Part shown: positions 1 through 64,000 of the stretch, in pieces
Numbering within the stretch: the first letter of the stretch is position 1
How the letters are laid out: each line of letters opens with the position of its first letter
Source of the DNA: a virus
Strand: one strand, 5' to 3'
IMG/VR virus record: IMGVR_UViG_3300035701_000002
Length of the DNA stretch: 64,000 bases
Translations under genes and position numbers: made by a program
The notes under the pieces: generated by a model
What the model saw: the letters and a program-made list of their open reading frames with translations, nothing else
What the model was told of the DNA's origin: nothing
Databases searched by the model: none

Positions 1-1433
1 TCGCCCTCTTCACGCCCTTGTTCATGATGTCGGCCATCTTCCCGGGGCCGACGACGAAGACCATCTTCAGGCGCTGCTTGAAGTCCATCTGGTCGAAGCC
101 CTTGCCGAACGCCTGCATGAACCCCTTCACGGACCTCGGGTCCATTGTCTTGGAGAGGAGCTTCATCGTCCCGGTGAGCTCCTCTATCCGGTTGGTGAAG
201 AGGTCGAGGTTCGGGACGGCCTCGTGGAATATGTCCATGAACTTGTGAACGGGCATGCCGGCCTGGGTCGCCTGCTTCACAATGTTCCCCATCGTGGTCT
301 GCACGTTGTCCGCGCTGATTCCGATCTCGGTGACGAACCCGCCCATCATCTTCGCGACGTCCTCGGACGAAGCACCGATGACCTTCCCATAGAGCTGCGC
401 GTCCTTGGCGAACTTCACGAGCCCGACGTTCAAGTCGCCCTTCCCCATGTCGCGGAGCATCTTCTCGGTCTGGACTATCGAGCCGGAGGCCTCCTTGGCG
501 AAGGCGCCGACAGTCCTCAGGGAGCCCTCGGCGTCCATCCCGAAGCGGACGAGGGCGCCGCTGGACTGCATGGCCGCGGTCCGCATGTTGTTGAGGGCCT
601 TCGTGTACTCTCCGGCCCCGGCCCCCATGTCGCCAGCGAGCCCGATCCCTGAGGTCAGGGCCTTGTTCAGGGTGGCCGCGTTGCTGCTCAGGGACATGAA
701 GAGCTGCACGAGCTCGGCGAGGACCATGGCGGCGGTCCCGAGGGCCGCCACGGCGGAGCCCATCTGTCCGGCGGCCGCGTCGCCCTTCGGACCGCCTCCG
801 GCGGCCGCGTTCGCCGCCTTGGCGGCCAGGCCGCCGGCGCCCTTCCCGACGGCCCCGAGGGCCTTGGCGATGCCTGCCGACCCGCCCTGCGTAATCCCGG
901 ACACGACGCCCTTGAAGACGTCCGCGCCGCTGAACCCGGCGGCGGCCTTCCGGAGGGTGGCAGCGCCGTCCTGCTGGGCTTTGGAGGCCGCCTTGACGCT
1001 CTTGGCGTTGTCCTTCCAGACCTTGGACTGAGACTCGACCTGCTTGTACAGCTTTGAAAGGACGCCCTCGACCTTCTTGGACTCGATGGAGAGGCCGGCC
1101 TTCGCCCCGGGGTCGGAGGTCTCCCCCATCTTCTTGGCGACTTCTGCGGCCTCCTTCTTGGCCTCGTCGATGGCCTTTCCGAGGGAGCCGAGCTTCTTCC
1201 CGGCGTCCTGGGCGCCCCTGGATATGCTGCTCCCGAGCGCGGCCGCGGCCGCGCCGATCTTCATGAGCTCCTTGGCGTTGACCTGCTGGGTCTTGCCGAG
1301 CTTCGTCCAGTCGACGCTGGCCTTGGCCAGGCTCTTCTGGAGGGCCTTGAAGTCCCTCTCGGCCTCCTTGACGGACTTCGGATCGATCTTTACGACGATC
1401 GGGACTTCAAGCTTTACCTGTTCTTTAGCCATC
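1..1433 (-). CDS. tail tape-measure-like protein, N-terminal ~477 aa (partial; gene continues beyond window start)
   Basis: ATG at 1433 on the minus strand, preceded by GAAGGTGA. The frame stays open to the window edge, and the plus-strand ORFs at 18-1562 are fragmented shadows. The translation begins MAKEQVKLEVPIVVKIDPKSVKEAERDFKALQKSLAKAS and is Ala/Lys/Gly-rich and helical, with Gly-rich and hydrophobic segments as in phage tape measure proteins. The stop of the upstream ORF (1436) abuts this start. Confidence 0.4.
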
Positions 1434-1435
1434 CG

Positions 1436-2608
1436 TCACCTTCCCCCGTCCTTAGGTCCGCCGTCCAACGGCCCATCGGAGGTCTCTTCCTCGCCCGGGG
1501 AAACCACCCTCCGGTGCATCTCGAGCTGGTGCATCTTGGCGGCCTCCATCCTCGCGAGGTAAGCGTCGGCCTCGGCCCTCCCGCCGATGATCCTCGAACC
1601 GCCGCCCTGAGCGTCGTTCACCCTCGGACGGGAGAAATAAAGGCGCTTCTGGTCCTCTATGGCGGCGGCCCTGTCCCTGAGGCCCCTCTCACGTGCCTCG
1701 ACGACGGTGTCGTGGAAGTCCTTCTCTCCGGAGAGCGCCGCCGACAGCTGATCGGCGAGCTCCTCCACGGAGTCCGCCCGGAAGCGCTTGGCGACATCGG
1801 CCTGCCGGCCGTCGGGGAGCCTGACCGTCTCCGTCGGGTCGGGGGCGCCGGCGAGGCGGTTCAGGTATGCGTGGAGGGCCAGCATCTTGGCCTCCTCCCG
1901 GTCGACGCGCTCCTTCTCATGGCGCATCTTGTCCTTCTCGTCGACGGACCTGATGCTCTTTCCGGCAAAGCAGGAGCCGATGAACTTGGCGTGCGACCAG
2001 TCCTTCTCCATGGAGTCACGGAGGTCCTGTATGTTGTTCATCGCGGTCCAGACCTGCTGGCAGTAGTTCATGCCGAGGTCGTCCGTGCCGGGGATGCCGG
2101 TGCACGAGGACGCGTTGATAGGCTGGCCCTTCACCTGGAGCCACTTGTAGCGGGACCTGTTCTCGTACGAGTAGGGCTCGACGAGCGGGAAGAGCCTCGA
2201 CGCCCTCTCGTTCAGCGCGGACAGGTTCTCGACGACCTTGTTCTGGACCTGGACCGGGAGCCTCCCGACGAGCTTCATGAGGCGGACGATGTGGTTCGGC
2301 CTGTCGTGCAGCACGTTCTGGCCGTCGGCCATGAGCACGCTGTGTGCTATGAAGGAGCTCCGGAACGAGGCCCTGGACTCGGCAGACGTGGCCCCGTACG
2401 GCCTCATGAACTCTATCATCCTCACCTCGTTCGCGTTCAGGGTCTTGAACACGAAAGTCCTGCCCTGGACCACGGAGGAGCTGTGCAGGAAGCCGGTGAA
2501 GACGTACTTCTCGAGCTCAGACCAAACCCCGTCGTCTACCTTCTTGTAGACATCCGGGACCGTGATCTTTATCCTGCGCTTCCCTTCCTCAGGGACGGGT
2601 GCGCTCAT
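1436..2608 (-). CDS. hypothetical protein in the tail module (tail-assembly-chaperone position upstream of the TMP-like gene)
   Basis: 390-aa ORF with protein-like composition. ATG at 2606-2608 with GGTGA RBS; the upstream gene's TGA stop lies within the RBS. Confidence 0.6.
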   Translation of the reverse strand: MSAPVPEEGKRRIKITVPDVYKKVDDGVWSELEKYVFTGFLHSSSVVQGRTFVFKTLNANEVRMIEFMRPYGATSAESRASFRSSFIAHSVLMADGQNVLHDRPNHIVRLMKLVGRLPVQVQNKVVENLSALNERASRLFPLVEPYSYENRSRYKWLQVKGQPINASSCTGIPGTDDLGMNYCQQVWTAMNNIQDLRDSMEKDWSHAKFIGSCFAGKSIRSVDEKDKMRHEKERVDREEAKMLALHAYLNRLAGAPDPTETVRLPDGRQADVAKRFRADSVEELADQLSAALSGEKDFHDTVVEARERGLRDRAAAIEDQKRLYFSRPRVNDAQGGGSRIIGGRAEADAYLARMEAAKMHQLEMHRRVVSPGEEETSDGPLDGGPKDGGR

Positions 2609-2611
2609 TCG

Positions 2612-3580
2612 TCACCGAGGGGGAGGCTGAAAGCGAGGATTCCGGTTGGAGTGAGGCTTGTCGATTTCGGGAGGAGAGACTGCCGTCCGGCGTGACGGCT
2701 CCTCGATGACCTCGGACGGGACGGACGGCGTACCGACGTGCACGGGGCCGTGGACGCCAGGGTGGCGGCTGACGACCGGTACGGGTATGGGGCCGACGGC
2801 CTGCATCGGCGGGGGAGCGGGGGCTGCGTTCGGGTTCGGATGCTGGACGGGGGCTCCCGAGGGGGCGGCGTCCCTGAGCGCCGCATCCTCGGACTCCATG
2901 ATCTCCCTGGCCCTGCGCGGGACCGGATCCGGAGAGGGTGGGGCTCGGTCTGGCACCTGGCGGAACGGGTCGAAGTCGTCCCCCACGGGAGGGGCCGCCC
3001 GGACCGGCTCGTCGGGGACTTCCTCGTCGAGCTCCTCCCTCCGGGCGGGCTCATGGTCGGGATCCACGAGCTGGTTCATGCCGAGCTGCTCGCGTAGCTC
3101 TGTGACCTTCACCATGAGGTCGGCGAGCTCCTCGCGAGGATCCTTGGTGTTCTCGAACTTGACGTCCTTGAGGTTCTGCTTCTGGAATGACTCCATGAGG
3201 TCGGCGTAGACCGCGAACGCGTCGTCGACGAACTGGGCGCCCCATCCGGCCATCTTCCCGTACAGGTATCTGTCCAGGGACACCTTCACGGGCTTCCTTT
3301 CACGGTCCAGGGACGGAAAGACGGGCACGCCGTCCCTGTACGGGCGGAGGTCGGTCTCGTTGATGCCGACGACCGAGTGGGAGAGCGTGATGCGCTTCGT
3401 CTCCCCGATGACGTTCGACTTCGGATCCGCGCTCGTGATGGTCTCGACGACCTTCCCCTGTCCGACCATCGTGAGGGGGGCGATCCACAGCACAACGTCC
3501 CCGACCTTCCTCTTCCAGAGGACGTTGGTGCCGACGTTCGTGAGCGCCGACTCGAGATCGTTGAAGAAATCCGCTTCCAT
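2612..3580 (-). CDS. hypothetical protein with acidic Pro-rich C-terminal half
   Basis: 322-aa ORF with AAAGGCGA upstream of the ATG at 3580. In the same frame as 1436..2608, separated by TGA plus one codon. Confidence 0.55.
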   Translation of the reverse strand: MEADFFNDLESALTNVGTNVLWKRKVGDVVLWIAPLTMVGQGKVVETITSADPKSNVIGETKRITLSHSVVGINETDLRPYRDGVPVFPSLDRERKPVKVSLDRYLYGKMAGWGAQFVDDAFAVYADLMESFQKQNLKDVKFENTKDPREELADLMVKVTELREQLGMNQLVDPDHEPARREELDEEVPDEPVRAAPPVGDDFDPFRQVPDRAPPSPDPVPRRAREIMESEDAALRDAAPSGAPVQHPNPNAAPAPPPMQAVGPIPVPVVSRHPGVHGPVHVGTPSVPSEVIEEPSRRTAVSPPEIDKPHSNRNPRFQPPPR

Positions 3581-3688
3581 TCAGGGTCGCCTTTCGGATG
3601 GATGTCCGAACTGACCCTACCGGCGGACACGGATCGGCCCGGGCCGGGAGGTCCCGATCCGGGCCGAAGTTGGAGCCGGTCAGCCGGC

Positions 3689-4387
3689 TCAGGGAATCAG
3701 ACGTGCCGCCGCCGTGCCGCCGCTCGTGTAGAGGCGGGAGCCGAAGCCCTTGAGCGGGTTGTTGCCCGAGTCGAGGAGGTCGCCGTACGTGTCGGCCGAG
3801 ACGCCGTAGAGCGAAGTTCCGTCCGTGACGTCGGTGCAGGTCGCCGCGGCGTCCTCCACGACGATGGCCGAGTCGCTCGGGAACGAGACCGAGATGCTGT
3901 TGAGCCAGCAGGCCTCGAAGTACGTGATGAGGGCGAGGGTGCCGCCGTCCGTGTCGGGGGTCTTCATGAGGATCTGGCTGATGTCCTGGTTCACGACGAG
4001 CTCGGAGAACACGAGCTCCGAACGGATGTCGAAGGGCCACTTGTGCTGGCGGAGCGACCGGACGAGGCCGTCGACGCCGGCGCGGTAGCCGAGCTCCTGC
4101 ATGATTCCCGCGGTGTACAGGAGGGTCCTGTTCAGCGTGAGCGCCATGGGCTCGGTGACGCCAGGCACGAGCTCCTGAATCTTGTCCCCGAAGCCGACGC
4201 CGCGCACCGGGTCGACCGCCCTGGACTCGCTGAAGTCGAAGGTCGACAGGACGCCGACCTGCTTCTGCTTGGGGGTCGAGGACGTGTACGGCGTGCTGAA
4301 GACGCGGTTCTTCTGGGAGATCGCGACGCGGGTGTTCGGGGAACTGCCGCGCCTGTAGATGTAGGTGTCGCTATCTGCCCTGCTCAT
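3689..4387 (-). CDS. hypothetical protein (possible tail tube/tail-module protein)
   Basis: 232-aa ORF with Ser/Thr/Val-rich, beta-like composition, located upstream of the chaperone-like ORFs and the TMP-like gene. Confidence 0.45.
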   Translation of the reverse strand: MSRADSDTYIYRRGSSPNTRVAISQKNRVFSTPYTSSTPKQKQVGVLSTFDFSESRAVDPVRGVGFGDKIQELVPGVTEPMALTLNRTLLYTAGIMQELGYRAGVDGLVRSLRQHKWPFDIRSELVFSELVVNQDISQILMKTPDTDGGTLALITYFEACWLNSISVSFPSDSAIVVEDAAATCTDVTDGTSLYGVSADTYGDLLDSGNNPLKGFGSRLYTSGGTAAARLIP

Positions 4388-4429
4388 GCCAAAAAGGAGG
4401 CATTAAGCCTTTAGGAGTTTCCTACGTAC

Positions 4430-4729
4430 ATGAATATGTTCGATCCGGCGGCAGCGGCGCGGACGAAGGCGGCCAGAAGGAGGTTCCAGGCCAGGGAGCT
4501 CCTGCGCAAGCTGAAGACAGGGCCATGCGAGGACTGCGGGAACCCGGACCTCCAGTCCTGCCAGATGGACCTATGGAAGGACGAGGGGACAGAGTCGCCG
4601 TCCCGCATGCTCCTCCTCAGCCTGAAGAGGATAGCCGTCCGGGCGGCCGAGTGCACGCTCTTGTGCGCCAACTGCTCGAGGCTCAGGACGTGGAACCTGG
4701 ACAGGTTCCGAAGATCCGGTCCGACGTAG
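4430..4729 (+). CDS. small Cys-rich HNH-like/zinc-binding protein (possible degenerate HNH)
   Basis: 99-aa plus-strand ORF in a locally AT-richer patch. Motifs CEDCG ... LLCANCS resemble the zinc-binding ends of HNH nucleases. AGGAG lies 12 nt upstream. Confidence 0.3.
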   Translation: MNMFDPAAAARTKAARRRFQARELLRKLKTGPCEDCGNPDLQSCQMDLWKDEGTESPSRMLLLSLKRIAVRAAECTLLCANCSRLRTWNLDRFRRSGPT

Positions 4730-4765
4730 ACGAGCGGTACGATCAGACGATCGTACCGCTCGTGG

Positions 4766-5500
4766 TCACTCCTCCGGATCCCACTCCTCGGCCCGCTTCA
4801 GGAGGTTCCTGATGAGGGAGGACGCGGCGACCTGGACGGTCGAGACGGCCTTGCCGATCTCGTCCGCGACGACTCCGGCGTGATGCCCGGCGACCTTCTC
4901 GTGCTCGGCCTCGGCGAGCTCGGTCGAGAGCTTCTCGAGCTCGGCGGAGAGCTTCTCGAAGGCGGCCTTCGCCCTGGGCGCGGCCTTGCGGACCTTCTTG
5001 CCGTACTTCGAGATCTCCTTCTCGTAGCTCCTGTCGTCGCCCGGGCGGTCCATGATCTTCTTGACGATGGACGTCACGTCGCGCTTCCGGCCCTTAGCCT
5101 CGAAGAAGCGGGCGGCGACCTTCGAAGCGACCGTGTCCGCGCGGAGCTCCGGGCACGACGGATGGTGCACGCCGCCGGCGAACCGGACGGGTGACTGCTC
5201 CGGGCCGTGCCACGCGAACGTCGCGCAAGAGGCGCACTGGTGTTGTGGGACCGTGGACAGCCAGGACGCGGCGACGCGCGAGGCGACCGTCCCCAGGATG
5301 GGGACGGTCTCGCTCTTCTGCGCCCATTGGTCCTTGTCAGGAGTCTCGAACACAGTGCACCTATATCCCTGGATTGTGAGCTTGCCCGAGAGCGAGGCGC
5401 TCTCAAGGACGTCCGCGGGGATCTTCATGACCTCCCACTGGCCGTCCTCCCGAAGGTGGAAGCCCGGACCGGGCTGAAGCCTGGGCTCAAGCTCCGGCAC
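4766..5500 (-). CDS. hypothetical protein
   Basis: 244-aa ORF with a Lys-rich helical C-terminal half. Confidence 0.5.
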   Translation of the reverse strand: MPELEPRLQPGPGFHLREDGQWEVMKIPADVLESASLSGKLTIQGYRCTVFETPDKDQWAQKSETVPILGTVASRVAASWLSTVPQHQCASCATFAWHGPEQSPVRFAGGVHHPSCPELRADTVASKVAARFFEAKGRKRDVTSIVKKIMDRPGDDRSYEKEISKYGKKVRKAAPRAKAAFEKLSAELEKLSTELAEAEHEKVAGHHAGVVADEIGKAVSTVQVAASSLIRNLLKRAEEWDPEE

Positions 5501-5506
5501 GGCAGG

Positions 5507-5770
5507 TCAGCCGTGCTTCGAGAGCTTGCCGACCGCGGCCTTGAAAGCCGCCTCGTCGCCCGACTCGAGGGCCTCGTTCGCCTGATCGAGGAAGTCCTTG
5601 AGCATGCTCTTGCCGGCGTTCGACTTCGGGAGCGCGGTCTCCTCCATCGCGGCGAGGATCTTGCGGATGTCCCCCGCGACGAGCTCGGGGCTCGGGCTCT
5701 TGGAGGCGTCGATGGCGGCCGCGATCTTGCGGAGGTTCGTGGAGACGTCTGTCGGCTTCATGTTGGTCAC
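5507..5770 (-). CDS. hypothetical small helical protein
   Basis: 87-aa ORF whose ATGA overlaps the neighbour at 5767-5770. Confidence 0.5.
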   Translation of the reverse strand: MTNMKPTDVSTNLRKIAAAIDASKSPSPELVAGDIRKILAAMEETALPKSNAGKSMLKDFLDQANEALESGDEAAFKAAVGKLSKHG

Positions 5771-6276
5771 TTTCCTTCGCCGTGATGGCCCTTGTTGCGG
5801 CGCTCGAAGTAGAACGTCGCGTTCTTGCCCTGGTCGCCGTACAGGCCGTGGACGGCCTTCTCGATGGCCTCGAGGGGCTTCTCGAGGTCCTGGACGGTGT
5901 CGATCTCGGCGAAGACGCCGGCGACCTTCTCGATGATGCCCGCGATGCGAGGGCGGAGGTGCGCGTAGGCCGGGCGGCCCGACGCCTCATGGGCCCTGTG
6001 GAGGCCTGCAAGGATTGAGGCCATGCGGGCGTAGTTCCGGGCCGGGACCGCGGCCGCGGAATGGAGCTTCTTGATCTGATCCCCGATGGCCTCGAGGTCG
6101 GCCTTGGCCGAGCTCTCGCCGAAAGAGCCCTTGAAGCCGTCGGGCCTCTCGACCTCGCCGCCGCGGAGGAGGGCCGCCTCGTCGTTGAGGACCTGGACCG
6201 TGCGCGCCACGGCCGCATCCTGGGGGTCCATCTGTGCGAGGTGCTTGACGGCGGCGACGATCTTGCGTGTGTCCAT
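5767..6276 (-). CDS. hypothetical protein
   Basis: 169-aa ORF. Its N-terminus (RKIVAAVKHL) weakly resembles 5507..5770 (RKIAAAID). Confidence 0.5.
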   Translation of the reverse strand: MDTRKIVAAVKHLAQMDPQDAAVARTVQVLNDEAALLRGGEVERPDGFKGSFGESSAKADLEAIGDQIKKLHSAAAVPARNYARMASILAGLHRAHEASGRPAYAHLRPRIAGIIEKVAGVFAEIDTVQDLEKPLEAIEKAVHGLYGDQGKNATFYFERRNKGHHGEGK

Positions 6277-6381
6277 GTGAGGTCCTCTCGTTGATCTTGG
6301 TAAAGGAGGCCTATCGATCAGCCGCCGATGCGGATTTCCGCCTCGGCCTCGACGTAGTCATGAATGCAGTAAAGTTCTTTC

Positions 6382-6825
6382 ATGACCAAAATCTGTCCGA
6401 AGTGCGAAATTCGAAAGTCTCTCTCAGACTTCTTCAGAAACTCTTCCAAAAAAGACGGGCTGCAGGCAATATGTAAAAAGTGCGTCGGCCAGAACTCATC
6501 AAGCTACTACGACAAGAACAAAGACAGCCTAAAGTTGTCTATTGAAAAAAGTAGACTGAAGAGGGCGAAAGAGAACAAAGAGTACGTCCTGAAACACCTG
6601 AAGTCAAACCCGTGCGTCGACTGTGGAGAGAAAGACCCTTTGGTTCTCGACTTCGATCATGTGCGCGGGACTAAGAAGATGAACGTAGCAGCCATGATTC
6701 AGAGGGGAAACTCCGTTCAAGCCATCGAGGATGAGATAAAGAAGTGTGACGTCAGGTGTTCCAACTGTCACAGGCGCAAGACGGCCAAGCATCAGGGATG
6801 GTTCAAGGTAACATCGACCTTGTGA
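6382..6825 (+). CDS. HNH homing endonuclease (low-GC island)
   Basis: 147-aa plus-strand ORF with about 46% GC against about 67% background. N-terminal CPKC...CKKC zinc finger. HNH motif CVDCGEKDPLVLDFDHVRG...N...CDVRCSNCHRRK (DH, N, CxxCH). Confidence 0.8.
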   Translation: MTKICPKCEIRKSLSDFFRNSSKKDGLQAICKKCVGQNSSSYYDKNKDSLKLSIEKSRLKRAKENKEYVLKHLKSNPCVDCGEKDPLVLDFDHVRGTKKMNVAAMIQRGNSVQAIEDEIKKCDVRCSNCHRRKTAKHQGWFKVTSTL

Positions 6826-8297
6826 TGCTTGAGAGCCCTCTGACCCAATTGATAGTTCTTCATCACCTGGTCGGCCGACGCGTTCAGCTGGTCGGCCGTC
6901 AGGACGCAGACCCTGCCGTCGTCCGACACGCAGCCGTCGGCGGTCGCGCGGATGACGGCCGACTTGGCGAGCGCCTTCACGTAGGCCCCCGTAAGGCCCT
7001 CGGTCATGTTGATGAGGGTCTCCCAGGTCTCCTGGGACACGCTCGAGTCAACGACCGAGTGATACTGGATCAGGAACTTCTTGAGCATGTCCGACCGGTC
7101 CTGGGCGTCCGGGAACGGGATTTCGATCTTCACGTCAAAGCGTCCGGGCCTGTTGACGAGGGCCTCGTCCATGGAGGCGATGTCGTTCGTCGAGGCGAGG
7201 ACGACGACGCCGGCGTTCTCCTGGGCCCCGTCGAGGCACGCGAGGAACTCGTTCAGGACGTGAGGGTCGGATCCGAGCACGCCGCTCGAGCGGTCGCGGC
7301 CGAACAGGTCCATGTCCTCGATGAAGACGAGGCACGGGGCGAGGCCGCGGGCGGCCTCGAAGAGGGACGTGACGTCCCTGGAGCTCTCGATGGACTTGCC
7401 TGTGCACCAGACACGCGTGACCCGGCCGTCGACCTCGTGCGAGATGGCGCGGAAGATCGTCGTCTTCGCCATCCCGGGCGGCGAAATGAGGATGACGTTC
7501 TGGTTCGGGCACATCCCGAGGCCGGCGAGCGCGTCCATGTTCTCGAGGACGCCGACCGTGTTCTGGTGGATCGACTCCTTGATCGGGTCCTTCAGGACGA
7601 CCGAGGACCACGAGGTGGACGTCACGGCGGCGAAGTCGAGCTTGCCGCGGACGAAGTTCAGGCACTGCTTGAAGTAGATGTCGTTGGCGGCGATCGAGGC
7701 CTGAAGGTCGCTGAAGAAGGCCTCCGCCGCGGCCTGCTGGCCCGGGGCGACCATCGCGGACACCGCGCAGGCCATGGACTCATAGCACAGGTCGATCGAA
7801 ACGAACAGCCTCGACCCCGTCCCGCGGTGCTGGACGAAGAAGTTGCCGAATACGGGGAGGGTCTTCTGGACGCCCGGGGCGATCGAGAGCTGCTCGGACT
7901 GGACCCTGTAGGAGTAGTTGCCCTTGAGCATCTCCTTGAACTCGTAGGAGTCGAGGAACGGGACGAGCTCGTACTGGGCGAGGGGTCCGGCGAACATGTT
8001 GGCGATGGCCCACGCGTTCAGGTCGCGGAACACGGCCGGATACTGGCGGTTCAGCGTGACGCAAGTGTGGAGCTCGCACCCGAGCCACAGCTCCCGGACG
8101 TGGGCGTGGGGATCGGCCGGGACGCGGCGCTCAGGCACGCGACGAGAGTTCCTCTCGTCGATCTTCGCGAAGTACGAGTCGACCAGGTAGTTGACGACGC
8201 CCCCCATGGCGGCGTTGACCCCGTACTCGGATTCCTTCAGCCTCCCGAGGTAGGCCGCCGTCCTGTGCATAAGTCCGCCCATGCCGGGACCATACAA
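6792..8297 (-). CDS. AAA+ family ATPase (classical AAA clade) with atypical Walker motifs
   Basis: Walker A ISPPGMAKTTI (cf. GPPGTGKT). Walker-B region CLVFIEDMD has E and D swapped. The second region of homology is VVVLASTNDIASMDEALVNRPGRFDVKIEIPFPDAQDRSDML. The listed start is TTG; an ATG lies at 8282. Confidence 0.75.
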   Translation of the reverse strand: MYGPGMGGLMHRTAAYLGRLKESEYGVNAAMGGVVNYLVDSYFAKIDERNSRRVPERRVPADPHAHVRELWLGCELHTCVTLNRQYPAVFRDLNAWAIANMFAGPLAQYELVPFLDSYEFKEMLKGNYSYRVQSEQLSIAPGVQKTLPVFGNFFVQHRGTGSRLFVSIDLCYESMACAVSAMVAPGQQAAAEAFFSDLQASIAANDIYFKQCLNFVRGKLDFAAVTSTSWSSVVLKDPIKESIHQNTVGVLENMDALAGLGMCPNQNVILISPPGMAKTTIFRAISHEVDGRVTRVWCTGKSIESSRDVTSLFEAARGLAPCLVFIEDMDLFGRDRSSGVLGSDPHVLNEFLACLDGAQENAGVVVLASTNDIASMDEALVNRPGRFDVKIEIPFPDAQDRSDMLKKFLIQYHSVVDSSVSQETWETLINMTEGLTGAYVKALAKSAVIRATADGCVSDDGRVCVLTADQLNASADQVMKNYQLGQRALKHHKVDVTLNHP

Positions 8298-8318
8298 AAG
8301 GAGGCTAGGACGGGGGTG

Positions 8319-8570
8319 TCAGGGGGCGGGGCGAACCCATATCTCGAACGGCCCGTACTCGATCTCCACCATGAGCTTCTCGTTCGGGGGCACCGGGCCA
8401 GAGTTGCACACGGAGCTGAAGCAGCCCAACGGTTCCCCGGACTTGACGCCCTCGACGAGGTCCTCCACGACCTTCCGGTACACGTCTGCGCTCACGGACA
8501 TCTCGGTGGTCTCGCCGTCATCGTACGACTTCAGGAGAGCGCGGAGGTACTCGACGCTGACGGTGCCCAT
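8319..8570 (-). CDS. hypothetical small protein
   Basis: 83-aa ORF between the AAA ATPase and the next gene, with a 1-nt start/stop overlap at 8570. Confidence 0.45.
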   Translation of the reverse strand: MGTVSVEYLRALLKSYDDGETTEMSVSADVYRKVVEDLVEGVKSGEPLGCFSSVCNSGPVPPNEKLMVEIEYGPFEIWVRPAP

Positions 8571-9163
8571 CAGTCGTCCTCGTCCTTGCGGGCGGGGAGC
8601 TCCTTCAGGCGTGTCATGAGGTCCGGCTGGGTGAGCTTCTTCATGACCGCGTCCATGCCGGTCACCATGGCCTTGAGGCCCTGATCGCGCATCCGGCCCG
8701 GATCAATCTTGGACCGCGTGTCCTCGAGGCGCCGGATTCCGTTGTGAATGCGGCGCTTGTTCTGAAGAAAGTCGGTCCCGGCGACGTCGTCGTCGTCGAC
8801 GGTGGCCCGGATGCCGAGCTCCTGGTCGCGGGGGGCCGCGACGGACCTCCGGCCATAGCGGTCCCAGAGGGACCGTTTGATCGCCCCGATCTTCTTCCGG
8901 ATCATGACGACCTCGGGCGAGTCCGGGCCGGGAACCCTCGGCCTGATGATCGCATGCTTCGCGATCCAGGTGTACGGGACAAAGCGCATCGGCATGTGCT
9001 GTGCCGCCCAGTCCAAGAACTGGGCGGCACGATCCACCTCGTTGAGGGAATGATCGGGGACGAAGTCGCTGAACGAGGCGGACGCCGGTCGCGAACGCCC
9101 CCTGACGGGCTCGGTGTTGCGCGGTTTGCTAGCGGCCTTCATGATTTCTGTCTCCGTTCTCAT
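8570..9163 (-). CDS. hypothetical protein
   Basis: 197-aa ORF with protein-like composition. Confidence 0.5.
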   Translation of the reverse strand: MRTETEIMKAASKPRNTEPVRGRSRPASASFSDFVPDHSLNEVDRAAQFLDWAAQHMPMRFVPYTWIAKHAIIRPRVPGPDSPEVVMIRKKIGAIKRSLWDRYGRRSVAAPRDQELGIRATVDDDDVAGTDFLQNKRRIHNGIRRLEDTRSKIDPGRMRDQGLKAMVTGMDAVMKKLTQPDLMTRLKELPARKDEDD

Positions 9164-10106
9164 TCTTCAGTCCTTCCGCATACTTCTCCAGGACGGCGTA
9201 CGACTCGATCACAGCCTGATACTCTGACTGCGCGCTGTGCGACCCGTTGTTCCGGTCGGGGTGCAGCGGGCCTGCTCTCTTGAGCATCGTACGCTTGCAG
9301 AACCTGAGATCTACGGCATGCCCGTACACGTACGGGAGGTTCAGGACCTCGCACGCATGCCTGAAATGCTCGCGCGTGACCCTCTGCCTCCGGACGTCCT
9401 TCCGGGCGACCGACCTGGAGGCGGTGACGCGGCGCCTGAGGTCCTCGGCGGCCTCGCGCACATAGCTTAGGAAGTCGTCCTTCGCAATCCGAAGGTTGAG
9501 GGCCTCGTCAGCGTCAGGATCGGCGAGGCTAGAAAGGACATAACTGTCGGCCAGGGACATGAGCTCGGAGAGAAACTTCTTCGACCGGGAGTTCTGGGAC
9601 GACGATCCGTCGAAGTTGTAGTCCTTGGGACGGTCGGACGGCCCCGGAACGGACGGGGGGTCAGAAGGACGAGGGGTACGGCCGCCGGGGCCGGACTTCC
9701 GGAAGACCTTCCCTTCCGGGGAACGCGCCATGTACCCCAGAGAGTTGTACCCGTCGATCACGGACCTGACGGCGTCCTCGTGGGTGGCCTGCCCGGAGGT
9801 AACGATCTTGCGGGCGTCCCTGAAGAGGCGGATGACGGTGTACAGCGAGGCGCCGGAGTCCGCCATGCCCCAGAAGGGATCCGCCCAGGCACCAGCCCCG
9901 ATGAGATTGCTGCGGTGCTCATACTCGGCGGACGTCCCGCCGAGAGCGGAAGCGAGCCATTCCCTCCTGTCCCCCTTGGGGACGTCCGGGCCGAGAGAAG
10001 AATAGTGGACCGCCCAGATCCTCCTCTCGGACTCAGCCTTCTGCTTCTCGCTCATGGCGCCGCACTCGCTCTTGTAGGCGGCCACGAGCTTGTCGAGCTC
10101 ATTCAT
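9129..10106 (-). CDS. J-domain (DnaJ-like) containing protein
   Basis: The C-terminus LKRAGPLHPDRNNGSHSAQSEYQAVIESYAVLEKY matches the J-domain helix II - HPD loop - helix III pattern (KYHPDRNPG...EAYEVL). Confidence 0.55.
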   Translation of the reverse strand: MNELDKLVAAYKSECGAMSEKQKAESERRIWAVHYSSLGPDVPKGDRREWLASALGGTSAEYEHRSNLIGAGAWADPFWGMADSGASLYTVIRLFRDARKIVTSGQATHEDAVRSVIDGYNSLGYMARSPEGKVFRKSGPGGRTPRPSDPPSVPGPSDRPKDYNFDGSSSQNSRSKKFLSELMSLADSYVLSSLADPDADEALNLRIAKDDFLSYVREAAEDLRRRVTASRSVARKDVRRQRVTREHFRHACEVLNLPYVYGHAVDLRFCKRTMLKRAGPLHPDRNNGSHSAQSEYQAVIESYAVLEKYAEGLKNENGDRNHEGR

Positions 10107-11016
10107 CTTCGGACTCCTCGGAGAGGGCGTCGCGGAGGACGCAGATCTCTCCCGAAAGACGTCCGGCCGCCTCGGCGATCCTGGACATGCGATCGGACTC
10201 CATGCGCTCCGCTGCGGACTTCACAGCCCCGACTACCTCCTGCCGGATAGAATTTACAGACGAAACGGCCGACTCCAGCCTCGAGGAGAGGGACGCGACT
10301 TCTTCGCGAATGCCGGAGCTGTCGACGATGGACGGGGGAGCAGGATCGGCAGTCGCGGACTCCATGGACTTCAGCCTCTTGGAGAGGGAAGACTGTCTCT
10401 CCCTGATGGCCACGACCTCGTCCTTCACGAACACGAGGGTCTCGGCCATCTGAACCTGGAGGTCCACGGACTTGGCGAATCTCTCGACCATGAAAGACAG
10501 CAGATCGTAGACCGCGGCAGAGTCGACGCGGCGCGGACGGACGGGGACCTCGGGGGCGACATCGAGCTCGTCCTCTCCCGTCCCAGGACCGACGGCCAGG
10601 TCGGGCTCGGGCTCGAGCTCAGGCTCGAGGGGCGCAGGAAGGACTGCCCCCATGAACTCCGCGACGGCGGACGGCCCCTGAGTCTTGAGTTTTTCCATAA
10701 GGGAGCTCACGAAGAACCGGTTCTTCACCTTGTAGAACGGGGACCACTGGCCGACAGTCCTGCTGTCCATGGCGCCCTTTGCGACGAGGACGTCGAGGAA
10801 GGGGCCGACCCCGTCAAGAACCCCGTCCTCCTTGAATCGCCGATATGCGGCCTCCACGTCCTTGGAGGACCCGTGGGCGGGGACGGTCAGGTGGTCGAGC
10901 CGGATGGGCTCCCCCTTGGCAAGGGAGGAGAGGGCGACAAGGACGACCGCATGGAGATCCTCCCACCAGGACTCGCTGACCGGCTTCATGGAGATCGGTA
11001 CCCCGGCGGGGGTCAA
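10099..11016 (-). CDS. hypothetical protein with C-terminal coiled coil
   Basis: 305-aa ORF with an acidic Pro/Glu linker and heptad-like C-terminus. Confidence 0.5.
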   Translation of the reverse strand: MTPAGVPISMKPVSESWWEDLHAVVLVALSSLAKGEPIRLDHLTVPAHGSSKDVEAAYRRFKEDGVLDGVGPFLDVLVAKGAMDSRTVGQWSPFYKVKNRFFVSSLMEKLKTQGPSAVAEFMGAVLPAPLEPELEPEPDLAVGPGTGEDELDVAPEVPVRPRRVDSAAVYDLLSFMVERFAKSVDLQVQMAETLVFVKDEVVAIRERQSSLSKRLKSMESATADPAPPSIVDSSGIREEVASLSSRLESAVSSVNSIRQEVVGAVKSAAERMESDRMSRIAEAAGRLSGEICVLRDALSEESEDE

Positions 11017-11936
11017 GACTTACGCTCCGGGGGGTACGCGACGACGCGGTCCCTGATGATGGCCGTCTGGGCGTCAGCGCAGTTCAGGAGAAGCCCGAGG
11101 GAAGGGCTGTCCAAGTGCCTCTGGACGTCACGGTAAAGGTCGTACGCACGGACGCGCAAAATCCGAGGGAGGCGACCGCCGCCGGGGGAGGTGCGGAAGA
11201 CCAGAACGCACATGTTGGACCCGCGGCCCTCCTCGGACTCGCTGATATAGCTCATCCTCGCCATGACCGCCGGACGGTATCCGAGGTTCTCGGAAAGGTA
11301 GGACTCGACGGCGTCGAGGCGAGACTCGCAAGCGCCGGCGGCGGCGCGTGCGCGGCCCCTCTCCCTGCCCGAGGCGAAGGTGCACGCAACGACACCCCCG
11401 GGGCGGACCGCCCGGGCGGCCAGGAGGACCCTCTGGAGGGTGGCGGGGGAGACGTGGGAGGTGAAGTCCAGGTATGCGGAGGAGAGAGGGGCGGGGAGGA
11501 GGGGGAGGACGTTCCCGACGTCGGACACGGTGACGGTGACCCCGGGATAGGACTCGCAGAACAGGACCGCGGCGCTCGGGTCAGAGTCGACGGCGATCAT
11601 GGAGGCGTCGGGGACGCCGAGGCCGCGGAGCACGGACGCGTCCCCGCCCTCGCGGGAGCAGAGGAACAGGTGCGGGCCGCCGACGAACAGGGCCTCGCCG
11701 AGGCTGTCGCGGACGGCCTCCCACACCCTGAGGCGGACCGCCTTCTTGGCCCTGGAGTCCCCACGGTATGAGGAGAACCGGGGCATCGGACGGAGTCGGA
11801 CGGGCGAAGGAGGGCGCGCGGCCATGAAGTCGCGGACGGCCTCCATGACGGCGGAGCGGAACTCGTCGAGGACGATGTCGCGGACGAGAGAGCCGGGGGT
11901 CATCAGCGCAGGACTCCGCCGGACATCTCGTAGCAC
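11013..11936 (-). CDS. hypothetical protein (possible Rossmann-fold/methyltransferase-like)
   Basis: 307-aa ORF. The segment GVPDASMIAVDSDPSAAVLFCESYPGVTVTVSDVGNVLP loosely resembles SAM-MTase motifs II and III. The call is weak. Confidence 0.4.
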   Translation of the reverse strand: MLRDVRRSPALMTPGSLVRDIVLDEFRSAVMEAVRDFMAARPPSPVRLRPMPRFSSYRGDSRAKKAVRLRVWEAVRDSLGEALFVGGPHLFLCSREGGDASVLRGLGVPDASMIAVDSDPSAAVLFCESYPGVTVTVSDVGNVLPLLPAPLSSAYLDFTSHVSPATLQRVLLAARAVRPGGVVACTFASGRERGRARAAAGACESRLDAVESYLSENLGYRPAVMARMSYISESEEGRGSNMCVLVFRTSPGGGRLPRILRVRAYDLYRDVQRHLDSPSLGLLLNCADAQTAIIRDRVVAYPPERKS

Positions 11937-12403
11937 TTCCTGAGATGGTCGAACGTCATGTGCTTGGCCGCGGTCCTGTCGGTGCCGGCGGAGACGATCC
12001 GCGGGACCACGCCAGTATCGTCGATCGACGCGATCTCGACGACCCTCTTGGCGACGTTCTTGTTGTACGGCTTCCCGCGCCAGGTCTGTCCGACGGCGAG
12101 GCCCATGTCGCGGGCCGGCTTCGGGAGCCTAGACTGCTCCTTGCGGGCCTTGCGCGTGGCGGCGGCCTTCCTGCCGGCCCTCTGCCTGACGGAAGCCCTT
12201 TCGGCATGCTCGTTGGCCGAGGTCTCCTCGGGGTCGTCCGAGCCGTCGTCCCGGTCCGCGGAGGGTCCGGCGTCCATGAGCTCCTCCATGAGGATGTCGC
12301 GGACGGCCTGGCGAATGTCCTGCCCGACGACCTCACGAACGATGGTGCGGATTGCTTCACGAAGCTTCATGGCTGTCTCCTGACAGCAGCTTACGCCGGA
12401 CAC
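11903..12403 (-). CDS. hypothetical protein
   Basis: 166-aa ORF. An alternative start, MKLREAIR, lies near 12370. Confidence 0.45.
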   Translation of the reverse strand: MSGVSCCQETAMKLREAIRTIVREVVGQDIRQAVRDILMEELMDAGPSADRDDGSDDPEETSANEHAERASVRQRAGRKAAATRKARKEQSRLPKPARDMGLAVGQTWRGKPYNKNVAKRVVEIASIDDTGVVPRIVSAGTDRTAAKHMTFDHLRKCYEMSGGVLR

Positions 12404-12411
12404 GATCCAAT

Positions 12412-13776
12412 TTACGCAGGATCACCCCGGGGAGGGAAACGGTCCAGGTGGATGCCGCGATGGACGCCAACGCTGACGGGATCCGCCTCGACGGCCGGCT
12501 TCATGGAGTCGAGCGCCAGGTCCCTGAGGGCGCCAAGGTCGTCCGCGGTGTCGGAGAGCCGCTTGAGGAGGGCAGCACTGGTGCGAGGACGGGCCGTCCG
12601 GGAGGCAACCTCGGTGCGGAGCGACGCAATGGCCTCGAGGACGGGCGTGTCAGGACGGGAGGGCTGGTGGTGCGAGGACGCTATCGCGGCCGCGAGCTCC
12701 GACACGGCCTTCTTCACGAAGTCATGTCTGGACGACGAGGCCAGGGCCTCGGCCGAGGCAGACTTGTCCAGATCCGCGAGCCTCTTCCTTACGGAGTTCA
12801 GCTGGTGGCCAAGGGCGGAAGTCTCGAGCCCGGCCGCCTCGTGCTTCCTCTGCATCTCTATGGCGGCCTCCTCGGCGGAGGCGACCCCGTCCTTGAGCTC
12901 GTCCACGATGTCCGACAGGCCCTTGACGGTCTTGGCCAGTTCGAGGAGCGTGCTGAGGACCATGGAGTGCGACTTTGCCTGCGCGCCCAGCATCCCGGTG
13001 ATGGAGTCCAGGACGGAGAGGACCGCGGACTGGGCGCCGGCCTCCGGGGCGGAGGCGGGGGTCTGATCCGGCGGAGCCTCGGCCTCGGCCTCCGCGCTCT
13101 CAGGATCGCCGTCGGGCTCCGGGTCCCGGACGGGCTCTATCTCGAGCTGGACCTCGGGGGTGTCCAGGGGGGCCGACTCCGGGAGGGCGTGGTCCATGTC
13201 GCACGGGGAGTCAGGGAAGAGGAGCGTCATGAGGCAGTTGGGGCCCTTCTCCTTCCACTCGTAGATTCTCCGGAGGAGCTCTCTGTCGGCCGCCTCGTAC
13301 ACGACGGGGCTCCCGGAGGCCCGCACGGCGCCGACCTTCACGAGCGCGTCCATGAGCGGAACCTGCCACGTGGGGGTCCATGCGGCCCTCTCCTCGAACT
13401 TGTCGCCCCGCCTGGCCTTGAACAGGGAGGATCTCGACTGGGGCTCCGGGACGGACAGGAGCTTCTTCAGCACCCCGACCGAGACGTCCATCTTGCCCTT
13501 CCTCTCGGCCTCCTTGGCGGCGTACCTTCTGTTCCTCATCTCGGCCTCGCTTGTTCCGAAGGTGTCCGCGACCTCCCCGATCTCGTCCTCGAGAATCGCC
13601 ACGCTCCACAGACCGCCGGAGTTCGATTTCTCGTACATCTCCACGCCGCAGATCCGGCGCGACGAGACGTAGCCCTTCTTCATCATCGCGTCCACGACGG
13701 ACCTCTGGAGCTTCCTCCCGATCGTCCGGGGCCCGCGCGGGCCGCCGTACGCGGGGAAGATCTCGTCCAGGGTCAT
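12412..13776 (-). CDS. hypothetical coiled-coil protein
   Basis: The listed ORF (to 14190) overlaps the upstream gene, so the start was refined to Met-139, MTLDEIFPAYGG. The C-terminal half is strongly helical/coiled-coil. Confidence 0.5.
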   Translation of the reverse strand: MTLDEIFPAYGGPRGPRTIGRKLQRSVVDAMMKKGYVSSRRICGVEMYEKSNSGGLWSVAILEDEIGEVADTFGTSEAEMRNRRYAAKEAERKGKMDVSVGVLKKLLSVPEPQSRSSLFKARRGDKFEERAAWTPTWQVPLMDALVKVGAVRASGSPVVYEAADRELLRRIYEWKEKGPNCLMTLLFPDSPCDMDHALPESAPLDTPEVQLEIEPVRDPEPDGDPESAEAEAEAPPDQTPASAPEAGAQSAVLSVLDSITGMLGAQAKSHSMVLSTLLELAKTVKGLSDIVDELKDGVASAEEAAIEMQRKHEAAGLETSALGHQLNSVRKRLADLDKSASAEALASSSRHDFVKKAVSELAAAIASSHHQPSRPDTPVLEAIASLRTEVASRTARPRTSAALLKRLSDTADDLGALRDLALDSMKPAVEADPVSVGVHRGIHLDRFPPRGDPA

Positions 13777-13877
13777 CGGCAGCTCGGACTGGGCGAGCAC
13801 CGTGGCGGCGTACGCGATGATCCAGCGTCTGGCTTCAAGTCCGGGCACGTGACAGCTTACGCCGGGCGGGACAGGAC

Positions 13878-14369
13878 TTACGGCTTGACGGCCGTCATTC
13901 CCTCGCACGAAACGATCGGCGTCCCGCTCCGATCGGTAAGGCCGGACACGACATGAACATACGTCCTGCCGGTTCCGGCGCGGCCAAGATAGTCCAAAGG
14001 CGGCCCGATGTCGAAGGCCGTCTTGCCGCAAGAGGGGCACTTCAGAAGCGGAATGTCGTCCAGCATCTCCCCCGGAGACCAGTTCCGAACGTCGTGGACG
14101 ACGGAGGAAGACGGGGCCTTCGACGGGACGGCCATCCCGTAGGCGCGGACGAAGGCTTCTCTCTGGAAGACGACGGTGTCGCCGCCGCACAGGGCGTCGA
14201 CCCAGACGGCCCGGTCCGAGGGGCTCGACTTCCAGACCCCGGTCACGCTGAGGATGGCGCCGGGCTGGCAGAACTTCAGGAATCGCGGGTCCTGGAGGGA
14301 ATGCTCCAGGTCGTCGGCCCCGGGCGGGGAGGACCGCCTCCAGACGTCACCTACCTGAGGAAATGGCAT
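13878..14369 (-). CDS. hypothetical protein with CPSCG zinc-ribbon-like motif
   Basis: 163-aa ORF; the ATG at 14369 was verified in the sequence. Confidence 0.5.
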   Translation of the reverse strand: MPFPQVGDVWRRSSPPGADDLEHSLQDPRFLKFCQPGAILSVTGVWKSSPSDRAVWVDALCGGDTVVFQREAFVRAYGMAVPSKAPSSSVVHDVRNWSPGEMLDDIPLLKCPSCGKTAFDIGPPLDYLGRAGTGRTYVHVVSGLTDRSGTPIVSCEGMTAVKP

Positions 14370-14378
14370 GACGGAACC

Positions 14379-14558
14379 CTACGACTCCGTAACCTCGCGG
14401 GCCGGCTCGTCCCTGCGGGCGCGCTCCTTGAGCGAGTCCGCGTGCTTCCCGTAGCAGTCGGCGCTCCCGTGCGAGTAACGGACTTCCTCGCCGTAGCGCC
14501 TGCACAGCGCCTCGTAGTCCTCGATGTCGTCCCTGATCGCCGACATGATGCTTCCCAT
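14379..14558 (-). CDS. unlisted 59-aa small ORF (MGSIMSAIRDDIEDYEALCRRYGEEVRYSHGSADCYGKHADSLKERARRDEPAREVTES)
   Basis: Found by hand translation in the 200-bp gap downstream of the GIY-YIG gene. It falls below the ORF-track length cutoff. An internal ATG at 14546 has GGGAAG 6 nt upstream. Confidence 0.3.
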   Translation of the reverse strand: MGSIMSAIRDDIEDYEALCRRYGEEVRYSHGSADCYGKHADSLKERARRDEPAREVTES

Positions 14559-14572
14559 GCCGGAGGGTACAC

Positions 14573-15496
14573 CTAGGCTGCGAGGACGGCCGAGACGATG
14601 CGCGACCAGTAGAGGTCCTTCATCCGGGCGACCGCCTCGGGCGAGTGCTTCCTGCCCGTGGACGCGGCGGAGATCTTCGCCCTGGTCTCAGGGCTCGCCC
14701 GGTAGACGCGGCGCCTCTCGAGGAGCTCCGGGCGGCTCTGGGCCTCGCGGACGGCGGCCGAGTGCCTGGCCTTCACTTCGGGGTCGGAGAAAGCCTCCTT
14801 CGCCGCGGCGGAGATCCTCTCCTTCACTTCGGGGCGGGCGTTCGCGAGACGGGCGGCCTCGGACTGACGGGCCCTGGCGTCAGGATCGCTGAGGGAGGCC
14901 CTGAGAGACTCGGCGATGCGCTCCCGGTAGGCCGGGTCGTCCTGAAACGCCCGGCGCCTCTCTTGGACGGCGGGGTCGGCCATCACGGACTTCGCGGCGG
15001 CCGATCGCCTGGCCCTGGACTCCGGAGTGTTGAGCGCGGCCTTGGACCTGGCGCGAGCCTCCGGCGTGTGGCAGGCCCCGATGGTGACCGGGTGCTTCTC
15101 ACGGAAGCCGGGGCGGTCCCACGGATTGCGAACGGGGTGCGGCTGGTGATCACCACCAGACTTGAAGTTGAAGCCCTTCTCCGGGTTCGTCGTGTCGAAA
15201 TGGGCTACCCATCGCTTCTCCGCCTCGTTCGCGGAATCGAGGTCATGGCAAACCTCGAGAACCTCGTGCGAGAATGCGTCTTTACCGTAAACGCGAATGG
15301 CGTTCGCAAAGTGTGACCATCCTTTCATCTTTCCGTTTGCGGTGTAGACGTGCTGGTTCCAGCGCTTCAGCATCGTCTTCTTCGTCTGTCCGACGTAACG
15401 ACGCCCGGATTCGGTGTGGATATGACAGTAGATGGTGAATACGACTGAGGCCGCAGATCTCTCCGCGGCCTCACCCGATTTGTTGACTGAACTCAT
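14573..15496 (-). CDS. GIY-YIG homing endonuclease with NUMOD3-like repeats (I-TevI-like architecture)
   Basis: N-terminal motifs FTIYCHIHTESGRRYVGQTK...RWNQHV...N...EKGFN are GIY-YIG-like. The C-terminal half carries repeated SPE(V/T)(K/R)A(R/K)xS units (NUMOD3-like). The gene sits immediately downstream of the sheath gene. Confidence 0.8.
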   Translation of the reverse strand: MSSVNKSGEAAERSAASVVFTIYCHIHTESGRRYVGQTKKTMLKRWNQHVYTANGKMKGWSHFANAIRVYGKDAFSHEVLEVCHDLDSANEAEKRWVAHFDTTNPEKGFNFKSGGDHQPHPVRNPWDRPGFREKHPVTIGACHTPEARARSKAALNTPESRARRSAAAKSVMADPAVQERRRAFQDDPAYRERIAESLRASLSDPDARARQSEAARLANARPEVKERISAAAKEAFSDPEVKARHSAAVREAQSRPELLERRRVYRASPETRAKISAASTGRKHSPEAVARMKDLYWSRIVSAVLAA

Positions 15497-15544
15497 GATC
15501 TGAGATTAGCACAGGCCTTTCAGCCCGGCAATCTCAAATCGGTC

Positions 15545-18500
15545 TCAAAGTCTGATGCGAACCTGCATCGTAGCCACAATGTACTCGAGCGGGAAGACCG
15601 GGACGTAGATGGCCTCCGCGCGGAGGATCGTCGGGTCGTTCGCGTCGGTGAAGACCGCGAGCCCGGCGACCTTCGCCACGATCTGCTGGTCGATGAGGTT
15701 GCCGAACGCGCCGGTCAGCTGGGTCTCGACGGACTTGATGATGGCCCCGGTGAACTTCTGGCCGATGTACGGGTCGAGGACCTTGCGGATGGTCTGCTGG
15801 ACGAACTGGATCGTCAGCGTGACGGACGGGGTCCTGGTGATGACGGTGTCGGTCCGGGTCGTCAGGCCGTGGCGGATCCGGAGGCCGGTGTCCACCTGCT
15901 CGACGACCGTGACTCCGGAGACCGCCGTGGCGTTCGCGTCGGTCGGATCGAGGAGCCTGCCGAGGTTCTTGAACCCGATGAGGGACCTGCGCGTGATGGG
16001 CGTCGCGACGTCCACCGACGGGTTGCAGGTGGAGCCGGCCAGGGCCGCGGCGGCGTACGAGCCGTCCACGAGCTGGTCGAACGAGTTCCCCTGGTCGTCC
16101 GTCAGGGTGATGACGAACGAGTCGGGGTACGTGACGATCATGAGCTCGGACGAGAGGCCCCGGGCGATGGCCTGGACCCCGAGCGGCGACGTGCCGACCG
16201 CGACGCCGACGATGCCGGTGCGCTCGCCCTCCTGCCTCGGGCTGCTCATGAAGACGCAGTGCTGGTTGAGGTACGAGAAGATCTGCGGGTCGGTGGCCAG
16301 GGGCGTGATGACGTCCGGCTTGACCGAGCCGCTGATCGGCTTCTGCTGCTCGTCGATGGCCGCCACGTAGGACTGGAGGGTCGCCTGCGAGGAGCCCGGG
16401 GCCCTCTGGACCTGCTTCAGCCCGAGGAGGACCGCGCCGTTCAGGAGCGCGAAGCGCGCGCCGAGCGAGAGCGGATTGTCCGGGGTCGGAGGCCCGAAGG
16501 ACTGCTGGATCTTCTTGTTGTCCCGGTAGAGGCCGGTCGCGAGGTCCGTCTTCGCGTAGTCGTACGAGACGTAGTAGACGTCGCCGATCTTCGGGTGCGT
16601 CCCGGACCTCGGGTACGTCGTGAGGACCGCCGCGGTCCCGGGGTTCATGTTGTTCGTGTTGAACACGGTCGTCTCGACGCCGCCGATGCACCTGAGGGGG
16701 ATCGTCCCGTCGCAGGTGAAGGTCTGGCCGACGGCGAGCTTGAAGCTGCCGCCGTTGTCGTAGTCCCCGGCGGTGGCCGGGAGGACCGTGAAGCGGAGGC
16801 CCGTGGTCGCGTCCGTGTAGGTCTGGCCCGGGAACCCGGTCCCGTGGGAGCCTGCGAGGCCGGCCGAGCTGGAGACCGTGTACCCGGCCTGGGCGTTCTC
16901 GCCGACCGCGGAGCTCGAACCCGGGACGATCCCGAGGCCGGTGTCCGTGACGAAGGCAGTGCCTGCGACCGAGGTGAAGGCGATCGTCGAGGTGGACCCG
17001 GTCGACCTCGAGTTGATCTCGAGGTAGTTCCCGAGGCCCGGGACGGGGAGCCCGTACGCCACGGCGAGGGCGCCGAAGGCGACGTTCGCGTTCAGGGCGC
17101 TGGCGATGGCCTTCGCCGTGGGCTGAAGGCGCTGGGCGAGCGCCCCTCCGACGAAGCCGAGGACGTCGTTGGCGGTCCCGGTGCTCTTGATCCCGACGTT
17201 GGAGATCTGAGAGTTGACCCTCGAGGAGAGCCACAGCTGGCCGGCAATGGAGCCCGTGCCCGTGTGGGCGACGAGCTCGGAGAGCGTGGCCGTGGCCGCG
17301 TCGACGAGGTCGTTCGTCCCGTGGACGTGGTAGATGCCCTGGAGCTGGGTCCGGTGGGCGTTGTACGAGCCGAACGTCGTCGCGTAGCCGATGGCGTTCG
17401 CCAGGGCGATGACCGACGCGAGCCCCGCGGGCCCGACCGTGGTCGCGTTCGGGGCGACGATGACGTTCGTCGTGTCCGCCACGGCGTGGTACGCCGTGGA
17501 CGCGAGGTGGACGTTGAGCTTCGCCTTGATCTCGTTGGCGAGGGCCGCGAAGTTCGTGTACGGGCCGCCGGGGCCGTCCGGGACCGTGATCCCGAGGATC
17601 GTGTCCGTGACGTCGTTCACCTTGTGGACGCCCGACTGGAGGTAGTGAGCGTTGATCTTGGCCTTGAGGTCCGTGAGGAGGGCCTCCTCCGTCAGCTGGT
17701 CGACGGCGATGGCGACCGTCTCGGCGTTGACGGTGTCGTCGAACCCGTGGACGCCCTTCTGAAGGAGGTGGAAGTTGTACTTCTCCTTCAGGTCGTGGGC
17801 GAGCAGGATCGCGGTCGGGAGGTCCGTACAGGCCGGGAGGGCCGTCGGATTGACGGTGTCGCTCAGCTGATGGACGCCGGCCTGGGAAAGGTGGGCGTTG
17901 TAGTTCGTGCGGAACTCGTTGATCAGCGTGATGCTGGTGACGAGGTCCGTCGCGTTCGGCGACACGACCGGGTTCACCGCGTCTGCGATGAGGTGGTACG
18001 TGACCGACGGGATGTGGGAGTTGAAGGTCGCCTTCAGGTTGTTCGCCAGGGCGACGAGGTCGGCCGTGTACGTGGCGACGTCCGCCGCGGGGGCGACCGC
18101 GAGGTAGCCGTCGTTGATGGCGGTGACGACGTCCTCCAGGGTGGTGGCCGCGCCGGACGGCAGCGTGACGCCGAAGTCCAGGCCGTCCACGCTCATCTGG
18201 AAGTTGTTGTTCAGGCCGGACGTGATGTTGTACGGAGCGACCTTGGTTCCGACGAGGGTCGCCGGCTGGTTCATCGCGCTGTAGGAGCCGGCCGCCGACA
18301 TGTTCGGGGCGAGCCCGAACTTCGGGGAGCCGTCCGTCTGGCCGCCGGAGGTCGGGACGAGGACGAGGACGCTCGAGGTCAGGCCGTTCGTGAACGACTG
18401 GACGTTCCTGCCCTTGACCTGCAGGAGGGCCTGCGTCCCGTACGAGGTCGCGGAGGCGAGGGCGTTCGGCGCGGTCGAGAGGAACGTCGGGGACCCGTCC

Positions 18501-20641
18501 GCATGGACCTGAGCGTCGAGGTCGACGAAAGCGTTGATCGCCGCCGCGGCCGCGGCCACCGAGAGCGACAGCGAAACGTCGATCGGGCCGAGCGTCACGC
18601 CGTCGATCACCAGGACGATCCGGTCGGTCGCCAGCGGGGCGACCGGGTTGGTGACGGGGTTCCCGACGAGGACGGCCTTGTACGCCGTCGCGAGGTTCGG
18701 GGACACCGCGGGAGTCCCGTCGACCACGACGCCGCCGAAGATGCTGCTGGCGGAGTAGATGTCGTACGGCTCTTGCTGGGCGTTCGAGAACGAGGCGTGG
18801 GACGCCGGGTTCAGCGAGTTGCTGAAGAGGACGGTCACGGTCTCGGAGACGGGGGTCCCGGAGCCGGTGTGGAACGCGTCGGGGAGGTACTCGACGCCGG
18901 ACGGCCACTGGACCGTCTGGGAGAGACCGGACTTCGTCCCGTACTTGGCTCCGAAGAGGTTGGCCCCCGTCGCGCTCGACTCGATCGTGTACTGTCCGAC
19001 GCCCGAGGGGCCGGAGGTCACGACGCTGAAGGTGAAGGCGCTGTCCGAGATCCGGTTGTACCAGAAGGTGGCGAACGCCTGATAGTCGGCGGGGACCGGA
19101 TCGCGGAGGACGAAGGTGTTCGTCGCCGAGTCGGCCTCGAGGACGACGACCGACGGACGGGCCGCGGCGTCGCGCCACGTCTTGCCGACGTGGACGGTGA
19201 CGAGGTCCGGGCGGTTCGTCGGAAGGTCGATCCTTCCGTTCGTGATCGTCTGGTAGAGGGAGACGCCGAGGGGCGTATCCCTGCCGTTGCCGGTCGTCGG
19301 CGAGAGCGGCGTCACGAACTTCGTCTCGGAGACGGTCGCGGTGAGCGGATCCGTGAACCTCGCGCAGGGGACGCCGTAGATCCGGTTGTCGACGAGGAGG
19401 CCGGTGATCTGGGTGGAGTCGAAGGTGGTGAGGCCCGTCTTCTCGCCCGCGGTCACCAGGAAGGCCGTTCCCCACTGGATGATCGACTGCTCGCCCTGGT
19501 TGATGACGACGAAGTCGGGTCCGTTGAGGTAGTCGCGGCGGTTGGGCGCGATGCCCACGTTCCCGACGTTGACGATGTTGCTGTTCGGCAGGTAGTCGAA
19601 CGTGTCCTGCCACGTGTTGAAGTAGTACGTGATGGCGACCGTCGAGCCGGGCTTCGGCGCAAACGGAAGGGTGACCATCGAGTTGGCGCCGTCGAGGGTC
19701 TTCGCAAGGACCTGGACGCCGTTGACGATCACGACGACCCTGGAAGGATCCGTCGTGGTGATGCCGCCGCTGGAGCCGTCGACGACCGGGCCGTTGAGGA
19801 CGCGGAAGGCCGCGTTGCGGGCCGTGCTCGTCCCGGGATTGAACCCGAACACGCCGTTGGCGTTCCCGGATCCGATGAGGATGTTGCCCTGAGCCTGGAG
19901 CTGGACGTGGTTCAGGCCCGCGGCGTCGACGTGGACGGACGCGCTGAGGCCGGTCACGGCCGCAGCGTTGATGTCGTTCGCGACGTCCGAGGCGGCGCGG
20001 CCGGTGCCGACCGTCAGCGCGATCGAGACCTGGAGGACGTCGTCGACCGTGACGGCGAAGGTGTCGTTCACGCCGGCGAGGACGCTGTACGTCTCCGCCT
20101 GCGGAGCGACGAGGACGGCCGGGGTCGTCGTGACCTGGGACGAGACGTCGTCGGTGATCCGAGTGTCGCCGCGGTGGAAGAAGTAGTTGATCGTGACGAC
20201 GTCGTCCGCCTGGGGCGGGATCAGGAGCTGGACGATCCCGTTCGCCCCGTCGACGGACGCGACGACGGACTGCTGCCCGTTGACGGTGGCCGAGACCTTC
20301 GTGGCGTCGTAGGTCGTCTTTCCGATCCCGGAACCGTCCACGATCGGGAGGTTGCGGACCTTGAACTTCGTCCTGGCGCCGTCGAACGGGCCGAGCACGG
20401 GGGCGTTGTTCGGACCGGACACGACAGCGCGGCCCGCGGCGTCCTCCCCGAAGACGGGCGTGTCGGCGACGGAGCTTGAGCCCCTGACGAGCTCGTAGTC
20501 CGTCTGGCTCAGGGTCTCCTTTGCCGTCCCAATCAGCACCGGGACCCGAAGGCCTCCAAGGAGCTGGGTGACGACCGGCTCGGTGACGGTCCGGGTGTAA
20601 ACGCCGGGAGGCGCGTAGGTCGTAAAAGGTCCGATGCCCAT
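15545..20641 (-). CDS. giant contractile tail sheath-like protein (1698 aa) with large insertion domains
   Basis: N-terminus MGIGPFTTYAPPGVYTRTVTEP matches the sheath PGV(Y)xxE start motif. The C-terminus ...ILRAEAIYVPVFPLEYIVATMQVRIRL resembles the conserved sheath C-terminal strand pattern (cf. T4 gp18 ...FVATFYIQPARSINYITLNFV). Six tandem ~38-aa repeats (KxK(Y/F)NxHLxQxGVHxxxDTVN) and a duplicated ~70-aa beta domain lie in the insertion. ATG at 20641 is preceded by GGAGAAGGAGC. The other-frame ORFs 15534..19613 and 15869..20479 are shadows. Confidence 0.5.
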   Translation of the reverse strand: MGIGPFTTYAPPGVYTRTVTEPVVTQLLGGLRVPVLIGTAKETLSQTDYELVRGSSSVADTPVFGEDAAGRAVVSGPNNAPVLGPFDGARTKFKVRNLPIVDGSGIGKTTYDATKVSATVNGQQSVVASVDGANGIVQLLIPPQADDVVTINYFFHRGDTRITDDVSSQVTTTPAVLVAPQAETYSVLAGVNDTFAVTVDDVLQVSIALTVGTGRAASDVANDINAAAVTGLSASVHVDAAGLNHVQLQAQGNILIGSGNANGVFGFNPGTSTARNAAFRVLNGPVVDGSSGGITTTDPSRVVVIVNGVQVLAKTLDGANSMVTLPFAPKPGSTVAITYYFNTWQDTFDYLPNSNIVNVGNVGIAPNRRDYLNGPDFVVINQGEQSIIQWGTAFLVTAGEKTGLTTFDSTQITGLLVDNRIYGVPCARFTDPLTATVSETKFVTPLSPTTGNGRDTPLGVSLYQTITNGRIDLPTNRPDLVTVHVGKTWRDAAARPSVVVLEADSATNTFVLRDPVPADYQAFATFWYNRISDSAFTFSVVTSGPSGVGQYTIESSATGANLFGAKYGTKSGLSQTVQWPSGVEYLPDAFHTGSGTPVSETVTVLFSNSLNPASHASFSNAQQEPYDIYSASSIFGGVVVDGTPAVSPNLATAYKAVLVGNPVTNPVAPLATDRIVLVIDGVTLGPIDVSLSLSVAAAAAAINAFVDLDAQVHADGSPTFLSTAPNALASATSYGTQALLQVKGRNVQSFTNGLTSSVLVLVPTSGGQTDGSPKFGLAPNMSAAGSYSAMNQPATLVGTKVAPYNITSGLNNNFQMSVDGLDFGVTLPSGAATTLEDVVTAINDGYLAVAPAADVATYTADLVALANNLKATFNSHIPSVTYHLIADAVNPVVSPNATDLVTSITLINEFRTNYNAHLSQAGVHQLSDTVNPTALPACTDLPTAILLAHDLKEKYNFHLLQKGVHGFDDTVNAETVAIAVDQLTEEALLTDLKAKINAHYLQSGVHKVNDVTDTILGITVPDGPGGPYTNFAALANEIKAKLNVHLASTAYHAVADTTNVIVAPNATTVGPAGLASVIALANAIGYATTFGSYNAHRTQLQGIYHVHGTNDLVDAATATLSELVAHTGTGSIAGQLWLSSRVNSQISNVGIKSTGTANDVLGFVGGALAQRLQPTAKAIASALNANVAFGALAVAYGLPVPGLGNYLEINSRSTGSTSTIAFTSVAGTAFVTDTGLGIVPGSSSAVGENAQAGYTVSSSAGLAGSHGTGFPGQTYTDATTGLRFTVLPATAGDYDNGGSFKLAVGQTFTCDGTIPLRCIGGVETTVFNTNNMNPGTAAVLTTYPRSGTHPKIGDVYYVSYDYAKTDLATGLYRDNKKIQQSFGPPTPDNPLSLGARFALLNGAVLLGLKQVQRAPGSSQATLQSYVAAIDEQQKPISGSVKPDVITPLATDPQIFSYLNQHCVFMSSPRQEGERTGIVGVAVGTSPLGVQAIARGLSSELMIVTYPDSFVITLTDDQGNSFDQLVDGSYAAAALAGSTCNPSVDVATPITRRSLIGFKNLGRLLDPTDANATAVSGVTVVEQVDTGLRIRHGLTTRTDTVITRTPSVTLTIQFVQQTIRKVLDPYIGQKFTGAIIKSVETQLTGAFGNLIDQQIVAKVAGLAVFTDANDPTILRAEAIYVPVFPLEYIVATMQVRIRL

Positions 20642-20794
20642 CTTAGCTCCTTCTCCTGAGCAGAAGTCTAATTATCCGTCTACGTATCCGCCGGTGACAG
20701 GTCTTCGTACGGGTATTCGTATGGGCTGAGTGAGCCTTAGTTTCAAGGCCACCGACCATAGAAAACCCATGAATGGGCGGAGCGAGCAGGTTAG
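20642..20794 (-). promoter_or_regulatory. AT-rich (~50% GC) intergenic region upstream of sheath gene; putative promoter plus strong RBS
   Basis: The only about 150-bp non-coding stretch in the region. On the coding strand: TTGAAA-19nt-TACGAAT, then GGAGAAGGAG-5nt-ATG. Confidence 0.35.
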
Positions 20795-21226
20795 CTAGGA
20801 GCTCTTCTTGACCTGGTCGAGCTTCGTAATCGCGGCCCCGCGAAGGCCGAGGATGTCGGCCTTCGCGGGTGCGACCTTCCCGTCGACCTTGGACAGGGCG
20901 TTCGTCCCGGACTCCCTCCGGGTCTTCTCCCTGTCGACGCGCTCCGCGTTGATCCTCTCCCACTTCTTCTCGGAGGAGCGCCCCACGGCCTTGTCGAGAG
21001 TCGGATAGTCGAGATCGTGAGATCCGGAGTTCCCGTGGACGCCGCTCTCCCCGCGAACGCCGCCGGCGAACTGAAAATTGGTGATGGAGATGGCGAGCCT
21101 GCGGGCCCTACCTCCGCAGGTCGGGCACGGATGCCACTGCGAGTACTTCTTGACCTCGTCGGTCTGGGTGAGGAGCTCCTCGAACTCAGCCTCGCACGGA
21201 TCGCACTTGTACTCGAACGTGGGCAT
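20795..21226 (-). CDS. FmdB-like zinc-ribbon protein (paralog of 62027..62452)
   Basis: The refined start MPTFEYKCDPCEAEFEEL...HPCPTCGG gives CxxC...CxxC. It is about 143 aa, the same length and N-terminal signature as the MPTYSFKCPSETCE...PCPKCGG protein at 62027. Confidence 0.6.
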   Translation of the reverse strand: MPTFEYKCDPCEAEFEELLTQTDEVKKYSQWHPCPTCGGRARRLAISITNFQFAGGVRGESGVHGNSGSHDLDYPTLDKAVGRSSEKKWERINAERVDREKTRRESGTNALSKVDGKVAPAKADILGLRGAAITKLDQVKKSS

Positions 21227-21252
21227 CGTACGGGACGATACCGAAATCGGTG

Positions 21253-22524
21253 TCAGCGGACGGACTCGTACGTGAGCTTCTTGCCCCTGCCGCGCCCGAT
21301 CCACACCGGGATTCCGGCAATCTCCGTCGGGCCGCCCTCCGAAAGGAGGTCGAGGGGGAACGACCCGTCGAGGTACCCGCGGTCCTGCTCCGCCGACTTG
21401 GAGGTGAGCTCTATCCTGTTGACGACGCCCGGAAGCGGGATGTAAGTCTCCCAGTCGACGCGGAGGGACAGCGACACAGAGCTCTCGTAGTAGTACTCGT
21501 CAGTCTCAGCGTTGTACACCTCCTCGTTCTCGCCGCCGGGCGATATGTCGAGAAGCTCGAGGCCGTCGTATCCGAGGTCCTTCTGACTCTCCAGGAACTT
21601 CACGACGACGTAGTCGGTCATCCTCTCCCTGTCCTCGGTGTCCCTGGTGAATACGATGAGGTCGAAGGTGACCTCGAACTTCCCTCCGTAGACCTCGGCG
21701 ACGTCGGATCTCGTGTCGGTCACGACTATCGCTACCTTGTCGCAGTTCTGGGCCCTGTCGCCGAACGCGAGGACCGCACCGGGGAGGGCGGTCGTGTTGG
21801 CCGTGTCGCGGAAGAACTCGAAGGGGCCCTGCAGGCCTATCCTGTAGCGGTAGTCCGCATAGACGGCCATCCCGGGCGGCGTGGCCTTCAGGAAGGTGAC
21901 GTGGCCTGTGGGATAGTCCACGTGATAGTCGACGTCCGGAACGAGGACCCGGCGGTTGTCCAGCCACAGCCTGAGAGAGCCGTCGTACACGTTGTCGTGC
22001 GAGAGCTGAGCGTCCGTGTCGACCGAGCTCGTGAAGAAGATGAGCGGTTCCTGGGTGACGGTCAGGACTGGGTCGATGGTGAAGAGGCCGGCGATCGTGT
22101 TGGCGTCGTCGGGAATCTTGGTCACGGAGAGGAAGTACACGCCCGGCGGGCTCGGGAAGGAGTTCCTGTCGACGCAGTACTGCTCCAGGACGTTGAAGTT
22201 CTCACGGACCCACTCGATGGTGGTACCCGGGAGGTTCTCCACGGGGGCCTGCATGACGAACGAGGCCAGCCGGCCGATATAGTTGTCGGCGGACAGGCGA
22301 ACACGGTCCGCCGACGCATTGTTGACGATAATCCCGCGCTGGGGACGGAGCTCGAAGGAGAACTTGGACTGAACGTTCTCCGAGTCCGCCCGGTAGCGCG
22401 GGTGGTCGTAGAGAATCTTCTTGAGCTCCCGCACCACCCTCTTCTTGGTGGCGTTTATCAACCAGTTCTTGATAGCACACCCCCTTCCTGCCGCGACGAG
22501 GTCCTTTCTACGTGGCACCAGCAA
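21253..22524 (-). CDS. hypothetical protein, probable virion/baseplate structural protein
   Basis: 423-aa beta-rich ORF. The listed start overlaps the upstream HNH gene by 66 nt, so the true start is probably internal. Confidence 0.5.
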   Translation of the reverse strand: MLVPRRKDLVAAGRGCAIKNWLINATKKRVVRELKKILYDHPRYRADSENVQSKFSFELRPQRGIIVNNASADRVRLSADNYIGRLASFVMQAPVENLPGTTIEWVRENFNVLEQYCVDRNSFPSPPGVYFLSVTKIPDDANTIAGLFTIDPVLTVTQEPLIFFTSSVDTDAQLSHDNVYDGSLRLWLDNRRVLVPDVDYHVDYPTGHVTFLKATPPGMAVYADYRYRIGLQGPFEFFRDTANTTALPGAVLAFGDRAQNCDKVAIVVTDTRSDVAEVYGGKFEVTFDLIVFTRDTEDRERMTDYVVVKFLESQKDLGYDGLELLDISPGGENEEVYNAETDEYYYESSVSLSLRVDWETYIPLPGVVNRIELTSKSAEQDRGYLDGSFPLDLLSEGGPTEIAGIPVWIGRGRGKKLTYESVR

Positions 22525-23072
22525 CAGACGAGGTCACATTTCGACATCTCAGCTTCAATCTTGTCGAACCTCCACCCACCGGAGACCGCACTGGCGATAT
22601 CGATCAGTTTGGTTTCCTCGGGACGATGATCCCAGTCCATCAACAGAGGGTCGAACGAAGTCCCGCAGTCAGAACATGGACGATCTTTCTTCAGATCCGA
22701 CACTTTCCGGCGCAAGACCGAACTGCGTGTGCGGCGACGATCGGCAATACCGCACATCCTGCAGCTGACAACATGGGCGGGGTGACTCTTGCAAGAGTAC
22801 CTGTCCATCCTTATGACCCTGGAAGCAGTCCTAGCCCTGTGACATCCGACGCATACCAGGTCACATTTACCGATCTCGAGAAGAAGTTTTTCAACGCTGC
22901 AAGCTCTGTAGACAAGGGCGCTGATGTGAAAGACCTTAACTTCATCCGGCCGATGATCAAAGTGCATCGCCTCCGAACGAAACGACCGCGAGCAATCGCC
23001 GCACAGGCCAGACTTCAGTCGACAAACGATCGACTCTAGTCTTTCCTGCTGACGTTGCTTCCGCTGTCTCAA
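22458..23072 (-). CDS. tandem-HNH endonuclease (two HNH modules; low-GC island)
   Basis: Two modules: CGDCSRSF...HFDHRPDE...CDLVCVGCH and CSDCGTSF...DWDHRPEE...CDLVCCWCH. About 52% GC against about 67% background. Confidence 0.75.
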   Translation of the reverse strand: MRQRKQRQQERLESIVCRLKSGLCGDCSRSFRSEAMHFDHRPDEVKVFHISALVYRACSVEKLLLEIGKCDLVCVGCHRARTASRVIRMDRYSCKSHPAHVVSCRMCGIADRRRTRSSVLRRKVSDLKKDRPCSDCGTSFDPLLMDWDHRPEETKLIDIASAVSGGWRFDKIEAEMSKCDLVCCWCHVERTSSRQEGGVLSRTG

Positions 23073-23098
23073 GGGACGCCTCCTTCGGCCGGGGGGCC

Positions 23099-23356
23099 CT
23101 ACTGTCCCTTCTTGGACTTCTTCGACTTGGTCTCGACCGGCTCCGAAGGCTCTGACTCGTCAGAGGGAACCACAGGGTCGTCGTCCTGTGCCGGCTCCGG
23201 CTCCGGCTCCGGGGACGGCTCCGGCTCAGGGACGGGCGCCGGCGCCGGCGCGGGCGCGGGCGCGGGGGCCGTTCCAGAAAGGTGGGGGTAGGAGTGGTCG
23301 ATGAGGTCGCTCACCGTCTCCACGATCTTGCCAACGTAAACGCCCTTATGGTGCAT
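23099..23356 (-). CDS. small protein with (AP)n/(EP)n low-complexity tail
   Basis: 85-aa ORF. The DNA simple repeat ggcgccggcgccggcgcgggcgcgggcgcggg at 23234-23268 encodes APAPAPAPAP. Confidence 0.4.
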   Translation of the reverse strand: MHHKGVYVGKIVETVSDLIDHSYPHLSGTAPAPAPAPAPAPVPEPEPSPEPEPEPAQDDDPVVPSDESEPSEPVETKSKKSKKGQ

Positions 23357-23380
23357 TCTATCCTCCTGCCCTCGAGATGA

Positions 23381-23905
23381 TTAAGGCCTCAGGGCCGACT
23401 CGACGGACTCGATGTATGAACGGTGATAGTGGTGATGTCCGTAGCTCGACACCGGTCCCGGGGTCGCGTAGTTCGCGGCCTGCGACCAGTCGTCCTTCCC
23501 GGTCTGGATGGCGCGAAGAGCGTCTTGCTTCGGCATCTGGAACACCCACCGGAGGACGGCGTATGCGAAGGCGGGGCTCCGGGATCCGCCCTGCTGGCAG
23601 TGGACGTAGACCGGGCCGTGCCCCACGTTCAGATGGGCGAAGGAGACCGCGTGCCTGACCAGGCCGGCCGGGAACGGGGTGCCGTCGTCGGGGACGCGGC
23701 ACTCGCTCAGGACCGGTATGCCCTTCCCCTCGTCCGAGTGCTCCGTCTCGACGTTGAGGACGGATCGGACGCCAAAGTCGTCCCTGAGGTGGGCCCAGTC
23801 GGCCTGGTCGAATATGCTCCCCCCGACTATGACGAGCGGGTGCACCGACCATCGGTGGCACGCGTGGCCGAGATACAGGCGGTTCGCGTACTGCTCGATG
23901 ATCAC
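23381..23905 (-). CDS. dual-specificity/tyrosine protein phosphatase
   Basis: CX5R P-loop VHCQQGGSRSPAFAYAVL, with a conserved Asp upstream. A GTG start overlaps the upstream stop (GTGA). Confidence 0.8.
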   Translation of the reverse strand: MIIEQYANRLYLGHACHRWSVHPLVIVGGSIFDQADWAHLRDDFGVRSVLNVETEHSDEGKGIPVLSECRVPDDGTPFPAGLVRHAVSFAHLNVGHGPVYVHCQQGGSRSPAFAYAVLRWVFQMPKQDALRAIQTGKDDWSQAANYATPGPVSSYGHHHYHRSYIESVESALRP

Positions 23906-24408
23906 GGGCTACCGACTTTCTCGACCGAGTTGGCGTGGAACCTCGACACCGTCCCGTCCTTGTCGTCCTCGACGTAGAACTCTCCGAAGCTGATCACTTT
24001 CCCTGACATGGCGCGCCCGTTCCGGACGTACCGGGGCATACGGACCGAGTCCCCGACCTTGACGTCCCCGGCGGCACGGATGGACGAGTCCCAGTCGGCG
24101 ACCGGGTGTTCCGGGGACGGGGCGAATGGCAGGTCGTTCGGATGGTAGCAGCAGAAGCCGAGGAAGATGTCCGCCGCGGCGCCGTTGTGCACGCGGATCT
24201 TCTGCTTGACGGTGACAACGTAGTCCTTATATCCGCGCGGATCGTTGTCGGATCCGGAGGACTCTCCGTCCGGATCCTTCTCGATCGTCATGATGCACGG
24301 TCGGGACGAGTACTTCGATATCTTGTACGAGATGGCGTACAGCCACGACTCGTTCTCCTCGCGTGTCCATGCGAGGACCGGACCGCGGACGCTCATGGGC
24401 TGTTCCAT
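23902..24408 (-). CDS. hypothetical protein
   Basis: 168-aa ORF coupled to its neighbours by overlapping start/stop. Confidence 0.5.
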   Translation of the reverse strand: MEQPMSVRGPVLAWTREENESWLYAISYKISKYSSRPCIMTIEKDPDGESSGSDNDPRGYKDYVVTVKQKIRVHNGAAADIFLGFCCYHPNDLPFAPSPEHPVADWDSSIRAAGDVKVGDSVRMPRYVRNGRAMSGKVISFGEFYVEDDKDGTVSRFHANSVEKVGSP

Positions 24409-25412
24409 CAGTCGTCCATCTGGGCGAGGAGGAGGAGGCCCGTGGCGACGGCCGTCATCGGATCGCCGGCGGCGCGGATCTCGGAGATCTGGATGGGGAA
24501 CTTCGAACGGTGGACCTCAAAGCGCTCCTTGAACTTCTCGAGGAAGCCGCCGGCCAGGGACGTCCCGCCGGACACGATGATCGGTATGGGCTTCGGGACG
24601 AGGATCTCGCTCTTGGCTCTGGCGAAATGCTTGATCACGTTGTCGATAGTGTAATCGATCAGGGTCTGGACGAAGAGGGTGATCGCCTCCTCGTCGCGGT
24701 TCTTCGGGGACGTGATGTCAATCCCGCCCTCCTTCAGGGCGCACATCTTGGCGGCCGTGGTGTTAACGGCCCGTCCGGCGCCAGCGTCGATCCAGTCACC
24801 GCCCCGTCCAAGCGAGAACTCGAGCGCGGACATAGCGTTGTACGAAAGGCAGACGTTCGTCATGCCCGATCCGTACGAGATCCCGAGGCCGGAGAAGCTC
24901 TCCTTTCCGCATTCGGAGAAGACGACGGCGAGAGCCTCGTTCGCCGGCTCCGGAAGATAGCCGAGCTCCTTCAGAATCTTGCTGATGACCATCCCGTGGT
25001 AGGTCACATCCGAGTTCGCGACGTCCACGGCCGCGGCCGGGACCGAAAAGCAGCACTTCTCGCCGGACTTCGACGGATCCCCGAGGATCTGCTTCATCAT
25101 GAGGGCGATGACCTGCTGGGCGTCGATCTCGCCGGAGGCGATCAGGCCCCCGGACATGGGGCGGCGGGCCTCGCGATTGAAGATGTTGGCCGTCTCGAGA
25201 GCCTTATCCCCGATGACGAGGAGCTTTCCGTCGAGCTCGACATAGTCCGTCCCGGATAGCTTGAGCATGCGCTTGTGCTCGGGCGGGAGATCGAGGAACG
25301 CGTCCCGGACGCGCTTGTGCTCGATCTTCTTGTTCAGGCGCCTTGCGGCGACGAAGTTCATCGTGCCACAGTCGAGTCCGACCCCGCTGTCTCCGTTCTT
25401 TGACATGGTCAT
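24408..25412 (-). CDS. actin-like ATPase (ParM/Alp/MreB-Hsp70 superfamily)
   Basis: Phosphate-1 motif VGLDCGTMNF near the N-terminus and phosphate-2/adenosine motifs ...IVSGGTSLAGGF. Start refined to ATGACCATG (MTMSKNG) with ACGGAGACC upstream. Confidence 0.6.
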   Translation of the reverse strand: MTMSKNGDSGVGLDCGTMNFVAARRLNKKIEHKRVRDAFLDLPPEHKRMLKLSGTDYVELDGKLLVIGDKALETANIFNREARRPMSGGLIASGEIDAQQVIALMMKQILGDPSKSGEKCCFSVPAAAVDVANSDVTYHGMVISKILKELGYLPEPANEALAVVFSECGKESFSGLGISYGSGMTNVCLSYNAMSALEFSLGRGGDWIDAGAGRAVNTTAAKMCALKEGGIDITSPKNRDEEAITLFVQTLIDYTIDNVIKHFARAKSEILVPKPIPIIVSGGTSLAGGFLEKFKERFEVHRSKFPIQISEIRAAGDPMTAVATGLLLLAQMDD

Positions 25413-25498
25413 GGTCTCCGTAGAGGTATTCAAGTCCGGCTGGACCTTACCGGGCCTAAACATGACGAGGAAGACTCGGGGGCGGAAAGGACGCCCGC

Positions 25499-26071
25499 CT
25501 ACTTCTTCCGCATCTTGCTGAGGGCCTTCCTGGACTCGTCGAACTCCTTAGAGTCGGTCTCGGACGAGGCAACCGTAATCTTCGCCTCGGCGTCCGGGAC
25601 GACCTTGCTCGGGATGAAGAAAGGATCCTGGGACGGCTGCTGGAAGTGGGGCGACTGGGCGGGGAGCGAGAGGCCGGACGGAGCCCCTCCCCTCTTGAGT
25701 ATCGATAGGATCTCGGACATCATTCCGTCGAGGTGGGAGACGGAGCTCACGAGAGAGGAAACGTCCTGGACGGGCGGGATGACGGCGGCGGGGGGCGGGG
25801 CAGCTGCGGGGGCAGGCTGCGCAGGGACGTCAACAGGAGACGTGCGAATTCCGGACAAAGGCCAAACGGGGACGGGACTCACGGCCGGCGGCCTCGACGA
25901 GACGGTCACCCACCTCATCTGGATCATCTTCCTGAGGTCAGAGGAGGAGTCGCGCATGTTCTGGGTGATGACCCTGGAGCTGTCGAGACCGCCCCTGGCC
26001 TGAAGGGACACACCTATGTCCTCGACGACAAGGCTCGTGCTCAGGTTGTTGGAGACCTCGTACAGCATCAC
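25499..26071 (-). CDS. hypothetical protein (Pro/Ala-rich middle)
   Basis: 190-aa ORF. Confidence 0.45.
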   Translation of the reverse strand: MMLYEVSNNLSTSLVVEDIGVSLQARGGLDSSRVITQNMRDSSSDLRKMIQMRWVTVSSRPPAVSPVPVWPLSGIRTSPVDVPAQPAPAAAPPPAAVIPPVQDVSSLVSSVSHLDGMMSEILSILKRGGAPSGLSLPAQSPHFQQPSQDPFFIPSKVVPDAEAKITVASSETDSKEFDESRKALSKMRKK

Positions 26072-26769
26072 TTCATGTACCTGGCCATGGCCTGGTCGAG
26101 TTCCGGGACGAAAACGTCGGAGATGACCTTCTTGAGGCGGTCCATGAAGTCCTTCATGACCCCGTCGAACTTGCCCTCCGGATACTTGGTCTCACCCTCG
26201 TCCGTCTTCGTCATGGTCCTCTGGAACGACAGGGAGACCTTACCCTCCTTCGTGACGCGGATGCCCTTCATCCCGGCGAGCGCCCTGGGGGCAGCCTTGG
26301 CGGCGGCGTGATCGACCTTGCGGGCCATGGATCCGCGTCCGGCCGGCCTTCGGGCGTCCCGTGCCGGCCTTCGGGCGTCCCGTGCCGGCCTTCGGGCGTC
26401 CTGGACCGGAGATCGGGCATCCTTCATCCTGGAGATTCGCGACACGTCGCCGCCCTTCGTAAGACCGTAGGTTCTGAAAACGAGATTGTCTATCTCCGAC
26501 TCCAGAATCTCAGCGGACTGTGAGGCCTCGTCGAGCTTCTCCGGAGGGACATCCATCGAGTCGATGTCGAGGACTATCTCGAAGAGGATGGTGTTCCCGG
26601 AGACGTGCGAGAAGACCTCGTAGTCCTTGAGCTTCTCCATCTTCTGGAACCCGGCGTCGTCGAGGGCCTTCTTCAGGGCCTTGAGACCGAGCTTGGCCAC
26701 GTCGTCGACCACAGACGACACGACAATGCGGTTCAGGGCGGTGGTCAGGGATGTGGCGAGGTCCGACAT
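26068..26769 (-). CDS. hypothetical protein containing DARRPAR x4 tandem repeat
   Basis: 233-aa ORF; ATG at 26769 verified. Its start abuts the TAG stop of the GIY-YIG gene (TAGATG). Confidence 0.5.
   Translation of the reverse strand: MSDLATSLTTALNRIVVSSVVDDVAKLGLKALKKALDDAGFQKMEKLKDYEVFSHVSGNTILFEIVLDIDSMDVPPEKLDEASQSAEILESEIDNLVFRTYGLTKGGDVSRISRMKDARSPVQDARRPARDARRPARDARRPAGRGSMARKVDHAAAKAAPRALAGMKGIRVTKEGKVSLSFQRTMTKTDEGETKYPEGKFDGVMKDFMDRLKKVISDVFVPELDQAMARYMK
26336..26406. repeat. 21-bp tandem repeat (cggccttcgggcgtcccgtgc) x ~3.3, in-frame coding
   Basis: Direct inspection of 26336-26406. It encodes the repeated RDARRPA units of the 26068..26769 product. Confidence 0.8.
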
Positions 26770-27657
26770 CTAACGATGCTCGTGATAAGAAATTGCTTTC
26801 CTCGTGACACCCAAGACATTGGCGATTTCCGACTGAGTGAAACCGTCCGTTCTGAGCAGACGAATTAGGCTTATGTCCATAGGACTAAGCTTGGCACACA
26901 CTTCCCTGTGCCTCTGACGAGCCTCATCGGTTTGAGTCGAGGCGATAGTGTTCAAAGACCTGGAAGTCTTGGACCTCCGATCCCTATCTTTCCGAACGTC
27001 TTCATCAGTCCAAGATTCCATGGAAATTCGCAATGATTCCCTCATCTTTCGGGAATGTGCCGCCCGCAACTCCGGAGGCTTCAAAAAGTTCTGAATCGAA
27101 ACGTTGTTCGAAATCTTAGCCCGGTGCTCCGGACTAAGAGCCTTACCCCTATGGGATTCGGAATTCCTGGAGCGAGCCTCTGGAGTCCCATGGATAGCCC
27201 GGTTTATCTCCGAACGTTTGGCCTTCGACTCCGGGGTCGAATATGCTGAACTTCGCTTCTCGTTGGACCTAGGGGAATGAAGATGGCTCTTATCAACGAG
27301 AGCCTGTTTGGAGCGATACGCTGGATTATCCCACGGATTTTGGATCGGGTGTGGCGTATGACTGCCGCCCTTCGCCAGGTTGAAGCCCTTCTCCGGGTTC
27401 CTAGTATCTAGAAGGAAGATCCAGGCCTCCTCGACAAGATTCGCCTCGTCAAGGGAGTCGCAGACCCCGAGGACGTGGTGAGAGAAGGCCTGAGGTCCAT
27501 ACCTCCGGATGGCGTTCGGGAAATGCCACCGACCGCCCTTCGAAGAACGAGACTGAGTGACGTGCTGAGACCAGCGACGACCTATGGACCTAGAAGTCAG
27601 ACCGATGTAACGGCGCCCGTCAGCGATGAGCGTATGGCAATAGATCGTCCAGGGCAT
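26770..27657 (-). CDS. GIY-YIG homing endonuclease with NUMOD3-like repeats and C-terminal HTH (paralog of 14573..15496)
   Basis: GIY-YIG region WTIYCHTLIADGRRYIGLT...RWSQHV...EKGFN. Repeats SPE(H/A)RAKIS and TPEARSRNS. C-terminal HTH LRTDGFTQSEIANVLGVTRKAISYHE. Confidence 0.8.
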   Translation of the reverse strand: MPWTIYCHTLIADGRRYIGLTSRSIGRRWSQHVTQSRSSKGGRWHFPNAIRRYGPQAFSHHVLGVCDSLDEANLVEEAWIFLLDTRNPEKGFNLAKGGSHTPHPIQNPWDNPAYRSKQALVDKSHLHSPRSNEKRSSAYSTPESKAKRSEINRAIHGTPEARSRNSESHRGKALSPEHRAKISNNVSIQNFLKPPELRAAHSRKMRESLRISMESWTDEDVRKDRDRRSKTSRSLNTIASTQTDEARQRHREVCAKLSPMDISLIRLLRTDGFTQSEIANVLGVTRKAISYHEHR

Positions 27658-27684
27658 CCTGAACGGTACTGTTCCACAAAGGCT

Positions 27685-29112
27685 CTAGCGTCTCTGCGTG
27701 TTCTCGAAAACGACAGTGTTTCCCCTGATCTCCCTCTCGTCCGGGATCGAGTCGCGCTCGGTCGTCATCGGGGTCGAGTCGCCCCTTCCAGGTACGATGT
27801 ACCTGGTCTGCGGGGATACGAGGACGGTGGTGTCGAGGACCGGGACCGTCGTCCGCATGTCGTTGGAGTCGAGCTTGGAGATGGAGAAGAACTGCTGGAG
27901 TTGCATCCCGCGGTTCGTCGGCATCCTGACTGCGCCGACGCCATAGCGGTCGCCGTTCAGCTTCACGAGGAAGTCCCTCTGAGAGAGGAGCGGGCTCGGG
28001 CCGGTCCATGTGTCGTACGGATGGGCGACCGTGCGGCCGCGGTTGTTCTGGCCGACGGCCCTCTCGCCGTCCTCCGGCGAGATGATGATGTCGAACGGGC
28101 CGTCATAGCCGCCGACTATCCCAGTACCGAAGCAGACAGCGCAGTCGGCGGACGGCTGCTTGTTCGTAACACTGTAGCACCCGCACCTCGGACCGACGGT
28201 CTTACGGATGAAGACCTTCACCCTCTCGCCGCCCTGGTAGAGGAGCCATTTGTTCCTACGGACCGCCTCCCGCCATATGTAGTCGAGCTGCTCAACCTGC
28301 CTGTTGTTGCAGGTCGCCGCGCGGTCGAGGGGGGTCTCGACGACCTCGCCGGTCCTCACGTCGCGGCCGACCGTGGTGGCGCGGTAGAAGATCTTCTGGT
28401 CGAGGCCGTTCGGGATCTCGTCCTGCGGGAGGTACCGGTATGTGACGAGCGTCACGTCGCCGGGCACGCCGGACGAGCCGGGGCCCGCGCTTCCGCCAGA
28501 GCCGACGGCGCCGGTCGGGAGGTACTTCCGCGGCGCGAACGGGTCGCACGTCCCGTCCAAGGGCGGGACGGACGGAAGGACGGCCGGCTTCAGGACCTGG
28601 GACGCGACGTCGAAGGTCGGGTACTTCCGGAGCTTGATCTCCCCCGTGAGGGTGTTGATGCTCTCGACGTACGCCTGGACGCCGTTTATCGTGACGACGG
28701 CATTCAGGTTCGTGCAGTTCGAAGTCCCGGTGTCCGTGACGACGATGGGGGGATTCTTTACCTTGATGATCCAGTCGCCGTTCGGATCGGTCGCGCCCGT
28801 GGCCACGTACGAGTTCGAGGCGTCCTCCTGGACGGCCACCTTCGTGAGGACCTTGTCCCTGTAGAAGTTCGTGCCGATGGGCAGAAGGTTCAGGCGGTAG
28901 AACGGCCCGTACTCGGAGTCGTAGCTCCTGTAGACGTTCACGCCGAGGATGTCGAAGTCGGTGTTCGCCTGGAGCTCGGTCGGGGAGGACCATCGCAGGT
29001 CCGTCGTCCACTTCTCGAACCCGGAGAAGCACATCAGGTTCAGAGGCGGAAGCGGGCAAGCGGGCAGCGACTGCTCGAGTATGTGAACCGGCCTGTCGGG
29101 AGGGTAGGGCAT
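27685..29112 (-). CDS. hypothetical protein, probable structural (beta-rich, Cys cluster CGCYS...CAVCFG)
   Basis: 475-aa ORF. Confidence 0.5.
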   Translation of the reverse strand: MPYPPDRPVHILEQSLPACPLPPLNLMCFSGFEKWTTDLRWSSPTELQANTDFDILGVNVYRSYDSEYGPFYRLNLLPIGTNFYRDKVLTKVAVQEDASNSYVATGATDPNGDWIIKVKNPPIVVTDTGTSNCTNLNAVVTINGVQAYVESINTLTGEIKLRKYPTFDVASQVLKPAVLPSVPPLDGTCDPFAPRKYLPTGAVGSGGSAGPGSSGVPGDVTLVTYRYLPQDEIPNGLDQKIFYRATTVGRDVRTGEVVETPLDRAATCNNRQVEQLDYIWREAVRRNKWLLYQGGERVKVFIRKTVGPRCGCYSVTNKQPSADCAVCFGTGIVGGYDGPFDIIISPEDGERAVGQNNRGRTVAHPYDTWTGPSPLLSQRDFLVKLNGDRYGVGAVRMPTNRGMQLQQFFSISKLDSNDMRTTVPVLDTTVLVSPQTRYIVPGRGDSTPMTTERDSIPDEREIRGNTVVFENTQRR

Positions 29113-29146
29113 ATCCCCTCACCGGGAGCGATTAGAGGCCGCGCGG

Positions 29147-29476
29147 TCAGGCCTCGGCCGGAGCGGGGGACGGAGAGCCGTTCTGACCCTCGGGGGAGGG
29201 TTCCTGGGCGGGAGCCGGGTCCTGACAGAGGACGTTGAGGACGCCGTCGTCCATGAGCTCCGCGTGGTTGACCTGCGCCGGGTCGATTCCGGCCTCGGCA
29301 TAGACCCTCTCGAAAAGCTTCTGGCGGGCGAGCCAGATGCTGCGGACGGCCCCCTTCGCGTCGTCCGCCTGGATGGCCAGCTTCGTGTGCTGCGTCGACC
29401 AGTGCTCGATGGACGCCTCGAACTTCTTGAGGCTCTCGATGTCATCCGGGGAGAGCTTCGCCTGACGGTGTACCAT
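29147..29476 (-). CDS. hypothetical protein
   Basis: 109-aa ORF. Confidence 0.45.
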   Translation of the reverse strand: MVHRQAKLSPDDIESLKKFEASIEHWSTQHTKLAIQADDAKGAVRSIWLARQKLFERVYAEAGIDPAQVNHAELMDDGVLNVLCQDPAPAQEPSPEGQNGSPSPAPAEA

Positions 29477-29496
29477 GGCCGTACGATACCGTCCGG

Positions 29497-29994
29497 CTAG
29501 TCGTCGGAGTCCTCATAGTCGTCGGAGGAGAGGTCCGTGACGGCTATGGCCACCTCGATGGGCTTCATGACAACGCCGGTGGAGCGAAGGGAGAGCTCCT
29601 TCGCGGTGGTGGCGACGGCCTCCTTCACGGCGGCGAAGAGCTCCGACTGGAACTTCTTCAGAAGCTTGTTCTTGGACGAGTCCCCCTCGAAGTCGGCGGT
29701 CAGGGAAAGCTCCACGTTGAGGGAGTACTCAGTCCCGGGCTTGAGGACGTCCTTCCTGGGCTTCGACACCTTCTTGACGGGCTTCTTCGCCGGCTTCCTG
29801 CGAGCTGCGACGACGGTCGCAGGCTGATGCGGGCCGGTCCGGACGCACTCGGCGCACATGGCGGCGGCGACTTCGGAGACGGACAGGTCCCCTCCGCACT
29901 GGGCGCATTTCCCGGCCGTTCCTGCATACCCGGTGGCGACGCGGGCGGCGACGTGGATGAGGTCCATGCGGGGCCGCGGGGATAAGAGGCCCAC
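29497..29994 (-). CDS. zinc-ribbon protein with Lys-rich basic linker and acidic tail (possible DNA-binding)
   Basis: CAQCGG...CAECV, then RRKPAKKPVKKVSKPRK, and a ...SSDDYEDSDD C-terminus. Confidence 0.45.
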   Translation of the reverse strand: MGLLSPRPRMDLIHVAARVATGYAGTAGKCAQCGGDLSVSEVAAAMCAECVRTGPHQPATVVAARRKPAKKPVKKVSKPRKDVLKPGTEYSLNVELSLTADFEGDSSKNKLLKKFQSELFAAVKEAVATTAKELSLRSTGVVMKPIEVAIAVTDLSSDDYEDSDD

Positions 29995-29995
29995 G

Positions 29996-30895
29996 TCAGA
30001 TCCCGAGGAACCGGCGGGGCGTGAGGGCGCCGCGGCCGACGGAAGGGCCGAACGACGACCTGATGCCGACGCCGAAGCGGGACTGCTTGAGGCCGCGGAT
30101 GACCTTGACGGTCTCCTTGGCCGCGACCACGAACTCGGAGAAGCGGGACTGGGCGTCGCCCGCCATGCTCTGGTACTTCGAGCTCTTCTCCAGGTCGAGG
30201 GACACCCCGCCGATGGAGTACGAGAACTCGTCCAGGACCCAGTTCAGGGTGAGTGCCGATATGGAGTGCACCATAGCGCCGGTCAGGAGGAGAGTCCGCC
30301 AGTTCCTGTGCTGCGAGATCAGCATGTCGAGCGTCTCGTAGAAGGTCTGGGGAGGGTACATGTTGATCGCGTCGTTCGAGACGCGGAGGAACTCGAGGAG
30401 CTCGTAGTCCTCCCAGATGTACCCGAAGACGCGCGTGAACTGGTTGACCGTCTCCTCGCCCGCCGGGGGCGCGAAGTGATAGTTCCTGGCCGGGTTATTG
30501 TCGCGGAGCATGATCCGGAGCCCGCGCACGAGGTCGTACTCGACCGGGGTGATCCCGCAGATCGTGACGACCTGAGTGGCATTGTCGACGATGGCGAACT
30601 CCTGTACCACCTGGGCCTGGGGCGAGTTCACGTACTCGTTGAAGTACCATCGCACCCGGTATTTCCCGATGTTCGCGTCGATCGGGACGATGAAGGAGGC
30701 ATAATACTCCCCGACGGCCGGGTTGACCGGCTGGCGAGGGGCCGGCGGGAGGGTGACCTCGACCCCGGTGGTGAAGTCGTACAGGGCGTACGATATCTTC
30801 GCCGCGTTCTTCGGCGACCCGTCCTTGGACTTCAGGAAGATGTTGAGGCCGTTGGCCCGGGAGAGCTCTTGGCCGCGGCGGAATGTGACGGACAT
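29996..30895 (-). CDS. hypothetical protein
   Basis: 299-aa ORF. Confidence 0.5.
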   Translation of the reverse strand: MSVTFRRGQELSRANGLNIFLKSKDGSPKNAAKISYALYDFTTGVEVTLPPAPRQPVNPAVGEYYASFIVPIDANIGKYRVRWYFNEYVNSPQAQVVQEFAIVDNATQVVTICGITPVEYDLVRGLRIMLRDNNPARNYHFAPPAGEETVNQFTRVFGYIWEDYELLEFLRVSNDAINMYPPQTFYETLDMLISQHRNWRTLLLTGAMVHSISALTLNWVLDEFSYSIGGVSLDLEKSSKYQSMAGDAQSRFSEFVVAAKETVKVIRGLKQSRFGVGIRSSFGPSVGRGALTPRRFLGI

Positions 30896-30903
30896 GATGG
30901 ACC

Positions 30904-31173
30904 CTACTTGCCGCCCTTCATGTGCTTGAACATCTCGACGTCCTCAAGGCGGTCGTCTGCCTCGCCCTTGGTCGGGTAGCACCCGCCAGACCAGTCCGGA
31001 TTCTTCTCGGACTTGACACAGTACCCCTTCCCCGGAGTCTTCCTGATGACGCCCGTTTCCTCTCTCTGGGACAGGACCTCACGACCCCCGTAGTCCGGAC
31101 GATCGGAGAGAGGCTGGGTGAGGCCGGCAGCCACGCGGGCGGCGATCCGGAGGAGGCTCATGAAAACGGGCAT
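30904..31173 (-). CDS. hypothetical small protein
   Basis: 89-aa ORF divergent from the ligase gene. Confidence 0.4.
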   Translation of the reverse strand: MPVFMSLLRIAARVAAGLTQPLSDRPDYGGREVLSQREETGVIRKTPGKGYCVKSEKNPDWSGGCYPTKGEADDRLEDVEMFKHMKGGK

Positions 31174-31223
31174 GGATTAGAAGGCCAGCCGTAAATGATC
31201 ATGGGGACGATGTAGGGGGCAGC

Positions 31224-31868
31224 ATGACGGAGACACGCCCATCGGTCCCCTCGTGGTGGCTCTTCCCCTTCAAGCCCGTCAGGGTCCGCGAGTCCATCTT
31301 CGAGTCCATCGACCCTCAGAAGTACATCCTCGAGAAGAAGTACGACGGATGGAGGGCGCTCCTGATCGCCGGTCCGGTGCCGACCCTGTGGACCAGGGAG
31401 AAGACCAGGATCGACATGCCGGACAACCTTCGCCCGCAGATCGAGTCCCTAAACCTCCCCGACGGGACGGTCCTGGACGGGGAGATCTGGACTCCGGAGA
31501 AGAGAGGGGCCTGGCGGCACAACAAGGGAGTGGACTGCAGGCTAACGCTCTGGGACGCAATCCGGTCCGGGAAGCGCGACCTTTCGGCCCTCCCGCTCGA
31601 GGCGCGGCGGACGGAGCTCGAGTCCCTCCTCGGCGCCGGGACCCGGGACGTCGGGATCGTCGAGTGGCTGCCCGCCGACGCGGCGTCGTACGCGACGGTC
31701 AGGGCGGAGGCCGAGTCATTTCGCGAGCAGGCTCAGTCCAGGTCGGGCTTCATCCACGGCGCCGTTCTGAAGAGGAGAGGGTCTCCTCGACGAGATCACG
31801 CTGTCCGGTGCGTCGAGCACGCAGACTGGCTGAAGATTGTCGTGGACGGGATGAACTCCGGCGCCTAG
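31224..31868 (+). CDS. minimal ATP-dependent DNA/RNA ligase-like nucleotidyltransferase (adenylation domain only)
   Basis: Motif I EKKYDGWRALL (KxDGxR), motif III VLDGEIW, motif V HGAVLKRR. AGGGGG lies 5 nt upstream of the ATG. Only 214 aa, with no room for an OB domain. Its 3' end overlaps the UGD ORF convergently. Confidence 0.6.
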   Translation: MTETRPSVPSWWLFPFKPVRVRESIFESIDPQKYILEKKYDGWRALLIAGPVPTLWTREKTRIDMPDNLRPQIESLNLPDGTVLDGEIWTPEKRGAWRHNKGVDCRLTLWDAIRSGKRDLSALPLEARRTELESLLGAGTRDVGIVEWLPADAASYATVRAEAESFREQAQSRSGFIHGAVLKRRGSPRRDHAVRCVEHADWLKIVVDGMNSGA

Positions 31869-33197
31869 GTCGCGGGAGCTGCGCCGGCGTCCGCGGCATA
31901 TGCTGTAGAAACGCAACCCGAAAGAGTCGAAGTCAGACTGATCCCAGACATTCCTTCCGTCGAAGACGGTGATGTCGGGGGACTGCTTCTTGATCTCCTC
32001 GATGTCCGGACTCCTGTACTGGCGCCATTCGGTGCACAGGACGAGAGCGTCCGCACCGGAGGCGGACGCGTATATGTCGTCGCAGTAGGACACCCTGTCG
32101 CCGTACAGGGAGCGGAACTGCTCCATGGCCTGCGGATCGTGGACCGTGACGGACGCGCCGTGCTTCAGCATCTCGTCCACGAGCGGGATGCTCGGTGAAT
32201 CCCGGACGTCGTCGGTCTCCGCCTTGAAGGAGAGGCCCCATACGGTGATGCGCCTCCCTCGAAGATTTCCGAGGCACTTTCGGACAAGCCTGGGGAGGAG
32301 CCTCCTCTGGAAGTCGTTCGCCTCCTTCGCGGCCCTAACGACCCTAAGGTCGTGGCCGGCGGACTCCGCCATGTGGAGGAGGGCCGAGACGTCCTTCGGG
32401 AGGCAGGATCCGCCGTAGCCCGGACCGGGATAGAGGTACTGGGGGCCGATGCGGGAGTCCGCGCCGACGCTCTCGCGGACCTTGTTAATGTCCGCCCCGA
32501 CGGACATGGCGAAGTTCGAGAGCTCGTTCATGAACGAGATTCGGGTGGCGAGGATGGAGTTCGAGGCGTACTTCACGAGCTCCGAAGACTCCGGATCCAT
32601 GACGAAGAACTTCGACGTTCCGGCGAACGGCTTATAGAGCCTGAGGAGGAGGTCCCGGGCGACCGGGCTCTCAGTGCCGATCACGACCCGGTCCGGACGC
32701 ATGAAGTCCTCGCATGCCGTCCCCTCGCGCAGGAACTCCGGGTTGGACGCGACGTGCGCCCACCCTCCCTCGACGTACGAGGCGAGTATTCTGGCGAATG
32801 TCCTTGTCGTGCCGACCGGGACGGTGCTCTTGATGACCACGACCTTCCCGGTATCCCCGGTCTTCCTCATGACCTCGCCGACCGTCCGGGCGGAAGACAT
32901 GACCTGCGACAGGTCGGCAGACCCGTCGTTGGCCTGGGGGGTACCGACGGCGACGAACACGATGTCGGCCATCTCGACGGCCATCGCGACGTCGGAAGTA
33001 AAGTCGATACGGCCCTCCTCAAGGTTGTTCTCGAGAAGGCGGTCCAGGCCGGGCTCGTAGATGGGGAGTACCCCGTCCTTCAGAGAGCGAACCTTGTCCA
33101 CGTTCGTGTCAGCGCACACGACCTCGTTGCCGAATTCGGAAAGGCCGATTCCGGTCACGAGTCCGACGTACCCAGCCCCTAGGATCGTGATTTTCAT
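31716..33197 (-). CDS. ugd: UDP-glucose 6-dehydrogenase
   Basis: N-terminal NAD-binding motif MKITILGAGYVGLVTG, catalytic region GGSCLPKD, and a UDP-binding C-terminal domain. A C-terminal tail of about 50 aa extends past the usual end. ATG at 33197 verified. Confidence 0.9.
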   Translation of the reverse strand: MKITILGAGYVGLVTGIGLSEFGNEVVCADTNVDKVRSLKDGVLPIYEPGLDRLLENNLEEGRIDFTSDVAMAVEMADIVFVAVGTPQANDGSADLSQVMSSARTVGEVMRKTGDTGKVVVIKSTVPVGTTRTFARILASYVEGGWAHVASNPEFLREGTACEDFMRPDRVVIGTESPVARDLLLRLYKPFAGTSKFFVMDPESSELVKYASNSILATRISFMNELSNFAMSVGADINKVRESVGADSRIGPQYLYPGPGYGGSCLPKDVSALLHMAESAGHDLRVVRAAKEANDFQRRLLPRLVRKCLGNLRGRRITVWGLSFKAETDDVRDSPSIPLVDEMLKHGASVTVHDPQAMEQFRSLYGDRVSYCDDIYASASGADALVLCTEWRQYRSPDIEEIKKQSPDITVFDGRNVWDQSDFDSFGLRFYSICRGRRRSSRDLGAGVHPVHDNLQPVCVLDAPDSVISSRRPSPLQNGAVDEARPGLSLLAK

Positions 33198-34744
33198 TTT
33201 GCCACCGGTTTGTCGTTCGAACGGAGGATGAAGCCCGGAAGGGCTCCCTGCCCCATGGAGTGCTCGTACCGGACCCCGGGGGACCCCGGATTGAACGGGA
33301 TTGCGAGCTTCGAGCGGACCTCGCTCTCCACCTGGTCGCGGAGGACCACTATCTGCTCTCCGCTCAGGTGGTCGGTGAAGACATAAGAGTGGTACCCGCC
33401 GGAAGGGTCACCCTTGTAGTAGTCCGCGATCTCGCAGTAGTCCACGTCGTGGGAGTGGAGACGGTCCCCGGACTTCTTGCACGTGTATGTCCAGACGTTC
33501 GGCATGTCCGGATGTGGGACCGCCTCGTCGTAGTACGGAGTTCCGGGATACGTGGTTATGGTGGTGCAGTCGAAGTCGTCCGGGGCCTGCTGTATGAGCC
33601 AGTCGCGGACATCCAGTATCGACTTCTCGGACTCCCCAGGGTGGCCGACGCTCATCAGGGCCTTGACCTTCAGCCCGTACTTCCTGGAGATCTCGACGAC
33701 CTTGTTGTTGTCCTCGAGCGTGGCCCTCTTGTTTATGTTCTCGAGGATGCGAGGGTTGGCGGCCTCGAACCCGCACAGGATCCACCTGAAGCCCGCGCGA
33801 TACATGGACCGGGCCTGCTCCTCTGTGAAGAGCTCGGACTTCACAAAGCCGCGGAGGCGGAACTCGACGCCGAGCCTGGACTGAAGGTCCGCTATGGCGT
33901 CCATGAGCTCAACGATGCTCTTGTTCACGTTGAGCTCATCGTCATACATCATGAAGCCGGTGAAGCCGTACGTCTTGTGGAGGTACTCGATCTCGCCGAC
34001 GATCGACTCGGTGGAGCGAGTCCTGATGCGGCGGAGCATGTTCGAGTTCCGGCCGCCACAGAAGCCGCACCCGAACGGACACCCGAGCTGGGCGATGAGG
34101 GACGTGGCCGGGAACCCCTCGATCGCATATTTGTAGGAGGGGACGTCGACGAGATGGCGGGCGGGGTACGGCGTAGACTCGTACTCCGCGTTTGTCATGA
34201 ACAGGCCGCCCTTCGGGACGTCCGCGTCCACGACCTTCGGAGCTCCGTCCCGCATGGCCTCGAATATGGCGCTCTCGCCGTCCCCCGAGACGAGAACGTC
34301 GAATATGGATTCGAGCTTCTCGAGCGCCTTGTGGGCGCGCCCCGCCCGCCCGGCCTTCTGCTCGAGCTTCACGGCCGAATGGACCAGGGTGACGTGCGGC
34401 CCCCCGGCTATGATCCTGATGTCCGGACGGACCGACCTCAGGCGCTCGGCGATCTTCACCGCAGCCGGGAGCTGGGGGGTCGTGGCCGTTATCGCGACGA
34501 AACGCGACTCCGTGCGGGCGGCCTGAATGGCGGCCACCTCGACGAAATTCTCTATGCCGGACAGGTCAAGGAACTCGACCGGGTGTCCGGCCTTCTCGAG
34601 GGAGGCCGCAACCTTCAGAATCCCGAGGCTCATGAATACGCGCTCGTCCAGAAGGAACAGGGAGGGCGGAGTGACGAGGAGGACTCTGTCGTTCGGCACC
34701 GCACGGGCCGGAGTAGGACGAATGAGGTTGCCTGCCGGAATCAT
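33194..34744 (-). CDS. cobalamin-binding (class B) radical SAM enzyme
   Basis: N-terminal B12-binding-like Rossmann region (RVLLVTPPSLF...). Canonical radical-SAM cluster CPFGCGFC (CxxxCxxC). The start was refined to MIPAGNL (ATGA overlap with the upstream GT stop), so the listed N-terminal 18 aa are probably not translated. Confidence 0.8.
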   Translation of the reverse strand: MIPAGNLIRPTPARAVPNDRVLLVTPPSLFLLDERVFMSLGILKVAASLEKAGHPVEFLDLSGIENFVEVAAIQAARTESRFVAITATTPQLPAAVKIAERLRSVRPDIRIIAGGPHVTLVHSAVKLEQKAGRAGRAHKALEKLESIFDVLVSGDGESAIFEAMRDGAPKVVDADVPKGGLFMTNAEYESTPYPARHLVDVPSYKYAIEGFPATSLIAQLGCPFGCGFCGGRNSNMLRRIRTRSTESIVGEIEYLHKTYGFTGFMMYDDELNVNKSIVELMDAIADLQSRLGVEFRLRGFVKSELFTEEQARSMYRAGFRWILCGFEAANPRILENINKRATLEDNNKVVEISRKYGLKVKALMSVGHPGESEKSILDVRDWLIQQAPDDFDCTTITTYPGTPYYDEAVPHPDMPNVWTYTCKKSGDRLHSHDVDYCEIADYYKGDPSGGYHSYVFTDHLSGEQIVVLRDQVESEVRSKLAIPFNPGSPGVRYEHSMGQGALPGFILRSNDKPVAK

Positions 34745-35853
34745 CTCTTGCGTTTCTCCAGAATGATCTCCTCGAGACGACCCGCAAGGACTGACCACCT
34801 GTGGGCGTTCGCGAGCTTCAGGGACTTCTCCCTGACAGAGTTCTGGAAGACCTTGTCCTGAAGGCCCTTCACAACAAACTCAGCGAACTCGGGCAGCCTG
34901 TCCCTGACGGGGGCGCGAACGGCCGGTATGTGATCCCCGTATATCTGTCCTAGCGAGTCGACCGCCGATATGACCGGTATGGCGCCGGCCGCGCAGGCCT
35001 CCATGGTGGTGACGGAGAACCCCTCCGTGAACCGGATAGTGTCGCACGGATATGCGAGGACCTCGGCCTCGGACATCTCCCTGGCCATCTGCTTTCGGCT
35101 GACGGATCCGACCCTCGCTATGTCGAGGCCGGCCATGCGCCCCATGGAGAGGTCTATATACCTGGCCCTCCTGCCGAATTCGATGAAGTCGGGGATGTCG
35201 TGATGCTCGACAGGGATGAACCTGGAGACCCAGCCGTCCATGTTGTAGAAAACGCGCAGGTGGGCGTGAGGGACGGCCCTCTTGATGGACGGCCAGGCCT
35301 GCATGAGGAGGTGGAGCCCCCTGTCCGGGGACGAAGCGTAGACGACGCGACCGGGGACCTTGAGGGCAGGGTCGTACTGGTTCGGGTCGCACCCGTTCGG
35401 GAGGACGGTCCACTTGTGGGGCGAGGGAGTGTGGGAGCGGATGTACTCCATGTGGGACTGGGACGGGCTCGTGTACACGTCCACGAAGTCGTCGAACCCC
35501 GGACGGCAGTAGCCAAAGTCGTTGAGCTGCTGGTTCACCAGCCGCAGGACGCCGGGGGCGACGGCGCGGAGAACGTCGGGCTCGTTCCACGCGCAGACGG
35601 CGTCATATCCGTAGGACTCGCCGGCGAGGTTTCCGAACTCGCGGAGCGGTACGCCGTCGAACTCCGGGGCGTTGGGGCCCTGGACGAACAGGGACACCTG
35701 GTGGCCCATCCGGGCCATCTCCCTTGCAAAGCATATGCACGAGAGCTCAGAGCCCGTCAGGCCGCGAGGGGAGTCCCAGAGGGTGTTGAAGTCGATGAGG
35801 CGGCCGGCGAGGGTGAAAGGACCGTATACGAAGGCTATTTTTAGTCCTTGCAT
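34741..35853 (-). CDS. GT4-family glycosyltransferase (paralog A)
   Basis: EX7E motif FTEGFSVTTMEACAAG. Start refined to MQGLKIAF by alignment with the paralog at 36619..37764 (MRIAFLL...RGLTGSE...MGH.V.LF). GGTG lies 6 nt upstream. Confidence 0.75.
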   Translation of the reverse strand: MQGLKIAFVYGPFTLAGRLIDFNTLWDSPRGLTGSELSCICFAREMARMGHQVSLFVQGPNAPEFDGVPLREFGNLAGESYGYDAVCAWNEPDVLRAVAPGVLRLVNQQLNDFGYCRPGFDDFVDVYTSPSQSHMEYIRSHTPSPHKWTVLPNGCDPNQYDPALKVPGRVVYASSPDRGLHLLMQAWPSIKRAVPHAHLRVFYNMDGWVSRFIPVEHHDIPDFIEFGRRARYIDLSMGRMAGLDIARVGSVSRKQMAREMSEAEVLAYPCDTIRFTEGFSVTTMEACAAGAIPVISAVDSLGQIYGDHIPAVRAPVRDRLPEFAEFVVKGLQDKVFQNSVREKSLKLANAHRWSVLAGRLEEIILEKRKR

Positions 35854-35882
35854 GACCCACACCTTTTGTGATACGGCATTCG

Positions 35883-36668
35883 ATGGTCCAAAATCTGTGC
35901 AAGATACACGGGGTAACGGCCTTCCGAGTTCGTCATCGCCTGAAGCGCGGGTCACGCAGTCTCGTAAAAGAGTGCTTGCTCTGTGAAGCGGAAAGGGCGA
36001 AGGCACACTACCAAGGCCATAAAGCGGAGCGGAGCCAAGACAACCGGCGACGCTATCAGGAAAACAGAGACGCTGTTCGTGCAAGAACGAAGACCTATGC
36101 GGCTAGAATTCGCTATGAGGCCCTTCAAAGATACTCAGATGTTGAACCCCGATGCGCACACTGCGGAGAAGACAAGGTCGAGTCCCTGGGCCTGGACCAT
36201 ATAGTCAACAACGGATCGGACCACAGACGCAGAGAGGGACTCTTCAGTGGTCAGTCGACATATCTATGGGCGCGAAGGAACGACTATCCAACAATATTCC
36301 AAGTGCTATGCCATAACTGCAACATTCGAAAACAACTGGATAGAATCACCTCGATTTCGCCAAGTGCTCAGTATAGAGCGAGGTTGAAAACAGAAGTGCT
36401 GAGTCACTACGCGAGTCCGATAAAGTGTGCGCTTTGTAAAGAAAACGATCTGTCCGTCATGACAATCGACCACGTCAACGGTGGCGGGAATATTCATCGG
36501 AAGACTGCCTGGGGCAACAAAAGCAATTTTTATCTATGGTTCAAGAGAAACGAATTCCCATCGGGTTTCCGTGTCCTTTGCTTCAACCACAATCTAGGTA
36601 TCAGGTGTAGCGGTATGCCTACCCTGTCCAGTCCACCCTTGGTAGACCCTCGGCCCCTCTGGTTTTGA
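35883..36668 (+). CDS. tandem-HNH endonuclease (low-GC island inserted between the two GT4 paralogs)
   Basis: Two modules: CAHCGEDKVESLGLDHIVNNG...VLCHNCN and CALCKENDLSVMTIDHVNGGG...VLCFNHN. About 50% GC. The listed start is GTG at 35868; the first ATG is at 35883. Confidence 0.75.
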   Translation: MVQNLCKIHGVTAFRVRHRLKRGSRSLVKECLLCEAERAKAHYQGHKAERSQDNRRRYQENRDAVRARTKTYAARIRYEALQRYSDVEPRCAHCGEDKVESLGLDHIVNNGSDHRRREGLFSGQSTYLWARRNDYPTIFQVLCHNCNIRKQLDRITSISPSAQYRARLKTEVLSHYASPIKCALCKENDLSVMTIDHVNGGGNIHRKTAWGNKSNFYLWFKRNEFPSGFRVLCFNHNLGIRCSGMPTLSSPPLVDPRPLWF

Positions 36669-37764
36669 GACAGCGCTCGAGGTCCGACGCCAGGACCGAC
36701 CACTCGAACTTCTTGGCGTGAGAGACGCACCGCTCGGACACCTCGGCGCGGTAGGGCTCGTCTGTCAGAAGACGAACCATCTTCTGGAAGAACTCCTGGC
36801 GGTGATCCTTGAAGGGAGGAGGGACGCACTCCGCCGCGGACCCCCAGAGCTCCCCGAACGCGTCGTCCGTGCAGATCACCGGGGCGGTCCCGGACGCGCA
36901 GGCTTCCAGGACGACGACTCCGAAGGTCTCCGTGAAGTAGACCGCGTCCAGAGGGTAGGCGAGGACGCTCGAAGTCCTCATCTCCTCCTCCATCCGGTCG
37001 CGGCTCACGGACTTGTGAGCGTGGACGCCCATCCCGGACATGCGGCGGATCCCCTCCAGTATGTACCTGGAGCGGTTCCCGAGCTCGAGGTGGACCGGGG
37101 TTATGTACGCCGGCCCGGGGACGTACTCGACGGCCATGTGGTTGATGGAGTGGAAGTCGTAGAAGACGTGGAGCTCGGCGTTCGGGACAGCCCTCTTCAG
37201 GGCGGGGAACATCGAGAGCATCCAGTGAAAACCGCGGTCCAGGGACGAAGCCCAGATGATCTTCCCCGGGACCTTGACGCCGGGGCTGAACTTCACGATG
37301 TCGACGCCGTTGTACAGGACCCTCCACCTGTCGCGGGGGAACCCCGTCTCGTGGACGATCCGCCTCGCATGCGTGTGCGACAGTGGGGCGATCATGTCCA
37401 CGTGGCCCTCCCACCCGGGCGGGCTCGTGCTGAAGCCGTTGCACTGATGGTTCAGGAAGCGGAAAGTGCCGGGACTGGCGAGGAAGAGAGGGTCGGCCAT
37501 AGTCCACCCGCATGCCGCGTCCCATGACTGCTTGCAGTACACGCTCTCCCACTCCGAATAGGGAGAGCACTTCGCCATGCCGAACAAGCCGGGGGCCGAG
37601 AAATTGGAGAAAAGGGTCACGTCGTGGCCCATGGAGGCCATGGCCTCGGCGAACTTGAAGTAAGCTATCTCGGAGCCCGTCAGCCCTCTCTGGGACGTCC
37701 ATATGGAGGCGGGGTCGAACGGGACTCTCACCCCCTTCGGGTGCAGGAGGAAGGCGATCCTCAT
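36619..37764 (-). CDS. GT4-family glycosyltransferase (paralog B)
   Basis: EX7E motif FTETFGVVVLEACASG. Start refined to MRIAFLL, with an ATGA overlap to the upstream stop. Confidence 0.75.
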   Translation of the reverse strand: MRIAFLLHPKGVRVPFDPASIWTSQRGLTGSEIAYFKFAEAMASMGHDVTLFSNFSAPGLFGMAKCSPYSEWESVYCKQSWDAACGWTMADPLFLASPGTFRFLNHQCNGFSTSPPGWEGHVDMIAPLSHTHARRIVHETGFPRDRWRVLYNGVDIVKFSPGVKVPGKIIWASSLDRGFHWMLSMFPALKRAVPNAELHVFYDFHSINHMAVEYVPGPAYITPVHLELGNRSRYILEGIRRMSGMGVHAHKSVSRDRMEEEMRTSSVLAYPLDAVYFTETFGVVVLEACASGTAPVICTDDAFGELWGSAAECVPPPFKDHRQEFFQKMVRLLTDEPYRAEVSERCVSHAKKFEWSVLASDLERCLKTRGAEGLPRVDWTG

Positions 37765-39071
37765 CTTCCGGCAAGCCGTACGAGCTCGACGTGGTTCATC
37801 GGGGGTGAGGCGTGCCTTGCATGGCTTCCGGACGGGACCTCCTCGGAGGTGACCAGGACGTCGCACCTGATGCTGGAGGCCTTGGACGAGTCCAGGACGT
37901 CGATGAAGTCGAACACGCCCTCGGAGTACGGGGCGGTGCAGGGCTTGTAGAAGGAGACCCTATGGCCGAGGGCCGCGAGGGCCTTGGCCAGCGGCATGGT
38001 GTGGGACTCGGGAGACGAGTCGTAGAACGCGAAGCTGTACCCAGGCCATATCGTCGGCGCAGTGGCGGCGGCCTCCGTACAGACGATGCCCTGCCCAGGA
38101 ACGTCCTTGGCAACAGAGTGGGTCATGACATAGCAGTCCTTAACCCAGAACCCGGCCTTCCGGAAATTCGCGACGGTAGACCAGACGGTTGGGGCGATGA
38201 GGTGAGCTCTGGGCTTGCGAGCGAGCCAGGTGTGACCTTCATTGTACCAGACCCACGGGTGAGCCCACGAGACGAACTGACCTCTGTACCAAGCGCCGTG
38301 CGGGGCTACGAGGAGGGCCTTCCCGTCACCGCGGAGAAGCTTCCGGGCGGGAACCAGGAGGTCGGCCACAGGGTCGATGATGTGCTCGTAGGTGTGGGCG
38401 CAAGTAAACGCGTCGAACGAGCTGTTCGGAAGGGCGTCCGGGGCGTCCCGGAAGAAAGAGCATAGATGGCGGGCCCCGGTCCCATACTCGGCGGCCTTCG
38501 CGTTGGCGATGGACACGGAGTTGTGGCTCATGTCGACGCCAGTGACCTTGAAGCCGGCAAGACCCCAGCGGTTCGTCATGGTCCCATCGATGCATCCGAA
38601 GTCGACTAGGGAACACCCGGCGGGGAGCCTGTCCTGGATCCACCTCGTGCACTCAGAGAGCTGCCCGGTGAGGGGGAGAGGGAGCGGGTTGGCTATCTCG
38701 TTCGTGAGAGGGACGCCGTTCGGATCCATCGGCGTGTTCACGGAGTCCGAATGGACCCTGCTCTTCATCCATTCCATGGTGGAGCGAGTGATGGAGAGAG
38801 CCTTCTCGGTGGCGGCGGTGTGGCGGACCCTGTATGGGGCGTTCTCGAGGAAGCTGATCGCCGACAGAATCTCGTCGTTGATCATGAACTCGTGCCACAC
38901 GGAGATAACCATGGACTGGAGCTGCCCGTCGGACGTCCGGAGGGGGAGGGACTCGACGTCGAACAACGACGGGATACCCCAGGCCTGGTGGTGGGGAGTC
39001 TCGACAGCCACGGGGAAGTCGGAGTCGGACGGGATTCCGGTGAAGGCCGGAGAGGGAGGGTTCCAGTTCAT
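37761..39071 (-). CDS. class I SAM-dependent methyltransferase fused to a GT-B-like half domain
   Basis: Motif I LVDFGCIDG, post-I GVDMS, motif II FDAFTC, motif III LRGDGKALLV. The C-terminal ~90 aa (LAKALAALGHRVSFY...DVLVTSEE) resemble the N-terminal half of a GT-B fold. Confidence 0.65.
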   Translation of the reverse strand: MNWNPPSPAFTGIPSDSDFPVAVETPHHQAWGIPSLFDVESLPLRTSDGQLQSMVISVWHEFMINDEILSAISFLENAPYRVRHTAATEKALSITRSTMEWMKSRVHSDSVNTPMDPNGVPLTNEIANPLPLPLTGQLSECTRWIQDRLPAGCSLVDFGCIDGTMTNRWGLAGFKVTGVDMSHNSVSIANAKAAEYGTGARHLCSFFRDAPDALPNSSFDAFTCAHTYEHIIDPVADLLVPARKLLRGDGKALLVAPHGAWYRGQFVSWAHPWVWYNEGHTWLARKPRAHLIAPTVWSTVANFRKAGFWVKDCYVMTHSVAKDVPGQGIVCTEAAATAPTIWPGYSFAFYDSSPESHTMPLAKALAALGHRVSFYKPCTAPYSEGVFDFIDVLDSSKASSIRCDVLVTSEEVPSGSHARHASPPMNHVELVRLAGR

Positions 39072-40069
39072 TTCCTGAAGCTTTCTTTGAACCATCTAGC
39101 AGTCATGCGAATGCCGTCCACATATCCGACTTTCGGGTTCCAGTCCAGCATGGCCCTGGCCCTCGAGATGTCGGGGCACCTCTGCCTTGGATCGTCCTGC
39201 GGAAGAGGGCGGAACTCGACGGTCGCGGCCGACCTCGGAGAGTCGTACGGCCTGCCGGAGTCCAGGTCCAGGATGGCGGTCGCCACGTCCTCCGCCACGG
39301 AGAGGATCGACCTCTCGTCGGGATTTCCGACGTTGACGACCGGGATGGGGTGCGGTGAGAACGCCGCGCGGCGCTCGACGGTTATCTCGACCTCCATGAG
39401 CCTCAGGAGGGCCTCGACCGTGTCGGACACGAAGCAGAAGCTCCTGGTCTGACCGCCCGATCCGTAGACCGTCATGGGCTCACCGCGCATGGCCTGGAGC
39501 ATGAAGTTCGGGATGAGGCGTCCGTCCTCGAAGGCCATTCTCGGCCCGTACGTGTTGAAGAGGCGCGCGATGCGGACGTCGGTCCCGTACTGCTGGGCCC
39601 AGGACGTGGCGAGGCTCTCGCCGACCCTCTTTCCCTCGTCGTAGCAGGCGCGGATCCCGGTGGGGTTCACGTGGCCCCAGTATGTCTCCGGCTGCGGATG
39701 GACGGAAGGGTCGCCGTAGACTTCGGAGGTGGACGTGATGAGCAGGCGCGCACCAGTGTCCCTAGCGCACTCGAGGGCGTTCAGAGTGCCGATGGTCGCC
39801 GTCTTGATGGTCCTGACCGGGTTGCGCTGATAGTGGACCGGGCTTGCGGGGCAAGCCAGGTGGTAGATCCTGTCGCACTCGATGTGCCACGGATCGCACA
39901 CGTCGTGGCGCAGGAACTCGAACCTCGGGTTCCCGAGAAGGTGAAGGACGTTCGCCTTGCTCGACGTGAACAGGTTGTCCACGCACACGACGTCGTGGCC
40001 GAGCTCGACAAGGCTGTCGCAAAGGTGGGATCCGATGAACCCGGACCCTCCCGTAACTACGACCTTCAC
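39068..40069 (-). CDS. uxs: UDP-glucuronate decarboxylase (UDP-xylose synthase), SDR family
   Basis: VVVTGGSGFIGSHL ... NPRFEFLRHDV ... IYHLACPASPVHYQRNPVRTIKT...GTLN ... SEVYGDP..HPQPETYWG.VNP.G.R.CYDEGKR ... FNTYGPRM ... DDPRQRCPDIS. Near-diagnostic by eye for UXS. Confidence 0.85.
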   Translation of the reverse strand: MKVVVTGGSGFIGSHLCDSLVELGHDVVCVDNLFTSSKANVLHLLGNPRFEFLRHDVCDPWHIECDRIYHLACPASPVHYQRNPVRTIKTATIGTLNALECARDTGARLLITSTSEVYGDPSVHPQPETYWGHVNPTGIRACYDEGKRVGESLATSWAQQYGTDVRIARLFNTYGPRMAFEDGRLIPNFMLQAMRGEPMTVYGSGGQTRSFCFVSDTVEALLRLMEVEITVERRAAFSPHPIPVVNVGNPDERSILSVAEDVATAILDLDSGRPYDSPRSAATVEFRPLPQDDPRQRCPDISRARAMLDWNPKVGYVDGIRMTARWFKESFRK

Positions 40070-42453
40070 ATGGCCCCCTTATACGGTGGCATCACGTCGC
40101 GCTGGACGTCCTCCATCGTCTTCCTGAACATCGTGACCCACTCGTCCGCGAGAGAGTCCCATCCGAAGTTCTCGGTCGCGTACTTCTGAAGCTCAGACCG
40201 GTCGGAGTCGTCCGTGCGCTGCATGGCGGCAACGACCCCGTCGATGAACCGGTTCTGATAGTCCAGGGTCAGCCAGTCCCCGGGGACCATCGTCCCGCGC
40301 GGCCCGACGGTCTCGTTGAGGGCGGCTATCGGGGACGTGACCATCCGGAGCCCGGCGGCTTGGGCCTCCATGGCCGAGATGCAGCTCGTCTCCGTGAACC
40401 AAGTCGGGTAGGCCCAGACGCCGCTCTTCAGGTACTCGTCCGCGAGGACGTCCTGGGCAACGCGCCCGTGGAAGACGACGCCGGCGGTCTCGTAATCGTG
40501 GAGCATCTTCTTGAGGTTGTTGATGAGCCCCATCTGGGAGGCGTCAGCGCAGGCCTCCCACGTCTGGAATCCGTAGAAGATGTGGAGCTCGGCCCCCGGC
40601 ACCCTCTCCCTGACGCGGGGCCACACGCAGATGGCGACCTGCATCCCGCGGTCGGGGCTCGAGCTGTAGACGGCCCTCTTCGGGTCGCGCGGAGGGGACT
40701 TGACGAACCTTTCGAGATCTATGCCGTTCCGGGTCACGAGGACCTGGTCCGGATGAACGACCTGGTGGTGGTTCAGGAAATATCCGCGGTGCCACTGGCT
40801 GAGGGTCAAGAATTTGTCTATCCGGATGGCGCGAGCGTGGGTCAGCTCCCCGCCGCAGTGGACGTCGTGAACCCAGCAGAGCCTGGCCTTGGAGGACACG
40901 TTGTGGGAGTCGTCGACGGCGGACGGCCGACGGGAAGTGACGAGGACGTCGCAGTCCAGGTTGCCGTACTTACCGTGGTGGATGTATTCGACGCCCGAGA
41001 AGCTGCCCTCGATGCCAGGGCACTCGCCGAAGACCCGCACTCGGTGGCCCCTGCCGGCGAGCCTCTTGGACATCTCGATGACGGCGGTCTCGGACCCCCC
41101 GATCCCCTTCTTGGAGGCAGTCTCCGGATTCCAGGGCTCCACGGCGTTCCCGACATAGAAAACGATGTCCAGGACGTCCCCATGACCGTCGGGGCGCGAC
41201 CCGGACGGGGCCTGGAACCTGTTCTTCGAAACGACGGAGTCGACGTGCGCCCTGACGTCCGGAGACAGGTCCCCTGTGTCGACAAGGGCCGTGAGGGCCG
41301 ACGACAGCTTGTCCTTGGCCAGGTGCTTCTCGAACACCTTCTTGTTCACGAGGAGGTGCGGATCGTCGGGCTTCGCCCTCAGCCCTGTGTTGACGCTCTC
41401 TAGCGCCTCGGCGACGCGGCCCGTGTTGCTGAGGGCGACGTTGAGGAACTTGTGTACCTCGAGGTTCCTGTCGAACGGGTTGATGAAGAGGGATGTGTTC
41501 GTAGGGGGGAGCGAAAGGCCAAGGCGCGCGAAGTGGGCGCACCGCTCCCAGTTCCTGTACGTGTCCTTGCCCCTCTGGGCCAGAAAGTAGAAGCACTTGG
41601 CGAGGGTGAAGTAAGCCTCACCCCACTTCTCATGGATGATGGTGGCCCTGCTGGCCCACGGGATGGCGTCGTCGTAGGCCCCGCGGCCGATGTGATGGTC
41701 GGCGATCTTCAGGCAGGCGAGATACTTCTCATCGTCCCATCCGGAGCGGTCGACGTACTTGCTCAGGAACTTCACGGCATTGTCGAAGTCACCGTTGTTC
41801 CCGTACTCGAGACCGAGGTAGTACAGGTGCCGGGCGTCGGAGTCACCCTCATCCTCGTACTGCTCTTTGAGGATCCGGAGGTTCCGGCCGGGTTCGACCT
41901 TCTTGCGGGACAGGTCGCGACGGTGGACGATCTTGACCCTCTCGGTCCTCTGCCTGAGGTCTCCTGCGAGCGGGACGAGGACCTCATGGACCCTCCCGAC
42001 CCACCTGAAGCCGGCCTTCGGGGAGACGAGCCTCTCGCGGTCGTGGAGGAGGGTGACGTTCCCATGCTCGTCATGGGCATACTCGTACGGCATCATGACC
42101 ATGGAAGGTCCGCCGTTCCGGGCGCGATCGTACTCCTCCACGAGGGACGCCAAGTGCTCCGCACCGGCAACCTCGTCGTCCCCGTCGATCCACATGGTCC
42201 ATGGCTGCGTGGCGAGGCTGAAGCTCTTCTGCCGTGCGTCCGCGAACGACCTCATCAGGCCGCTAGGATGATTGCACCCCGTGTAGACCTCGAACTTGTC
42301 GGCGAAGCGGCGAGCGACGTCCTGAGAGGAGTCGGTTGATCCAGTGTCGACGACGACGATCTCGGCAACGTAGGGCCGGACGGAGCTCAGGCATTTTTCG
42401 AGCTGGGCGATCTCGTCGCGGACGATGAGGCAGACGGATATGGGCGCTGTCAC
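40066..42453 (-). CDS. multidomain glycosyltransferase: N-terminal GT2 - TPR-like repeats - C-terminal GT4
   Basis: GT2 region: SVCLIVRDE...VVDTGSTD...WIDGDD. TPR-like helical repeats lie in the middle. GT4 region: EX7E FTETSCISAMEAQAAG. ATGA overlap with uxs. Confidence 0.8.
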   Translation of the reverse strand: MTAPISVCLIVRDEIAQLEKCLSSVRPYVAEIVVVDTGSTDSSQDVARRFADKFEVYTGCNHPSGLMRSFADARQKSFSLATQPWTMWIDGDDEVAGAEHLASLVEEYDRARNGGPSMVMMPYEYAHDEHGNVTLLHDRERLVSPKAGFRWVGRVHEVLVPLAGDLRQRTERVKIVHRRDLSRKKVEPGRNLRILKEQYEDEGDSDARHLYYLGLEYGNNGDFDNAVKFLSKYVDRSGWDDEKYLACLKIADHHIGRGAYDDAIPWASRATIIHEKWGEAYFTLAKCFYFLAQRGKDTYRNWERCAHFARLGLSLPPTNTSLFINPFDRNLEVHKFLNVALSNTGRVAEALESVNTGLRAKPDDPHLLVNKKVFEKHLAKDKLSSALTALVDTGDLSPDVRAHVDSVVSKNRFQAPSGSRPDGHGDVLDIVFYVGNAVEPWNPETASKKGIGGSETAVIEMSKRLAGRGHRVRVFGECPGIEGSFSGVEYIHHGKYGNLDCDVLVTSRRPSAVDDSHNVSSKARLCWVHDVHCGGELTHARAIRIDKFLTLSQWHRGYFLNHHQVVHPDQVLVTRNGIDLERFVKSPPRDPKRAVYSSSPDRGMQVAICVWPRVRERVPGAELHIFYGFQTWEACADASQMGLINNLKKMLHDYETAGVVFHGRVAQDVLADEYLKSGVWAYPTWFTETSCISAMEAQAAGLRMVTSPIAALNETVGPRGTMVPGDWLTLDYQNRFIDGVVAAMQRTDDSDRSELQKYATENFGWDSLADEWVTMFRKTMEDVQRDVMPPYKGAM

Positions 42454-42489
42454 GAGCCCACTCTACCCGCCTGCCCGTCCGGGAAGAGA

Positions 42490-43404
42490 TCAGGCCATCA
42501 GCAGGTAGGAGGCATAAGCGTCGACGGACTGACCGCGGAAGCTCGCGTTGGCGTTCGGAGCGGCGGTGAACGCCGCCGAGATCGCCGCATGGGCGGTCTC
42601 CATCGCCGCCTTCGCGCCGGCCGCGCCGGTCCAGTACGACTGAGCGCCGAGGCCCTGACCGGTCTCCGATCCGCACCAGAGGCCGTAGTTCCTGCCCGAC
42701 TGGCTCGCATAGTCGAACCACTTCTGGAAGGTGGCGATCTGCTGGGCCGAGTTGTTGTAGTAGCATCCGACGGACACGAAGTCCGCGCAGTCCATCAGGT
42801 TCAGGCCTTCGAGCTGGGTCGGGCCTCCGCCGTAGGAGAAGCTCAGGGCGGCGGACGCGGGGTCGGCGAGCCACTGGCTGGTGAAGCAGCCGACGGGCAC
42901 GTTCAGGACCGCCCTGGCGGCCTTCATGAGGTCGCACAGGCCCTGGGGATCGGCGGCCGTATAGCCGGGGACGGTCCAGTACTCGACGTCGAGCATGAGG
43001 CCGTCGAAGGCCGCAGCGTCGGTCGTGGTGCTGGCGGCGTCCGCGAGGGCGTTGTACTGGGCGACGTGGCGGACGATGTTGTTCATCACCCACTGCTGGT
43101 TCTGGCCCCAGTCCGTGTTCCCGGCCAGGGCCATCACGCGAATCCCGGATGCGTGCGCGTAGTGGACGAACTTCGTGACCGCCTGGTAGTTGGCGGTCGA
43201 CCAGTTGCCGCCCCCGAGGCGCCCCCAGACGTCGAGGAACACGACGTTGACGCCGTTCGAGGAGCAGAAGCTGAGGAGGCTCTGGACCTTCGCGTCGGTC
43301 GCGAGCGGATCTCCGGCCGATCCGGCGGCTCCGCACCACACGAACATGGAGCGGTCGAGGTTGCTGTTCGGGGGGACAGGGATTGCTACGGCTGAAACGG
43401 TCAT
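42490..43404 (-). CDS. TIM-barrel glycoside hydrolase-like protein (GH18/GH114-like motif DGLMLDVEYW)
   Basis: 304-aa ORF with alternating beta-alpha pattern and a D-x-x-x-x-D-x-E motif. It is the first gene of the sugar operon. Confidence 0.45.
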   Translation of the reverse strand: MTVSAVAIPVPPNSNLDRSMFVWCGAAGSAGDPLATDAKVQSLLSFCSSNGVNVVFLDVWGRLGGGNWSTANYQAVTKFVHYAHASGIRVMALAGNTDWGQNQQWVMNNIVRHVAQYNALADAASTTTDAAAFDGLMLDVEYWTVPGYTAADPQGLCDLMKAARAVLNVPVGCFTSQWLADPASAALSFSYGGGPTQLEGLNLMDCADFVSVGCYYNNSAQQIATFQKWFDYASQSGRNYGLWCGSETGQGLGAQSYWTGAAGAKAAMETAHAAISAAFTAAPNANASFRGQSVDAYASYLLMA

Positions 43405-43453
43405 TTGATGGGATCTCCTCTACAAGTTTCATGGAAGCGGCCCATGAAAGTTC

Positions 43454-44422
43454 TCAGAACTGGACGTATTCGAACCCGCCGACGGCGGTGGACGCGGTCG
43501 CCGCCACGGGGCGCTCGACGATCCAGATCAGATCCGGGCCCGGGACCTGGAGCCAGACCTGGAACGAGTGGTCGAGCTGGCCGGCCGCGACGTGGACGAC
43601 GGTCTGCCCGATCTGGAGCTGCGGGAGGTTCGCATTCGACGGATCGCCCGACCGGTTCAGGTTCGCCTGACCGGAGACGACGGTGGCCCCGGCGGAGAAG
43701 GAAATGATGCAGCAGGTGAGGCCCGACGGCACATAGTGGTGAGCCCAGAACGTCTGGTTGTCGCTCGCGGCGATGGAGCCCCAGACGGACCCGCCGGCGG
43801 CGGTCGCGGTCCAGACCTGGATCGTCCCGACGTTCCCGCCGACCGATCCGACGGACGCGACCACGATGCTCTCTATGTATGCGATGTCCGTGGCCACGGT
43901 GTTGACGGCCGCCGTGCCGTTCATGGTGACTGTCTCGGACTTGAGGACGAAGGCGGCGGTCAGGTAGTTGATCGTGACGGTCCGGGCCCCCGTGCCGGCG
44001 GACGTATCGTTCGCGCTCGTCGAGTTGACACTGCGCTGGGCGTTCGCGCCCTGAGGCGCGTAAGCCGTCGCTCGTATAGCCTTTCCTGACGTGGCGGACG
44101 TGCCGACGTAGCCCTGGACTCTCCCGTAGGAGCTCACGGACGTGCTCGGGACTCCGACGGAGAACTGCTGGAACGCGTCTGCGCCGCCGAGCGGTACGCC
44201 CTGATGGGCGGCGACCACGGCGTTCAGAGTGGTCTGGTCGCCGCCGGATAGGACGTCCTTGAACAGGATGGCGCAGTTGTTCGAGGCGGTGCTGGTGCTG
44301 ATGGAGTCGAGGGCCGTGACGATCGACGACGCACGGATCTCCACCGTGAGCCGGTCCGTCGCCACCTTCCCGTTCGGAAAGGCGGTGGATATTGTGTAGT
44401 TATAGGTCGTGGGGGTCGGCAT
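43454..44422 (-). CDS. fibre-associated structural protein (Thr/Ser/Ala-rich beta protein)
   Basis: 322-aa ORF directly downstream of the collagen-like fibre genes. Confidence 0.5.
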   Translation of the reverse strand: MPTPTTYNYTISTAFPNGKVATDRLTVEIRASSIVTALDSISTSTASNNCAILFKDVLSGGDQTTLNAVVAAHQGVPLGGADAFQQFSVGVPSTSVSSYGRVQGYVGTSATSGKAIRATAYAPQGANAQRSVNSTSANDTSAGTGARTVTINYLTAAFVLKSETVTMNGTAAVNTVATDIAYIESIVVASVGSVGGNVGTIQVWTATAAGGSVWGSIAASDNQTFWAHHYVPSGLTCCIISFSAGATVVSGQANLNRSGDPSNANLPQLQIGQTVVHVAAGQLDHSFQVWLQVPGPDLIWIVERPVAATASTAVGGFEYVQF

Positions 44423-44459
44423 TAGAGGGCCTCGTCGGTCATGTCGGAAAAGCGCTCCA

Positions 44460-47400
44460 TCAGCCGATCTTCTGGATGATCATGTTCCGGTTCGTCATAG
44501 TCCCCGTACCCGTGGAGACGCGCCACCAGATCTCGATGGTCTGGCCGGCCCCGACGCCCGTTATGAACTCCTGGAGCACGCCAGCCATACCAGCGCCGCC
44601 GGCCGTCACGCGGATGGCGCGCTCGGAGCCGGCCATCTGGGCGCCATTCACATAGACCGAGAACGTCGCGGAGAGGGAGGCGGAAGATCCTGACCAACTA
44701 ATGTTGGCCGAGACTAGGTAGTTTCCGGCGCCGGGAGTCGTCGTCAGGCTGTCCGCGAGGACGTCCGTCGTGGACGTGGTCGTGACGGTACTGGTTCCCG
44801 AGATCTCCGTGATGGCCAGGCCAGGCCCGGTGGCCCCCGTCGGTCCCTGCGGGCCAGTATAGCCTGTCGCGCCCTGGGGTCCCGTGGGCCCGGTGACTCC
44901 GGCAGGGCCGGCCGGACCAACGCCGCCGACCGTGCTGATAGAAAACTGGGCACTGCGAACCTTCACGTCACCGGTGGTGAAGGTGGCACCCCGCATGCGG
45001 ACGTCCAGGACATCCCCGGGCACGAGGCTCTTGATGCTGTTGAAGCCAACGTTGGACGTGCCTGAAGCCCCGGTACCGCCTCTTATCGGGACGGACGAAG
45101 ATGCGTCGTCCTGTCGAATACCGTTGAGGAACAAGGCGGAGACTGCCACATAGTTGCCTGTGGCCTGACCGAAAATCGCAGCGTCGAACTGAACATCGTA
45201 TACGCCGGGCTGTTGGATCGTGTAGCCGGTAGCCCCGGCAACGACGTTCGCGGTAGCTCCCGTGGCCGCCCATCCGGTGAACTTCGCGAACGTTCCGGTA
45301 GGCATCGTAGGCCAGCCGGTTAGAGTGGGAACGCTCACCACGCCCCAAGCCCCGGTCGGAGCTCCGGGGCCGGTCGGGCCAGTTGCTCCGGTCGCGCCCT
45401 GCGGGCCGGTGGCGCCCTGAGGTCCAGTCGGGCCCTGCGGTCCCGTAGCTCCAGTCGGGCCCCCGGGACCGGTCGGGCCGGGTGAGCCCTGCGGGCCGGT
45501 GAATCCCTGCGGGCCCGTGCCGCCACGAGGGCCCGTAGGGCCTGTCGCTCCAGTCGGGGCCCCGGGACCAGTCGGGCCGGGCGATCCTTGCGGGCCCGTG
45601 GCGCCCTGAGGTCCGGTAGGACCCTGCGGACCCGCAGGTCCTGTGGAGCCCTGCGGACCCGCAGGTCCGGTAGAACCCTGCGGACCAGTCGGACCGGTGG
45701 CTCCGGTGATGCCGGGCGATCCCTGAGGGCCGGTCGCTCCGATGGAGCCCGTAAGGCCTTGAGGGCCCGTCGGTCCGGTGGCGCCGACAGGGCCGGTAGC
45801 CCCTTGAGGCCCGGTCGAACCCTGCAGTCCTGTAACGCCGGGAGATCCCTGAAGGCCTGCAGTACCGGGTGATCCTTGAGGACCAGTAGAGCCGGTGACG
45901 CCAGGTGAACCCTGAGGTCCCGTAGCTCCCTGAGGGCCTGCGGACCCGGTGGACCCTGCGCCCGTAGCACCCTGGGGGCCGGTCGCACCCGTGACCCCGT
46001 CAGATCCGGTGGCGCCCTGAGAGCCGGTCGCACCCTGCGGTCCGGTGGCTCCCTGAGGTCCCGTTACTCCGGGTGACCCTTGAGGACCTGAAGGTCCGGT
46101 AAAGCCTGTGGCGCCGGGTGAACCCTGAGGGCCGGTCGGGCCGGGAGATCCTTGGGCGCCTTGCTGGCCCGTGGCGCCCTGCTGGCCCGTGGCGCCCTGC
46201 GGGCCCGTAGATCCGGTAAATCCAGGGAAGCCCTGGGGGCCGGTTGCACCCTGAGGACCGGTGGAACCTGTGATGCCCGGAGATCCTTGCGGTCCAATAG
46301 ACCCAGGAGATCCTTGAGGCCCGGTTGAGCCCGTGGCCCCCTGCGGTCCGGTGAGTCCCGGAGATCCTTGAGGCCCTGTGGGTCCCGGAGATCCTTGAGG
46401 CCCGGTACTACCACGGGGCCCGGTCGGTCCTGTAACTCCAGTGACACCAGGAGATCCCTGCGGGCCGGTCGATCCGGTCGCTCCAACAGACCCGGCGGGA
46501 CCGGTCGATCCCTGAGGGCCTGTAGACCCGGCGGGACCGGTCGATCCCTGAGGGCCTGTAACGCCAGGCGATCCTTGAAGGCCTGGAGAACCTTGTGCTC
46601 CCGTGGAGCCCGTGACTCCAGGCGATCCCTGCGGGCCGATCGAACCCGTGACTCCAGGCGAGCCTTGTGGCCCCGTGACTCCAGGCGAGCCTTGTGGCCC
46701 CGTGGCACTCTGCGGACCAGTCGCACCCTGCGGCCCGGTCGCCCCCGTGACGCCGGGCGACCCCTGCGGGCCTGTCGCACCCTGAGGGCCTGTCGCCCCG
46801 CGCGGGCCCGTAGGCCCGGTAACACCCTGTGGCCCAGTAGACCCCGTTGCGCCGCGCGGCCCGGTGGCGCCGAATCCGGGGACGGGAGGGGTCGTGACGT
46901 TAGTCAGGAGCCGAACACGGTCGAGGTAGAACCCGGACAGTCCGCCAGACTTGATGACGTAGAACCTGAGGCGAGTAATGCTAGACTGGTTCGTCAGGTT
47001 GAACGCGGTGAGCGGGAAAGACAGGACCTGGTACGAGGTCGTGTTGTTCTTGTCGAACCCGCCCGACCCGTCCGCTATGTACTTCCACTGGCCGTTGAGC
47101 ACATTGTCCGGCGACTCGAAGCAGAAGTAGAGGTACGATCCCGACCAGTCCGCAGACTTGCACTTGATCGCGAACTCGAGCTTCGTGTACGTGGAGCCGT
47201 TGAAGGTCCCGGACGGGTCGAAAAAGATCTGGTCGCCCGTGACGGGGCTCGTCGCGCTAACGTCTTTCGTGCCGGTGAACGGGCTGGTCGTGTCGGCCAG
47301 AGCTACCCGCGCAGCCGCGTTCGTCGTAGCGTTCCACTCCCCGCCCGCGATGCCGACGTTCTCGTCATAGACGAGAGTCCCCGAGACGCCGGACGGGGTC

Positions 47401-48140
47401 GTCGCGCCCGCCCCGACGGTGACGAAGCTGACCTCGACCTGGTCGATTCCGATCTCGGGCTTGACCGGAGAGGCAGACGGCGTACCTGTGACCACGCTCA
47501 CAGTCCCGTTGGTGTCCGCAACGATTACGTCTATCCTGTCGAACGTCGGGTCCGCGACAGATAGGGTGACCTGGGTCGGCTGGGAGGTGTAGTAGGTGCC
47601 GCCTATGACGTACTTGAGAAGAGTGACGTTGTACGTGAGGCCGGTGTCCCACGAGGCTCCGCCGTCGTAGAGGCCGTCCTGGAGCGGAGGGCCGACGATC
47701 GTGATGTCGGCCTGAGTCGGGTTGGCGGGGTTGGCGGTTGCACGGACGATAGGACCGACGAAGTTGAGGGCGGACTTTCCGGGCCCGGTTATCCCGGTCC
47801 CCTCGTCCTTGACCGTGATACCGCTGTTGGTCGGCCCGGTGGCGCCAGTCGGGCCCACCGTAGTGAGAACCCCGGTGTCCGTCATGTAGACGTTCCACGG
47901 GGTTCCGCTCGGGGACAGGATGGTGAGTGGAGGGGCAGAGCCGGTCGGGTAGGATCCGACGTACGGGACGAACCCCTTCTGGGCCATCGCGATGTCGAGA
48001 TCCGGCTTCAGGGCGTCGTTCGACAGCGTGATGTCGACGTAGACGACCGTAGCCGAAGCGCCGATGACCAACGACGGGTCGATGACACCCTTGAGGAATG
48101 CCAGGTCTATCGAGTTGGACTGATAGCGGAAGGTGCTCAT
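44460..48140 (-). CDS. collagen-like fibre protein (1226 aa): ~420-aa N-terminal domain, ~600 aa of G-X-Y repeats, two BclA/C1q-like C-terminal domains
   Basis: Uninterrupted [12 protein letters not shown] triplets. The C-terminal beta-rich segments resemble the Bacillus BclA C-terminal TNF/C1q-like domain. ATGA overlap with the 2989-aa gene. Confidence 0.85.
45080..46865. repeat. collagen G-X-Y triplet-coding repeat region of the 1226-aa gene (approximate bounds)
   Basis: Periodic GGN-CCN/ACN-... 9-nt periodicity over about 1.8 kb. Confidence 0.7.
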
Positions 48141-51100
48141 ACGAACTCGACCGTCACTGTGATCTGGCTGACAGCGCCGACGTTGGCAGATTTCGTGAGC
48201 TTAATAACGATCTGGTCCCCCGCGCTGACGGAAACCGAGTCCGTCGTGTTCTGTGCAGTGGTTGCGGTCGGGAGGATCCCGACGGTGAGGGCCGAGTCAA
48301 CACCGGCCACGACGACCGTGTATGTGATCGTAGCGGTTCCCGTACCCGGGTTGTTCTGCATCACATAGAGGTTTCGAAGCGTCCCCGCTCGAGTCACTCT
48401 GATCGCATACTGATTGGACGTGGATGCGAGAGAACCCTCGTATCCGGGGTACATATACCTGGTCGTGGTCGTGGTGCCGGAGTTGTCAGCGCCCCAGACG
48501 AGAGGGTATCCGTTCGAAGGGCCGACAGGGCCGGTCGGGCCAGTGACTCCCTGAACTCCGGTGACACCCTGAGGACCGGTAGCTCCGGTGACTCCTTGAG
48601 GACCGGTGACGCCAGTAATGCCCGGAGATCCTTGAGGACCGGTGACTCCGACAGGGCCGGTCGCACCAGTGACTCCAGGAGAGCCCTGAGGTCCAGTCGC
48701 GCCCGTGACACCATCAGATCCGGTGGCACCCTGTGGTCCGATCGGACCAGTAGCACCAGGAGAACCCTGCGGCCCCGTAGCTCCGATCGGACCTGTCGCT
48801 CCTGTGACTCCGGGCGAACCCTGAGGTCCGGTCGGGCCAGTGACTCCATTCGCGCCGGTTGCACCCTGCGCGCCGGTTGCACCCTGCGGACCGTCCGGGC
48901 CAGTAGCGCCCTGCGGTCCGGTCGCGCCCTGCGGTCCAGTAACACCTGTGGAGCCGGGCGAGCCCTGAGGACCGGTGGCGCCAGGAGAGCCCTGAGGACC
49001 AGTGGCGCCAGGAGAGCCCTGAGGACCAGTGGCGCCCTGCGGGCCAGTGGCGCCTGTCGATCCAACAGGACCCGTGTGCCCGGTGGAGCCTTGCGATCCG
49101 GTCGGTCCTTCCGGGCCTGTCGATCCGGTTATTCCCTGAACTCCGGTGGCGCCAGCAGGGCCGGTAGATCCTGTCACCCCCGCAGGACCTGTCGCTCCCG
49201 TAACTCCATCGACTCCGGTCGCGCCCTGAGGACCAGTGGCTCCCTGCGGACCTGTGGCTCCCTGAGGCCCAGTGGCGCCGTCGGCTCCGGTGGCTCCCTG
49301 TGGACCGGTCGGGCCTGTGACGCCCGGTGAACCAGTAGCACCCGTAACACCAGGAGAACCGGTAGCTCCCTGGGGTCCGGTTACACCCGTCGCGCCCTGC
49401 GGTCCGGTAGGACCTTGAGCGCCAGTGGAACCTTGAGGACCGGTAGATCCGGTGATTCCAGGTGAACCCTGCGGCCCGGTGATTCCAGGTGAACCTTGTG
49501 GTCCGGTAGCCCCCTGCGGGCCTGTGACGCCCGGTGACCCCTGCGGGCCTGTGGCTCCCTGCGGTCCTGTAGGACCGGTTGCGCCCGTCGCGCCCGGCGG
49601 CCCTCCGAACGGGCCTGTGGCTCCCTGCGGACCGGTAGCGCCTGTGACGCCGAAGCCGCCGATCGTGTGAAGGTTGAAGCACCCGACCTGGACGTTGAAG
49701 GTGGACGAGTTAAAGTTTGAACTGACCCTGACGTCGAGGACGTCATTGGCGTTGAGCTGAACGAGGTCTCGCACGGCCACGCTTGCCGTGCCGTTCGACG
49801 TGAAGTCGGCGATGGCCACGCCGTCGTCGTGGAGAACACCGTTGATGAAAAACGCGATCGTGTACGTCTTGTTGTTGTCGCCCTGGAAGGAGAGCGTGAA
49901 GCCGACGATGTAGATGCCGCCGGAGCTGATGGTAATGTCGTTCGTGGAGAGACTCGGGGTCGTCCCGAAGTACTCACCGACGGACGTCCACTGGGTGACC
50001 TTGTAGTACGTCCCGGCGGTCGTGAGGGTGCCGGTTCCAGGAGTTTCGCAGTCGAGCTCGCCGTATACGGCGGGGGACCCGACGGGGCCCGTGACGCCCT
50101 GCACTCCGGTTGCGCCCTGAGGGCCGGTAGGTCCGGTCGCGCCGGGTGATCCTTGCGGGCCTGTCGCGCCCTGAGGGCCCGTCGGTCCGGTGACGCCCGG
50201 AGATCCCTGAGGACCGGTCGCACCCGTCGCACCCGTCGCACCCGTGACTCCAGGGGATCCCTGGGGACCTGTAGCGCCTGTGACTCCGTCCGCCCCAGTA
50301 GCACCTTGCGGACCGGTAGCTCCAGTAGCTCCCGGAGAGCCTTGAGGACCCGTCGGACCAGTAGAACCGGGCGATCCCTGAGGCCCTGTGGCTCCAGTGA
50401 CACCGTCGGATCCAGTCGCACCCTGCGGTCCGGTGGAACCCTGGGGGCCCGTGGCTCCCGTGGCTCCGGGAGATCCCTGCGGGCCGGTGGCACCCTGAGA
50501 TCCAGTGGCACCCTGCGGACCTGTCGCGCCCGTGACTCCGTCCGCTCCGGTGGCACCCTGCGGTCCCGTGGGGCCAGTCGCGCCGGTTGCTCCGGGCGAT
50601 CCCTGCGGGCCGGTAACACCGGTGACACCAGGGGACCCTTGGGGGCCAGTCGAGCCGGTGACTCCATCCGCGCCCGTCGCACCCTGCGGGCCAGTGGCAC
50701 CGGTTTCGCCTCTGGGTCCGGTCGCACCCGTGGCGCCCGGGGAACCCTGCGGCCCGGTCGGGCCTGTGGCACCATCGGATCCGGTCGCGCCCTGGGGCCC
50801 AGTTGCACCCGTGACTCCGGGAGACCCCTGGGGGCCAGTCGAGCCGGTGGCGCCGTCGGCGCCGGTGGCACCTTGAAGGCCGGTAGGTCCGGTGGCGCCC
50901 TGAGGGCCGGTCGCCCCGGTGACTCCGGGCGACCCCTGCGGTCCAGTGGAGCCCTGCGGTCCAGTCGAACCCGTAGCTCCGTAGGGGCCGGTTGCACCCT
51001 GAGGACCGGTCGGGCCGGTGGCACCAATCGGGCCGGTCGCCCCGGTAACCCCGTCCGCACCGGTGGCGCCCTGTGGACCGGTGGCGCCAGGTGAACCCTG

Positions 51101-54100
51101 CGGGCCCGTAGCGCCGGTGGCACCCTGGGGCCCGGTCGGACCTATGGCGCCAGTGACACCATCCGCGCCGGTCGCACCTTGGGGTCCAGTCGGGCCCGTG
51201 ACTCCAGGAGATCCCTGCGGGCCCGTAGCCCCGGTGACTCCGGGCGATCCCTGCGGTCCTGTCGCGCCCGTGACACCGTCAGCTCCGGTTGCGCCCTGCG
51301 GTCCCGTAGCCCCGGTGACTCCGGGCGATCCCTGGAGTCCCGTGGCTCCCTGCGGGCCCGTGGGTCCAGTTGCACCGGTCGGGCCCTGAGAACCAGTGGC
51401 ACCCTGCGGGCCCGTAGGTCCGGTGGCGCCCTGAGGTCCGGTCTCACCTTGGGGCCCGGTGGAGCCAGTGACTCCATTCGCACCTGTTGGGCCTTGCGGC
51501 CCTGTGGCGCCAGTAACACCGTCAGATCCGGTCGCTCCCTGGGGTCCGGTGGCACCCGTGACGCCGTCCGCACCCGCGGCACCAGTTGCGCCTTGGGGGC
51601 CGGTCGCGCCCGTGACTCCGGGTGAACCCTGGGGGCCGGTGGCCCCCAGAGGGCCGGTGGCCCCCAGAGGGCCCGTCGGTCCGGCCGCACCCGTGACACC
51701 GTCCTGCCCCGTCGCACCTTGAGGTCCGGTCGGGCCAGTGTCTCCTCGAGGACCCGTGGATCCGGTGACTCCGCCCGCCCCTGTGGCACCCTGAGGCCCT
51801 GTGACACCCGTGACTCCGGGAGATCCCTGAGGCCCAGTCGACCCCTCTGGACCAGTCGCTCCCTGCGGTCCAGTCGGACCCGTGACGCCGTCAGCTCCGG
51901 TGGCTCCAGTGACACCCGGAGACCCCTGAGGTCCGGTAGGACCTGTAACTCCAGGCAATCCCGTTGCGCCCTGCTGTCCCGTGGCACCCTGAGGCCCGGT
52001 GGCACCCATGACCCCGTCAGGTCCGGTGGCACCCTGAGGACCGGTAGGACCGGTAGGACCGGTGGCCCCGGTTACACCATCGACGCCGGTGACGCCACGG
52101 GGTCCAGTTTCACCCTGAGGGCCGGTGGGACCTGTGGCGCCCGTGACGCCGGGCGCTCCCTGCGGGCCCGTCGATCCGGTAACCCCGTCGGCACCGGTGG
52201 CACCCTGAGGACCGGTGGCACCCGTGACACCATCAGATCCAGTCGGACCCTGCGGTCCCGTTGCGCCACGGGGACCCGTTGCGCCTTGGGGACCGGTAGA
52301 ACCCGTGACTCCGGGGGATCCCTGAGGACCGGTGGTCCCCTGAGGACCAGTCGGACCCATAACTCCATCAGCACCAGTTGCACCCTGCGGTCCCGTTGGA
52401 CCGGTGGCGCCTGTTACTCCTTCAGCACCCGTGGCTCCCTGCGGGCCCGTGGCACCGGTTACCCCGTCCGGACCTGTAACTCCAGGAGATCCTTGGGGGC
52501 CGGTCGCTCCCGTGGCGCCGGGCGATCCCTGAGGACCCGTGGCGCCAGTGACGCCGTCGGATCCGGTGGCACCTCGGGGCCCGGTCGGTCCGGTGGCGCC
52601 GGTAATACCGTCCGCTCCAGTTGCACCTTGAGGACCAGTGACACCAGTGACGCCGTCTGCGCCGGTTGCACCCTGCGGGCCGGTGGCACCTTGGGATCCA
52701 GTAGGGCCAGTTGCGCCAGTAACGCCGTCTGCGCCGGTTGCACCCCGTGGGCCCGTCGGACCGGTGGCGCCCGTGACGCCGGGTGAACCCTGCGGCCCGG
52801 TCGATCCGGTGATACCGTCAGCACCAGTTGAACCCTGAGGACCAGTTGAACCCTGAGGTCCGGTCGGCCCCGTGGCACCGGTGACGCCGTCCGCTCCCGT
52901 CGCACCCTGCGGTCCTGTCGCTCCAGTGACTCCGGGCGATCCCTGCGGTCCTGTGGCCCCGTCCGCACCGGTGGCGCCTTGAGGACCGGTGGCACCCGTG
53001 ACGCCGCCGACGCCAGTCGCCCCCTGGGGACCGGTCTGGCCTGTGTCTCCTCGAGGCCCTGTCGCGCCGGTGACACCGTCCGCGCCGGTGGCGCCCTGGG
53101 GGCCGGTGGCGCCGGTCACGCCGTCAGGACCAGTAACTCCAGGCGAACCCTGAGGACCGGTAGCACCCGTGACACCGGGAGAACCTTGAGGGCCCGTAGT
53201 GCCATCCGATCCCGTGACACCCTGGGAGCCAGTAGGCCCGACAGCGCCTGTAGGTCCTTGAGCTCCAGTCGCGCCCTGCGGGCCGGTTGCACCGGTGACT
53301 CCGTCAGGTCCGGTGACCCCGGGGGAACCCTGAGGTCCGGTGGCTCCCGTGGCGCCAGGAGATCCGGTTGCGCCCTGAGGGCCCGTAGCCCCGGTGACTC
53401 CGGGCGATCCCTGCGGTCCTGTCGCTCCGTCAGAACCGGTCGAACCATTCTGTCCGGTCGCTCCCTGCGGACCGGTCGCCCCCTGGGGCCCAGTAGAACC
53501 TGTAGCGCCGTCGATGCCAGTCGCGCCCTGCGGGCCGGTGGAACCCTGGGGGCCGGTAGGTCCGGCCGCACCCGTAACACCGCGAGGGCCTGTCTGACCG
53601 GTTGCTCCGTCCGATCCGGTGGCGCCCTGCGGTCCGGTCGGACCCGGTGAGCCCTGCGGGCCCGTGGCGCCCTGAGGACCTGTAGCTCCGGTTTCACCCC
53701 GAGGGCCCGTCGCGCCGGTGACGCCGTCCGCACCGGTCGCTCCCTGCGAGCCAGTGGCGCCGGGCGATCCCGCAGGACCTGTCGCTCCCGTAACTCCATC
53801 GACTCCGGTCGCGCCCTGAGGACCAGTGGCTCCCGTGGCACCGCCGGGGCCGGTCGATCCCTGCGGACCGGTGGTTCCAGTCGCGCCATCCTGACCGGTG
53901 GCGCCCTGAGGCCCGGTCGCGCCCTGGAGGCCGGTGGCGCCCTGAGGTCCAGTAGGACCCGTCGCTCCAGTGACTCCGTCCGCGCCCGTTGCGCCTTGAG
54001 GACCCGTAGGTCCAGTTGATCCGTCTGCGCCGGTCGCCCCTTGGGGGCCGGTGGGGCCGGCGGTTCCGGCGGTTCCAGTAGACCCGGCAGGTCCGGTGGC

Positions 54101-57100
54101 CCCGATGACTCCAGGGGAGCCCTGAGGCCCGGTCGCGCCCGTGACACCGTCCGCACCGGTCGCTCCCTGCGGACCTGTCGCGCCAGTGACTCCGGGCGAT
54201 CCCTGCGGCCCGGTGGCGCCATGCGGTCCGGTAGGTCCTGTGACTCCGTCCGCGCCAGTGGACCCCTGAGGGCCCGTGACTCCGTCCGCGCCCGTCGACC
54301 CCTGAGGTCCGGTGGGGCCAGTAGCACCGGTGGCTCCATCTATGCCAGTGGCTCCCTGGGGTCCGGTCGCACCCTGCGGACCGGTGGGGCCGGCGCTGCC
54401 GGTGACGCCATCCGCGCCCGTGGCCCCCTGAGGACCTGTCGGACCCATGACTCCGGGCGATCCCTGAGGACCGGTCGCGCCCGTGACGCCATCAGCGCCG
54501 GTGGCACCCCGGGGGCCCGTCGGGCCGGTCATACCGTCCGCTCCGGTCGCTCCCTGCGGACCGGTCGATCCCTGAGGTCCGGTGGGTCCCGTGACGCCAT
54601 CCGATCCAGTTGCACCCTGCGGACCTGTGGCACCCGTTACCCCGGGAGATCCTTGTGGGCCCGTGGGCCCGTTCGCACCCGTGGGGCCCTGAGGACCGGT
54701 CGCTCCGGTGGCGCCGTCAGGACCGGTAGCGCCCGTTACGCCGGGAGATCCCTGAGGGCCCGTCGTTCCGTCCGCCCCGGTCGCTCCCTGAGGTCCGGTG
54801 GCACCCTGCGGGCCAGTGGCTCCCTGCGGGCCAGTCGGGCCCGTGACACCATCGATACCGGTCGCTCCCCGGGGGCCGGTGGAACCCTGCGGTCCGGTGG
54901 AACCGTCCTGACCAGTGGCTCCCTGAGGGCCGGTCGCGCCGGTAAGTCCATCGGATCCGGTGGCGCCCTGCGGTCCAGTCGGGCCCGGGGATCCTTGAGG
55001 GCCAGTTACACCCTGAGGACCCGTAGCTCCGGTAGCTCCGTCTATACCGGTTGCGCCCTGCGGTCCGGTGGAGCCGGGAGAACCCTGCGGCCCAGTCACT
55101 CCAGCAGGACCGATAGGTCCGGTCGATCCGGTCGCGCCCTGCGGGCCGGTGGAACCCTGCGGGCCGGTCGCGCCCGTAACGCCGTCCGGGCCTGTCGGAC
55201 CGGTCGCACCAGTCGGGCCTTGAGGACCAGTCGGGCCCGGGGATCCCTGGGGACCCGTCGACCCCTGAGGTCCGGTGGGGCCGGCAGCGCCGGTGGGGCC
55301 GGCAGCGCCGGTCTGGCCGGTGGAGCCGCCGATTCCGGGAGATCCCTGTACGCCCTGAGTTCCTGGTACGCCGGTGGCGCCGCGAACGCCCTGAGGGCCG
55401 GTAGGCCCGATCGGTCCTGTGGCGCCCTGAGGTCCTGTGGAGCCGGTGACTCCGTCGACACCAGTGGCGCCACGAGTACCGGTCGCGCCCTGAGGTCCCG
55501 TAGCACCCTGAGGCCCGGTGGGACCTGTCGAGCCCTGAGGCCCGGTGGGACCTGTCGAGCCCTGCGGTCCGGTCGCGCCCTGCGGTCCCGTAGCACCCTG
55601 GGAACCTGTAGGTCCGACCGCACCCGTCGGCCCCTGAGGGCCGGTGGAGCCCTGAGGGCCGGTCGGTCCCTGAGAACCCGTCTGCCCCTGGGAGCCGGTC
55701 GGACCCTGGAGACCAGTAGACCCCTGGAGACCAGTCGCCCCCTGCGGGCCGGTGACACCCTGCGGTCCGGTGGCCCCGGTTTCGCCCCGAGGCCCGGTCG
55801 GACCTGTGGCGCCTTGCGGCCCGGTGGAGCCAGGAGAGCCCTGAGGGCCGGTCGGGCCCTGAGGGCCGGTAGGACCCTGAGCGCCGGTGGAGCCAGGAGA
55901 GCCTTGAACACCCTGCTGGCCAGTCTGGCCTTGGGAGCCAGTGGGCCCCTGAGATCCTGTTACGCCCTGGGGGCCGGTAGCTCCCTGAAGCCCGGTGGAA
56001 CCCTGAGGGCCGGTGGACCCCTGCGGCCCGGTCGGTCCGGTGGCGCCGGTGGACCCCTGCGGGCCGGTGGCGCCCTGGGGGCCCGTCGCACCCTGAGGGC
56101 CTGTGGCTCCCGTAAGTCCAGGAGGACCCTGGACACCCGTGGCGCCCTGCGGGCCGGGCGAACCCTGCGGGCCCGTCGCTCCCTGCGGTCCGGTGGCCCC
56201 CGTAAGCCCGGGAGGGCCTATCGGACCCGTAGGTCCAGGAGATCCGACCGGACCGATGGGACCTTGGATGCCCGTAGCACCCCTGAGCCCAGGGGATCCC
56301 TGGGGACCCTGAGGGCCTCCTGGGCCTGTCGGGCCGGTGACGCCCTGCGGGCCTGTCGGGCCGGTAGAGCCCTGAAGGCCGGTGGCACCCTGAGGGCCGG
56401 TTTGACCCTGCGGCCCGGTCTGACCCTGGGGACCGGTAGGTCCCTGGACACCGGTGGCGCCCTGCGGGCCGGTCTGTCCCTGAGGGCCTGTCTGTCCTTG
56501 GGGTCCAGTAGGGCCGACAGAGCCGGTGGGGCCCTGGACTCCGGTAGAGCCCTGAGGGCCGGTAGAGCCCTGAGGACCGGTCGGACCGGTGACTCCGGGA
56601 GATCCCTGAGGACCGTCGAGGCCGGTCGATCCCTGCGGGCCAGTCGATCCCTGCGGTCCAGTCGATCCCTGCGGGCCAGTAGGGCCGTCGAGCCCGGTCG
56701 ATCCCTGAATCCCGGTGGAACCCTGAGGGCCGGTAGTTCCGATCGATCCGGTCTGTCCTTGAGGCCCGGTCGGGCCGTCGATCCCAGTGGCTCCCTGCAG
56801 GCCTGTGGCTCCCTGCGGACCTGTAGATCCCTGGGGGCCGGTCGGGCCGGGCGAACCGGCGGGACCTGGAGAGCCGGTGGAGCCTGAGCCGGTCGCCCCC
56901 TGCGGGCCGGTGACACCCTGCGGACCCGTGGTGCCCTGCGGCCCCGTGGGCCCAGGGGGGCCCGCGGGGCCTGTGGGGCACGGCGATCCCTGCGGGCCCG
57001 CAGGGCCCGTCGCTCCGGCAGGACCGGTAGGCCCGGTGGCCCCGGTCGCTCCGGCAGGTCCGGTGTTTCCGACACCGGATATTGAGCGAGGATTTTCGAG

Positions 57101-57106
57101 TCCCAT
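48137..57106 (-). CDS. giant collagen-like fibre protein (2989 aa) with internal and C-terminal BclA/C1q-like globular domains
   Basis: ATG at 57106 verified. The protein is collagenous from residue ~15, with about 2500 residues of G-X-Y enriched in Thr/Gln/Pro/Ser/Ala. An internal globular domain begins [28 protein letters not shown]. The C-terminal globular domain runs [14 protein letters not shown]...VTVEFV. Confidence 0.85.
48620..57060. repeat. ~8.4 kb of collagen G-X-Y triplet-coding repeats (approximate bounds; interrupted once by a globular-domain coding segment)
   Basis: Direct inspection shows ggNccNgtN-type periodicity throughout. Long plus-strand and other-frame ORFs here are shadows. 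Confidence 0.75.
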
Positions 57107-57110
57107 CTAG

Positions 57111-58391
57111 TCAGTCCGTGGCCGCGGTGAGTGTGATCCCAACAATCCCTGGAGCTCCGGGAACCCCTTTCTCTGCGGCTATAAGCCTGGCGGTCTTGGC
57201 CCCTCCGGGCACGATGCCCTCAATTACAAAACTGATCGGGTTTCCGTCGCTCGGGGTCGGACCGTTCATCTCCTGCAGGTATGTGTTCTGGGACGAAAGA
57301 GGCTCGTTGGTGAAGGTGGCGAGGTCCAGGAGGGTCTCCTGGGACTCGGTGACTCCGTCGCCCCACATGAGGCGTACGACGACGAAGCCCCCCGGGGCGC
57401 CCCTTGTGTAGGTCACGTAGAAGGCGACCTTCCTGACGCACTTCGGGATGACGAAGTACGGCTGATTGGTGAAGCCTCCGGACGGAGGGAGGTATCCGGT
57501 CTCGACGTGTATCGTCCTGGGGACCTCGTAGCAGCAGCCTCCCGGCGACGGCGGGCTCGGAGGGAACGGCGGAGCTGGAGGCATTGGAGGGCAGGGGGTG
57601 AAAAAGCTGTTGAAGGAGCAAGGCGGTCCTGGGTCACAGCACCCGACGGCAGCTCGGGCGTATATGATCGGAGGCGAATAACAGGCCGTTGATCCGTAGC
57701 CCCCGCACACGGAGGGCATCCACATGACGGGCTCCACGAGCTCGAAGGGGGCCGCCGGGCAGACGACGCTGAAGCCGGTGCTGACGGACTCGAGAGGGGA
57801 GCTCTGGTCCTGCTGAAACTCCCACGCGACCACGTAGTCGCCGCTCCCGACGCACACGTACCACGGGGCGAAGTACGTCCCGACCGCCGACCTCCCGGCC
57901 GCAGCCCTCGACGCCACCGGCCTTCGGGCAACGTCGAGGATCGTGAAGAAGACCGCGAAAGCATCCTGGAGGAACCCGCTGGAGTTCCGGAGGTAGAGGG
58001 GGAGGTCTCCGGGGCCGAGGCCCTGCCCGGTGAGGAAGGTGAACTGTCCCGGAGCCGGGACTCCGGCGGGAGTGACATGGCCGCAAGGGTATGCGGACGG
58101 GTCGACGACGAAGAAGTAGTCGGTCTTCTTCACGAAAGAGGATCCGAACTCCTCCTGAATCTCCCAGTCGACGCGGTAGTTCCCGTTCGGCACGTCGGCG
58201 ATCCACGGGACGTAGTATTCCCCCGTCCTTCGCCTGATCGCGGGGAGTTTGTTCCCGGAGGCCTCCGATCCGTCGCGCGAGAAGATGGTGTAGCGTACCG
58301 AGGCGGCGTCCTGGGCATACCCGTTCCAGTTGCTCAGGTAGAGCCTCAGGTCACCTCTGGAGAGGTAGCTTCGGGCGAGGAAGGCCGCCAT
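57111..58391 (-). CDS. Cys-rich structural protein with two N-terminal ~110-aa repeat domains, a Pro-rich Cys cluster and a C-terminal domain
   Basis: Repeats DLRLYLSNWNGYAQDA...GEYYVPWIADVPNGNYRVDWE and DLPLYLRNSSGFLQDA...GTYFAPWYVCVGSGDYVVAWE. Cys/Pro stretch CGGYGSTACYSPP...CCDPGPPCS...PCPPMPPAPPFPPSPPSPGGCC. Confidence 0.6.
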   Translation of the reverse strand: MAAFLARSYLSRGDLRLYLSNWNGYAQDAASVRYTIFSRDGSEASGNKLPAIRRRTGEYYVPWIADVPNGNYRVDWEIQEEFGSSFVKKTDYFFVVDPSAYPCGHVTPAGVPAPGQFTFLTGQGLGPGDLPLYLRNSSGFLQDAFAVFFTILDVARRPVASRAAAGRSAVGTYFAPWYVCVGSGDYVVAWEFQQDQSSPLESVSTGFSVVCPAAPFELVEPVMWMPSVCGGYGSTACYSPPIIYARAAVGCCDPGPPCSFNSFFTPCPPMPPAPPFPPSPPSPGGCCYEVPRTIHVETGYLPPSGGFTNQPYFVIPKCVRKVAFYVTYTRGAPGGFVVVRLMWGDGVTESQETLLDLATFTNEPLSSQNTYLQEMNGPTPSDGNPISFVIEGIVPGGAKTARLIAAEKGVPGAPGIVGITLTAATD

Positions 58392-58394
58392 AAG

Positions 58395-58790
58395 TCACGC
58401 CGGCCCCGGAGGGAGGAAGGAGGCGTTCAGGCCGTTCGGAGGGCCGACGGGGCCCGCCGGAGTGACGTCGAACTCCCTCACCACCTCCGCACTGAGCGCG
58501 GCGTTTTTGAGAACAACTCTCCAGTATCCGGTCCTGTCGGGATAGAACCTGACCGAGTAGAACCCTGGGGATCCGGAGATCTCGTTGAAGTAAACGGTCC
58601 CGGCCGAGATGGAGGAGTCCGGGATTAGCGTCCCGTCGGCAAGCGGCCAGGGAAGGAGGCCGTTCTCGGCGAACGCGGTGAGCGTCAGCTGAGCCGCGAC
58701 CACGCCGGTCGCACGGTTGGCCCCTCCGCCCGGCAGGAAGAAGTCCGCCTGATCTCGGACCAGAACGCCAGCGGATACAAGTCGTCCCAT
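58395..58790 (-). CDS. repeat-domain protein homologous to the N-terminal repeats of 57111..58391
   Basis: 131-aa ORF. ...GTVYFNEISGSPGFYSVRFYPDRTGYWRVVL...FDVTPAGPVGPP parallels GEYYVPW...YRVDWE...HVTPAGVPAPG. In frame with the next gene, separated by TGA-CTT-ATG. Confidence 0.5.
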   Translation of the reverse strand: MGRLVSAGVLVRDQADFFLPGGGANRATGVVAAQLTLTAFAENGLLPWPLADGTLIPDSSISAGTVYFNEISGSPGFYSVRFYPDRTGYWRVVLKNAALSAEVVREFDVTPAGPVGPPNGLNASFLPPGPA

Positions 58791-58801
58791 GTCCGGACGC
58801 G

Positions 58802-59212
58802 ATGATTGGAGCTCTAGTACGTAGCCGTCCGATGAACCTCAGGAGCAAGCTCGAGGCCCTGAGGGGCAGCCTGGCCGCGGCCGCGCAGGGCGCGATCGAC
58901 GAGTGGCTGCCGGACGACGAGGGCTGGGACGAGGAGCTCGGGGCCGGAGGGGCGTGCGACGCCGTGTCCAGGGCCATGTCCGAGGTCCTCGGCTCTCTCG
59001 AGGGGGTGGATGTGGCGGACGGGGGACACGAGGGCGACGACCACGCCTTCCTTGTCGTCTACGACCATGATGAGGCCTACGCGGTCGACGTTCCGCCGGG
59101 AGTCTACGAGACGGGCGGCGGATACTCCTGGAGGAAGATAGACGGGGCCTCCGTGGAGCCCGGAGATGTGACGATCTCCGAGGTCGACCGGGATCTGGTC
59201 GCGGACTGGTGA
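58802..59212 (+). CDS. hypothetical acidic protein (plus strand)
   Basis: 136-aa ORF. An internal ATG at 58832 (MNLRSKLE) is a more likely start. Confidence 0.4.
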   Translation: MIGALVRSRPMNLRSKLEALRGSLAAAAQGAIDEWLPDDEGWDEELGAGGACDAVSRAMSEVLGSLEGVDVADGGHEGDDHAFLVVYDHDEAYAVDVPPGVYETGGGYSWRKIDGASVEPGDVTISEVDRDLVADW

Positions 59213-59213
59213 C

Positions 59214-59528
59214 TTACCAGTCTCCGAGAAAGTAGTGGGCCTCGGACACGTACGCGATGCCCTGATAGCCGCACCCGAGCGGGCACGGCTTCTCAGCGGT
59301 GAAGCACCCGCGAGGCCATCGCCTCTTCACCTCGGCGGACACCGGGTTCCCCATGACGAAGTCCACGTCGCTCTTCGGAGCCCAGCCGTCCAGAATCCTG
59401 CGAGCCTCGTCCTCGTCGAAGACGAGGCCGTGCGAGCATTTCTTCGGATCGGGAGTGGAGCCGTCAAGGGGCTTTCCGTTGGATCCTAAAATCATGGGGG
59501 CCGACATGCGCCGAAACCTGCCGATCAA
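59214..59528 (-). CDS. hypothetical protein
   Basis: 104-aa ORF. Confidence 0.4.
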   Translation of the reverse strand: MIGRFRRMSAPMILGSNGKPLDGSTPDPKKCSHGLVFDEDEARRILDGWAPKSDVDFVMGNPVSAEVKRRWPRGCFTAEKPCPLGCGYQGIAYVSEAHYFLGDW

Positions 59529-59534
59529 CTCTCG

Positions 59535-59771
59535 TCAAGTCTCGAAGCATAGTTGTTTGAAGTTCACAATCTGCTGAGCGTACGGGTTGGCCTTCACGGT
59601 CGCCTTGTTCGAGTAGTACGCTTCCCGGAGGTCCTTGATCGGACCGGCCGGGTTCGTGAAGACGAACATGACCTTGTTCCCGGTCTTCCTGCGCCGAACA
59701 AGTTCACACCCGGCCAGGTTCAGGTACGCGGCAAGATAGATGTCGTCGGTCTCGTATTCTTCGATCGGCAT
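59535..59771 (-). CDS. hypothetical small protein
   Basis: 78-aa ORF with a YLAAYLNLAG motif. Confidence 0.45.
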   Translation of the reverse strand: MPIEEYETDDIYLAAYLNLAGCELVRRRKTGNKVMFVFTNPAGPIKDLREAYYSNKATVKANPYAQQIVNFKQLCFET

Positions 59772-59829
59772 TTGAGGTCCGTCCGTCTTCGTTTCAGTAT
59801 GGGACTACTCTACTGAGCGACGGCCGGAG

Positions 59830-59883
59830 GCGAAAGCCGGACATGCGAAAGCCCCCGCCGGATGGTCCGAACGAGGGCTTTCG
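59830..59883 (-). terminator. putative stem-loop terminator/regulatory element in a 164-bp intergenic region
   Basis: Direct repeats GCGAAAGCC at 59830-59838 and 59845-59853, and the inverted copy GGGCTTTCG at 59875-59883. These give a 9-bp perfect stem, CGAAAGCCC/GGGCTTTCG, around a 20-nt loop. There is no U-run. Confidence 0.25.
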
Positions 59884-59935
59884 TCGCGCGTGCCGAAGGA
59901 CTAACACAGCCTCCCCAGGCTGAGAGTCTCAACCG

Positions 59936-60694
59936 CTAAATCGTGAAGGGGGTGACGCCGTCGTTGGCCACGATGGCGGCCGCGTGGCCGACCGGAAGGC
60001 CAACTCGAAGCTGCGTGGCGACCTGGGGGGCCCCGGGGATGAAGGCCGCCGAGCTGAGCTTCCCGAGCTTCCCGTAGACGAACGAGAGGAGCACGGGGCC
60101 CGTCTCGACGAGGCTCGGAGCGATCAGGTTCTGGAGCTCGAGGGTGATGGCCGCCTTCGGACCGGCCGCGAGGCCGACGATTCCGGCGAGGGCCTGGATC
60201 GTGGCCGTCGAGACGTTCACGCTGAGCGTAACGTACTCGGTCCACGTCACGAGGCCAACGGCGACCACGGCGTCGGCGTTCGCGACCTTGACCGACGACG
60301 CCGAGACGAAGTCGGTGATGCGGAACGTCCCGTTGTTCCCAGCGGGGACAGCGAGGGAGATCGTGATGCACTTGCCGACGTCCGCCGCCGTCATGCCGGT
60401 GAGGCCGGTGAGGGTCGCCTTGACCCCGTCCGCCGCCGAAACCACGCCCGCGACGCCGGTCTGGCCGGCCACGGCCGTGACTCCGACGTAGACGGCGTTC
60501 TTGAGCACGGCGACCGGAAGGACGCCCTGCGTGATGCCGTACTTCGTCTCGATGGCGATGAGCTCCGCGTCGGTCGGCATGTGGAAGTACCGGCTCTGAC
60601 CGACGGGCTCCGAGGAGAAGCATCTCTGGGAGGTGTTCTCGACGTCGTCGAGGTAGACCTTGCTGATGTCTGAGCGGACGATGGCAACGCGCAT
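59936..60694 (-). CDS. probable virion structural protein (Ala/Val/Gly/Thr-rich beta protein)
   Basis: 252-aa ORF whose composition is typical of phage tube/decoration/baseplate proteins. Confidence 0.5.
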   Translation of the reverse strand: MRVAIVRSDISKVYLDDVENTSQRCFSSEPVGQSRYFHMPTDAELIAIETKYGITQGVLPVAVLKNAVYVGVTAVAGQTGVAGVVSAADGVKATLTGLTGMTAADVGKCITISLAVPAGNNGTFRITDFVSASSVKVANADAVVAVGLVTWTEYVTLSVNVSTATIQALAGIVGLAAGPKAAITLELQNLIAPSLVETGPVLLSFVYGKLGKLSSAAFIPGAPQVATQLRVGLPVGHAAAIVANDGVTPFTI

Positions 60695-60743
60695 GGTGAT
60701 CTCCTAATTCCTTCGACTCATCAAAACGTGAAGACGCCCGCCC

Positions 60744-61298
60744 TCAGGGGAGGGTGAAGACGTTGCTCGCCTTCGAGTTCCCCTGGACCTTCACCTTCCA
60801 GCCGGTGCCGGGGGTCCCGATGGTGACCGTCGCGTCCGCGATGGTGATCAGGATGTTGGTCTGGGACGCGAACGCGGACTGGGGGATGATCTGGGAGGAT
60901 CCGCCGGGGTTCGTCAGCGTGACGTACGTGATGTCGGGAAGGAGCGACAGGAAGGTCGTCCCGTTGATCGTCGTCGTGAGGGCCGCGTGGGTGGCCGACG
61001 TGATGACCGGCGTCTTGGTCAGCGCGGAGTTGAACGCCGTCAGGGCGCAGTAGCCCTTCACGACGAGCTGGGCGATCACGCCCTTCCCGTTCGTCTGGAG
61101 GAGGACCTCGTCCGTGGGGACGAGGTCGACATACCCCTTGACCGACGTGTCGGACGGGTTGACATACGGGACGTACAGCTTCTGCTTCGCCCTCGAGGCG
61201 TAGCCCGTGAAGTTCCCCTGCGACCTGTCGATCTTGTCGAGGAGGATCGAGCGGCGCAGAACCTGCTGGTTGATCACCCTGAAGAGAGTAGCTGACAT
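60744..61298 (-). CDS. probable virion structural protein
   Basis: 184-aa Thr/Ser/Val-rich ORF. Confidence 0.5.
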   Translation of the reverse strand: MSATLFRVINQQVLRRSILLDKIDRSQGNFTGYASRAKQKLYVPYVNPSDTSVKGYVDLVPTDEVLLQTNGKGVIAQLVVKGYCALTAFNSALTKTPVITSATHAALTTTINGTTFLSLLPDITYVTLTNPGGSSQIIPQSAFASQTNILITIADATVTIGTPGTGWKVKVQGNSKASNVFTLP

Positions 61299-61336
61299 TC
61301 CGGATCTCCTGGCTGGTACGCTCGATTAAAGCTGAA

Positions 61337-61990
61337 TCAGACGTTTGGGTTGTTGCGGAGCTCCGCCATGATCTGGATGACCGTGGCCGCCGGGCCGCGG
61401 ACGAAGAGCTGCGAGAAGGACGGGTACGTCATCGCGACGTCCGTGAACTCGACGGACAGGGCTGGGACGCGGAACTCGGGTCCGCCGGGCTCGAAGGCCA
61501 CGAAAGCGTCGCCCGCACCGTCCACCTGGAACCTCGGGTTCTGGCACTGCATCGGAAGCTGAATCTCGAACGAGCTCGAGATCGAAGGGCCGGCGGGGGC
61601 CGTCCCGACGAGGACGATCGGCCGGTTCGGCATCGAGCTGTACGGGAGAATGAGGTGCTGGGCCTCCGCCGGATGGACAGTCCCGTCCCAGTCGGTCTGG
61701 ATGATCCGGACGTAGAACGGCTTGGAGTCGTCCATGGCCGGGACCGTGGCCGTGTAGTCGGCGGGGTTGAAGAGGAACCGAGTCTTGCCGCGGAACTGAC
61801 CGTCCGCCATTCCGACGTCCGGGACTCCCGGAGAGCGGAAGCCGAAGGCCGGCACGACCTGGAACGAGACCATGACGGTGTCCCAGTTGGGCGCGACCTG
61901 GAACTGGTAGGACTTGGCGCCGGGGCGCGCCGGGAAAGCGATGTCCACGAGGCCCGGGCGCCGGCGGTATACGGAGAGGTTCCTAGCCAT
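61337..61990 (-). CDS. probable virion structural protein
   Basis: 217-aa ORF. Confidence 0.5.
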   Translation of the reverse strand: MARNLSVYRRRPGLVDIAFPARPGAKSYQFQVAPNWDTVMVSFQVVPAFGFRSPGVPDVGMADGQFRGKTRFLFNPADYTATVPAMDDSKPFYVRIIQTDWDGTVHPAEAQHLILPYSSMPNRPIVLVGTAPAGPSISSSFEIQLPMQCQNPRFQVDGAGDAFVAFEPGGPEFRVPALSVEFTDVAMTYPSFSQLFVRGPAATVIQIMAELRNNPNV

Positions 61991-62026
61991 CGCCGACCAC
62001 GGGGGATTAAAAGCCGGGAGTCCTGG

Positions 62027-62452
62027 TCAGAGTTTGACGCCCTTGTCGGCAGCCTTCTCCTCGGACACCTTCTGGTTGAACGTGGAGGCGCTCTCGACCC
62101 CCTTGTCCCTCATGGCCTCGACCTGAGCCTCCTTCCAGGACTCGGTCTCCTGGCCGTTGTAGTTCGGGATCGCGTCCTTCCGGATGTGGCCGAAGCGCTC
62201 CTGCTGGCGGCGGCCGGCGGCCTCGGACTGTTTGGCCCGGTACTGCTTGAACCTCTCGCCCTTGGAGGGCCAGGAGCCGGTCGGACCGTCCTTCAGGACG
62301 CCGTGTACGAGGTACGGGACGTAAACGTAGTTGCAGGGGCCTCCGCACTTCGGACAGGGAGGATGGTGCTCCTCGTACGTCTTGATCGAGGCGTCGTCCT
62401 CGATGATAGTTTCGCATGTCTCCGAAGGGCATTTGAAGGAGTACGTGGGCAT
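62027..62452 (-). CDS. FmdB-like zinc-ribbon protein (paralog of 20795..21226)
   Basis: The listed start is GTG; the refined start is the ATG at 62452 (MPTYSFKCPSETCE ... PCPKCGG). Confidence 0.6.
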   Translation of the reverse strand: MPTYSFKCPSETCETIIEDDASIKTYEEHHPPCPKCGGPCNYVYVPYLVHGVLKDGPTGSWPSKGERFKQYRAKQSEAAGRRQQERFGHIRKDAIPNYNGQETESWKEAQVEAMRDKGVESASTFNQKVSEEKAADKGVKL

Positions 62453-62463
62453 CGCCACATACT

Positions 62464-63885
62464 CTACTCTTCAGGCTCTTCTTTCGGTTTCGGAGGCCCC
62501 GGAGCTTCATACTCCTCGGGTTCCGGCTCGGGTTCCGGTTCGGGTTCCGGTTCCGGTTCGGGCTCGGGTTCGGTCTCGATTTCCGGCTCCTCGAAGTCCT
62601 CAGATTCCGGCTCCTCGAAGTCCTCGGTCTCCGTGCCTTCGACCAACTCCGGCTCCTCGAACTCTTCCACAACCTCATAGTCGGAGGGAGCCTCTTCAGG
62701 GACCTCAGACTCATCCGATAGATCGTAGTCCTCAGCTCCCATGTCGGGAGCAGGCTCGGTGTCGGCGGTCGCGTCCACGTCGTCGTCCGGGATCCCGGAC
62801 CAATCGACTTCAAGCTTCACGTCGTCCTTCTCGAGCTCGTCGAGCGGGATCTTCGTGGCCAGAGAAAGACGATCCCACTCTTCGTCGACCTGCTTCATCA
62901 GGTCCTCCTCGTCGAGGTCCCAGTTCTCGGACACGACGTCCTCTACGAAGTCGTCGAGCCTCTTGAGGACGGCGTAGGCATGCTTGCACAGGAAGTACTC
63001 CCTGTCCGGGTCTCTGACGTCGGGGGGAGACGCGGTCCCGAACGGCTGTCCGAGCATATAGTCCTCGGACTTTGCGTGGAACTCGGGTCCGTTCCACCTC
63101 CAGAACGGACAGTTGCACGAGAGCGCAACCTGGTCGATCTCGGAGAGGAAGGCCTGGACCACCCTCGCAGCCTTCCCGCCGGTGACGGAGAAGGTGAAGA
63201 CCTTGTTCTTCTTGCTGTATGAAGTGAGGCCGACGGTGCACGAGGCCGCGTTCTTTTTGATCTTGTCCGGGGTCCTCGGGGCGAGGGCCTCGGGCTTCAC
63301 TGCGATCCTCGCGAAGACGACCGCGGGAATCTTCGACGCGGCGGCCCGGAAGGACGCGCGGCGGCGCCCGGACATGGAGCGAAGCGCGCTACCGGCCGAC
63401 CTGACGTCGAAAGAGTGGCGGACGGGCTGCTCCTTCGTCCTGTAAGGATAGTCCCAGTACTGCGTCATGTCCACGTCGGACATGTAGCTCGTGTCCGACG
63501 GGGCCTGGACGTTCTGATCGAAGTCGTAGTCCTGATGGTGCGTGATCTCGTCAGCGCCGTCGATGTCGAATATCGACCCGGGATCGGACTGCGGGACGGT
63601 CGGCTGCACGTCGTCGTACGTGAAGGTCTTCGTTCCGAACAGGTCCGCATCCTCGGTGTTCCCGGACGGAGAGGTGTCGTCGGACGTCCTGAGAGACGCG
63701 ACTCTGGCCACAGAGTCCGAGGCGACAACCGTCTCGAGCTTCACGGGTATGAGGAATAGGGGCTTGAGGTGGTCCGGGATCGCGGCAGAGAAGCTCACGA
63801 TGTCCTGATATACCTCCTGGCAGAGGAACGCGTACTGCGCGGCCTCGGAGAGGACATATCCGTGAGGGAAGTCTCCTGCGGGCAT
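62464..63885 (-). CDS. SWIM zinc-finger domain protein with poly-acidic (EP)n C-terminal tail
   Basis: SWIM CxCxnCxH motif ...VALSCNCPFWRWNGPEFHAKSEDYMLGQ...YFLCKHAYAVL. The listed start at 63912 is TTG; the refined start is ATG at 63885 with GGAGGAG 5 nt upstream. Confidence 0.55.
   Translation of the reverse strand: MPAGDFPHGYVLSEAAQYAFLCQEVYQDIVSFSAAIPDHLKPLFLIPVKLETVVASDSVARVASLRTSDDTSPSGNTEDADLFGTKTFTYDDVQPTVPQSDPGSIFDIDGADEITHHQDYDFDQNVQAPSDTSYMSDVDMTQYWDYPYRTKEQPVRHSFDVRSAGSALRSMSGRRRASFRAAASKIPAVVFARIAVKPEALAPRTPDKIKKNAASCTVGLTSYSKKNKVFTFSVTGGKAARVVQAFLSEIDQVALSCNCPFWRWNGPEFHAKSEDYMLGQPFGTASPPDVRDPDREYFLCKHAYAVLKRLDDFVEDVVSENWDLDEEDLMKQVDEEWDRLSLATKIPLDELEKDDVKLEVDWSGIPDDDVDATADTEPAPDMGAEDYDLSDESEVPEEAPSDYEVVEEFEEPELVEGTETEDFEEPESEDFEEPEIETEPEPEPEPEPEPEPEPEPEEYEAPGPPKPKEEPEE
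62521..62572. repeat. hexanucleotide (ggttcc/ggttcg)n coding repeat giving (EP)8
   Basis: Direct inspection. Confidence 0.8.
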
Positions 63886-64000
63886 CTCATCTCCTCCGTG
63901 CGGAATCAGCAAGGTCGTCGATCAGATCTTCGACGCTCCGGGAAGACCTGCGGACTTTGGTCGCCGGAGGCGACGGCTCACGGTCGTAGTCCGTGTCGGG

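Follow-up and report, generated by a model that had tools for sequence, protein, structure and literature searches.

A class C J-domain protein of an uncultivated jumbo myovirus, its distinct N-terminal domain and its conserved gene cassette

Background

To our knowledge, Rki is the only phage J-domain protein that has been studied experimentally. Rki (gp057w) is a protein of 237 aa encoded by the T4-like phage RB43; its J domain is N-terminal and it acts on host DnaK (PMC3486835). This J domain has been swapped into DnaJ to assess complementation, by growth at 43 C, lambda plating and motility (PMC3486835). It is linked genetically to the gene immediately downstream, to which it is fused in RB16 and KP15 (PMC3486835). 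More generally, large phages sporadically encode J-domain co-chaperones that are predicted to recruit host Hsp70 (PMC7824862, PMC12619734). DnaJ-domain proteins were noted in jumbo phages by Iyer et al. (PMC7824862), and there are signs that the DnaJ and DnaK homologues of moraphages were recently acquired from Flavobacteriales (PMC12619734).

We analyzed a stretch of 64,000 nucleotides of viral DNA (IMG/VR record IMGVR_UViG_3300035701_000002), referred to as the window, which carries a gene for a J-domain protein (J gene and J protein hereafter). Phage J-domain proteins are already known; the present one differs from them in its domain order, its N-terminal domain, the fixed gene cassette in which it is found and the size of its family.

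Results

Phage origin of the window

The window belongs to an uncultivated jumbo myovirus. Nearly all its genes are arranged head to tail on the minus strand. A giant tail sheath of 1698 aa is encoded at positions 15545-20641; in tblastn searches it showed 42% identity to a 485-kb uncultured phage, and it also matched the annotated sheaths of Tunturiibacter phage Tunturi_5 and of many actinophages, as well as gp178 of Bacillus phage G. The gene order minor tail protein, tail terminator, sheath, virion structural protein is common to the window and Tunturi_5. A protein identical to the J protein (P0173) was found on a contig of 203,397 bp, and relatives are carried by contigs of 115, 137, 383 and 436 kb. 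Searching with an alignment of 17 J-protein sequences gave three viral loci listed in IMG/VR: the 436-kb contig and two more, of 192 and 83 kb. A sequence-only reading of this DNA had called the J protein phage-encoded, and the sheath, the tail terminator, the virion synteny with Tunturi_5 and the IMG/VR-listed relatives all agree with it. No tRNA gene was found in the window. A promoter/terminator scan returned no more sites than in shuffled sequence, so that operon boundaries are not definable in that way.

The J gene and the organization of its product

The ORF list contains a reading frame with an ATG start on the minus strand at exactly 9129-10106, where the J gene had been proposed to lie, and the sequence string quoted in support of that proposal is present in the translated protein (...MLKRAGPLHPDRNNGSHSAQSEYQAVIESYAVLEKY). 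GC content by codon position is 0.60 (GC1), 0.48 (GC2) and 0.83 (GC3), which matches the other minus-strand genes of the window, whose overall GC is 65.5%. Plus-strand ORFs overlapping the J gene were ruled out by their codon-position GC and correspond to shadow frames of high-GC DNA. The parts of the protein and the neighbouring genes are given in Table 1. The AlphaFold model of the J protein has a mean pLDDT of 80.9. In the linker pLDDT falls below 50 at aa 140-164, and both sequence and length of this linker vary across the family. The two long helices of the middle region (aa 171-193 and 199-239) have pLDDT values of 75-90; F178 and an EDL/DL-R motif are conserved.

Table 1. Position of the J gene, of the parts of its product and of the neighbouring genes in the window
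Feature	Position	Strand	Basis or remark
J-domain protein gene, full ORF	9129..10106	-	325 aa; GC3 0.83; identical protein P0173; homologues
N-terminal all-helical domain, family-defining, putative targeting domain, aa 1-126	9729..10106	-	
Short beta element and disordered Pro/Ser-rich linker, aa 127-168	9603..9728	-	pLDDT
Middle region, two long helices, aa 169-242	9381..9602	-	AlphaFold model
C-terminal J domain, aa 243-316	9159..9380	-	
HPD tripeptide codons (H282 P283 D284)	9255..9263	-	CACCCCGAC, translated as HPD
Partner gene, 197-aa basic winged-helix protein with acidic C-terminal tail (ELPxRxxDDD)	8570..9163	-	
Upstream gene, 305 aa: N-terminal region winged-helix-like (by eye), acidic linker, coiled coil	10099..11016	-	
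307-aa protein with Rossmann/methyltransferase-like motifs, cassette accessory	11013..11936	-	
166-aa protein, cassette accessory	11903..12403	-	Homologues in L001, L004, L007, L008
592-aa ORF, larger paralogue of the 305-aa coiled-coil protein	12412..14190	-	
83-aa ORF between partner and AAA genes	8319..8570	-	Not conserved
AAA ATPase, 501 aa, one classic-clade AAA cassette (aa ~225-455)	6792..8297	-	PF00004, E 5e-22

The C-terminal J domain

The C-terminal ~75 aa of the protein form a genuine J domain with an intact HPD loop. Taken as a single sequence, the J protein aligns aa 275-308 with positions 22-55 of the DnaJ profile PF00226 (E 0.0039), with a score of 17.7 bits that lies under the gathering threshold of 27.8; the DnaJ match in NCBIfam is limited to the J segment, at 17 bits. 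By contrast, the matches become significant with family profiles. A search of 5.8 billion proteins yielded 17 homologues with 25-99% identity. In their alignment HPD is invariant, and little or no variation is seen at R285, R277, L281 and E295 or in the A-C-E-V-L motif of helix I; 13 of these 17 close homologues match PF00226, with a best E of 5.7e-8. The profile of this 17-member family matches the J domain of E. coli DnaJ (1bqz) with HPD aligned to HPD (E 9.6e-6). With a profile built on 150 family members, defined in the next section, the E-value of this match is 1.9e-10 and HPD falls on H33-P34-D35 of DnaJ; all 52 PDB matches of this larger profile at E<=0.001 bear the name of DnaJ, Hsp40 or another known J-domain protein. 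PF00226 itself matches 109 of the 150 members (best E 5.5e-11).

The predicted structure leads to the same conclusion. In the J region, where pLDDT is ~90, helices I, II and III cover aa 245-254, 267-281 and 290-316, and HPD (aa 282-284, codons CAC CCC GAC) comes directly after helix II. The predicted fold, a helical bundle in which helices II and III form an antiparallel hairpin, agrees with solved J domains, and Foldseek gives a TM score of 0.72 against the J domain of E. coli DnaJ. Helix II (LRFCKRTMLKRAGPL) is basic, with five R/K residues (R268, K271, R272, K276 and R277). R285, N286 and Y296 occupy the positions of R36, N37 and F47 of E. coli DnaJ, three residues whose importance is known from mutagenesis. 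The sequence-only reading had placed the HPD of a J domain at the helix II/III junction, and both the family profiles and the AlphaFold model bear this out.

Neither Pfam nor NCBIfam detected a G/F region, a zinc finger (DnaJ_CXXCXGXG) or a DnaJ_C domain in the J protein. Since the J domain is C-terminal and these other domains are absent, the protein is assigned to class C rather than to class A or B.

A large family defined by the N-terminal domain

The extent of the family was examined with a profile restricted to aa 1-126 (N-domain), searched against 1.84 billion cluster representatives. At E<=0.001 we obtained 398 clusters (50% identity), 206 of which remain at E<=1e-10. Among the 150 matches listed, nearly all are 280-330 aa long with the domain at the N-terminus. 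The window protein, 16 close homologues and 133 of the listed N-domain matches make up the 150-member set. In the aligned HPD column of this set 132 members have HPD, 5 are fragments and 13 are degenerate (QRD, RRD, HxD), and D284 is kept wherever its column is occupied (145 sequences). The 13 relatives without HPD, out of ~145 full-length ones, imply that some members cannot use Hsp70 activation in the usual way. In the members that have it, HPD is located about 40 aa before the C-terminus. A few members have two or three tandem N-domains, and in the 7 of these that were examined HPD is again ~30-50 aa from the C-terminus. The J domain was absent from the N-domain query, and the C-terminal J domains of the matches thus constitute independent evidence; the pairing of the N-domain with a C-terminal J domain is old and conserved. 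The architecture made up of N-domain, linker, long helices and C-terminal J domain defines a large family that was not previously described. The family members found here are on metagenomic contigs only, several of them 100-440 kb long, and three are catalogued as viral in IMG/VR.

Profiles of 15 and 67 sequences of the N-domain gave no credible sequence match in PDB or Pfam. No match was found by tblastn of the J protein and two distant relatives against 50,697 GenBank phage records, nor for the J protein in PHROGs; for the cassette proteins described below, PHROGs, PADLOC and NCBIfam contain nothing apart from the AAA ATPase and the weak DnaJ match. Foldseek reported a ParB/KorB-like match for the J protein, probably through its N-domain, at E-values above 0.8. 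The same two N-domain profiles showed no sequence similarity to the ParB/KorB HTH in PDB or Pfam. With a median net charge of +1 to +2, the N-domain is not strongly basic, and this value is uninformative on DNA binding.

A conserved cassette around the J gene

We compared ten independent loci (the window, L001, L004, L007, L008, L009, L011, L012, L014 and L015), whose GC ranges from 42% to 65% and in which the related genomes are covered to about 10 kb on each side of the J gene. In this comparison the J gene has a fixed place: on one side is the gene of a winged-helix-like/coiled-coil protein, on the other that of a basic winged-helix protein, and this arrangement is conserved. A homologue of the 197-aa partner is found directly downstream of the J gene in all ten loci (HMM), and the two most distant of these homologues are related with an hhalign probability of 98%. 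The partner has a winged-helix fold and a pI of ~10, and in the window its start overlaps the 3' end of the J gene by 14 or 35 nt. Its profile matched nothing significant among PDB sequences, and tblastn of this partner and of the 592-aa protein against GenBank phage records gave no match. On the other side, a homologue of the 305-aa protein is directly upstream of the J gene in 8 loci out of ten (HMM); in the window the stop of the 305-aa gene overlaps the J start (ATGAATGA). The remaining two loci have a shorter upstream protein that shares the 'aEnliYvRd' motif and has a weak hhalign match (35-60%). The 305-aa and 592-aa proteins are paralogues (hhalign 97.9%, E 4.5e-13). A homologue search with the alignment of the 305-aa protein retrieved just 7 proteins, all unannotated, and one homologue of this protein carries a weak insert resembling the RNA-polymerase alpha-CTD.

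The genes for the 592-, 166- and 307-aa proteins join this trio in some lineages only. The 307-aa protein is present in 4 of the ten loci; its match to Methyltransf_24 is weak (E 0.042), its motifs EGGDAS / AVDxD / LDFTS are conserved, and its profile gave no sequence match in PDB. The 166-aa protein has no match in the family libraries. Matches to the 592-aa protein were found in L001, L004, L007 and L009 (tblastn, HMM), and the true start of this ORF is probably internal because the homologues align from about aa 117. The 83-aa ORF that follows the partner gene has neither a tblastn match in the related loci nor a family match.

In L001, L004, L008 and L012 the cassette is set among genes of DNA and nucleotide metabolism (RtcB, Dam-type methyltransferase, Mom, RecA, dCTP deaminase, ThyX). 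In the window, L007 and L009 it is included in the structural module, with the tail sheath on one side and a virion structural protein on the other.

The AAA ATPase

The J gene had been described as lying two genes from an AAA ATPase, which is correct: the 197-aa gene and the 83-aa ORF intervene. This ATPase is Cdc48/p97-like, and its nearest solved relatives are the D2 domains of Afg2/p97/VAT (E ~1e-44). Homologues with 54-57% identity were found only in L007, 5 kb away, and in L009, where the gene adjoins the cassette. A close homologue of this AAA gene is near the J gene in 3 of the ten loci (window, L009 and L007), a count for which seven loci were searched (all but L011 (2.5 kb), L014 and L015). 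Over about 8-10 kb on each side of the J gene, tblastn found no close AAA homologue in L001, L004 and L008, and there is no AAA Pfam match among the called genes of L012. An unrelated BCS1-type AAA is present in L008 about 7 kb from the J gene. The sequence-only reading had combined the J protein and the ATPase in a single module for takeover of host proteostasis. With the AAA gene near the J gene in just 3 of ten loci, and the winged-helix partner next to it in all ten, such a module is not supported: the pairing is at most a feature of one subclade, and the AAA ATPase is a neighbour outside the conserved unit.

Discussion

Proposed function

We consider it probable that the J protein is a class C (type III) J co-chaperone of a jumbo myovirus through which host DnaK reaches a phage-specific complex, possibly one on DNA. 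The sequence-only reading had expected the J domain to recruit host DnaK, and this is the inference that suggests itself. The J domain would dock on host DnaK-ATP and trigger ATP hydrolysis, and the N-terminal and middle parts of the protein would choose the site of DnaK action. On the basis of gene order, the most probable clients would be the two flanking gene products. A phage-specific complex may in this way become the target of DnaK, which would assemble, activate or dismantle it. That the complex is located on DNA is the weakest step of the proposal; it is suggested by the ParB/KorB-like fold match, the winged-helix fold of the partner and the alpha-CTD-like insert. An approximate query, the nucleotide-binding domain of E. 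coli DnaK, found no Hsp70 encoded in the window or in the related loci (~10 kb on each side). An actin-like Volactin homologue was considered as a stand-in for Hsp70 and rejected, being without a substrate-binding domain.

Alternative explanations

Another possibility is that the protein serves virion assembly. It would recruit DnaK for folding or assembling the largest structural proteins, for instance the 1698-aa sheath or the collagen-repeat fibres, maybe together with the Cdc48-like AAA. The location of the cassette within the structural module in the window, L007 and L009 fits this idea, as does the fact that the AAA ATPase belongs to the same head-to-tail gene string, and Iyer et al. predicted a folding or assembly role for jumbo-phage DnaJ-domain proteins (PMC7824862). 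However, the cassette is found among DNA/nucleotide-metabolism genes in L001, L004, L008 and L012, the AAA gene accompanies it in only 3 of ten loci, Tunturi_5 has the same synteny from sheath to virion protein without any J cassette, and the conserved neighbours have winged-helix-type folds and no known structural folds. We regard a role in assembly as a real but less likely alternative. A further reading, a protein without a client of its own that titrates or redirects host DnaK for host takeover, for instance by stabilizing the heat-shock sigma factor, has a characterized phage precedent in Rki, which binds DnaK, is toxic by way of its J domain and stabilizes sigma-32 (PMC3486835). It broadly agrees with the host-proteostasis takeover put forward by the sequence-only reading, which on this precedent stands as a possible function and is not favoured over client-specific targeting. 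Beyond the J domain, however, there is no similarity to Rki and no PHROG or GenBank-phage tblastn match, and the N-domain is conserved over 398 clusters, at times in tandem, with the same two neighbours. A conserved N-domain, tandem copies and constant neighbours argue for a specific binding task rather than for simple titration, and hijacking of the Rki type seems to us quite improbable.

The J domain could also be a structural domain devoid of Hsp70 activity, as in Tim16/Pam16, serving only as an interaction surface. This is very hard to reconcile with the preservation of HPD in the window protein and in 132 of 150 relatives, with D284 in 145 of 145 sequences and with the best sequence match, which is to the bona fide J domain of E. 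coli DnaJ; we give it hardly any credence. Coming back to the preferred reading, targeting of DnaK to a phage-specific complex, a bolder version would make the conserved triad of upstream protein, J protein (with a ParB/KorB-like domain) and partner a DNA-bound machine of huge phages, e.g. an origin, partition or genome-organizing complex, to which DnaK is brought to load, activate or dismantle it. We mention it as a speculation with a low chance of being right. If it were true, the J protein of the triad would be the bacterial-virus counterpart of the J domain of polyomavirus large T antigen, and a phage-encoded replacement of the DnaJ step in lambda or P1 replication.

Significance

This analysis defines a much larger phage J family, with about 400 clusters, a putative targeting domain of its own and an invariant operon partner, and corrects the tempting pairing of the J protein with the AAA ATPase as unsupported. 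The family gives a concrete handle on the use of host Hsp70 by very large phages.

Comparison with known systems

The J domain resembles that of E. coli DnaJ (1bqz, 1xbl, 5nro_B) in its HPD, the R-N that follows it, the F/Y of helix III and the basic helix II. It differs in a longer loop between helices I and II, and the protein has none of the G/F, zinc-finger and C-terminal client-binding domains of DnaJ. In polyomavirus large T antigen the J domain is N-terminal, and origin-binding and helicase domains come after it; the J protein contains no helicase, and its possible binding to DNA is suggested by fold resemblance. To the helix-turn-helix domain of ParB, KorB and Spo0J it shows no sequence-profile similarity, and the N-terminal CTPase domain of ParB is absent. 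L012 encodes a further J protein, whose Pfam matches are weak for DnaJ and faint for the zinc finger.

In common with Rki, the present protein is a phage-encoded J protein of class C that carries HPD and is an orphan in the rest of its sequence. Here the J domain is at the C-terminus, in Rki at the N-terminus, and no homology is detectable between the two outside this domain. The Rki family comprises a handful of T4-like phages, whereas the present family comprises 398 clusters on metagenomic contigs. Finally, what distinguishes this family from the DnaJ proteins reported from jumbo phages and moraphages is an N-terminal domain of its own, together with the fixed cassette.

Variation of the J protein among its relatives

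The HPD tripeptide was lost in 13 full-length relatives of the J protein (P0053, P0055, P0056, P0064, P0068, P0084, P0086, P0092, P0094, P0095, P0116, P0125 and P0139), where QRD, RRD, SPD or HxD is found and the invariant Asp is kept. These proteins may be J-like, Pam16-style derivatives. Other relatives carry the N-terminal domain in two or three tandem copies followed by a single C-terminal J domain: P0030, P0032, P0042, P0043, P0047, P0060, P0078 and a protein of L012, a related locus on a 159-kb contig. The same contig encodes, besides its family J protein, a separate 240-aa protein with weak similarity to DnaJ, so one phage may possess two different J proteins.

Cassette proteins and flanking mobile elements

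The 305-aa and 592-aa proteins of the cassette are paralogues. By eye, both contain winged-helix-like units, an acidic linker and a coiled coil, and they share a C-terminal motif, 'L..ei..LRDL.Ld'; acidic tails were also observed at the ends of several cassette proteins. A Dam-type DNA methyltransferase (MethyltransfD12) adjoins the cassette in two distant lineages, represented by L012 and by another related locus, L004. The window's own cassette includes a methyltransferase-like protein of 307 aa. One homologue of the 197-aa partner protein, P0022 (OPZ39519.1), was deposited as 'Synergistetes bacterium ADurb.BinA166'; its 127-kb contig is probably that of a huge phage binned into a bacterial MAG.

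The block formed by the cassette and the AAA gene is bracketed by mobile endonucleases, HNH and GIY-YIG. The HNH gene, which separates the AAA gene from its next neighbour and runs on the opposite strand, looks like a recent selfish insertion, since its GC content is 47% compared to 65-68% in the flanks. A homologue of the GIY-YIG endonuclease is present elsewhere in L007, a further cassette-carrying locus.

Features of the window and of related loci
Feature	Location	Strand	Match or remark
HNH homing endonuclease	window 6382-6825	+	phrog_2255, E 4e-35
305-aa cassette protein	window 10099-11016	-	
307-aa cassette protein	window 11013-11936		
592-aa cassette protein	window 12412-14190	-	
GIY-YIG endonuclease	window 14573-15496	-	NUMOD3 motif; between tail sheath gene and J cassette
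Tail sheath, 1698 aa	window 15545-20641	-	
Actin-like protein	window 24408-25463	-	Volactin (Pfam PF25216), E 2.9e-69, full length
Sugar-modification cluster	window 31716-42453	-	
Collagen-repeat protein, 1226 aa	window 44460-48140	-	PF01391, E 1e-72
Collagen-repeat protein, 2989 aa	window 48137-57106	-	PF01391, E 0
Dam-type methyltransferase	L004 4853-5689		
Tandem N-domain J protein	L012 8001-9644		
Dam-type methyltransferase	L012 10173-11342		
240-aa protein, weakly DnaJ-like	L012 16771-17493	-	faint CXXCXGXG zinc-finger match

Structural, sugar-modification and actin-like genes

The tail sheath protein is very large, its match to ordinary sheaths being limited to the N- and C-terminal parts; identity is 60% in L007 and in L009, another related locus. 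Two consecutive genes encode giant collagen-repeat proteins (Gly content 22-31%), which are probably fibres and account for the GC content of 70-74% over 50-56 kb of the window. Directly downstream, in the direction of transcription, the sugar-modification cluster comprises a UDP-glucose dehydrogenase, several glycosyltransferases, an NAD-dependent epimerase/dehydratase and a methyltransferase-like protein. The phage also encodes an actin-like protein, 69% identical to its L009 counterpart. Volactin is an actin homologue of archaea, and an archaeal-type homologue in a phage would be unusual.

Follow-up and report, generated by a model that had tools for sequence, protein, structure and literature searches.

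We propose, with moderate confidence, that a glycosyltransferase cassette in the window (the whole 64-kb stretch of viral DNA analysed here) carries out the cytoplasmic O-glycosylation of virion proteins, probably of collagen-like fibres. The carrier genome is that of an uncultivated jumbo or huge myovirus, and the cassette lies inside its late structural module. The acceptor is suggested by the gene neighbourhood and by the homology of the central enzyme, a GT2-TPR-GT4 fusion, to GmaR and SunS.

Organization of the locus

The interval 31716–43404 contains eight minus-strand genes and one plus-strand HNH gene in the order TIM-barrel glycosidase-like protein, GT2-TPR-GT4 fusion, UXS, SAM methyltransferase, GT4a, HNH, GT4b, B12 radical-SAM enzyme, and UGD (Table 1). 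The first-pass annotation had counted nine minus-strand genes; every gene that it listed is present in its place, and the strong coding signal of the cassette genes (GC3 0.84–0.91) and significant domain matches agree with it. The ATGA and GTGA start–stop overlaps that it described are found at five junctions, each of 4 nt (GTGA for fusion–UXS; ATGA for UXS–methyltransferase, methyltransferase–GT4a, GT4b–radical-SAM, and radical-SAM–UGD), but not between the glycosidase-like and fusion genes, which are separated by a 36-nt gap.

The fibre genes and the cassette genes share one strand, on which they overlap or are separated by 37, 49, and 36 nt; a terminator-like site was not found on this strand. 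UGD has a C-terminal extension of about 55 aa, with a 153-nt overlap with the converging ligase-like ORF; the latter keeps its position and strand in L011, L012, L013, L019, L028, L042, and L046 and forms a conserved boundary on the downstream side of the cassette. Among the small conserved ORFs near the cassette is one of 89 aa at 30904–31173.

Table 1. Features of the cassette and its surroundings, in order of decreasing coordinates.
Feature	Length (aa)	Coordinates	Strand	Match
Giant collagen-like fibre protein	2989	48137–57106	-	Pfam Collagen, 1235 bits
Second collagen-like fibre protein	1226	44460–48140	-	PHROG tail-fibre/collagen-like families
Ser/Thr/Ala/Gly-rich low-charge protein	322	43454–44422	-	phrog_8198, E = 8e-7
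Glycosidase-like protein, (beta/alpha)8-barrel	304	42490–43404	-	
GT2-TPR-GT4 fusion glycosyltransferase	795	40066–42453	-	Pfam, PDB profile matches
UXS, UDP-glucuronate decarboxylase (UDP-xylose synthase)	333	39068–40069	-	human UXS1
Class I SAM-dependent methyltransferase	436	37761–39071	-	Pfam Methyltransf families
GT4a glycosyltransferase paralogue	381	36619–37764	-	Pfam Glyco_trans_1_4
HNH homing-endonuclease gene, two HNH-like repeats	261	35883–36668	+	phrog_2255
GT4b glycosyltransferase paralogue	370	34741–35853	-	Pfam Glyco_trans_1_4
B12-binding-domain (class B) radical-SAM enzyme	516	33194–34744	-	Pfam Radical_SAM and B12-binding
UGD, UDP-glucose 6-dehydrogenase	493	31716–33197	-	UDPG_MGDP_dh Pfam domains
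Ligase-like nucleotidyltransferase ORF, converging	214	31224–31868	+	ATP-dependent DNA ligase (NCBIfam 8.7e-12, PHROG 5.4e-13)
Head-tail connector homologue	299	29996–30895	-	Tunturi_5 gp319, LR745208.1

The HNH gene, which the annotation had called an insertion, is indeed a recent and mobile one: it matches an HNH endonuclease family (phrog_2255, E = 5.9e-13), its GC content of 51% and GC3 of 0.55 differ from the 63–64% and 0.85 of its neighbours, and the GT4a–GT4b interval lacks it in L015 (genes 89–90% identical), L017, and L019. Membership of the glycosidase-like protein in the pathway, also claimed earlier, is doubtful. Upstream of the cassette its gene fills a slot whose content varies, and the protein is probably an envelope-degrading enzyme outside the biosynthesis.

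Enzymes of the cassette and candidate acceptors

The fusion is the conserved core of the cassette, with at least 870 homologues on contigs of up to 445 kb. It matches Pfam Glycos_transf_2 (9e-14), TPR_14, and Glyco_trans_1_4 (7e-9), the TPR region being confirmed by both Pfam and the family profile, and its DGDD (DxD) motif and E688/E696 (EX7E) are invariant throughout the aligned family; 17 of the top 120 homologues have a methyltransferase inserted within the fusion. Its PDB matches include GmaR (7.9e-16) and SunS (3.6e-7), and a family-profile search with the GT2 domain returns GmaR (2.4e-29), SunS (2e-17), and ThuS (7e-12), with every other GT2 structure at 1e-5 or worse. We infer that this domain is a protein-directed glycosyltransferase of the GmaR/SunS type, although against the SunS equivalog the fusion scores 35.5 bits, far below the cut-off of 350. 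GmaR is the Listeria flagellin O-GlcNAc transferase, and recognition of flagellin has been proposed as the role of its TPR (PMC9638930).

Both nucleotide-sugar enzymes are firmly assigned from their sequences. UXS is a genuine UDP-glucuronate decarboxylase, matching human UXS1 (4gll, 2b69) over residues 2–330 with E = 1.7e-104, against only 1e-34 for the next SDR, and keeping the motifs GGSGFIGSH, STSEVYG, YDEGKR, and GPRM. UGD is a genuine nucleotide-sugar 6-dehydrogenase, nearest to the UDP-glucose dehydrogenases that are its top PDB matches (1e-119 to 1e-111); three UDPG_MGDP_dh Pfam domains match at 1e-58, 8e-35, and 2e-33, TIGR03026 scores 436.6 bits (cut-off 189.8), the best equivalog is TuaD (1.5e-131), and the catalytic GGSCLPKD motif is present. 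The identities first given to the two proteins are upheld, and profile and PDB searches placed neither in an unrelated SDR or dehydrogenase family. Counting against the proposed function, some relatives carry UXS but no UGD, and others carry neither.

GT4a and GT4b match Pfam Glyco_trans_1_4 at 34.6 and 29.0 bits (cut-off 27) and are 37% identical to each other (E = 1e-81), while GT4a is 26% identical to the GT4 domain of the fusion. A GT4b-like gene comes after the fusion gene in most of the 80 metagenome loci, and GT4b is the second near-universal member of the cassette. The methyltransferase matches Pfam Methyltransf_11, _12, _23, and _25 over residues 154–281, has no family assigned to its N-terminal part of about 145 aa, and aligns with the methyltransferase insert of a 1102-aa four-domain fusion in L011. 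Its C-terminus resembles the first approximately 57 residues of the fusion GT4 (37% over 57 aa, E = 4e-10), and what had been called GT-B is only a 60–80 aa remnant of the N-half of a GT4. Because the GT4 match is confined to this short fragment, the operon has four complete glycosyltransferase domains and one remnant, instead of the five domains claimed, and only the SAM methyltransferase part of the supposed SAM-MTase/GT-B fusion stands.

The radical-SAM enzyme (Pfam Radical_SAM 87.8 bits, B12-binding 51.2 bits) has the cluster motif CPFGCGFC and AprD4 as its best PDB match (7.6e-15), and no NCBIfam equivalog reached its cut-off; it is probably a sugar C-methylase or dehydratase. Its gene occurs in a minority of cassettes.

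Three further proteins are encoded upstream of the cassette. In the 2989-aa protein, 2709 residues lie in G-X-Y runs, Thr takes the Y position in 53% of triplets, and the stop of the gene overlaps the start of the next (ATGA); this fibre is our candidate substrate. The 1226-aa protein has many PHROG tail-fibre and collagen-like matches (e.g., phrog_6320, 1.8e-139), 531 residues in G-X-Y runs with mostly Thr at Y, and globular N-terminal, internal, and C-terminal domains. The 322-aa protein is probably fibre-associated or receptor-binding, since a conserved N-terminus with a variable C-terminus is typical of fibre proteins: its N-terminal part of about 75 aa alone is conserved in L011, L019, L021, and L028, and the C-terminal region is variable or multiplied (L042, L043).

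Equivalent giant G-X-T ORFs precede the fusion gene in L012, L013, L019, L028, L042, L075, L144, and L145. Of the 13 loci that have sufficient flanking sequence and whose fusion shows 50% identity or more, 8 have such an ORF directly upstream. Within 6–10 kb upstream, a collagen-like gene is missing from about one-third of the close relatives and from most of the distant ones, which rules out collagen as an acceptor common to all.

According to the preferred reading, UGD would convert host UDP-glucose to UDP-glucuronate and UXS would convert the latter to UDP-xylose, both steps being supported by strong homology. The TPR domain of the fusion would hold a phage structural protein, most likely the Thr-rich Gly-X-Thr fibres, whose genes are apparently co-transcribed with the cassette, while GT2 would transfer the first sugar to Ser/Thr. 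The fused GT4 and both GT4 paralogues may then add xylose and/or glucuronate to the growing chain, the SAM methyltransferase would O-methylate the glycan, and the B12 radical-SAM enzyme may C-methylate or deoxygenate a sugar.

Viral origin and competing explanations

The DNA of the region belongs to a virus and is no LPS or capsule locus of a host. Synteny with jumbo phage Tunturi_5 and huge phage LR745208.1 covers homologues of the tail sheath, connector, and minor-tail proteins. The cassette has the fibre genes on one side and, on the other, the head-tail connector gene, whose product is 29% identical to Tunturi_5 gp319 ("head-tail connector protein", E = 3e-36), 40–45% to its LR745208.1 counterpart, and 66–82% among cassette-bearing relatives; it anchors the cassette within the structural module. 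Relatives with GC contents from 43 to 57% keep the cassette at this position. That the cassette stems from a bacterial chromosome or from an assembly chimera with phage DNA is scarcely credible: the enzymes do have cellular homologues, and all matches in the genome collection come from MAG contigs that bear bacterial taxon labels, but these contigs are large and phage-sized, and no isolate genome in that collection carries the cassette. Moreover, GC and GC3 match those of the flanking phage structural genes, membrane or export components are not encoded, the same arrangement was assembled independently in six samples (99.1–99.9% identity), and orthologous cassettes lie between the same phage genes on contigs of 200–445 kb with GC of 33–57%, usually with giant Gly-X-Thr collagen-like fibre genes on one side and the connector gene on the other. 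Recurrence on dozens of related huge-phage contigs contradicts the supposed rarity of such an operon in tailed phages. An independent case in favour of virion-protein glycosylation is the unrelated podovirus MW202524.1, in which a full-length fusion homologue directly follows the major capsid gene and is itself followed by more glycosyltransferases and methyltransferases.

The cassette could instead alter LPS, capsule, or other envelope glycans of the host and so block superinfection or progeny adsorption. Iyer et al. 2021 (PMC7824862) read polymorphic NDP-sugar and multi-glycosyltransferase clusters of jumbo phages in this way; UGD, UXS, and GT4 enzymes typify exopolysaccharide and O-antigen loci (in the record "Aphanizomenon phage Yong-DA", for instance, UGD and UXS adjoin Wzy and Wzc genes), and gene content differs among relatives as in O-antigen loci. 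We nevertheless consider this unlikely. No transmembrane segment was found in any operon protein, and no membrane-associated initiating (polyprenyl-phosphate) transferase, flippase, or polymerase was found at this locus or in L012, L013, L144, and L145, nor an exporter in the operon. The operon proteins thus offer no route to the cell surface, which we count in favour of virion-protein glycosylation, as we do the protein-directed GmaR/SunS type of the TPR-bearing core enzyme and the position of the cassette beside fibre genes in a late structural module rather than among early or host-takeover genes.

The same setting, together with the protein acceptor indicated by the TPR domain and the GmaR/SunS affinity, makes it improbable that a xylose/glucuronate glycan is placed on hydroxymethylated bases to shield phage DNA from host nucleases. 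Phage glycosyltransferases do glucosylate or hypermodify DNA (T-even phages, PMC9614988; Pyle et al. 2024, cited in PMC12619734), and UGD homologues occur in hypermodified-DNA phages such as SP-15 and among DNA-metabolism genes in Pseudomonas phage QdP_Psa3, but neither the 64-kb window, which is part of the genome, nor the cassette flanks of relatives contain a hydroxymethylase, a thymidylate-synthase-like gene, or another base-modification gene. Very improbable, finally, is a glycocin-like RiPP or other secreted metabolite made by a SunS-like enzyme and the B12 radical-SAM protein. Relationship of GT2 to the peptide S-glycosyltransferases SunS and ThuS, the frequency of class B radical-SAM methylases in RiPP tailoring (matches include ApyD and rSAM_ocin_1), and small conserved ORFs such as the 89-aa one speak for it; against it are the lack of a recognisable precursor peptide, leader peptidase, or transporter, the restriction of the radical-SAM gene to some cassettes, RiPP equivalog scores all far under cut-off, and three extra GT4 domains with UGD and UXS, unusual for glycocins.

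Relation to known glycosylation systems

In the Bacillus cereus group, BclA-type collagen-like exosporium filaments have Gly-X-Thr repeats that bear O-linked methylated oligosaccharides. BclA and the phage fibres share long Gly-X-Thr collagen-like repeats with a beta-sandwich head at the end, and in both cases sugar-synthesis and glycosyltransferase genes adjoin; the methylated glycan is present in BclA and proposed for the phage. At 2989 aa, with a longest uninterrupted run of 756 triplets, the putatively glycosylated phage protein is far longer than BclA.

GmaR and SunS/ThuS, the closest solved relatives of the fusion GT2, have in common with it a GT-A domain followed by a TPR or helical region and act directly on protein or peptide in the cytoplasm, GmaR on a filament subunit (PMC9638930). 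The fusion lacks the antirepressor domain of GmaR and has GT4 in its place, and its distance from the SunS equivalog was noted above.

The viral parallels had been said to infect eukaryotes, which mycobacteriophages and jumbo cyanophages speak against. According to PMC11600133 and PMC12619734, three glycosyltransferase genes and an O-methyltransferase gene of cluster O mycobacteriophages modify capsid and tail-tube proteins, and the cassettes of Che8, Corndog/cluster O, and Myrna (Freeman et al. 2023, cited therein) likewise combine tandem glycosyltransferases with an O-methyltransferase in a tailed phage. As described there, they work in the cytoplasm and modify structural proteins of the same phage, as we propose here from the genes, at capsid and tail-tube C-termini rather than on a collagen-like fibre. 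Homology between the glycosyltransferases is not detectable (the fusion matches no mycobacteriophage record at E ≤ 1e-5), and UGD, UXS, the B12 radical-SAM enzyme, and the fusion are additional here. Jumbo cyanophage clusters, assigned to host surface polysaccharide modification (Iyer et al. 2021, PMC7824862), are also polymorphic and combine nucleotide-sugar enzymes with paralogous glycosyltransferases in large phages; however, they are not tied to fibre or connector genes, whereas this cassette is fixed in the structural module and has a protein-directed GT2-TPR core.

Giant viruses also encode host-independent, soluble multi-domain glycosyltransferase/methyltransferase enzymes that modify virion proteins, such as the GT-GT-methyltransferase A064R of chlorovirus PBCV-1 and the collagen hydroxylase/glucosyltransferase L230 of Mimivirus (PMC9614988), and collagen-like viral proteins are associated with both their machineries and the phage cassette, for which this role is proposed. 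Unlike giant viruses, the phage has a prokaryotic host and no lysyl hydroxylase in the cassette, and the enzymes are unrelated (GmaR/SunS-type GT2 and GT4 versus GT34-like and novel families).

Among related phages, the core of fusion and GT4 is constant and the sugar-supply and tailoring genes vary, so the glycan coat is probably a diversifying feature of the virion surface. If the proposed function is correct, this coat may contribute to adhesion, shielding, or stability of the virion.

Viral context and layout of the cassette

The glycan cassette at 31716–43404 lies in viral DNA. The proteins encoded beside it are syntenic with the structural modules of Tunturi_5 (a cultured 309-kb jumbo phage of Tunturiibacter) and LR745208.1 (an uncultured 485-kb huge phage), as listed in the table, and the operon, with 63–64% GC, resembles the flanking phage genes in both GC and GC3. 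Six fetched loci, each from a different sample, are 99.1–99.9% identical to the window across the operon. The sequence of UXS, the UDP-glucuronate decarboxylase, recurs unchanged on 10 contigs, the longest of 160,407 bp. The syntenic flanks, the matching GC and the agreement of six samples bear out the first-pass annotation, which took the region for viral DNA rather than a host LPS or capsule locus, and we give a non-viral origin next to no credence.

The genome collection gave no isolate with the cassette; all its matches were MAG contigs, several of them phage-sized, and their assignment to many phyla probably reflects mis-binned phage DNA. A megablast search with the 13.5-kb region found no match among 50,697 phage records, which include no close sequenced relative.

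Features of the window discussed in the text (window coordinates)
Feature	Position	Strand	Length (aa)	Homologue
Virion structural protein	3689–4387			Tunturi_5 gp329
GIY-YIG endonuclease	14573–15496	−		phrog_314, 1.4e-30
Tail sheath	15545–20641	−	1698	Tunturi_5 gp326
Tail terminator	21253–22524			Tunturi_5 gp324
Volactin-like protein	24408–25463	−	351	PF25216, E = 2.9e-69
GIY-YIG endonuclease	26770–27657	−		phrog_314, 9e-24
Minor tail protein	27685–29112			Tunturi_5 gp322; LR745208.1, 37% identity over 96% of protein
Head–tail connector	29996–30895			Tunturi_5 gp319
Ligase-like ORF	31224–31868	+	214	
HNH endonuclease	35883–36668	+		phrog_2255, 5.9e-13
GT2-TPR-GT4 fusion	40066–42453	−	795	
Upstream protein	43454–44422	−	322	
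Collagen-like protein	44460–48140	−		
Collagen-like protein	48137–57106	−	2989	

Several features of the structural module deserve mention in their own right. The N- and C-terminal thirds of the tail-sheath homologue are the only parts conserved with gp326 and LR745208.1, which points to a very large insertion in the middle of the protein. In LR745208.1, the connector homologue (locus L009, 3846–6217) is split, with about 1.4 kb between its two matching segments, which suggests an intron, intein or endonuclease insertion. The two GIY-YIG homing endonucleases are free-standing between structural genes and have paralogues at other positions in the related contig L011; together with the HNH gene, they show a structural module heavily colonised by mobile endonucleases. 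The Volactin-like protein matches the family of the Haloferax actin homologue over its full length, and its gene stands within the tail module, with the minor-tail homologue on one side and the tail-terminator homologue on the other. Its counterparts at the equivalent position are 55% (LR745208.1) and 67% (L011/L037) identical, and a PDB sequence search gave no match. A haloarchaeal virus, considered on account of this Pfam match, was rejected, the predicted proteins not being acidic (pI spread 4–10).

Gene limits were refined with the gene calls of near-identical public contigs. The operon stands at the place proposed earlier, with eight minus-strand genes and one plus-strand gene rather than nine on the minus strand. 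The start–stop overlaps described for it were found at five junctions, each of 4 nt: GTGA between the fusion gene and UXS, and ATGA between UXS and the methyltransferase, the methyltransferase and GT4a, GT4b and the radical-SAM gene, and the latter and UGD (UDP-glucose 6-dehydrogenase). The glycosidase-like gene does not share this arrangement and is separated from the fusion gene by 36 nt. Since GC3 is 0.84–0.91 across the operon genes in DNA of 65% GC, we regard them as genuine coding sequences. Upstream on the same strand, gaps of 49 and 37 nt lead from the glycosidase-like gene to the 322-aa protein and on to the two collagen-like genes, themselves joined through an ATGA overlap. In a consensus scan of low power, the minus strand from 29 to 45 kb showed no terminator-like site, and no promoter-like site was found; the single terminator-like site, fewer than in shuffled sequence, is on the plus strand. 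This result is compatible with co-transcription without being evidence for it. A tRNA scan found none.

The plus-strand HNH gene has 51% GC and a GC3 of 0.55, and it is absent between GT4a and GT4b in L015, even though this relative and the window share about 90% identity in their GT4 genes; on both grounds it is a recent mobile insertion, as previously supposed. At the other end, the ligase-like ORF, whose sole domain is the nucleotidyltransferase of ATP-dependent DNA ligases or capping enzymes, converges on the cassette and overlaps the 3′ end of UGD by 153 nt (31716–31868). The relative L013 (56% identical) has the identical overlap and the same UGD length, and in seven or more relatives the ORF lies at this position and on this strand.

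Enzymes of the cassette

The enzyme assignments made at first pass were essentially right. UXS (333 aa) matches human UXS1 over residues 2–330 with 352.8 bits (E = 1.7e-104), far ahead of the next SDR (123 bits, 1e-34), and the motifs GGSGFIGSH, STSEVYG, YDEGKR and GPRM are all present and aligned with the human enzyme, so that the NAD-binding and catalytic motifs are intact. In UGD (493 aa), PF03721, PF00984 and PF03720 score far above their cut-offs, the catalytic GGSCLPKD motif is present, and TIGR03026 (436.6 bits, cut-off 189.8) places the protein in the nucleotide-sugar dehydrogenase subfamily. The top PDB matches are all UDP-glucose dehydrogenases (1e-119 to 1e-97), the closest being bacterial (1e-119 to 1e-111), with GDP-mannose and UDP-ManNAc dehydrogenases behind. 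Because the equivalog models that would fix UDP-glucose as the substrate score below their cut-offs (TuaD 439.6 against 700, AglM 341 against 670), we infer this substrate rather than certify it. By strong homology, UGD and UXS would form the two-step route UDP-Glc to UDP-GlcA to UDP-Xyl that the first-pass annotation had proposed.

The radical-SAM protein carries the CxxxCxxC motif (CPFGCGFC) and scores 87.8 bits for Radical_SAM (cut-off 29.5) and 51.2 bits for the B12-binding domain (cut-off 32.1). All 21 of its NCBIfam matches are far below the cut-offs for a functional subfamily (best BchE, 98.9 bits against 481). Among solved structures its nearest match is AprD4 (7.6e-15, PDB), a diol-dehydratase that acts on aminoglycoside sugars, and a role in sugar C-methylation or deoxygenation is plausible.

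The fusion protein has the order GT2, TPRs, GT4. Its GT2 domain matches Glycos_transf_2 (9e-14), its repeats match TPR_14 (24.3 bits, cut-off 23.5), and its profile matches designed TPR proteins (2e-21); the DGDD motif of the GT2 domain is invariant in the aligned family and present in 120 of 120 homologues. Against the PDB, the family profile finds GmaR (2.4e-29), SunS (2e-17) and ThuS (7e-12), the next GT2 being GalT1 (2e-5) and all other GT2 structures scoring 1e-5 or worse. In GmaR, the Listeria flagellin GlcNAc transferase, the TPRs follow the GT domain, as in the fusion (PMC9638930); SunS and ThuS, which the GT2 domain also resembles, are peptide S-glycosyltransferases. With 35.5 bits for the SunS equivalog of peptide S-glycosylation (TIGR04195, cut-off 350), the fusion is classed by sequence as a relative of SunS and not an orthologue.

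For Glyco_trans_1_4 (cut-off 27 bits), the fusion scores 36.5, GT4a 34.6 and GT4b 29.0, and the EX7E motif (E688/E696) is invariant in the fusion family. GT4a and GT4b are paralogues (37% identity, E = 1e-81), both related to the GT4 domain of the fusion. The methyltransferase (436 aa) has a class I SAM fold at residues ~150–280; its C-terminus, the GT-B part once ascribed to it, matches the first ~57 residues of a GT4 domain alone, and the operon consequently has four intact glycosyltransferase domains, not five. A separate methyltransferase gene with this remnant of a GT4 N-terminus is common to the window and the relatives L015, L019 and L020, and in the window it looks like a piece cut out of a four-domain GT2-TPR-MTase-GT4 gene.

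The 304-aa glycosidase-like protein scores 19.9 bits for GH18 in Pfam (cut-off 29.6), and its version of the GH18 DxxDxDxE site, D134-G-L-M-L-D139-V-E141, has Met for the middle Asp. A confident model (pLDDT 94) gives a (beta/alpha)8 glycoside-hydrolase barrel, and the modelled protein, a TIM barrel of the GH type, has its nearest matches in Cwp19 and PgaB and not in GH18. Since a patatin-like protein stands in its place in L011/L037, the slot is variable; it appears to hold lytic-type enzymes, and the glycosidase, previously listed in the biosynthetic pathway, is not counted there.

The cassette and its fibres in related phages

Homologues of the fusion at E <= 1e-10 number at least 870, on contigs that reach 445 kb, and the cassette recurs among the 80 metagenome loci that we compared together with four targeted look-ups, so the operon is not rare as had been thought. 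The top 120 homologues are 43–100% identical to the fusion and mostly aligned near full length, versions with a methyltransferase insert or an intein aligning in two blocks. Most (94 of 120) are plain GT2-TPR-GT4 proteins, 17 have a methyltransferase between TPR and GT4 and reach ~1100 aa, and nine are longer still, seven of these with intein domains. The fusions of L011/L037, L013 and L042 also have the methyltransferase inserted. Inteins (PF14528, PF13403, PF14890), found in homologues P0019, P0027, P0091, P0098, P0101, P0115 and P0117, are unusual for a glycosyltransferase, and their presence suggests an important fusion gene, highly conserved among these phages.

The constant core is the fusion gene followed by a GT4b-like gene, and the accessory genes vary. 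In 15 or more loci, the fusion gene is directly followed by a true UXS orthologue (48–81% identical); UGD is present in five loci and the radical-SAM gene in seven. Other loci carry instead Methyltransf_13/14 C-methyltransferase domains, a second SDR or GFO_IDH_MocA oxidoreductases. Among the closest arrangements, L017 has fusion-UXS-SDR-GT4a-GT4b-rSAM-UGD and no HNH gene; L019 (a 202-kb contig, GC 47%) has fusion-UXS-MTase-GT4a-GT4b-rSAM, no UGD, and then the ligase-like ORF and connector; and L013 has a four-domain fusion, UXS, two GT4 genes and UGD. The reduced cassette of L011/L037 (GC 44%) comprises a 1102-aa four-domain fusion and one GT4. In the relatives with enough flank (L012, L013, L019, L028, L037, L042 and L046), it ends at the converging ligase-like ORF and the connector. 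Across cassette contigs L012–L093, GC ranges from 33 to 69% and fusion identity to the window from 29 to 99%; the core has therefore long been resident in phages of very different hosts.

Immediately upstream, giant Gly-X-Thr collagen-like ORFs are found in L012, L013, L014, L019, L028, L042, L075, L144 and L145. Of the 13 loci whose fusion reaches 50% identity or more and whose sequence extends 6 kb or further upstream, 8 have such an ORF; most distant loci lack it. Thr occupies the Y position in 53% of collagen-like triplets. The BclA filaments of Bacillus spores are O-glycosylated and likewise Thr-rich at Y, and in a Pfam search with the isolated fibre domains the only match was BclA_C, below threshold (E = 0.029). 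In the 2989-aa protein, 2709 residues are in G-X-Y runs, the longest of 756 uninterrupted triplets; a triple helix with a rise of ~0.29 nm per residue would make the fibre longer than 0.6 micrometre. In the 160-kb contig, otherwise 99% identical, the protein has 2725 aa, and repeat number therefore varies between strains.

Proposed acceptor, alternatives and significance

We tentatively propose, as a possibility rather than a settled view, that an uncultivated, widespread clade of huge phages (contigs up to 445 kb, GC 33–69%) bears O-glycosylated Gly-X-Thr collagen-like 'hairs' hundreds of nanometres long, with a cytoplasmic, conserved GmaR/SunS-type GT2-TPR-(MTase)-GT4 enzyme and a phage-encoded toolkit that varies like an O-antigen locus (UGD/UXS, C-/O-methylases, radical-SAM enzyme, extra SDRs). 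In the cytoplasm, the GT2-TPR module would place the first sugar on a phage structural protein, the GT4 domains would extend the sugar chain, and the methyltransferase and radical-SAM enzyme would tailor the glycan. Beyond the enzyme family assignments, all of this is drawn from sequence and synteny.

A protein acceptor is indicated because the affinity of the GT2 domain is specific to protein-directed enzymes, the fusion has a TPR domain, no membrane, flippase or polymerase component is present, and the cassette keeps its place inside the late structural block on the strand of the fibre genes. An independent case points the same way: podovirus MW202524.1 has a full-length fusion homologue after the major capsid gene, with further glycosyltransferases and methyltransferases. 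The choice of the collagen-like fibres as acceptor is the weakest step of the scheme; they are favoured because they are adjacent, apparently co-transcribed and rich in Thr at Y, and since many relatives have no adjacent collagen gene, the acceptor may be one or more other virion proteins.

The main alternative, remodelling of host-surface polysaccharide, has been proposed for jumbo cyanophage clusters (PMC7824862), and we consider it unlikely here. The operon proteins have no transmembrane-like segments (maximum 19-residue hydropathy <=1.6), and Pfam families of initiating transferases, flippases or ABC transporters, polymerases and export proteins were found neither in the window nor in L012, L013, L144 and L145; judged by gene content, the cassette does not fit Wzx/Wzy- or ABC-dependent surface polysaccharide loci. 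DNA glycosylation might be suggested by the occurrence of UGD in SP-15, and in QdP_Psa3 among DNA-metabolism genes, but no base-modification gene lies near the cassette, and we hold this reading to be quite improbable. A glycocin-like RiPP product ranks lower still.

The first-pass annotation had seen parallels only in viruses of eukaryotes; mycobacteriophage virion-glycosylation cassettes exist, with tandem glycosyltransferases and an O-methyltransferase (PMC11600133, PMC12619734), and are functionally the closest. Phage-encoded tandem glycosyltransferases with a methyltransferase are likewise present here, and a tblastn search with the fusion, at E <= 1e-5, gave no Mycobacterium phage among the 50,697 phage records; by these comparisons the cassette is analogous, not orthologous, to the mycobacteriophage system. 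Giant-virus machineries are next closest in function: PBCV-1 A064R is a GT-GT-methyltransferase, and Mimivirus L230 acts on a collagen-like protein (PMC9614988). The cassette differs from both in its enzyme families, in having its own UDP-sugar supply and a radical-SAM tailoring enzyme, and in a linkage to giant collagen-like fibres that is conserved within a clade of huge phages.

In the searchable literature, subscription journals lying outside its scope, we found no description of this cassette, no paper connecting phages with UDP-xylose or UDP-glucuronate decarboxylase, and no demonstration of tailed-phage virion glycosylation outside mycobacteriophages. 'Aphanizomenon phage Yong-DA' (ON073792.1) was set aside as a precedent: UGD stands beside UXS there, but in an exopolysaccharide-like locus. 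Nearly all annotations of this 42.6-kb circular GenBank record concern polysaccharide synthesis (Wzy, Wzc, an export protein, UGD, UXS and GDP-mannose dehydrogenase), and it may not be a phage genome.

The soluble cytoplasmic enzymes (the predicted protein glycosyltransferase, UGD/UXS and a possible sugar C-methylase) could serve bacterial glyco-engineering. In mycobacteriophages, virion glycosylation changes antibody recognition; the present system opens to test whether phage surface glycans serve adhesion, stability or protection from defences or grazers, how a repetitive protein is chosen as substrate by a GT2-TPR enzyme, and why related phages diverge in their sugar toolkits. Taken together, if our proposal is true, a large environmental clade of huge phages would share self-glycosylation as a conserved trait, would have its own nucleotide-sugar supply and would link this trait to extraordinarily long collagen-like fibres; bacteriophages would then offer a viral counterpart to Mimivirus fibrils and to the glycosylated nap that BclA forms on Bacillus spores.

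Follow-up and report, generated by a model that had tools for sequence, protein, structure and literature searches.

The window, the whole 64,000-nt stretch of DNA analysed here, covers the neck/tail region in the genome of an uncultured huge (jumbo) phage. It is syntenic with Tunturiibacter phage Tunturi_5 and huge phage LR745208.1, in which connector, tail-terminator and sheath genes are annotated. It contains a late-gene module for very long, BclA-like collagen fibres which, on a reading to which we give about an even chance of being right, bear an O-linked glycan made by the phage. The module runs on the minus strand from 58790 to 31716 and comprises two small beta-sandwich genes, two collagen genes, two accessory genes and a sugar block. 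The block encodes a GT2-TPR-GT4 glycosyltransferase (GT), a UDP-xylose synthase, a methyltransferase, two GT4s, a B12-radical-SAM enzyme and a UDP-glucose dehydrogenase (UGDH). Given this direction of transcription, the sugar genes lie downstream of the fibre genes. Genes are separated by gaps of 36–49 nt or overlap by 4 nt, no terminator-like site was found on the minus strand between fibre and sugar genes, and the two sets are apparently co-transcribed. The ORFs and domains thus bear out the initial annotation in placing sugar genes directly against collagen fibre genes. Its statement that all genes share one strand does not hold: an HNH homing-endonuclease ORF (35868–36668) and a nucleotidyltransferase-like ORF (31224–31868), which overlaps the 3´ end of the UGDH gene, are on the plus strand. 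The former is carried by a 767-nt insert of low GC (50.5%) that separates the two GT4 genes. The capsid gene lies beyond the window, and the sugar block is not beside it in this clade.

The larger collagen-like fibre protein (2989 aa; 48137..57106, minus strand) starts with a 12-aa N-terminus, followed by Gly-X-Y repeats at residues 13–2345 (DNA 50072–57070), a BclA_C/C1q-fold domain at residues 2346–2482 (DNA 49661–50071), a second Gly-X-Y region at residues 2483–2864 (DNA 48515–49660) and a C-terminal beta domain (2865–2989). Its 903 triplets favour Thr (0.53) and Gln (0.25) at Y and Pro (0.36) and Ala (0.29) at X; GSPG[VAIST]TG occurs 48 times and Lys 4 times in all. Assuming a triple helix with 0.286 nm per residue, the helices would measure ~667 and 109 nm. 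The smaller protein (1226 aa; 44460..48140, minus strand; Pfam Collagen, 1.1e-72), whose start shares 4 nt (ATGA) with the stop of the upstream gene, consists of an N-terminal globular part (1–423), Gly-X-Y repeats (424–926), a BclA_C/C1q-like domain (927–1071; DNA 44928–45362), a short Gly-X-Y stretch (1072–1107) and a C-terminal beta domain (1108–1226), with Thr at 0.46 of the Y positions in 177 triplets. Together, the two proteins have ~1080 triplets in which Thr fills about half of all Y positions, as expected from their annotation as Thr-rich, and almost no Lys. The DNA repeats are just 74–80% identical among themselves, and conserved versions of the proteins occur in relatives of 29–68% GC; the repeats are therefore real coding sequence, and an assembly artefact is ruled out. 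Across the same range, from 29% to 68% GC, Thr is kept at 0.31–0.87 of the Y positions and thus does not reflect codon bias.

Both collagen proteins carry heads of the BclA_C/C1q/TNF fold. The head of the 2989-aa protein was modelled by AF2 at pLDDT 98, and a Foldseek search with the model returned C1QL1, ExsFA/BxpB, TNF ligands and knobs of phage spikes and fibres. Pfam BclA_C is matched by 33 of 47 relatives of this domain, and a profile search of the PDB gave C1QL1 at 4e-6 and BclA at 0.02–0.08. The internal domain of the 1226-aa protein is 27% identical to that of the larger protein and matches BclA_C weakly (0.029).

Two genes precede the collagens and two follow them. The 131-aa protein at 58395..58790 (minus strand) matches nothing in Pfam or PHROG and is the first of a conserved triad: homologues at 39–59% identity occur directly upstream of a 57111-type gene and collagen in L013, L021, L023, L029, L120, L131, L164, L166, L170, L172 and L183. 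The second member (426 aa; 57111..58391, minus strand) has three beta-sandwich domains of generic fold (residues 1–100, 115–212 and 289–424), of which two are tandem repeats, and a disordered Cys/Pro-rich linker at 220–286; it is a candidate anchor or adaptor of the collagen fibre. Downstream of the collagens, the 322-aa protein at 43454..44422 (minus strand; phrog_8198 of unknown function, 8.4e-7) is variable at the N-terminus and conserved over a C-terminal domain of ~220 aa, while the L004 homologue has the N-terminal 70 aa alone in common with it. A profile search of the PDB gave no relative. Homologues are present in 22 loci, often as tandem pairs and including phages without collagen or GT nearby, and the protein is probably fibre-associated. 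The following gene (304 aa; 42490..43404, minus strand) had been counted as the end of a glycan operon reaching 43404. Its TIM-barrel match to Pfam Glyco_hydro_18 (6.4e-4) is sub-threshold at 19.9 bits against a cut-off of 29.6. The protein is found in nine loci, and in L006 its gene is beside two 43454-type genes with neither GT nor collagen within 10 kb. Its membership in the block is thus doubtful and, while the sugar genes at 31716–42453 stand, the glycan block proper probably starts at 42453.

The lead GT (795 aa; 40066..42453, minus strand) has three parts by Pfam: a GT-A (GT2) domain with a DGDD motif at residues 1–200, a TPR/helical region at ~200–420 and a GT-B (GT4) domain at ~435–795. 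Sequence homology identifies the first domain as a protein glycosyltransferase of GT-A+TPR architecture and GmaR/SunS type. In a phmmer search of the PDB, GmaR (7.9e-16), SunS (3.6e-7) and 7msk (7.4e-6) were the only matches of the GT-A part, the GT4 and TPR parts matching separately. BLASTP against full-length GmaR gave 27% identity over residues 1–273 (E 4e-20), collinear from residue 1, and the motifs VDTGSTD, DAR, DxD, HE and RNLR(I/L)L are common to both. Against a 365-aa GT-A+TPR enzyme from a Clostridia MAG (L218), identity was 32% over residues 1–377 (E 1e-45); the gene for this enzyme divergently adjoins a BclA-like GAT/GPT collagen gene. The lead GT has 961 homologues, several with inteins, and 77 of 80 genome loci of cellular homologues are not next to collagen. 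We propose that it acts as an initiating protein O-glycosyltransferase and first elongating enzyme.

The remaining genes of the block, all on the minus strand, fit the annotated sugars in that they would provide UDP-GlcA and UDP-Xyl synthesis plus methylation. UGDH (31716..33197) has UDPG_MGDP_dh domains at 1e-58, 8e-35 and 2e-33 and matches TIGR03026 at 8.1e-131, above its cut-off. The UDP-glucuronate decarboxylase (UDP-xylose synthase, UXS; 39068..40069) matches human UXS1 (4gll, 2b69) at 1.7e-104, with the next family at 1e-34, and contains the YDEGKR motif, which we take to be a UXS hallmark. The SAM-dependent methyltransferase (436 aa; 37761..39071, ORF to 39095; Methyltransf_11/12/23/25, 1e-9 to 2.4e-10) has a C-terminal remnant of the N-terminal half of a GT4; in relatives the methyltransferase domain is inside the large GT, as a GT2-TPR-MT-GT4 fusion of 1102–1151 aa. 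Of the two free GT4s, one (381 aa; 36619..37764, ORF to 37866; Glyco_trans_1_4 2.7e-8, Glycos_transf_1 7.6e-7) neighbours the large GT in relatives too, and the other (370 aa; 34741..35853, ORF to 36084; Glyco_transf_4, Glyco_trans_1_4, Glycos_transf_1) has homologues there at 45–53% identity. Boundaries of the methyltransferase and GT4 genes are public gene calls, that of the methyltransferase being taken from L024. The B12-binding radical SAM enzyme (33194..34744, ORF to 34798; Radical_SAM 1.2e-24, B12-binding 1.3e-13) resembles class B methylases, may act on either a sugar or a protein, has only sub-threshold NCBIfam matches (BchE, PhpK, HpnR, RiPP C-methylases) and occurs in 17 loci at up to 75% identity. 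Besides the enzymes for both UDP-sugars, the block has four GT domains and two enzymes of methylase type. In none of its enzymes does a hydrophobic 19-mer reach 1.6, so that none has a membrane segment, and Wzx, Wzy and phosphoglycosyl transferase are absent among its domain matches; the glycan pathway is predicted to be cytoplasmic and carrier-free. It is not self-contained, as initially suggested, since host UDP-Glc, SAM, cobalamin and probably UDP-GlcNAc are still needed.

The sugar genes largely travel with collagen. Among 27 IMG/VR loci with full flanks and a GT at ≥40% identity, 19, at 29–68% GC, have collagen upstream of the GT, within 10 kb and on the same strand; this arrangement is also seen in L004, L007, L013, L017, L019, L021, L022 and L023. 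In the eight exceptions, the GT block is beside Gly-rich or Thr/Val-rich fibre-like genes or unrelated genes, and at least three, the only ones with contigs open to check, have the same motif-bearing collagen elsewhere on the contig. Distant relatives without GT at this site likewise lack collagen there. The association has a raw Fisher p of 5e-8, not corrected for phylogeny, and such synteny counts are weaker evidence than they look because related loci share ancestry.

By analogy, the module most resembles the sugar-coated collagen hairs of Bacillus and Clostridium spores. The rhamnose and anthrose operons of B. anthracis BclA parallel the additional sugar-nucleotide and methylation genes close by in the phage, although the phage sugars are predicted to be xylose and glucuronate. 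The 32%-identical Clostridia homologue is likewise paired with a BclA-like gene. In C. difficile, SgtA consists of a GT-A domain and four TPRs, is encoded next to bclA3, and in vitro transfers beta-O-GlcNAc onto Thr of GPT collagen repeats (PMC7157674). Shared features are thus a Gly-X-Thr-rich collagen stalk, a C1q/TNF-fold BclA_C-type head and an adjoining GT-A+TPR glycosyltransferase, the likeness to SgtA being one of published architecture and activity (PMC7157674). The phage system differs in being phage-encoded, with no sporulating cell, and in lacking an identified exosporium-targeting N-terminus on its collagens. Its proteins are 3–10 times longer than the 58-kDa BclA3 (2989 aa here, at most 3113 aa in relatives), the BclA_C-type domain lies inside the chain, with further collagen and a second beta domain after it, and the GT carries a fused GT4 plus, in relatives, a methyltransferase. 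GmaR, the Listeria flagellin O-GlcNAc transferase, and the glycocin S/O-glycosyltransferases SunS/ThuS have a homologous GT-A domain and TPR start and are cytoplasmic enzymes that modify Ser, Thr or Cys of proteins or peptides. Their flagellin or glycocin substrates are absent in the phage, as is a counterpart of the anti-repressor role of GmaR, and they lack the extra GT4 domain. The comparison with Mimivirus that had also been drawn is poor. Mimivirus does encode collagen-like proteins together with sugar-nucleotide and GT machinery of its own (PMC9614988, PMC9546862), but the collagen is glycosylated through hydroxylysine (PMC9546862), and host domain and GT families differ. Hydroxylysine-linked glycosylation of the phage collagens is excluded because they have almost no Lys and a domain scan of the module found no hydroxylase. 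The anatomy, sugars, BclA likeness and, largely, the linkage of the proposed glycosylated-collagen system are supported, while the Mimivirus parallel, self-containment, single strand and novelty are unsupported or overstated. Virion decoration in a prokaryotic virus has a precedent in mycobacteriophages, where GTs tied to structural genes modify virion proteins, the substrates being the C-termini of capsid and tail-tube proteins rather than collagen in the passages of PMC12619734 that cite Freeman 2023.

That precedent bears on an alternative to which we assign a modest likelihood: the block may glycosylate other virion proteins (major capsid, sheath, tube or other fibres), with collagen a mere neighbour in a conserved morphogenesis region. 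GT2-TPR-GT4 members of the same family at 26–38% identity directly follow a major head protein gene (phrog_1328, 1357, 4523) in all small-phage loci sampled (10 of 10), and one does so in the annotated podophage MW202524.1. Collagen is therefore not the specific substrate of this family, and here the target could be capsid or a further virion protein, in addition to collagen or in its place; the eight clade loci with a GT block and no collagen within 10 kb point the same way, and synteny in relatives can outlast functional coupling. However, in this clade the block adjoins collagen, not capsid, in ~70% of loci, whose GC content varies very widely. BclA-like collagen is also the partner of the closest cellular homologue found, SgtA acts on collagen Thr, and the phage collagens hold >600 Thr/Ser sites of the type used by SgtA. 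The two targets are not mutually exclusive.

It is improbable that the collagens are conventional tail fibres or receptor-binding proteins that bear no glycan and have no functional link to the sugar genes, their Thr serving triple-helix stability or reflecting codon bias. Collagen-like tail-fibre proteins are common in phages without a GT block (E. coli prophages, PMC3368898; actinophages, PMC10202952), many motif-bearing collagen loci have no GT in the stretch examined, and C1q/TNF-fold knobs are known on phage spikes and short tail fibres. This explanation accounts for the fibres but not for the conserved GT block next to them; besides the evidence for glycosylated collagen, the retention of Y-position Thr counts against it. 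Slightly less probable still is a non-virion target, i.e. host envelope glycans (superinfection exclusion or receptor masking), hypermodified phage DNA or a small molecule. Phage GTs are classically tied to DNA glucosylation and serotype conversion, diverse DNA-glycan GTs are known (10.1101/2023.12.21.572611), and the presence of B12-radical-SAM and methyltransferase enzymes does not by itself point to a protein substrate. The absence of membrane segment, flippase, polymerase and polyprenyl-phosphate transferase argues against an envelope glycan pathway, and hydroxymethylase, TET and DNA methyltransferase were not found among the window genes scanned. Moreover, every solved homologue of the lead GT works on proteins or peptides, TPR is a protein-binding domain, and in huge and small phages alike the block falls within the run of late structural genes.

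For glycosylated collagen fibres, the reading we prefer, adjacency and analogy suggest the collagen as acceptor and the following course of events. In the infected cytoplasm, the TPR domain of the GT-A+TPR part would bind the collagen chain, and GT-A would then put the first sugar on Thr or Ser of the Gly-X-Thr or Gly-Ser-Pro repeats. By analogy with GmaR and SgtA, this may be beta-O-GlcNAc drawn from the pool of the host. All three GT4s, one fused and two free, could lengthen the glycan with xylose and/or glucuronate supplied by UGDH and UXS, and the methyltransferase, perhaps with the B12-radical-SAM enzyme, would methylate it. Glycosylated chains would trimerise via the C1q-like heads, and the fibres may be mounted on the virion in the vicinity of the neck/tail gene products, possibly via the 57111 and 58395 proteins. 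If so, the phage would possess a hydrated, protease-resistant and antigenically variable fibre that may serve in adhesion or shielding.

The collagen-like genes and the sugar genes follow one another on the minus strand, which holds almost all genes of the window (GC 58-74% in 2-kb windows), and transcription therefore runs from high to low coordinates. The series opens with genes for a 131-aa protein (58395-58790) and a 426-aa protein (57111-58391). These are followed by a 2989-aa collagen-like protein (48137-57106), a 1226-aa collagen-like protein (44460-48140) whose start overlaps the preceding stop by 4 nt, a 322-aa protein (43454-44422), and a 304-aa protein with only a sub-threshold GH18 match (42490-43404). 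Next come a 795-aa GT2-TPR-GT4 glycosyltransferase (40066-42453; hereafter the large GT), a UDP-glucuronate decarboxylase (UDP-xylose synthase, UXS; 39068-40069; 1.7e-104 to human UXS1), a SAM methyltransferase (37761-39095), two GT4 enzymes (36619-37866 and 34741-36084), a B12-binding radical SAM enzyme (33194-34798), and a UDP-glucose 6-dehydrogenase (UGDH; 31716-33197; TIGR03026 8e-131), all on the minus strand. No terminator-like site was found on this strand between the fiber and sugar genes. A scan of 30500-48500 for sigma-70 promoters gave zero sites, below chance, a result that is uninformative if the phage uses its own promoters.

ORF and domain searches confirmed the coordinates and gene identities of the initial annotation throughout 31716-58790, and two of its statements need amendment. 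It placed all genes on the same strand, yet plus-strand ORFs occur at 35868-36668 and 31224-31868. It also let the glycan operon end at 43404. The sugar block proper probably begins at 42453, because the gene at 42490-43404 has no more than the GH18 match and its homologue accompanies the homologue of the 43454-44422 gene in locus L006 without any glycosyltransferase. The plus-strand ORF at 31224-31868 encodes a 214-aa nucleotidyltransferase-like protein (DNA_ligase_A_M 2.5e-5; mRNA_cap_enzyme 0.068) and overlaps the non-conserved C-terminal tail of UGDH; gene calls in several relatives place an opposite-strand equivalent there. The other lies in a low-GC insert (35853-36619; 767 nt, 50.5% GC in surroundings of ~64%) that separates the two GT4 genes. 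Its 266-aa product has two HNH-type motifs and no Pfam match at E <= 0.01, and is apparently a free-standing homing endonuclease. In the related locus L007, the two GT4 genes are directly adjacent with no insert gap.

Flanking genes were annotated through homologues in Tunturiibacter phage Tunturi_5, which are also found in the 485-kb uncultured phage LR745208.1. The homologues are annotated as head-tail connector (29996-30895), minor tail protein (27685-29112), tail terminator (21253-22524), tail sheath (15545-20641) and virion structural protein (3689-4387). The fiber and sugar genes therefore belong to the predicted morphogenesis region of a huge myovirus and lie immediately upstream of its neck and tail genes. 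The glycosyltransferase (GT) genes, lying between the fiber genes and the connector and tail genes, are thus embedded in a structural module. The sheath homologue (minus strand, 1698 aa) aligns with the LR745208.1 and Tunturi_5 sheaths only at residues 9-626 and 1151-1694, and ~500 middle residues are therefore lineage-specific. Among the tail and neck genes sits a gene (24408-25463, minus strand) for a 351-aa protein matching Pfam Volactin, an archaeal actin homologue family (2.9e-69), so that this huge phage has an actin-fold protein in its structural block. Identity is 55% to an LR745208.1 gene and, over the part found in L004, 67%. A GIY-YIG homing endonuclease gene (14573-15496, minus strand; phrog_314, 1.4e-30) has paralogues at varying positions of the structural regions in L004, L013, L031 and L164. 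In LR745208.1 (L001), the homologue of the connector-like gene is split into two collinear parts ~1.4 kb apart (3846-4241 and 5681-6217), likely by an intron, intein or endonuclease insertion.

The 2989-aa protein contains 903 Gly-X-Y triplets with Thr (0.53) and Gln (0.25) prominent at Y and Pro (0.36), Ala (0.29) and Ser (0.16) at X. GSP is among its commonest triplets, and the motif GSPG[VAIST]TG occurs in 48 copies. The 1226-aa protein has 177 triplets with Thr at Y in 0.46. These frequencies resemble the GPT/GAT type of repeat found in the spore-surface collagen glycoprotein BclA. Lys is absent from the commonest Y-position residues, and the entire 2989-aa protein has 4 Lys. If triple-helical, the uninterrupted regions would extend ~667 and 109 nm in the larger protein and 144 and 10 nm in the smaller. 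An assembly or repeat artefact was ruled out by the divergence of the DNA repeats, which are 74-80% identical to one another, and by conservation of the ORFs across a range of GC contents. The collagen N-terminus is conserved among phage relatives.

Each collagen-like protein also has an internal globular domain of ~140 aa, 27% identical between the two. A word-index homologue search with this C1q-like domain gave no match; a full HMMER search with both domains retrieved 716 relatives. In a sample of 47 of them, Pfam BclA_C matched 33 (best 1.6e-9), TNF three and C1q three, and a profile of the relatives finds C1QL1 (4.2e-6), C1QL3 and BclA (0.019-0.08) in the PDB. An AlphaFold (AF2) model of the head domain has a pLDDT of 98, and its Foldseek matches include the phi812 spike knob, C1QL1, the exosporium proteins ExsFA/BxpB, TNF ligands and a cyanophage short tail fiber. 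Taken together, the domain relatives, the PDB profile and the model indicate a fiber plan like that of BclA or C1q: a stalk of collagen bearing a predicted trimeric jelly-roll head. The head thus corresponds to the C1q/TNF-fold BclA_C domain on the BclA stalk, though the window's own domains score weakly against BclA_C (0.029 or no match) and are internal rather than terminal, being followed by more collagen and a second beta domain. Elsewhere, a Gly-rich domain (GGGGGAGG-type) forms the C-terminal domain of the L022 collagen; such domains also occur as separate proteins upstream of the GT block in L056 (201-1676) and L061 (3652-5073), with no collagen nearby.

The proteins encoded at 43454, 57111 and 58395 and the connector-like protein gave no informative match in PHROG, Pfam or NCBIfam, and profile searches against PDB sequences returned nothing useful. 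The first two domains of the 57111 protein resemble the N-terminal domain of the connector-like protein, and its gene always precedes a collagen gene; a role in anchoring the fiber near the neck would fit this pattern, without being proven by it. The 43454 protein combines a swappable N-terminus with a widespread C-terminal domain.

Compared with all PDB sequences, the GT-A part of the large GT matches the flagellin O-GlcNAc transferase GmaR of Listeria (7.9e-16), SunS (3.6e-7) and an entry related to these, 7msk, all of them cytoplasmic protein or peptide glycosyltransferases with GT-A followed by TPR-like repeats. The alignment with full-length GmaR starts at residue 1 and extends over 273 residues, reaching the TPR region (27% identity, E 4e-20), with the motifs VDTGSTD, DAR, DxD, HE and RNLR(I/L)L in common. 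D90, D92 and D93 are invariant in 27 phage homologues, and the NCBIfam SunS model TIGR04195 scores 4.9e-9, below its curated cut-off. An N-terminal GT-A with DxD, TPR or helical repeats and sequence homology together assign the enzyme to the GmaR/SunS family. Clostridioides difficile SgtA, encoded immediately upstream of bclA3, has a GT-A (residues 1-260) and four TPRs (262-358) and transfers beta-O-GlcNAc in vitro onto Thr (and Ser) of GPT collagen peptides (PMC7157674). The large GT agrees with SgtA in architecture as judged from this published description. A scan of species-representative genomes with the GT-A+TPR alignment found, on a Clostridia MAG contig (L218), a 365-aa GT-A+TPR protein 32% identical to residues 1-377 of the large GT (E 1e-45). 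It lies ~150 bp from, and divergent to, a BclA-like gene whose product contains (GAT)n, and the other neighboring genes are chromosomal in appearance. This locus lends independent support to the proposed use of the large-GT lineage on Thr-rich collagen.

Homologues of the large GT number at least 961, with >100 at 47% identity or more over the full length; many lie on contigs 150-445 kb long, and several contain inteins. Intein domains (Hint, Intein_splicing, LAGLIDADG) were seen in the large GT homologues P0019, P0027, P0091, P0098, P0101, P0115 and P0117, and an intein interrupts a sugar epimerase/dehydratase in L021 (17975-20371), consistent with a place of the large GT and sugar genes in the clade's conserved core. 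All close relatives examined (L004, L007, L013, L017/18, L019/20, L021, L022 and L023; GC 44-67%) have one or two collagen genes of a common repeat type, encoding up to 3113 aa, in the same orientation as the GT block and upstream of it, with homologues of the 58395 and 57111 genes before them and the connector gene after. In some huge-phage relatives (L107 and L139; contigs IMGVR_UViG_3300032782_000001 and 3300003323_001324), extra collagen genes occupy other structural positions and adjoin homologues of the sheath gene or of the genes at 3689-6792.

A scan of IMG/VR with the large GT gave 318 hits at 79 loci. The initial annotation had proposed comparing genomes for linkage of the sugar operon and the collagen genes, and that linkage largely holds in this survey. 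Of the 27 loci that combine a GT of at least 40% identity with a complete upstream flank, 19 show a same-strand collagen ORF (at least 30 triplets) upstream of the GT, with GC of 29-68% and Thr at Y in 0.31-0.87, and 8 do not. A DNA-pattern scan located such a collagen elsewhere on the contig in three of the latter (L028, 242 kb; L032, 158 kb; L031, 62 kb); the other five are shorter contigs that allow no call on collagen elsewhere. The raw contrast with loci whose GT is 39% identical or less (19/27 versus 0/24) gives a Fisher p of 5e-8, uncorrected for shared ancestry and with some loci being near-duplicates. At the syntenic site, the distant relatives LR745208.1 and Tunturi_5 have neither collagen nor GT block. 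When GenBank phages were searched with the sugar block by Megablast, nothing matched; tblastn of the large GT against deposited phages gave distant matches only, and tblastn of the 57111 protein and the C1q-like domain gave none. The clade is therefore absent from deposited phage genomes, and no deposited phage genome carrying the collagen and GT module was found by these searches.

Among relatives, the large GT and the GT4 enzymes form the core, and UXS, UGDH, the radical SAM enzyme, methyltransferases (including C-methyltransferase types), GFO/IDH oxidoreductases and cupins come and go, a pattern typical of a hypervariable surface glycan built around a fixed initiating enzyme. A target outside the virion appears improbable to us. 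No block enzyme has a 19-residue window with a Kyte-Doolittle mean >= 1.6, and the block enzymes include no Pfam domains of a flippase, polymerase or phosphoglycosyl transferase, which argues for a cytoplasmic protein as the predicted target. A lipid-linked envelope pathway of the Wzx/Wzy or GtrABC type was rejected for want of membrane proteins in the block. Phage DNA glycosylation was likewise set aside for this locus: the window genes scanned include no hydroxymethylase or TET and methyltransferase pair to provide a GT-linked hydroxymethyl-pyrimidine.

A virion protein other than collagen is the more serious alternative, although we consider it considerably less probable than collagen. Small phages (contigs of 20-60 kb) also encode members of this GT family, at 26-38% identity, and in 10/10 sampled loci the gene immediately before the GT is that for the major head protein; in the annotated podophage MW202524.1 the family member likewise follows the major head protein gene directly. 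Distant GT2-TPR-GT4 genes after a major head protein gene were noted in L063, L067, L069, L078, L083, L084, L092, L093, L095, L100 and L105, where the order appears to be terminase, portal, scaffold, capsid, GT; this suggests a putative, widespread capsid-glycosylation cassette in small phages. In light of these capsid neighbors, the family is best described as putative virion-protein glycosyltransferases that tend to adjoin a structural gene. They strengthen the case for virion glycosylation and also mean that collagen is not the sole possible acceptor of the family. In the window phage, capsid or sheath could be modified as well as, or instead of, collagen. The readings partly overlap and their probabilities need not sum to one. 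Glycosylation of the collagen itself, next to whose genes the block lies, we judge evenly balanced between true and false.

Of known systems, the BclA/SgtA collagen glycoprotein of spore surfaces comes closest. The likeness to the Bacillus exosporium drawn in the initial annotation stands, with collagen chemistry, BclA_C/C1q-type head and GT-A+TPR architecture (for SgtA by published description) all in agreement. The phage system differs in its setting, size, domain order, fused GT4 and predicted sugars. The parallel drawn with Mimivirus fibrils, however, fails on chemistry: Lys is nearly absent from the collagen and the block encodes no 2OG-oxygenase or PLOD-like domain, and hydroxylysine-linked glycosylation of the Mimivirus or animal type was rejected. 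Glycosylated phage virions are already known from mycobacteriophages (Freeman 2023, as cited in PMC12619734), and the window phage shares with these the embedding of GT genes in a structural module. The literature searched held no paper that connects collagen genes of phages to a glycosylation cluster; a paper on moraphages describes four core GT families in a jumbo lineage and does not mention collagen.

In conclusion, we tentatively propose, at slightly less than even confidence, an undescribed clade of huge phages (contigs to ~470 kb, GC 29-68%) with core collagen fibers of predicted sub-micron length (0.15-0.8 um), O-glycosylated on Thr/Ser by a phage-encoded hypervariable glycan pathway with a GmaR/SgtA-type start. 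If true, collagen glycosylation would be seen for the first time in a prokaryotic virus, in a system with an evolutionary tie to BclA of the spore surface and to the glycosylation of capsids in small phages. With collagen as the acceptor, virion O-glycosylation would reach beyond a few mycobacteriophages into a large environmental clade of huge phages and would be tied mechanistically to the BclA/SgtA spore-coat system. It would also be explained why these phages have, apparently among their core genes, variable methylation genes and those for making UDP-xylose and UDP-glucuronate, and the very long, Hyp-free, possibly sugar-stabilized collagens of bacterial type would be of interest for biomaterials. 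With sugar-tailoring genes that vary around one fixed initiating GT, the block resembles a generator of diversity in fiber surfaces, and such diversity could serve host range, adhesion or evasion.
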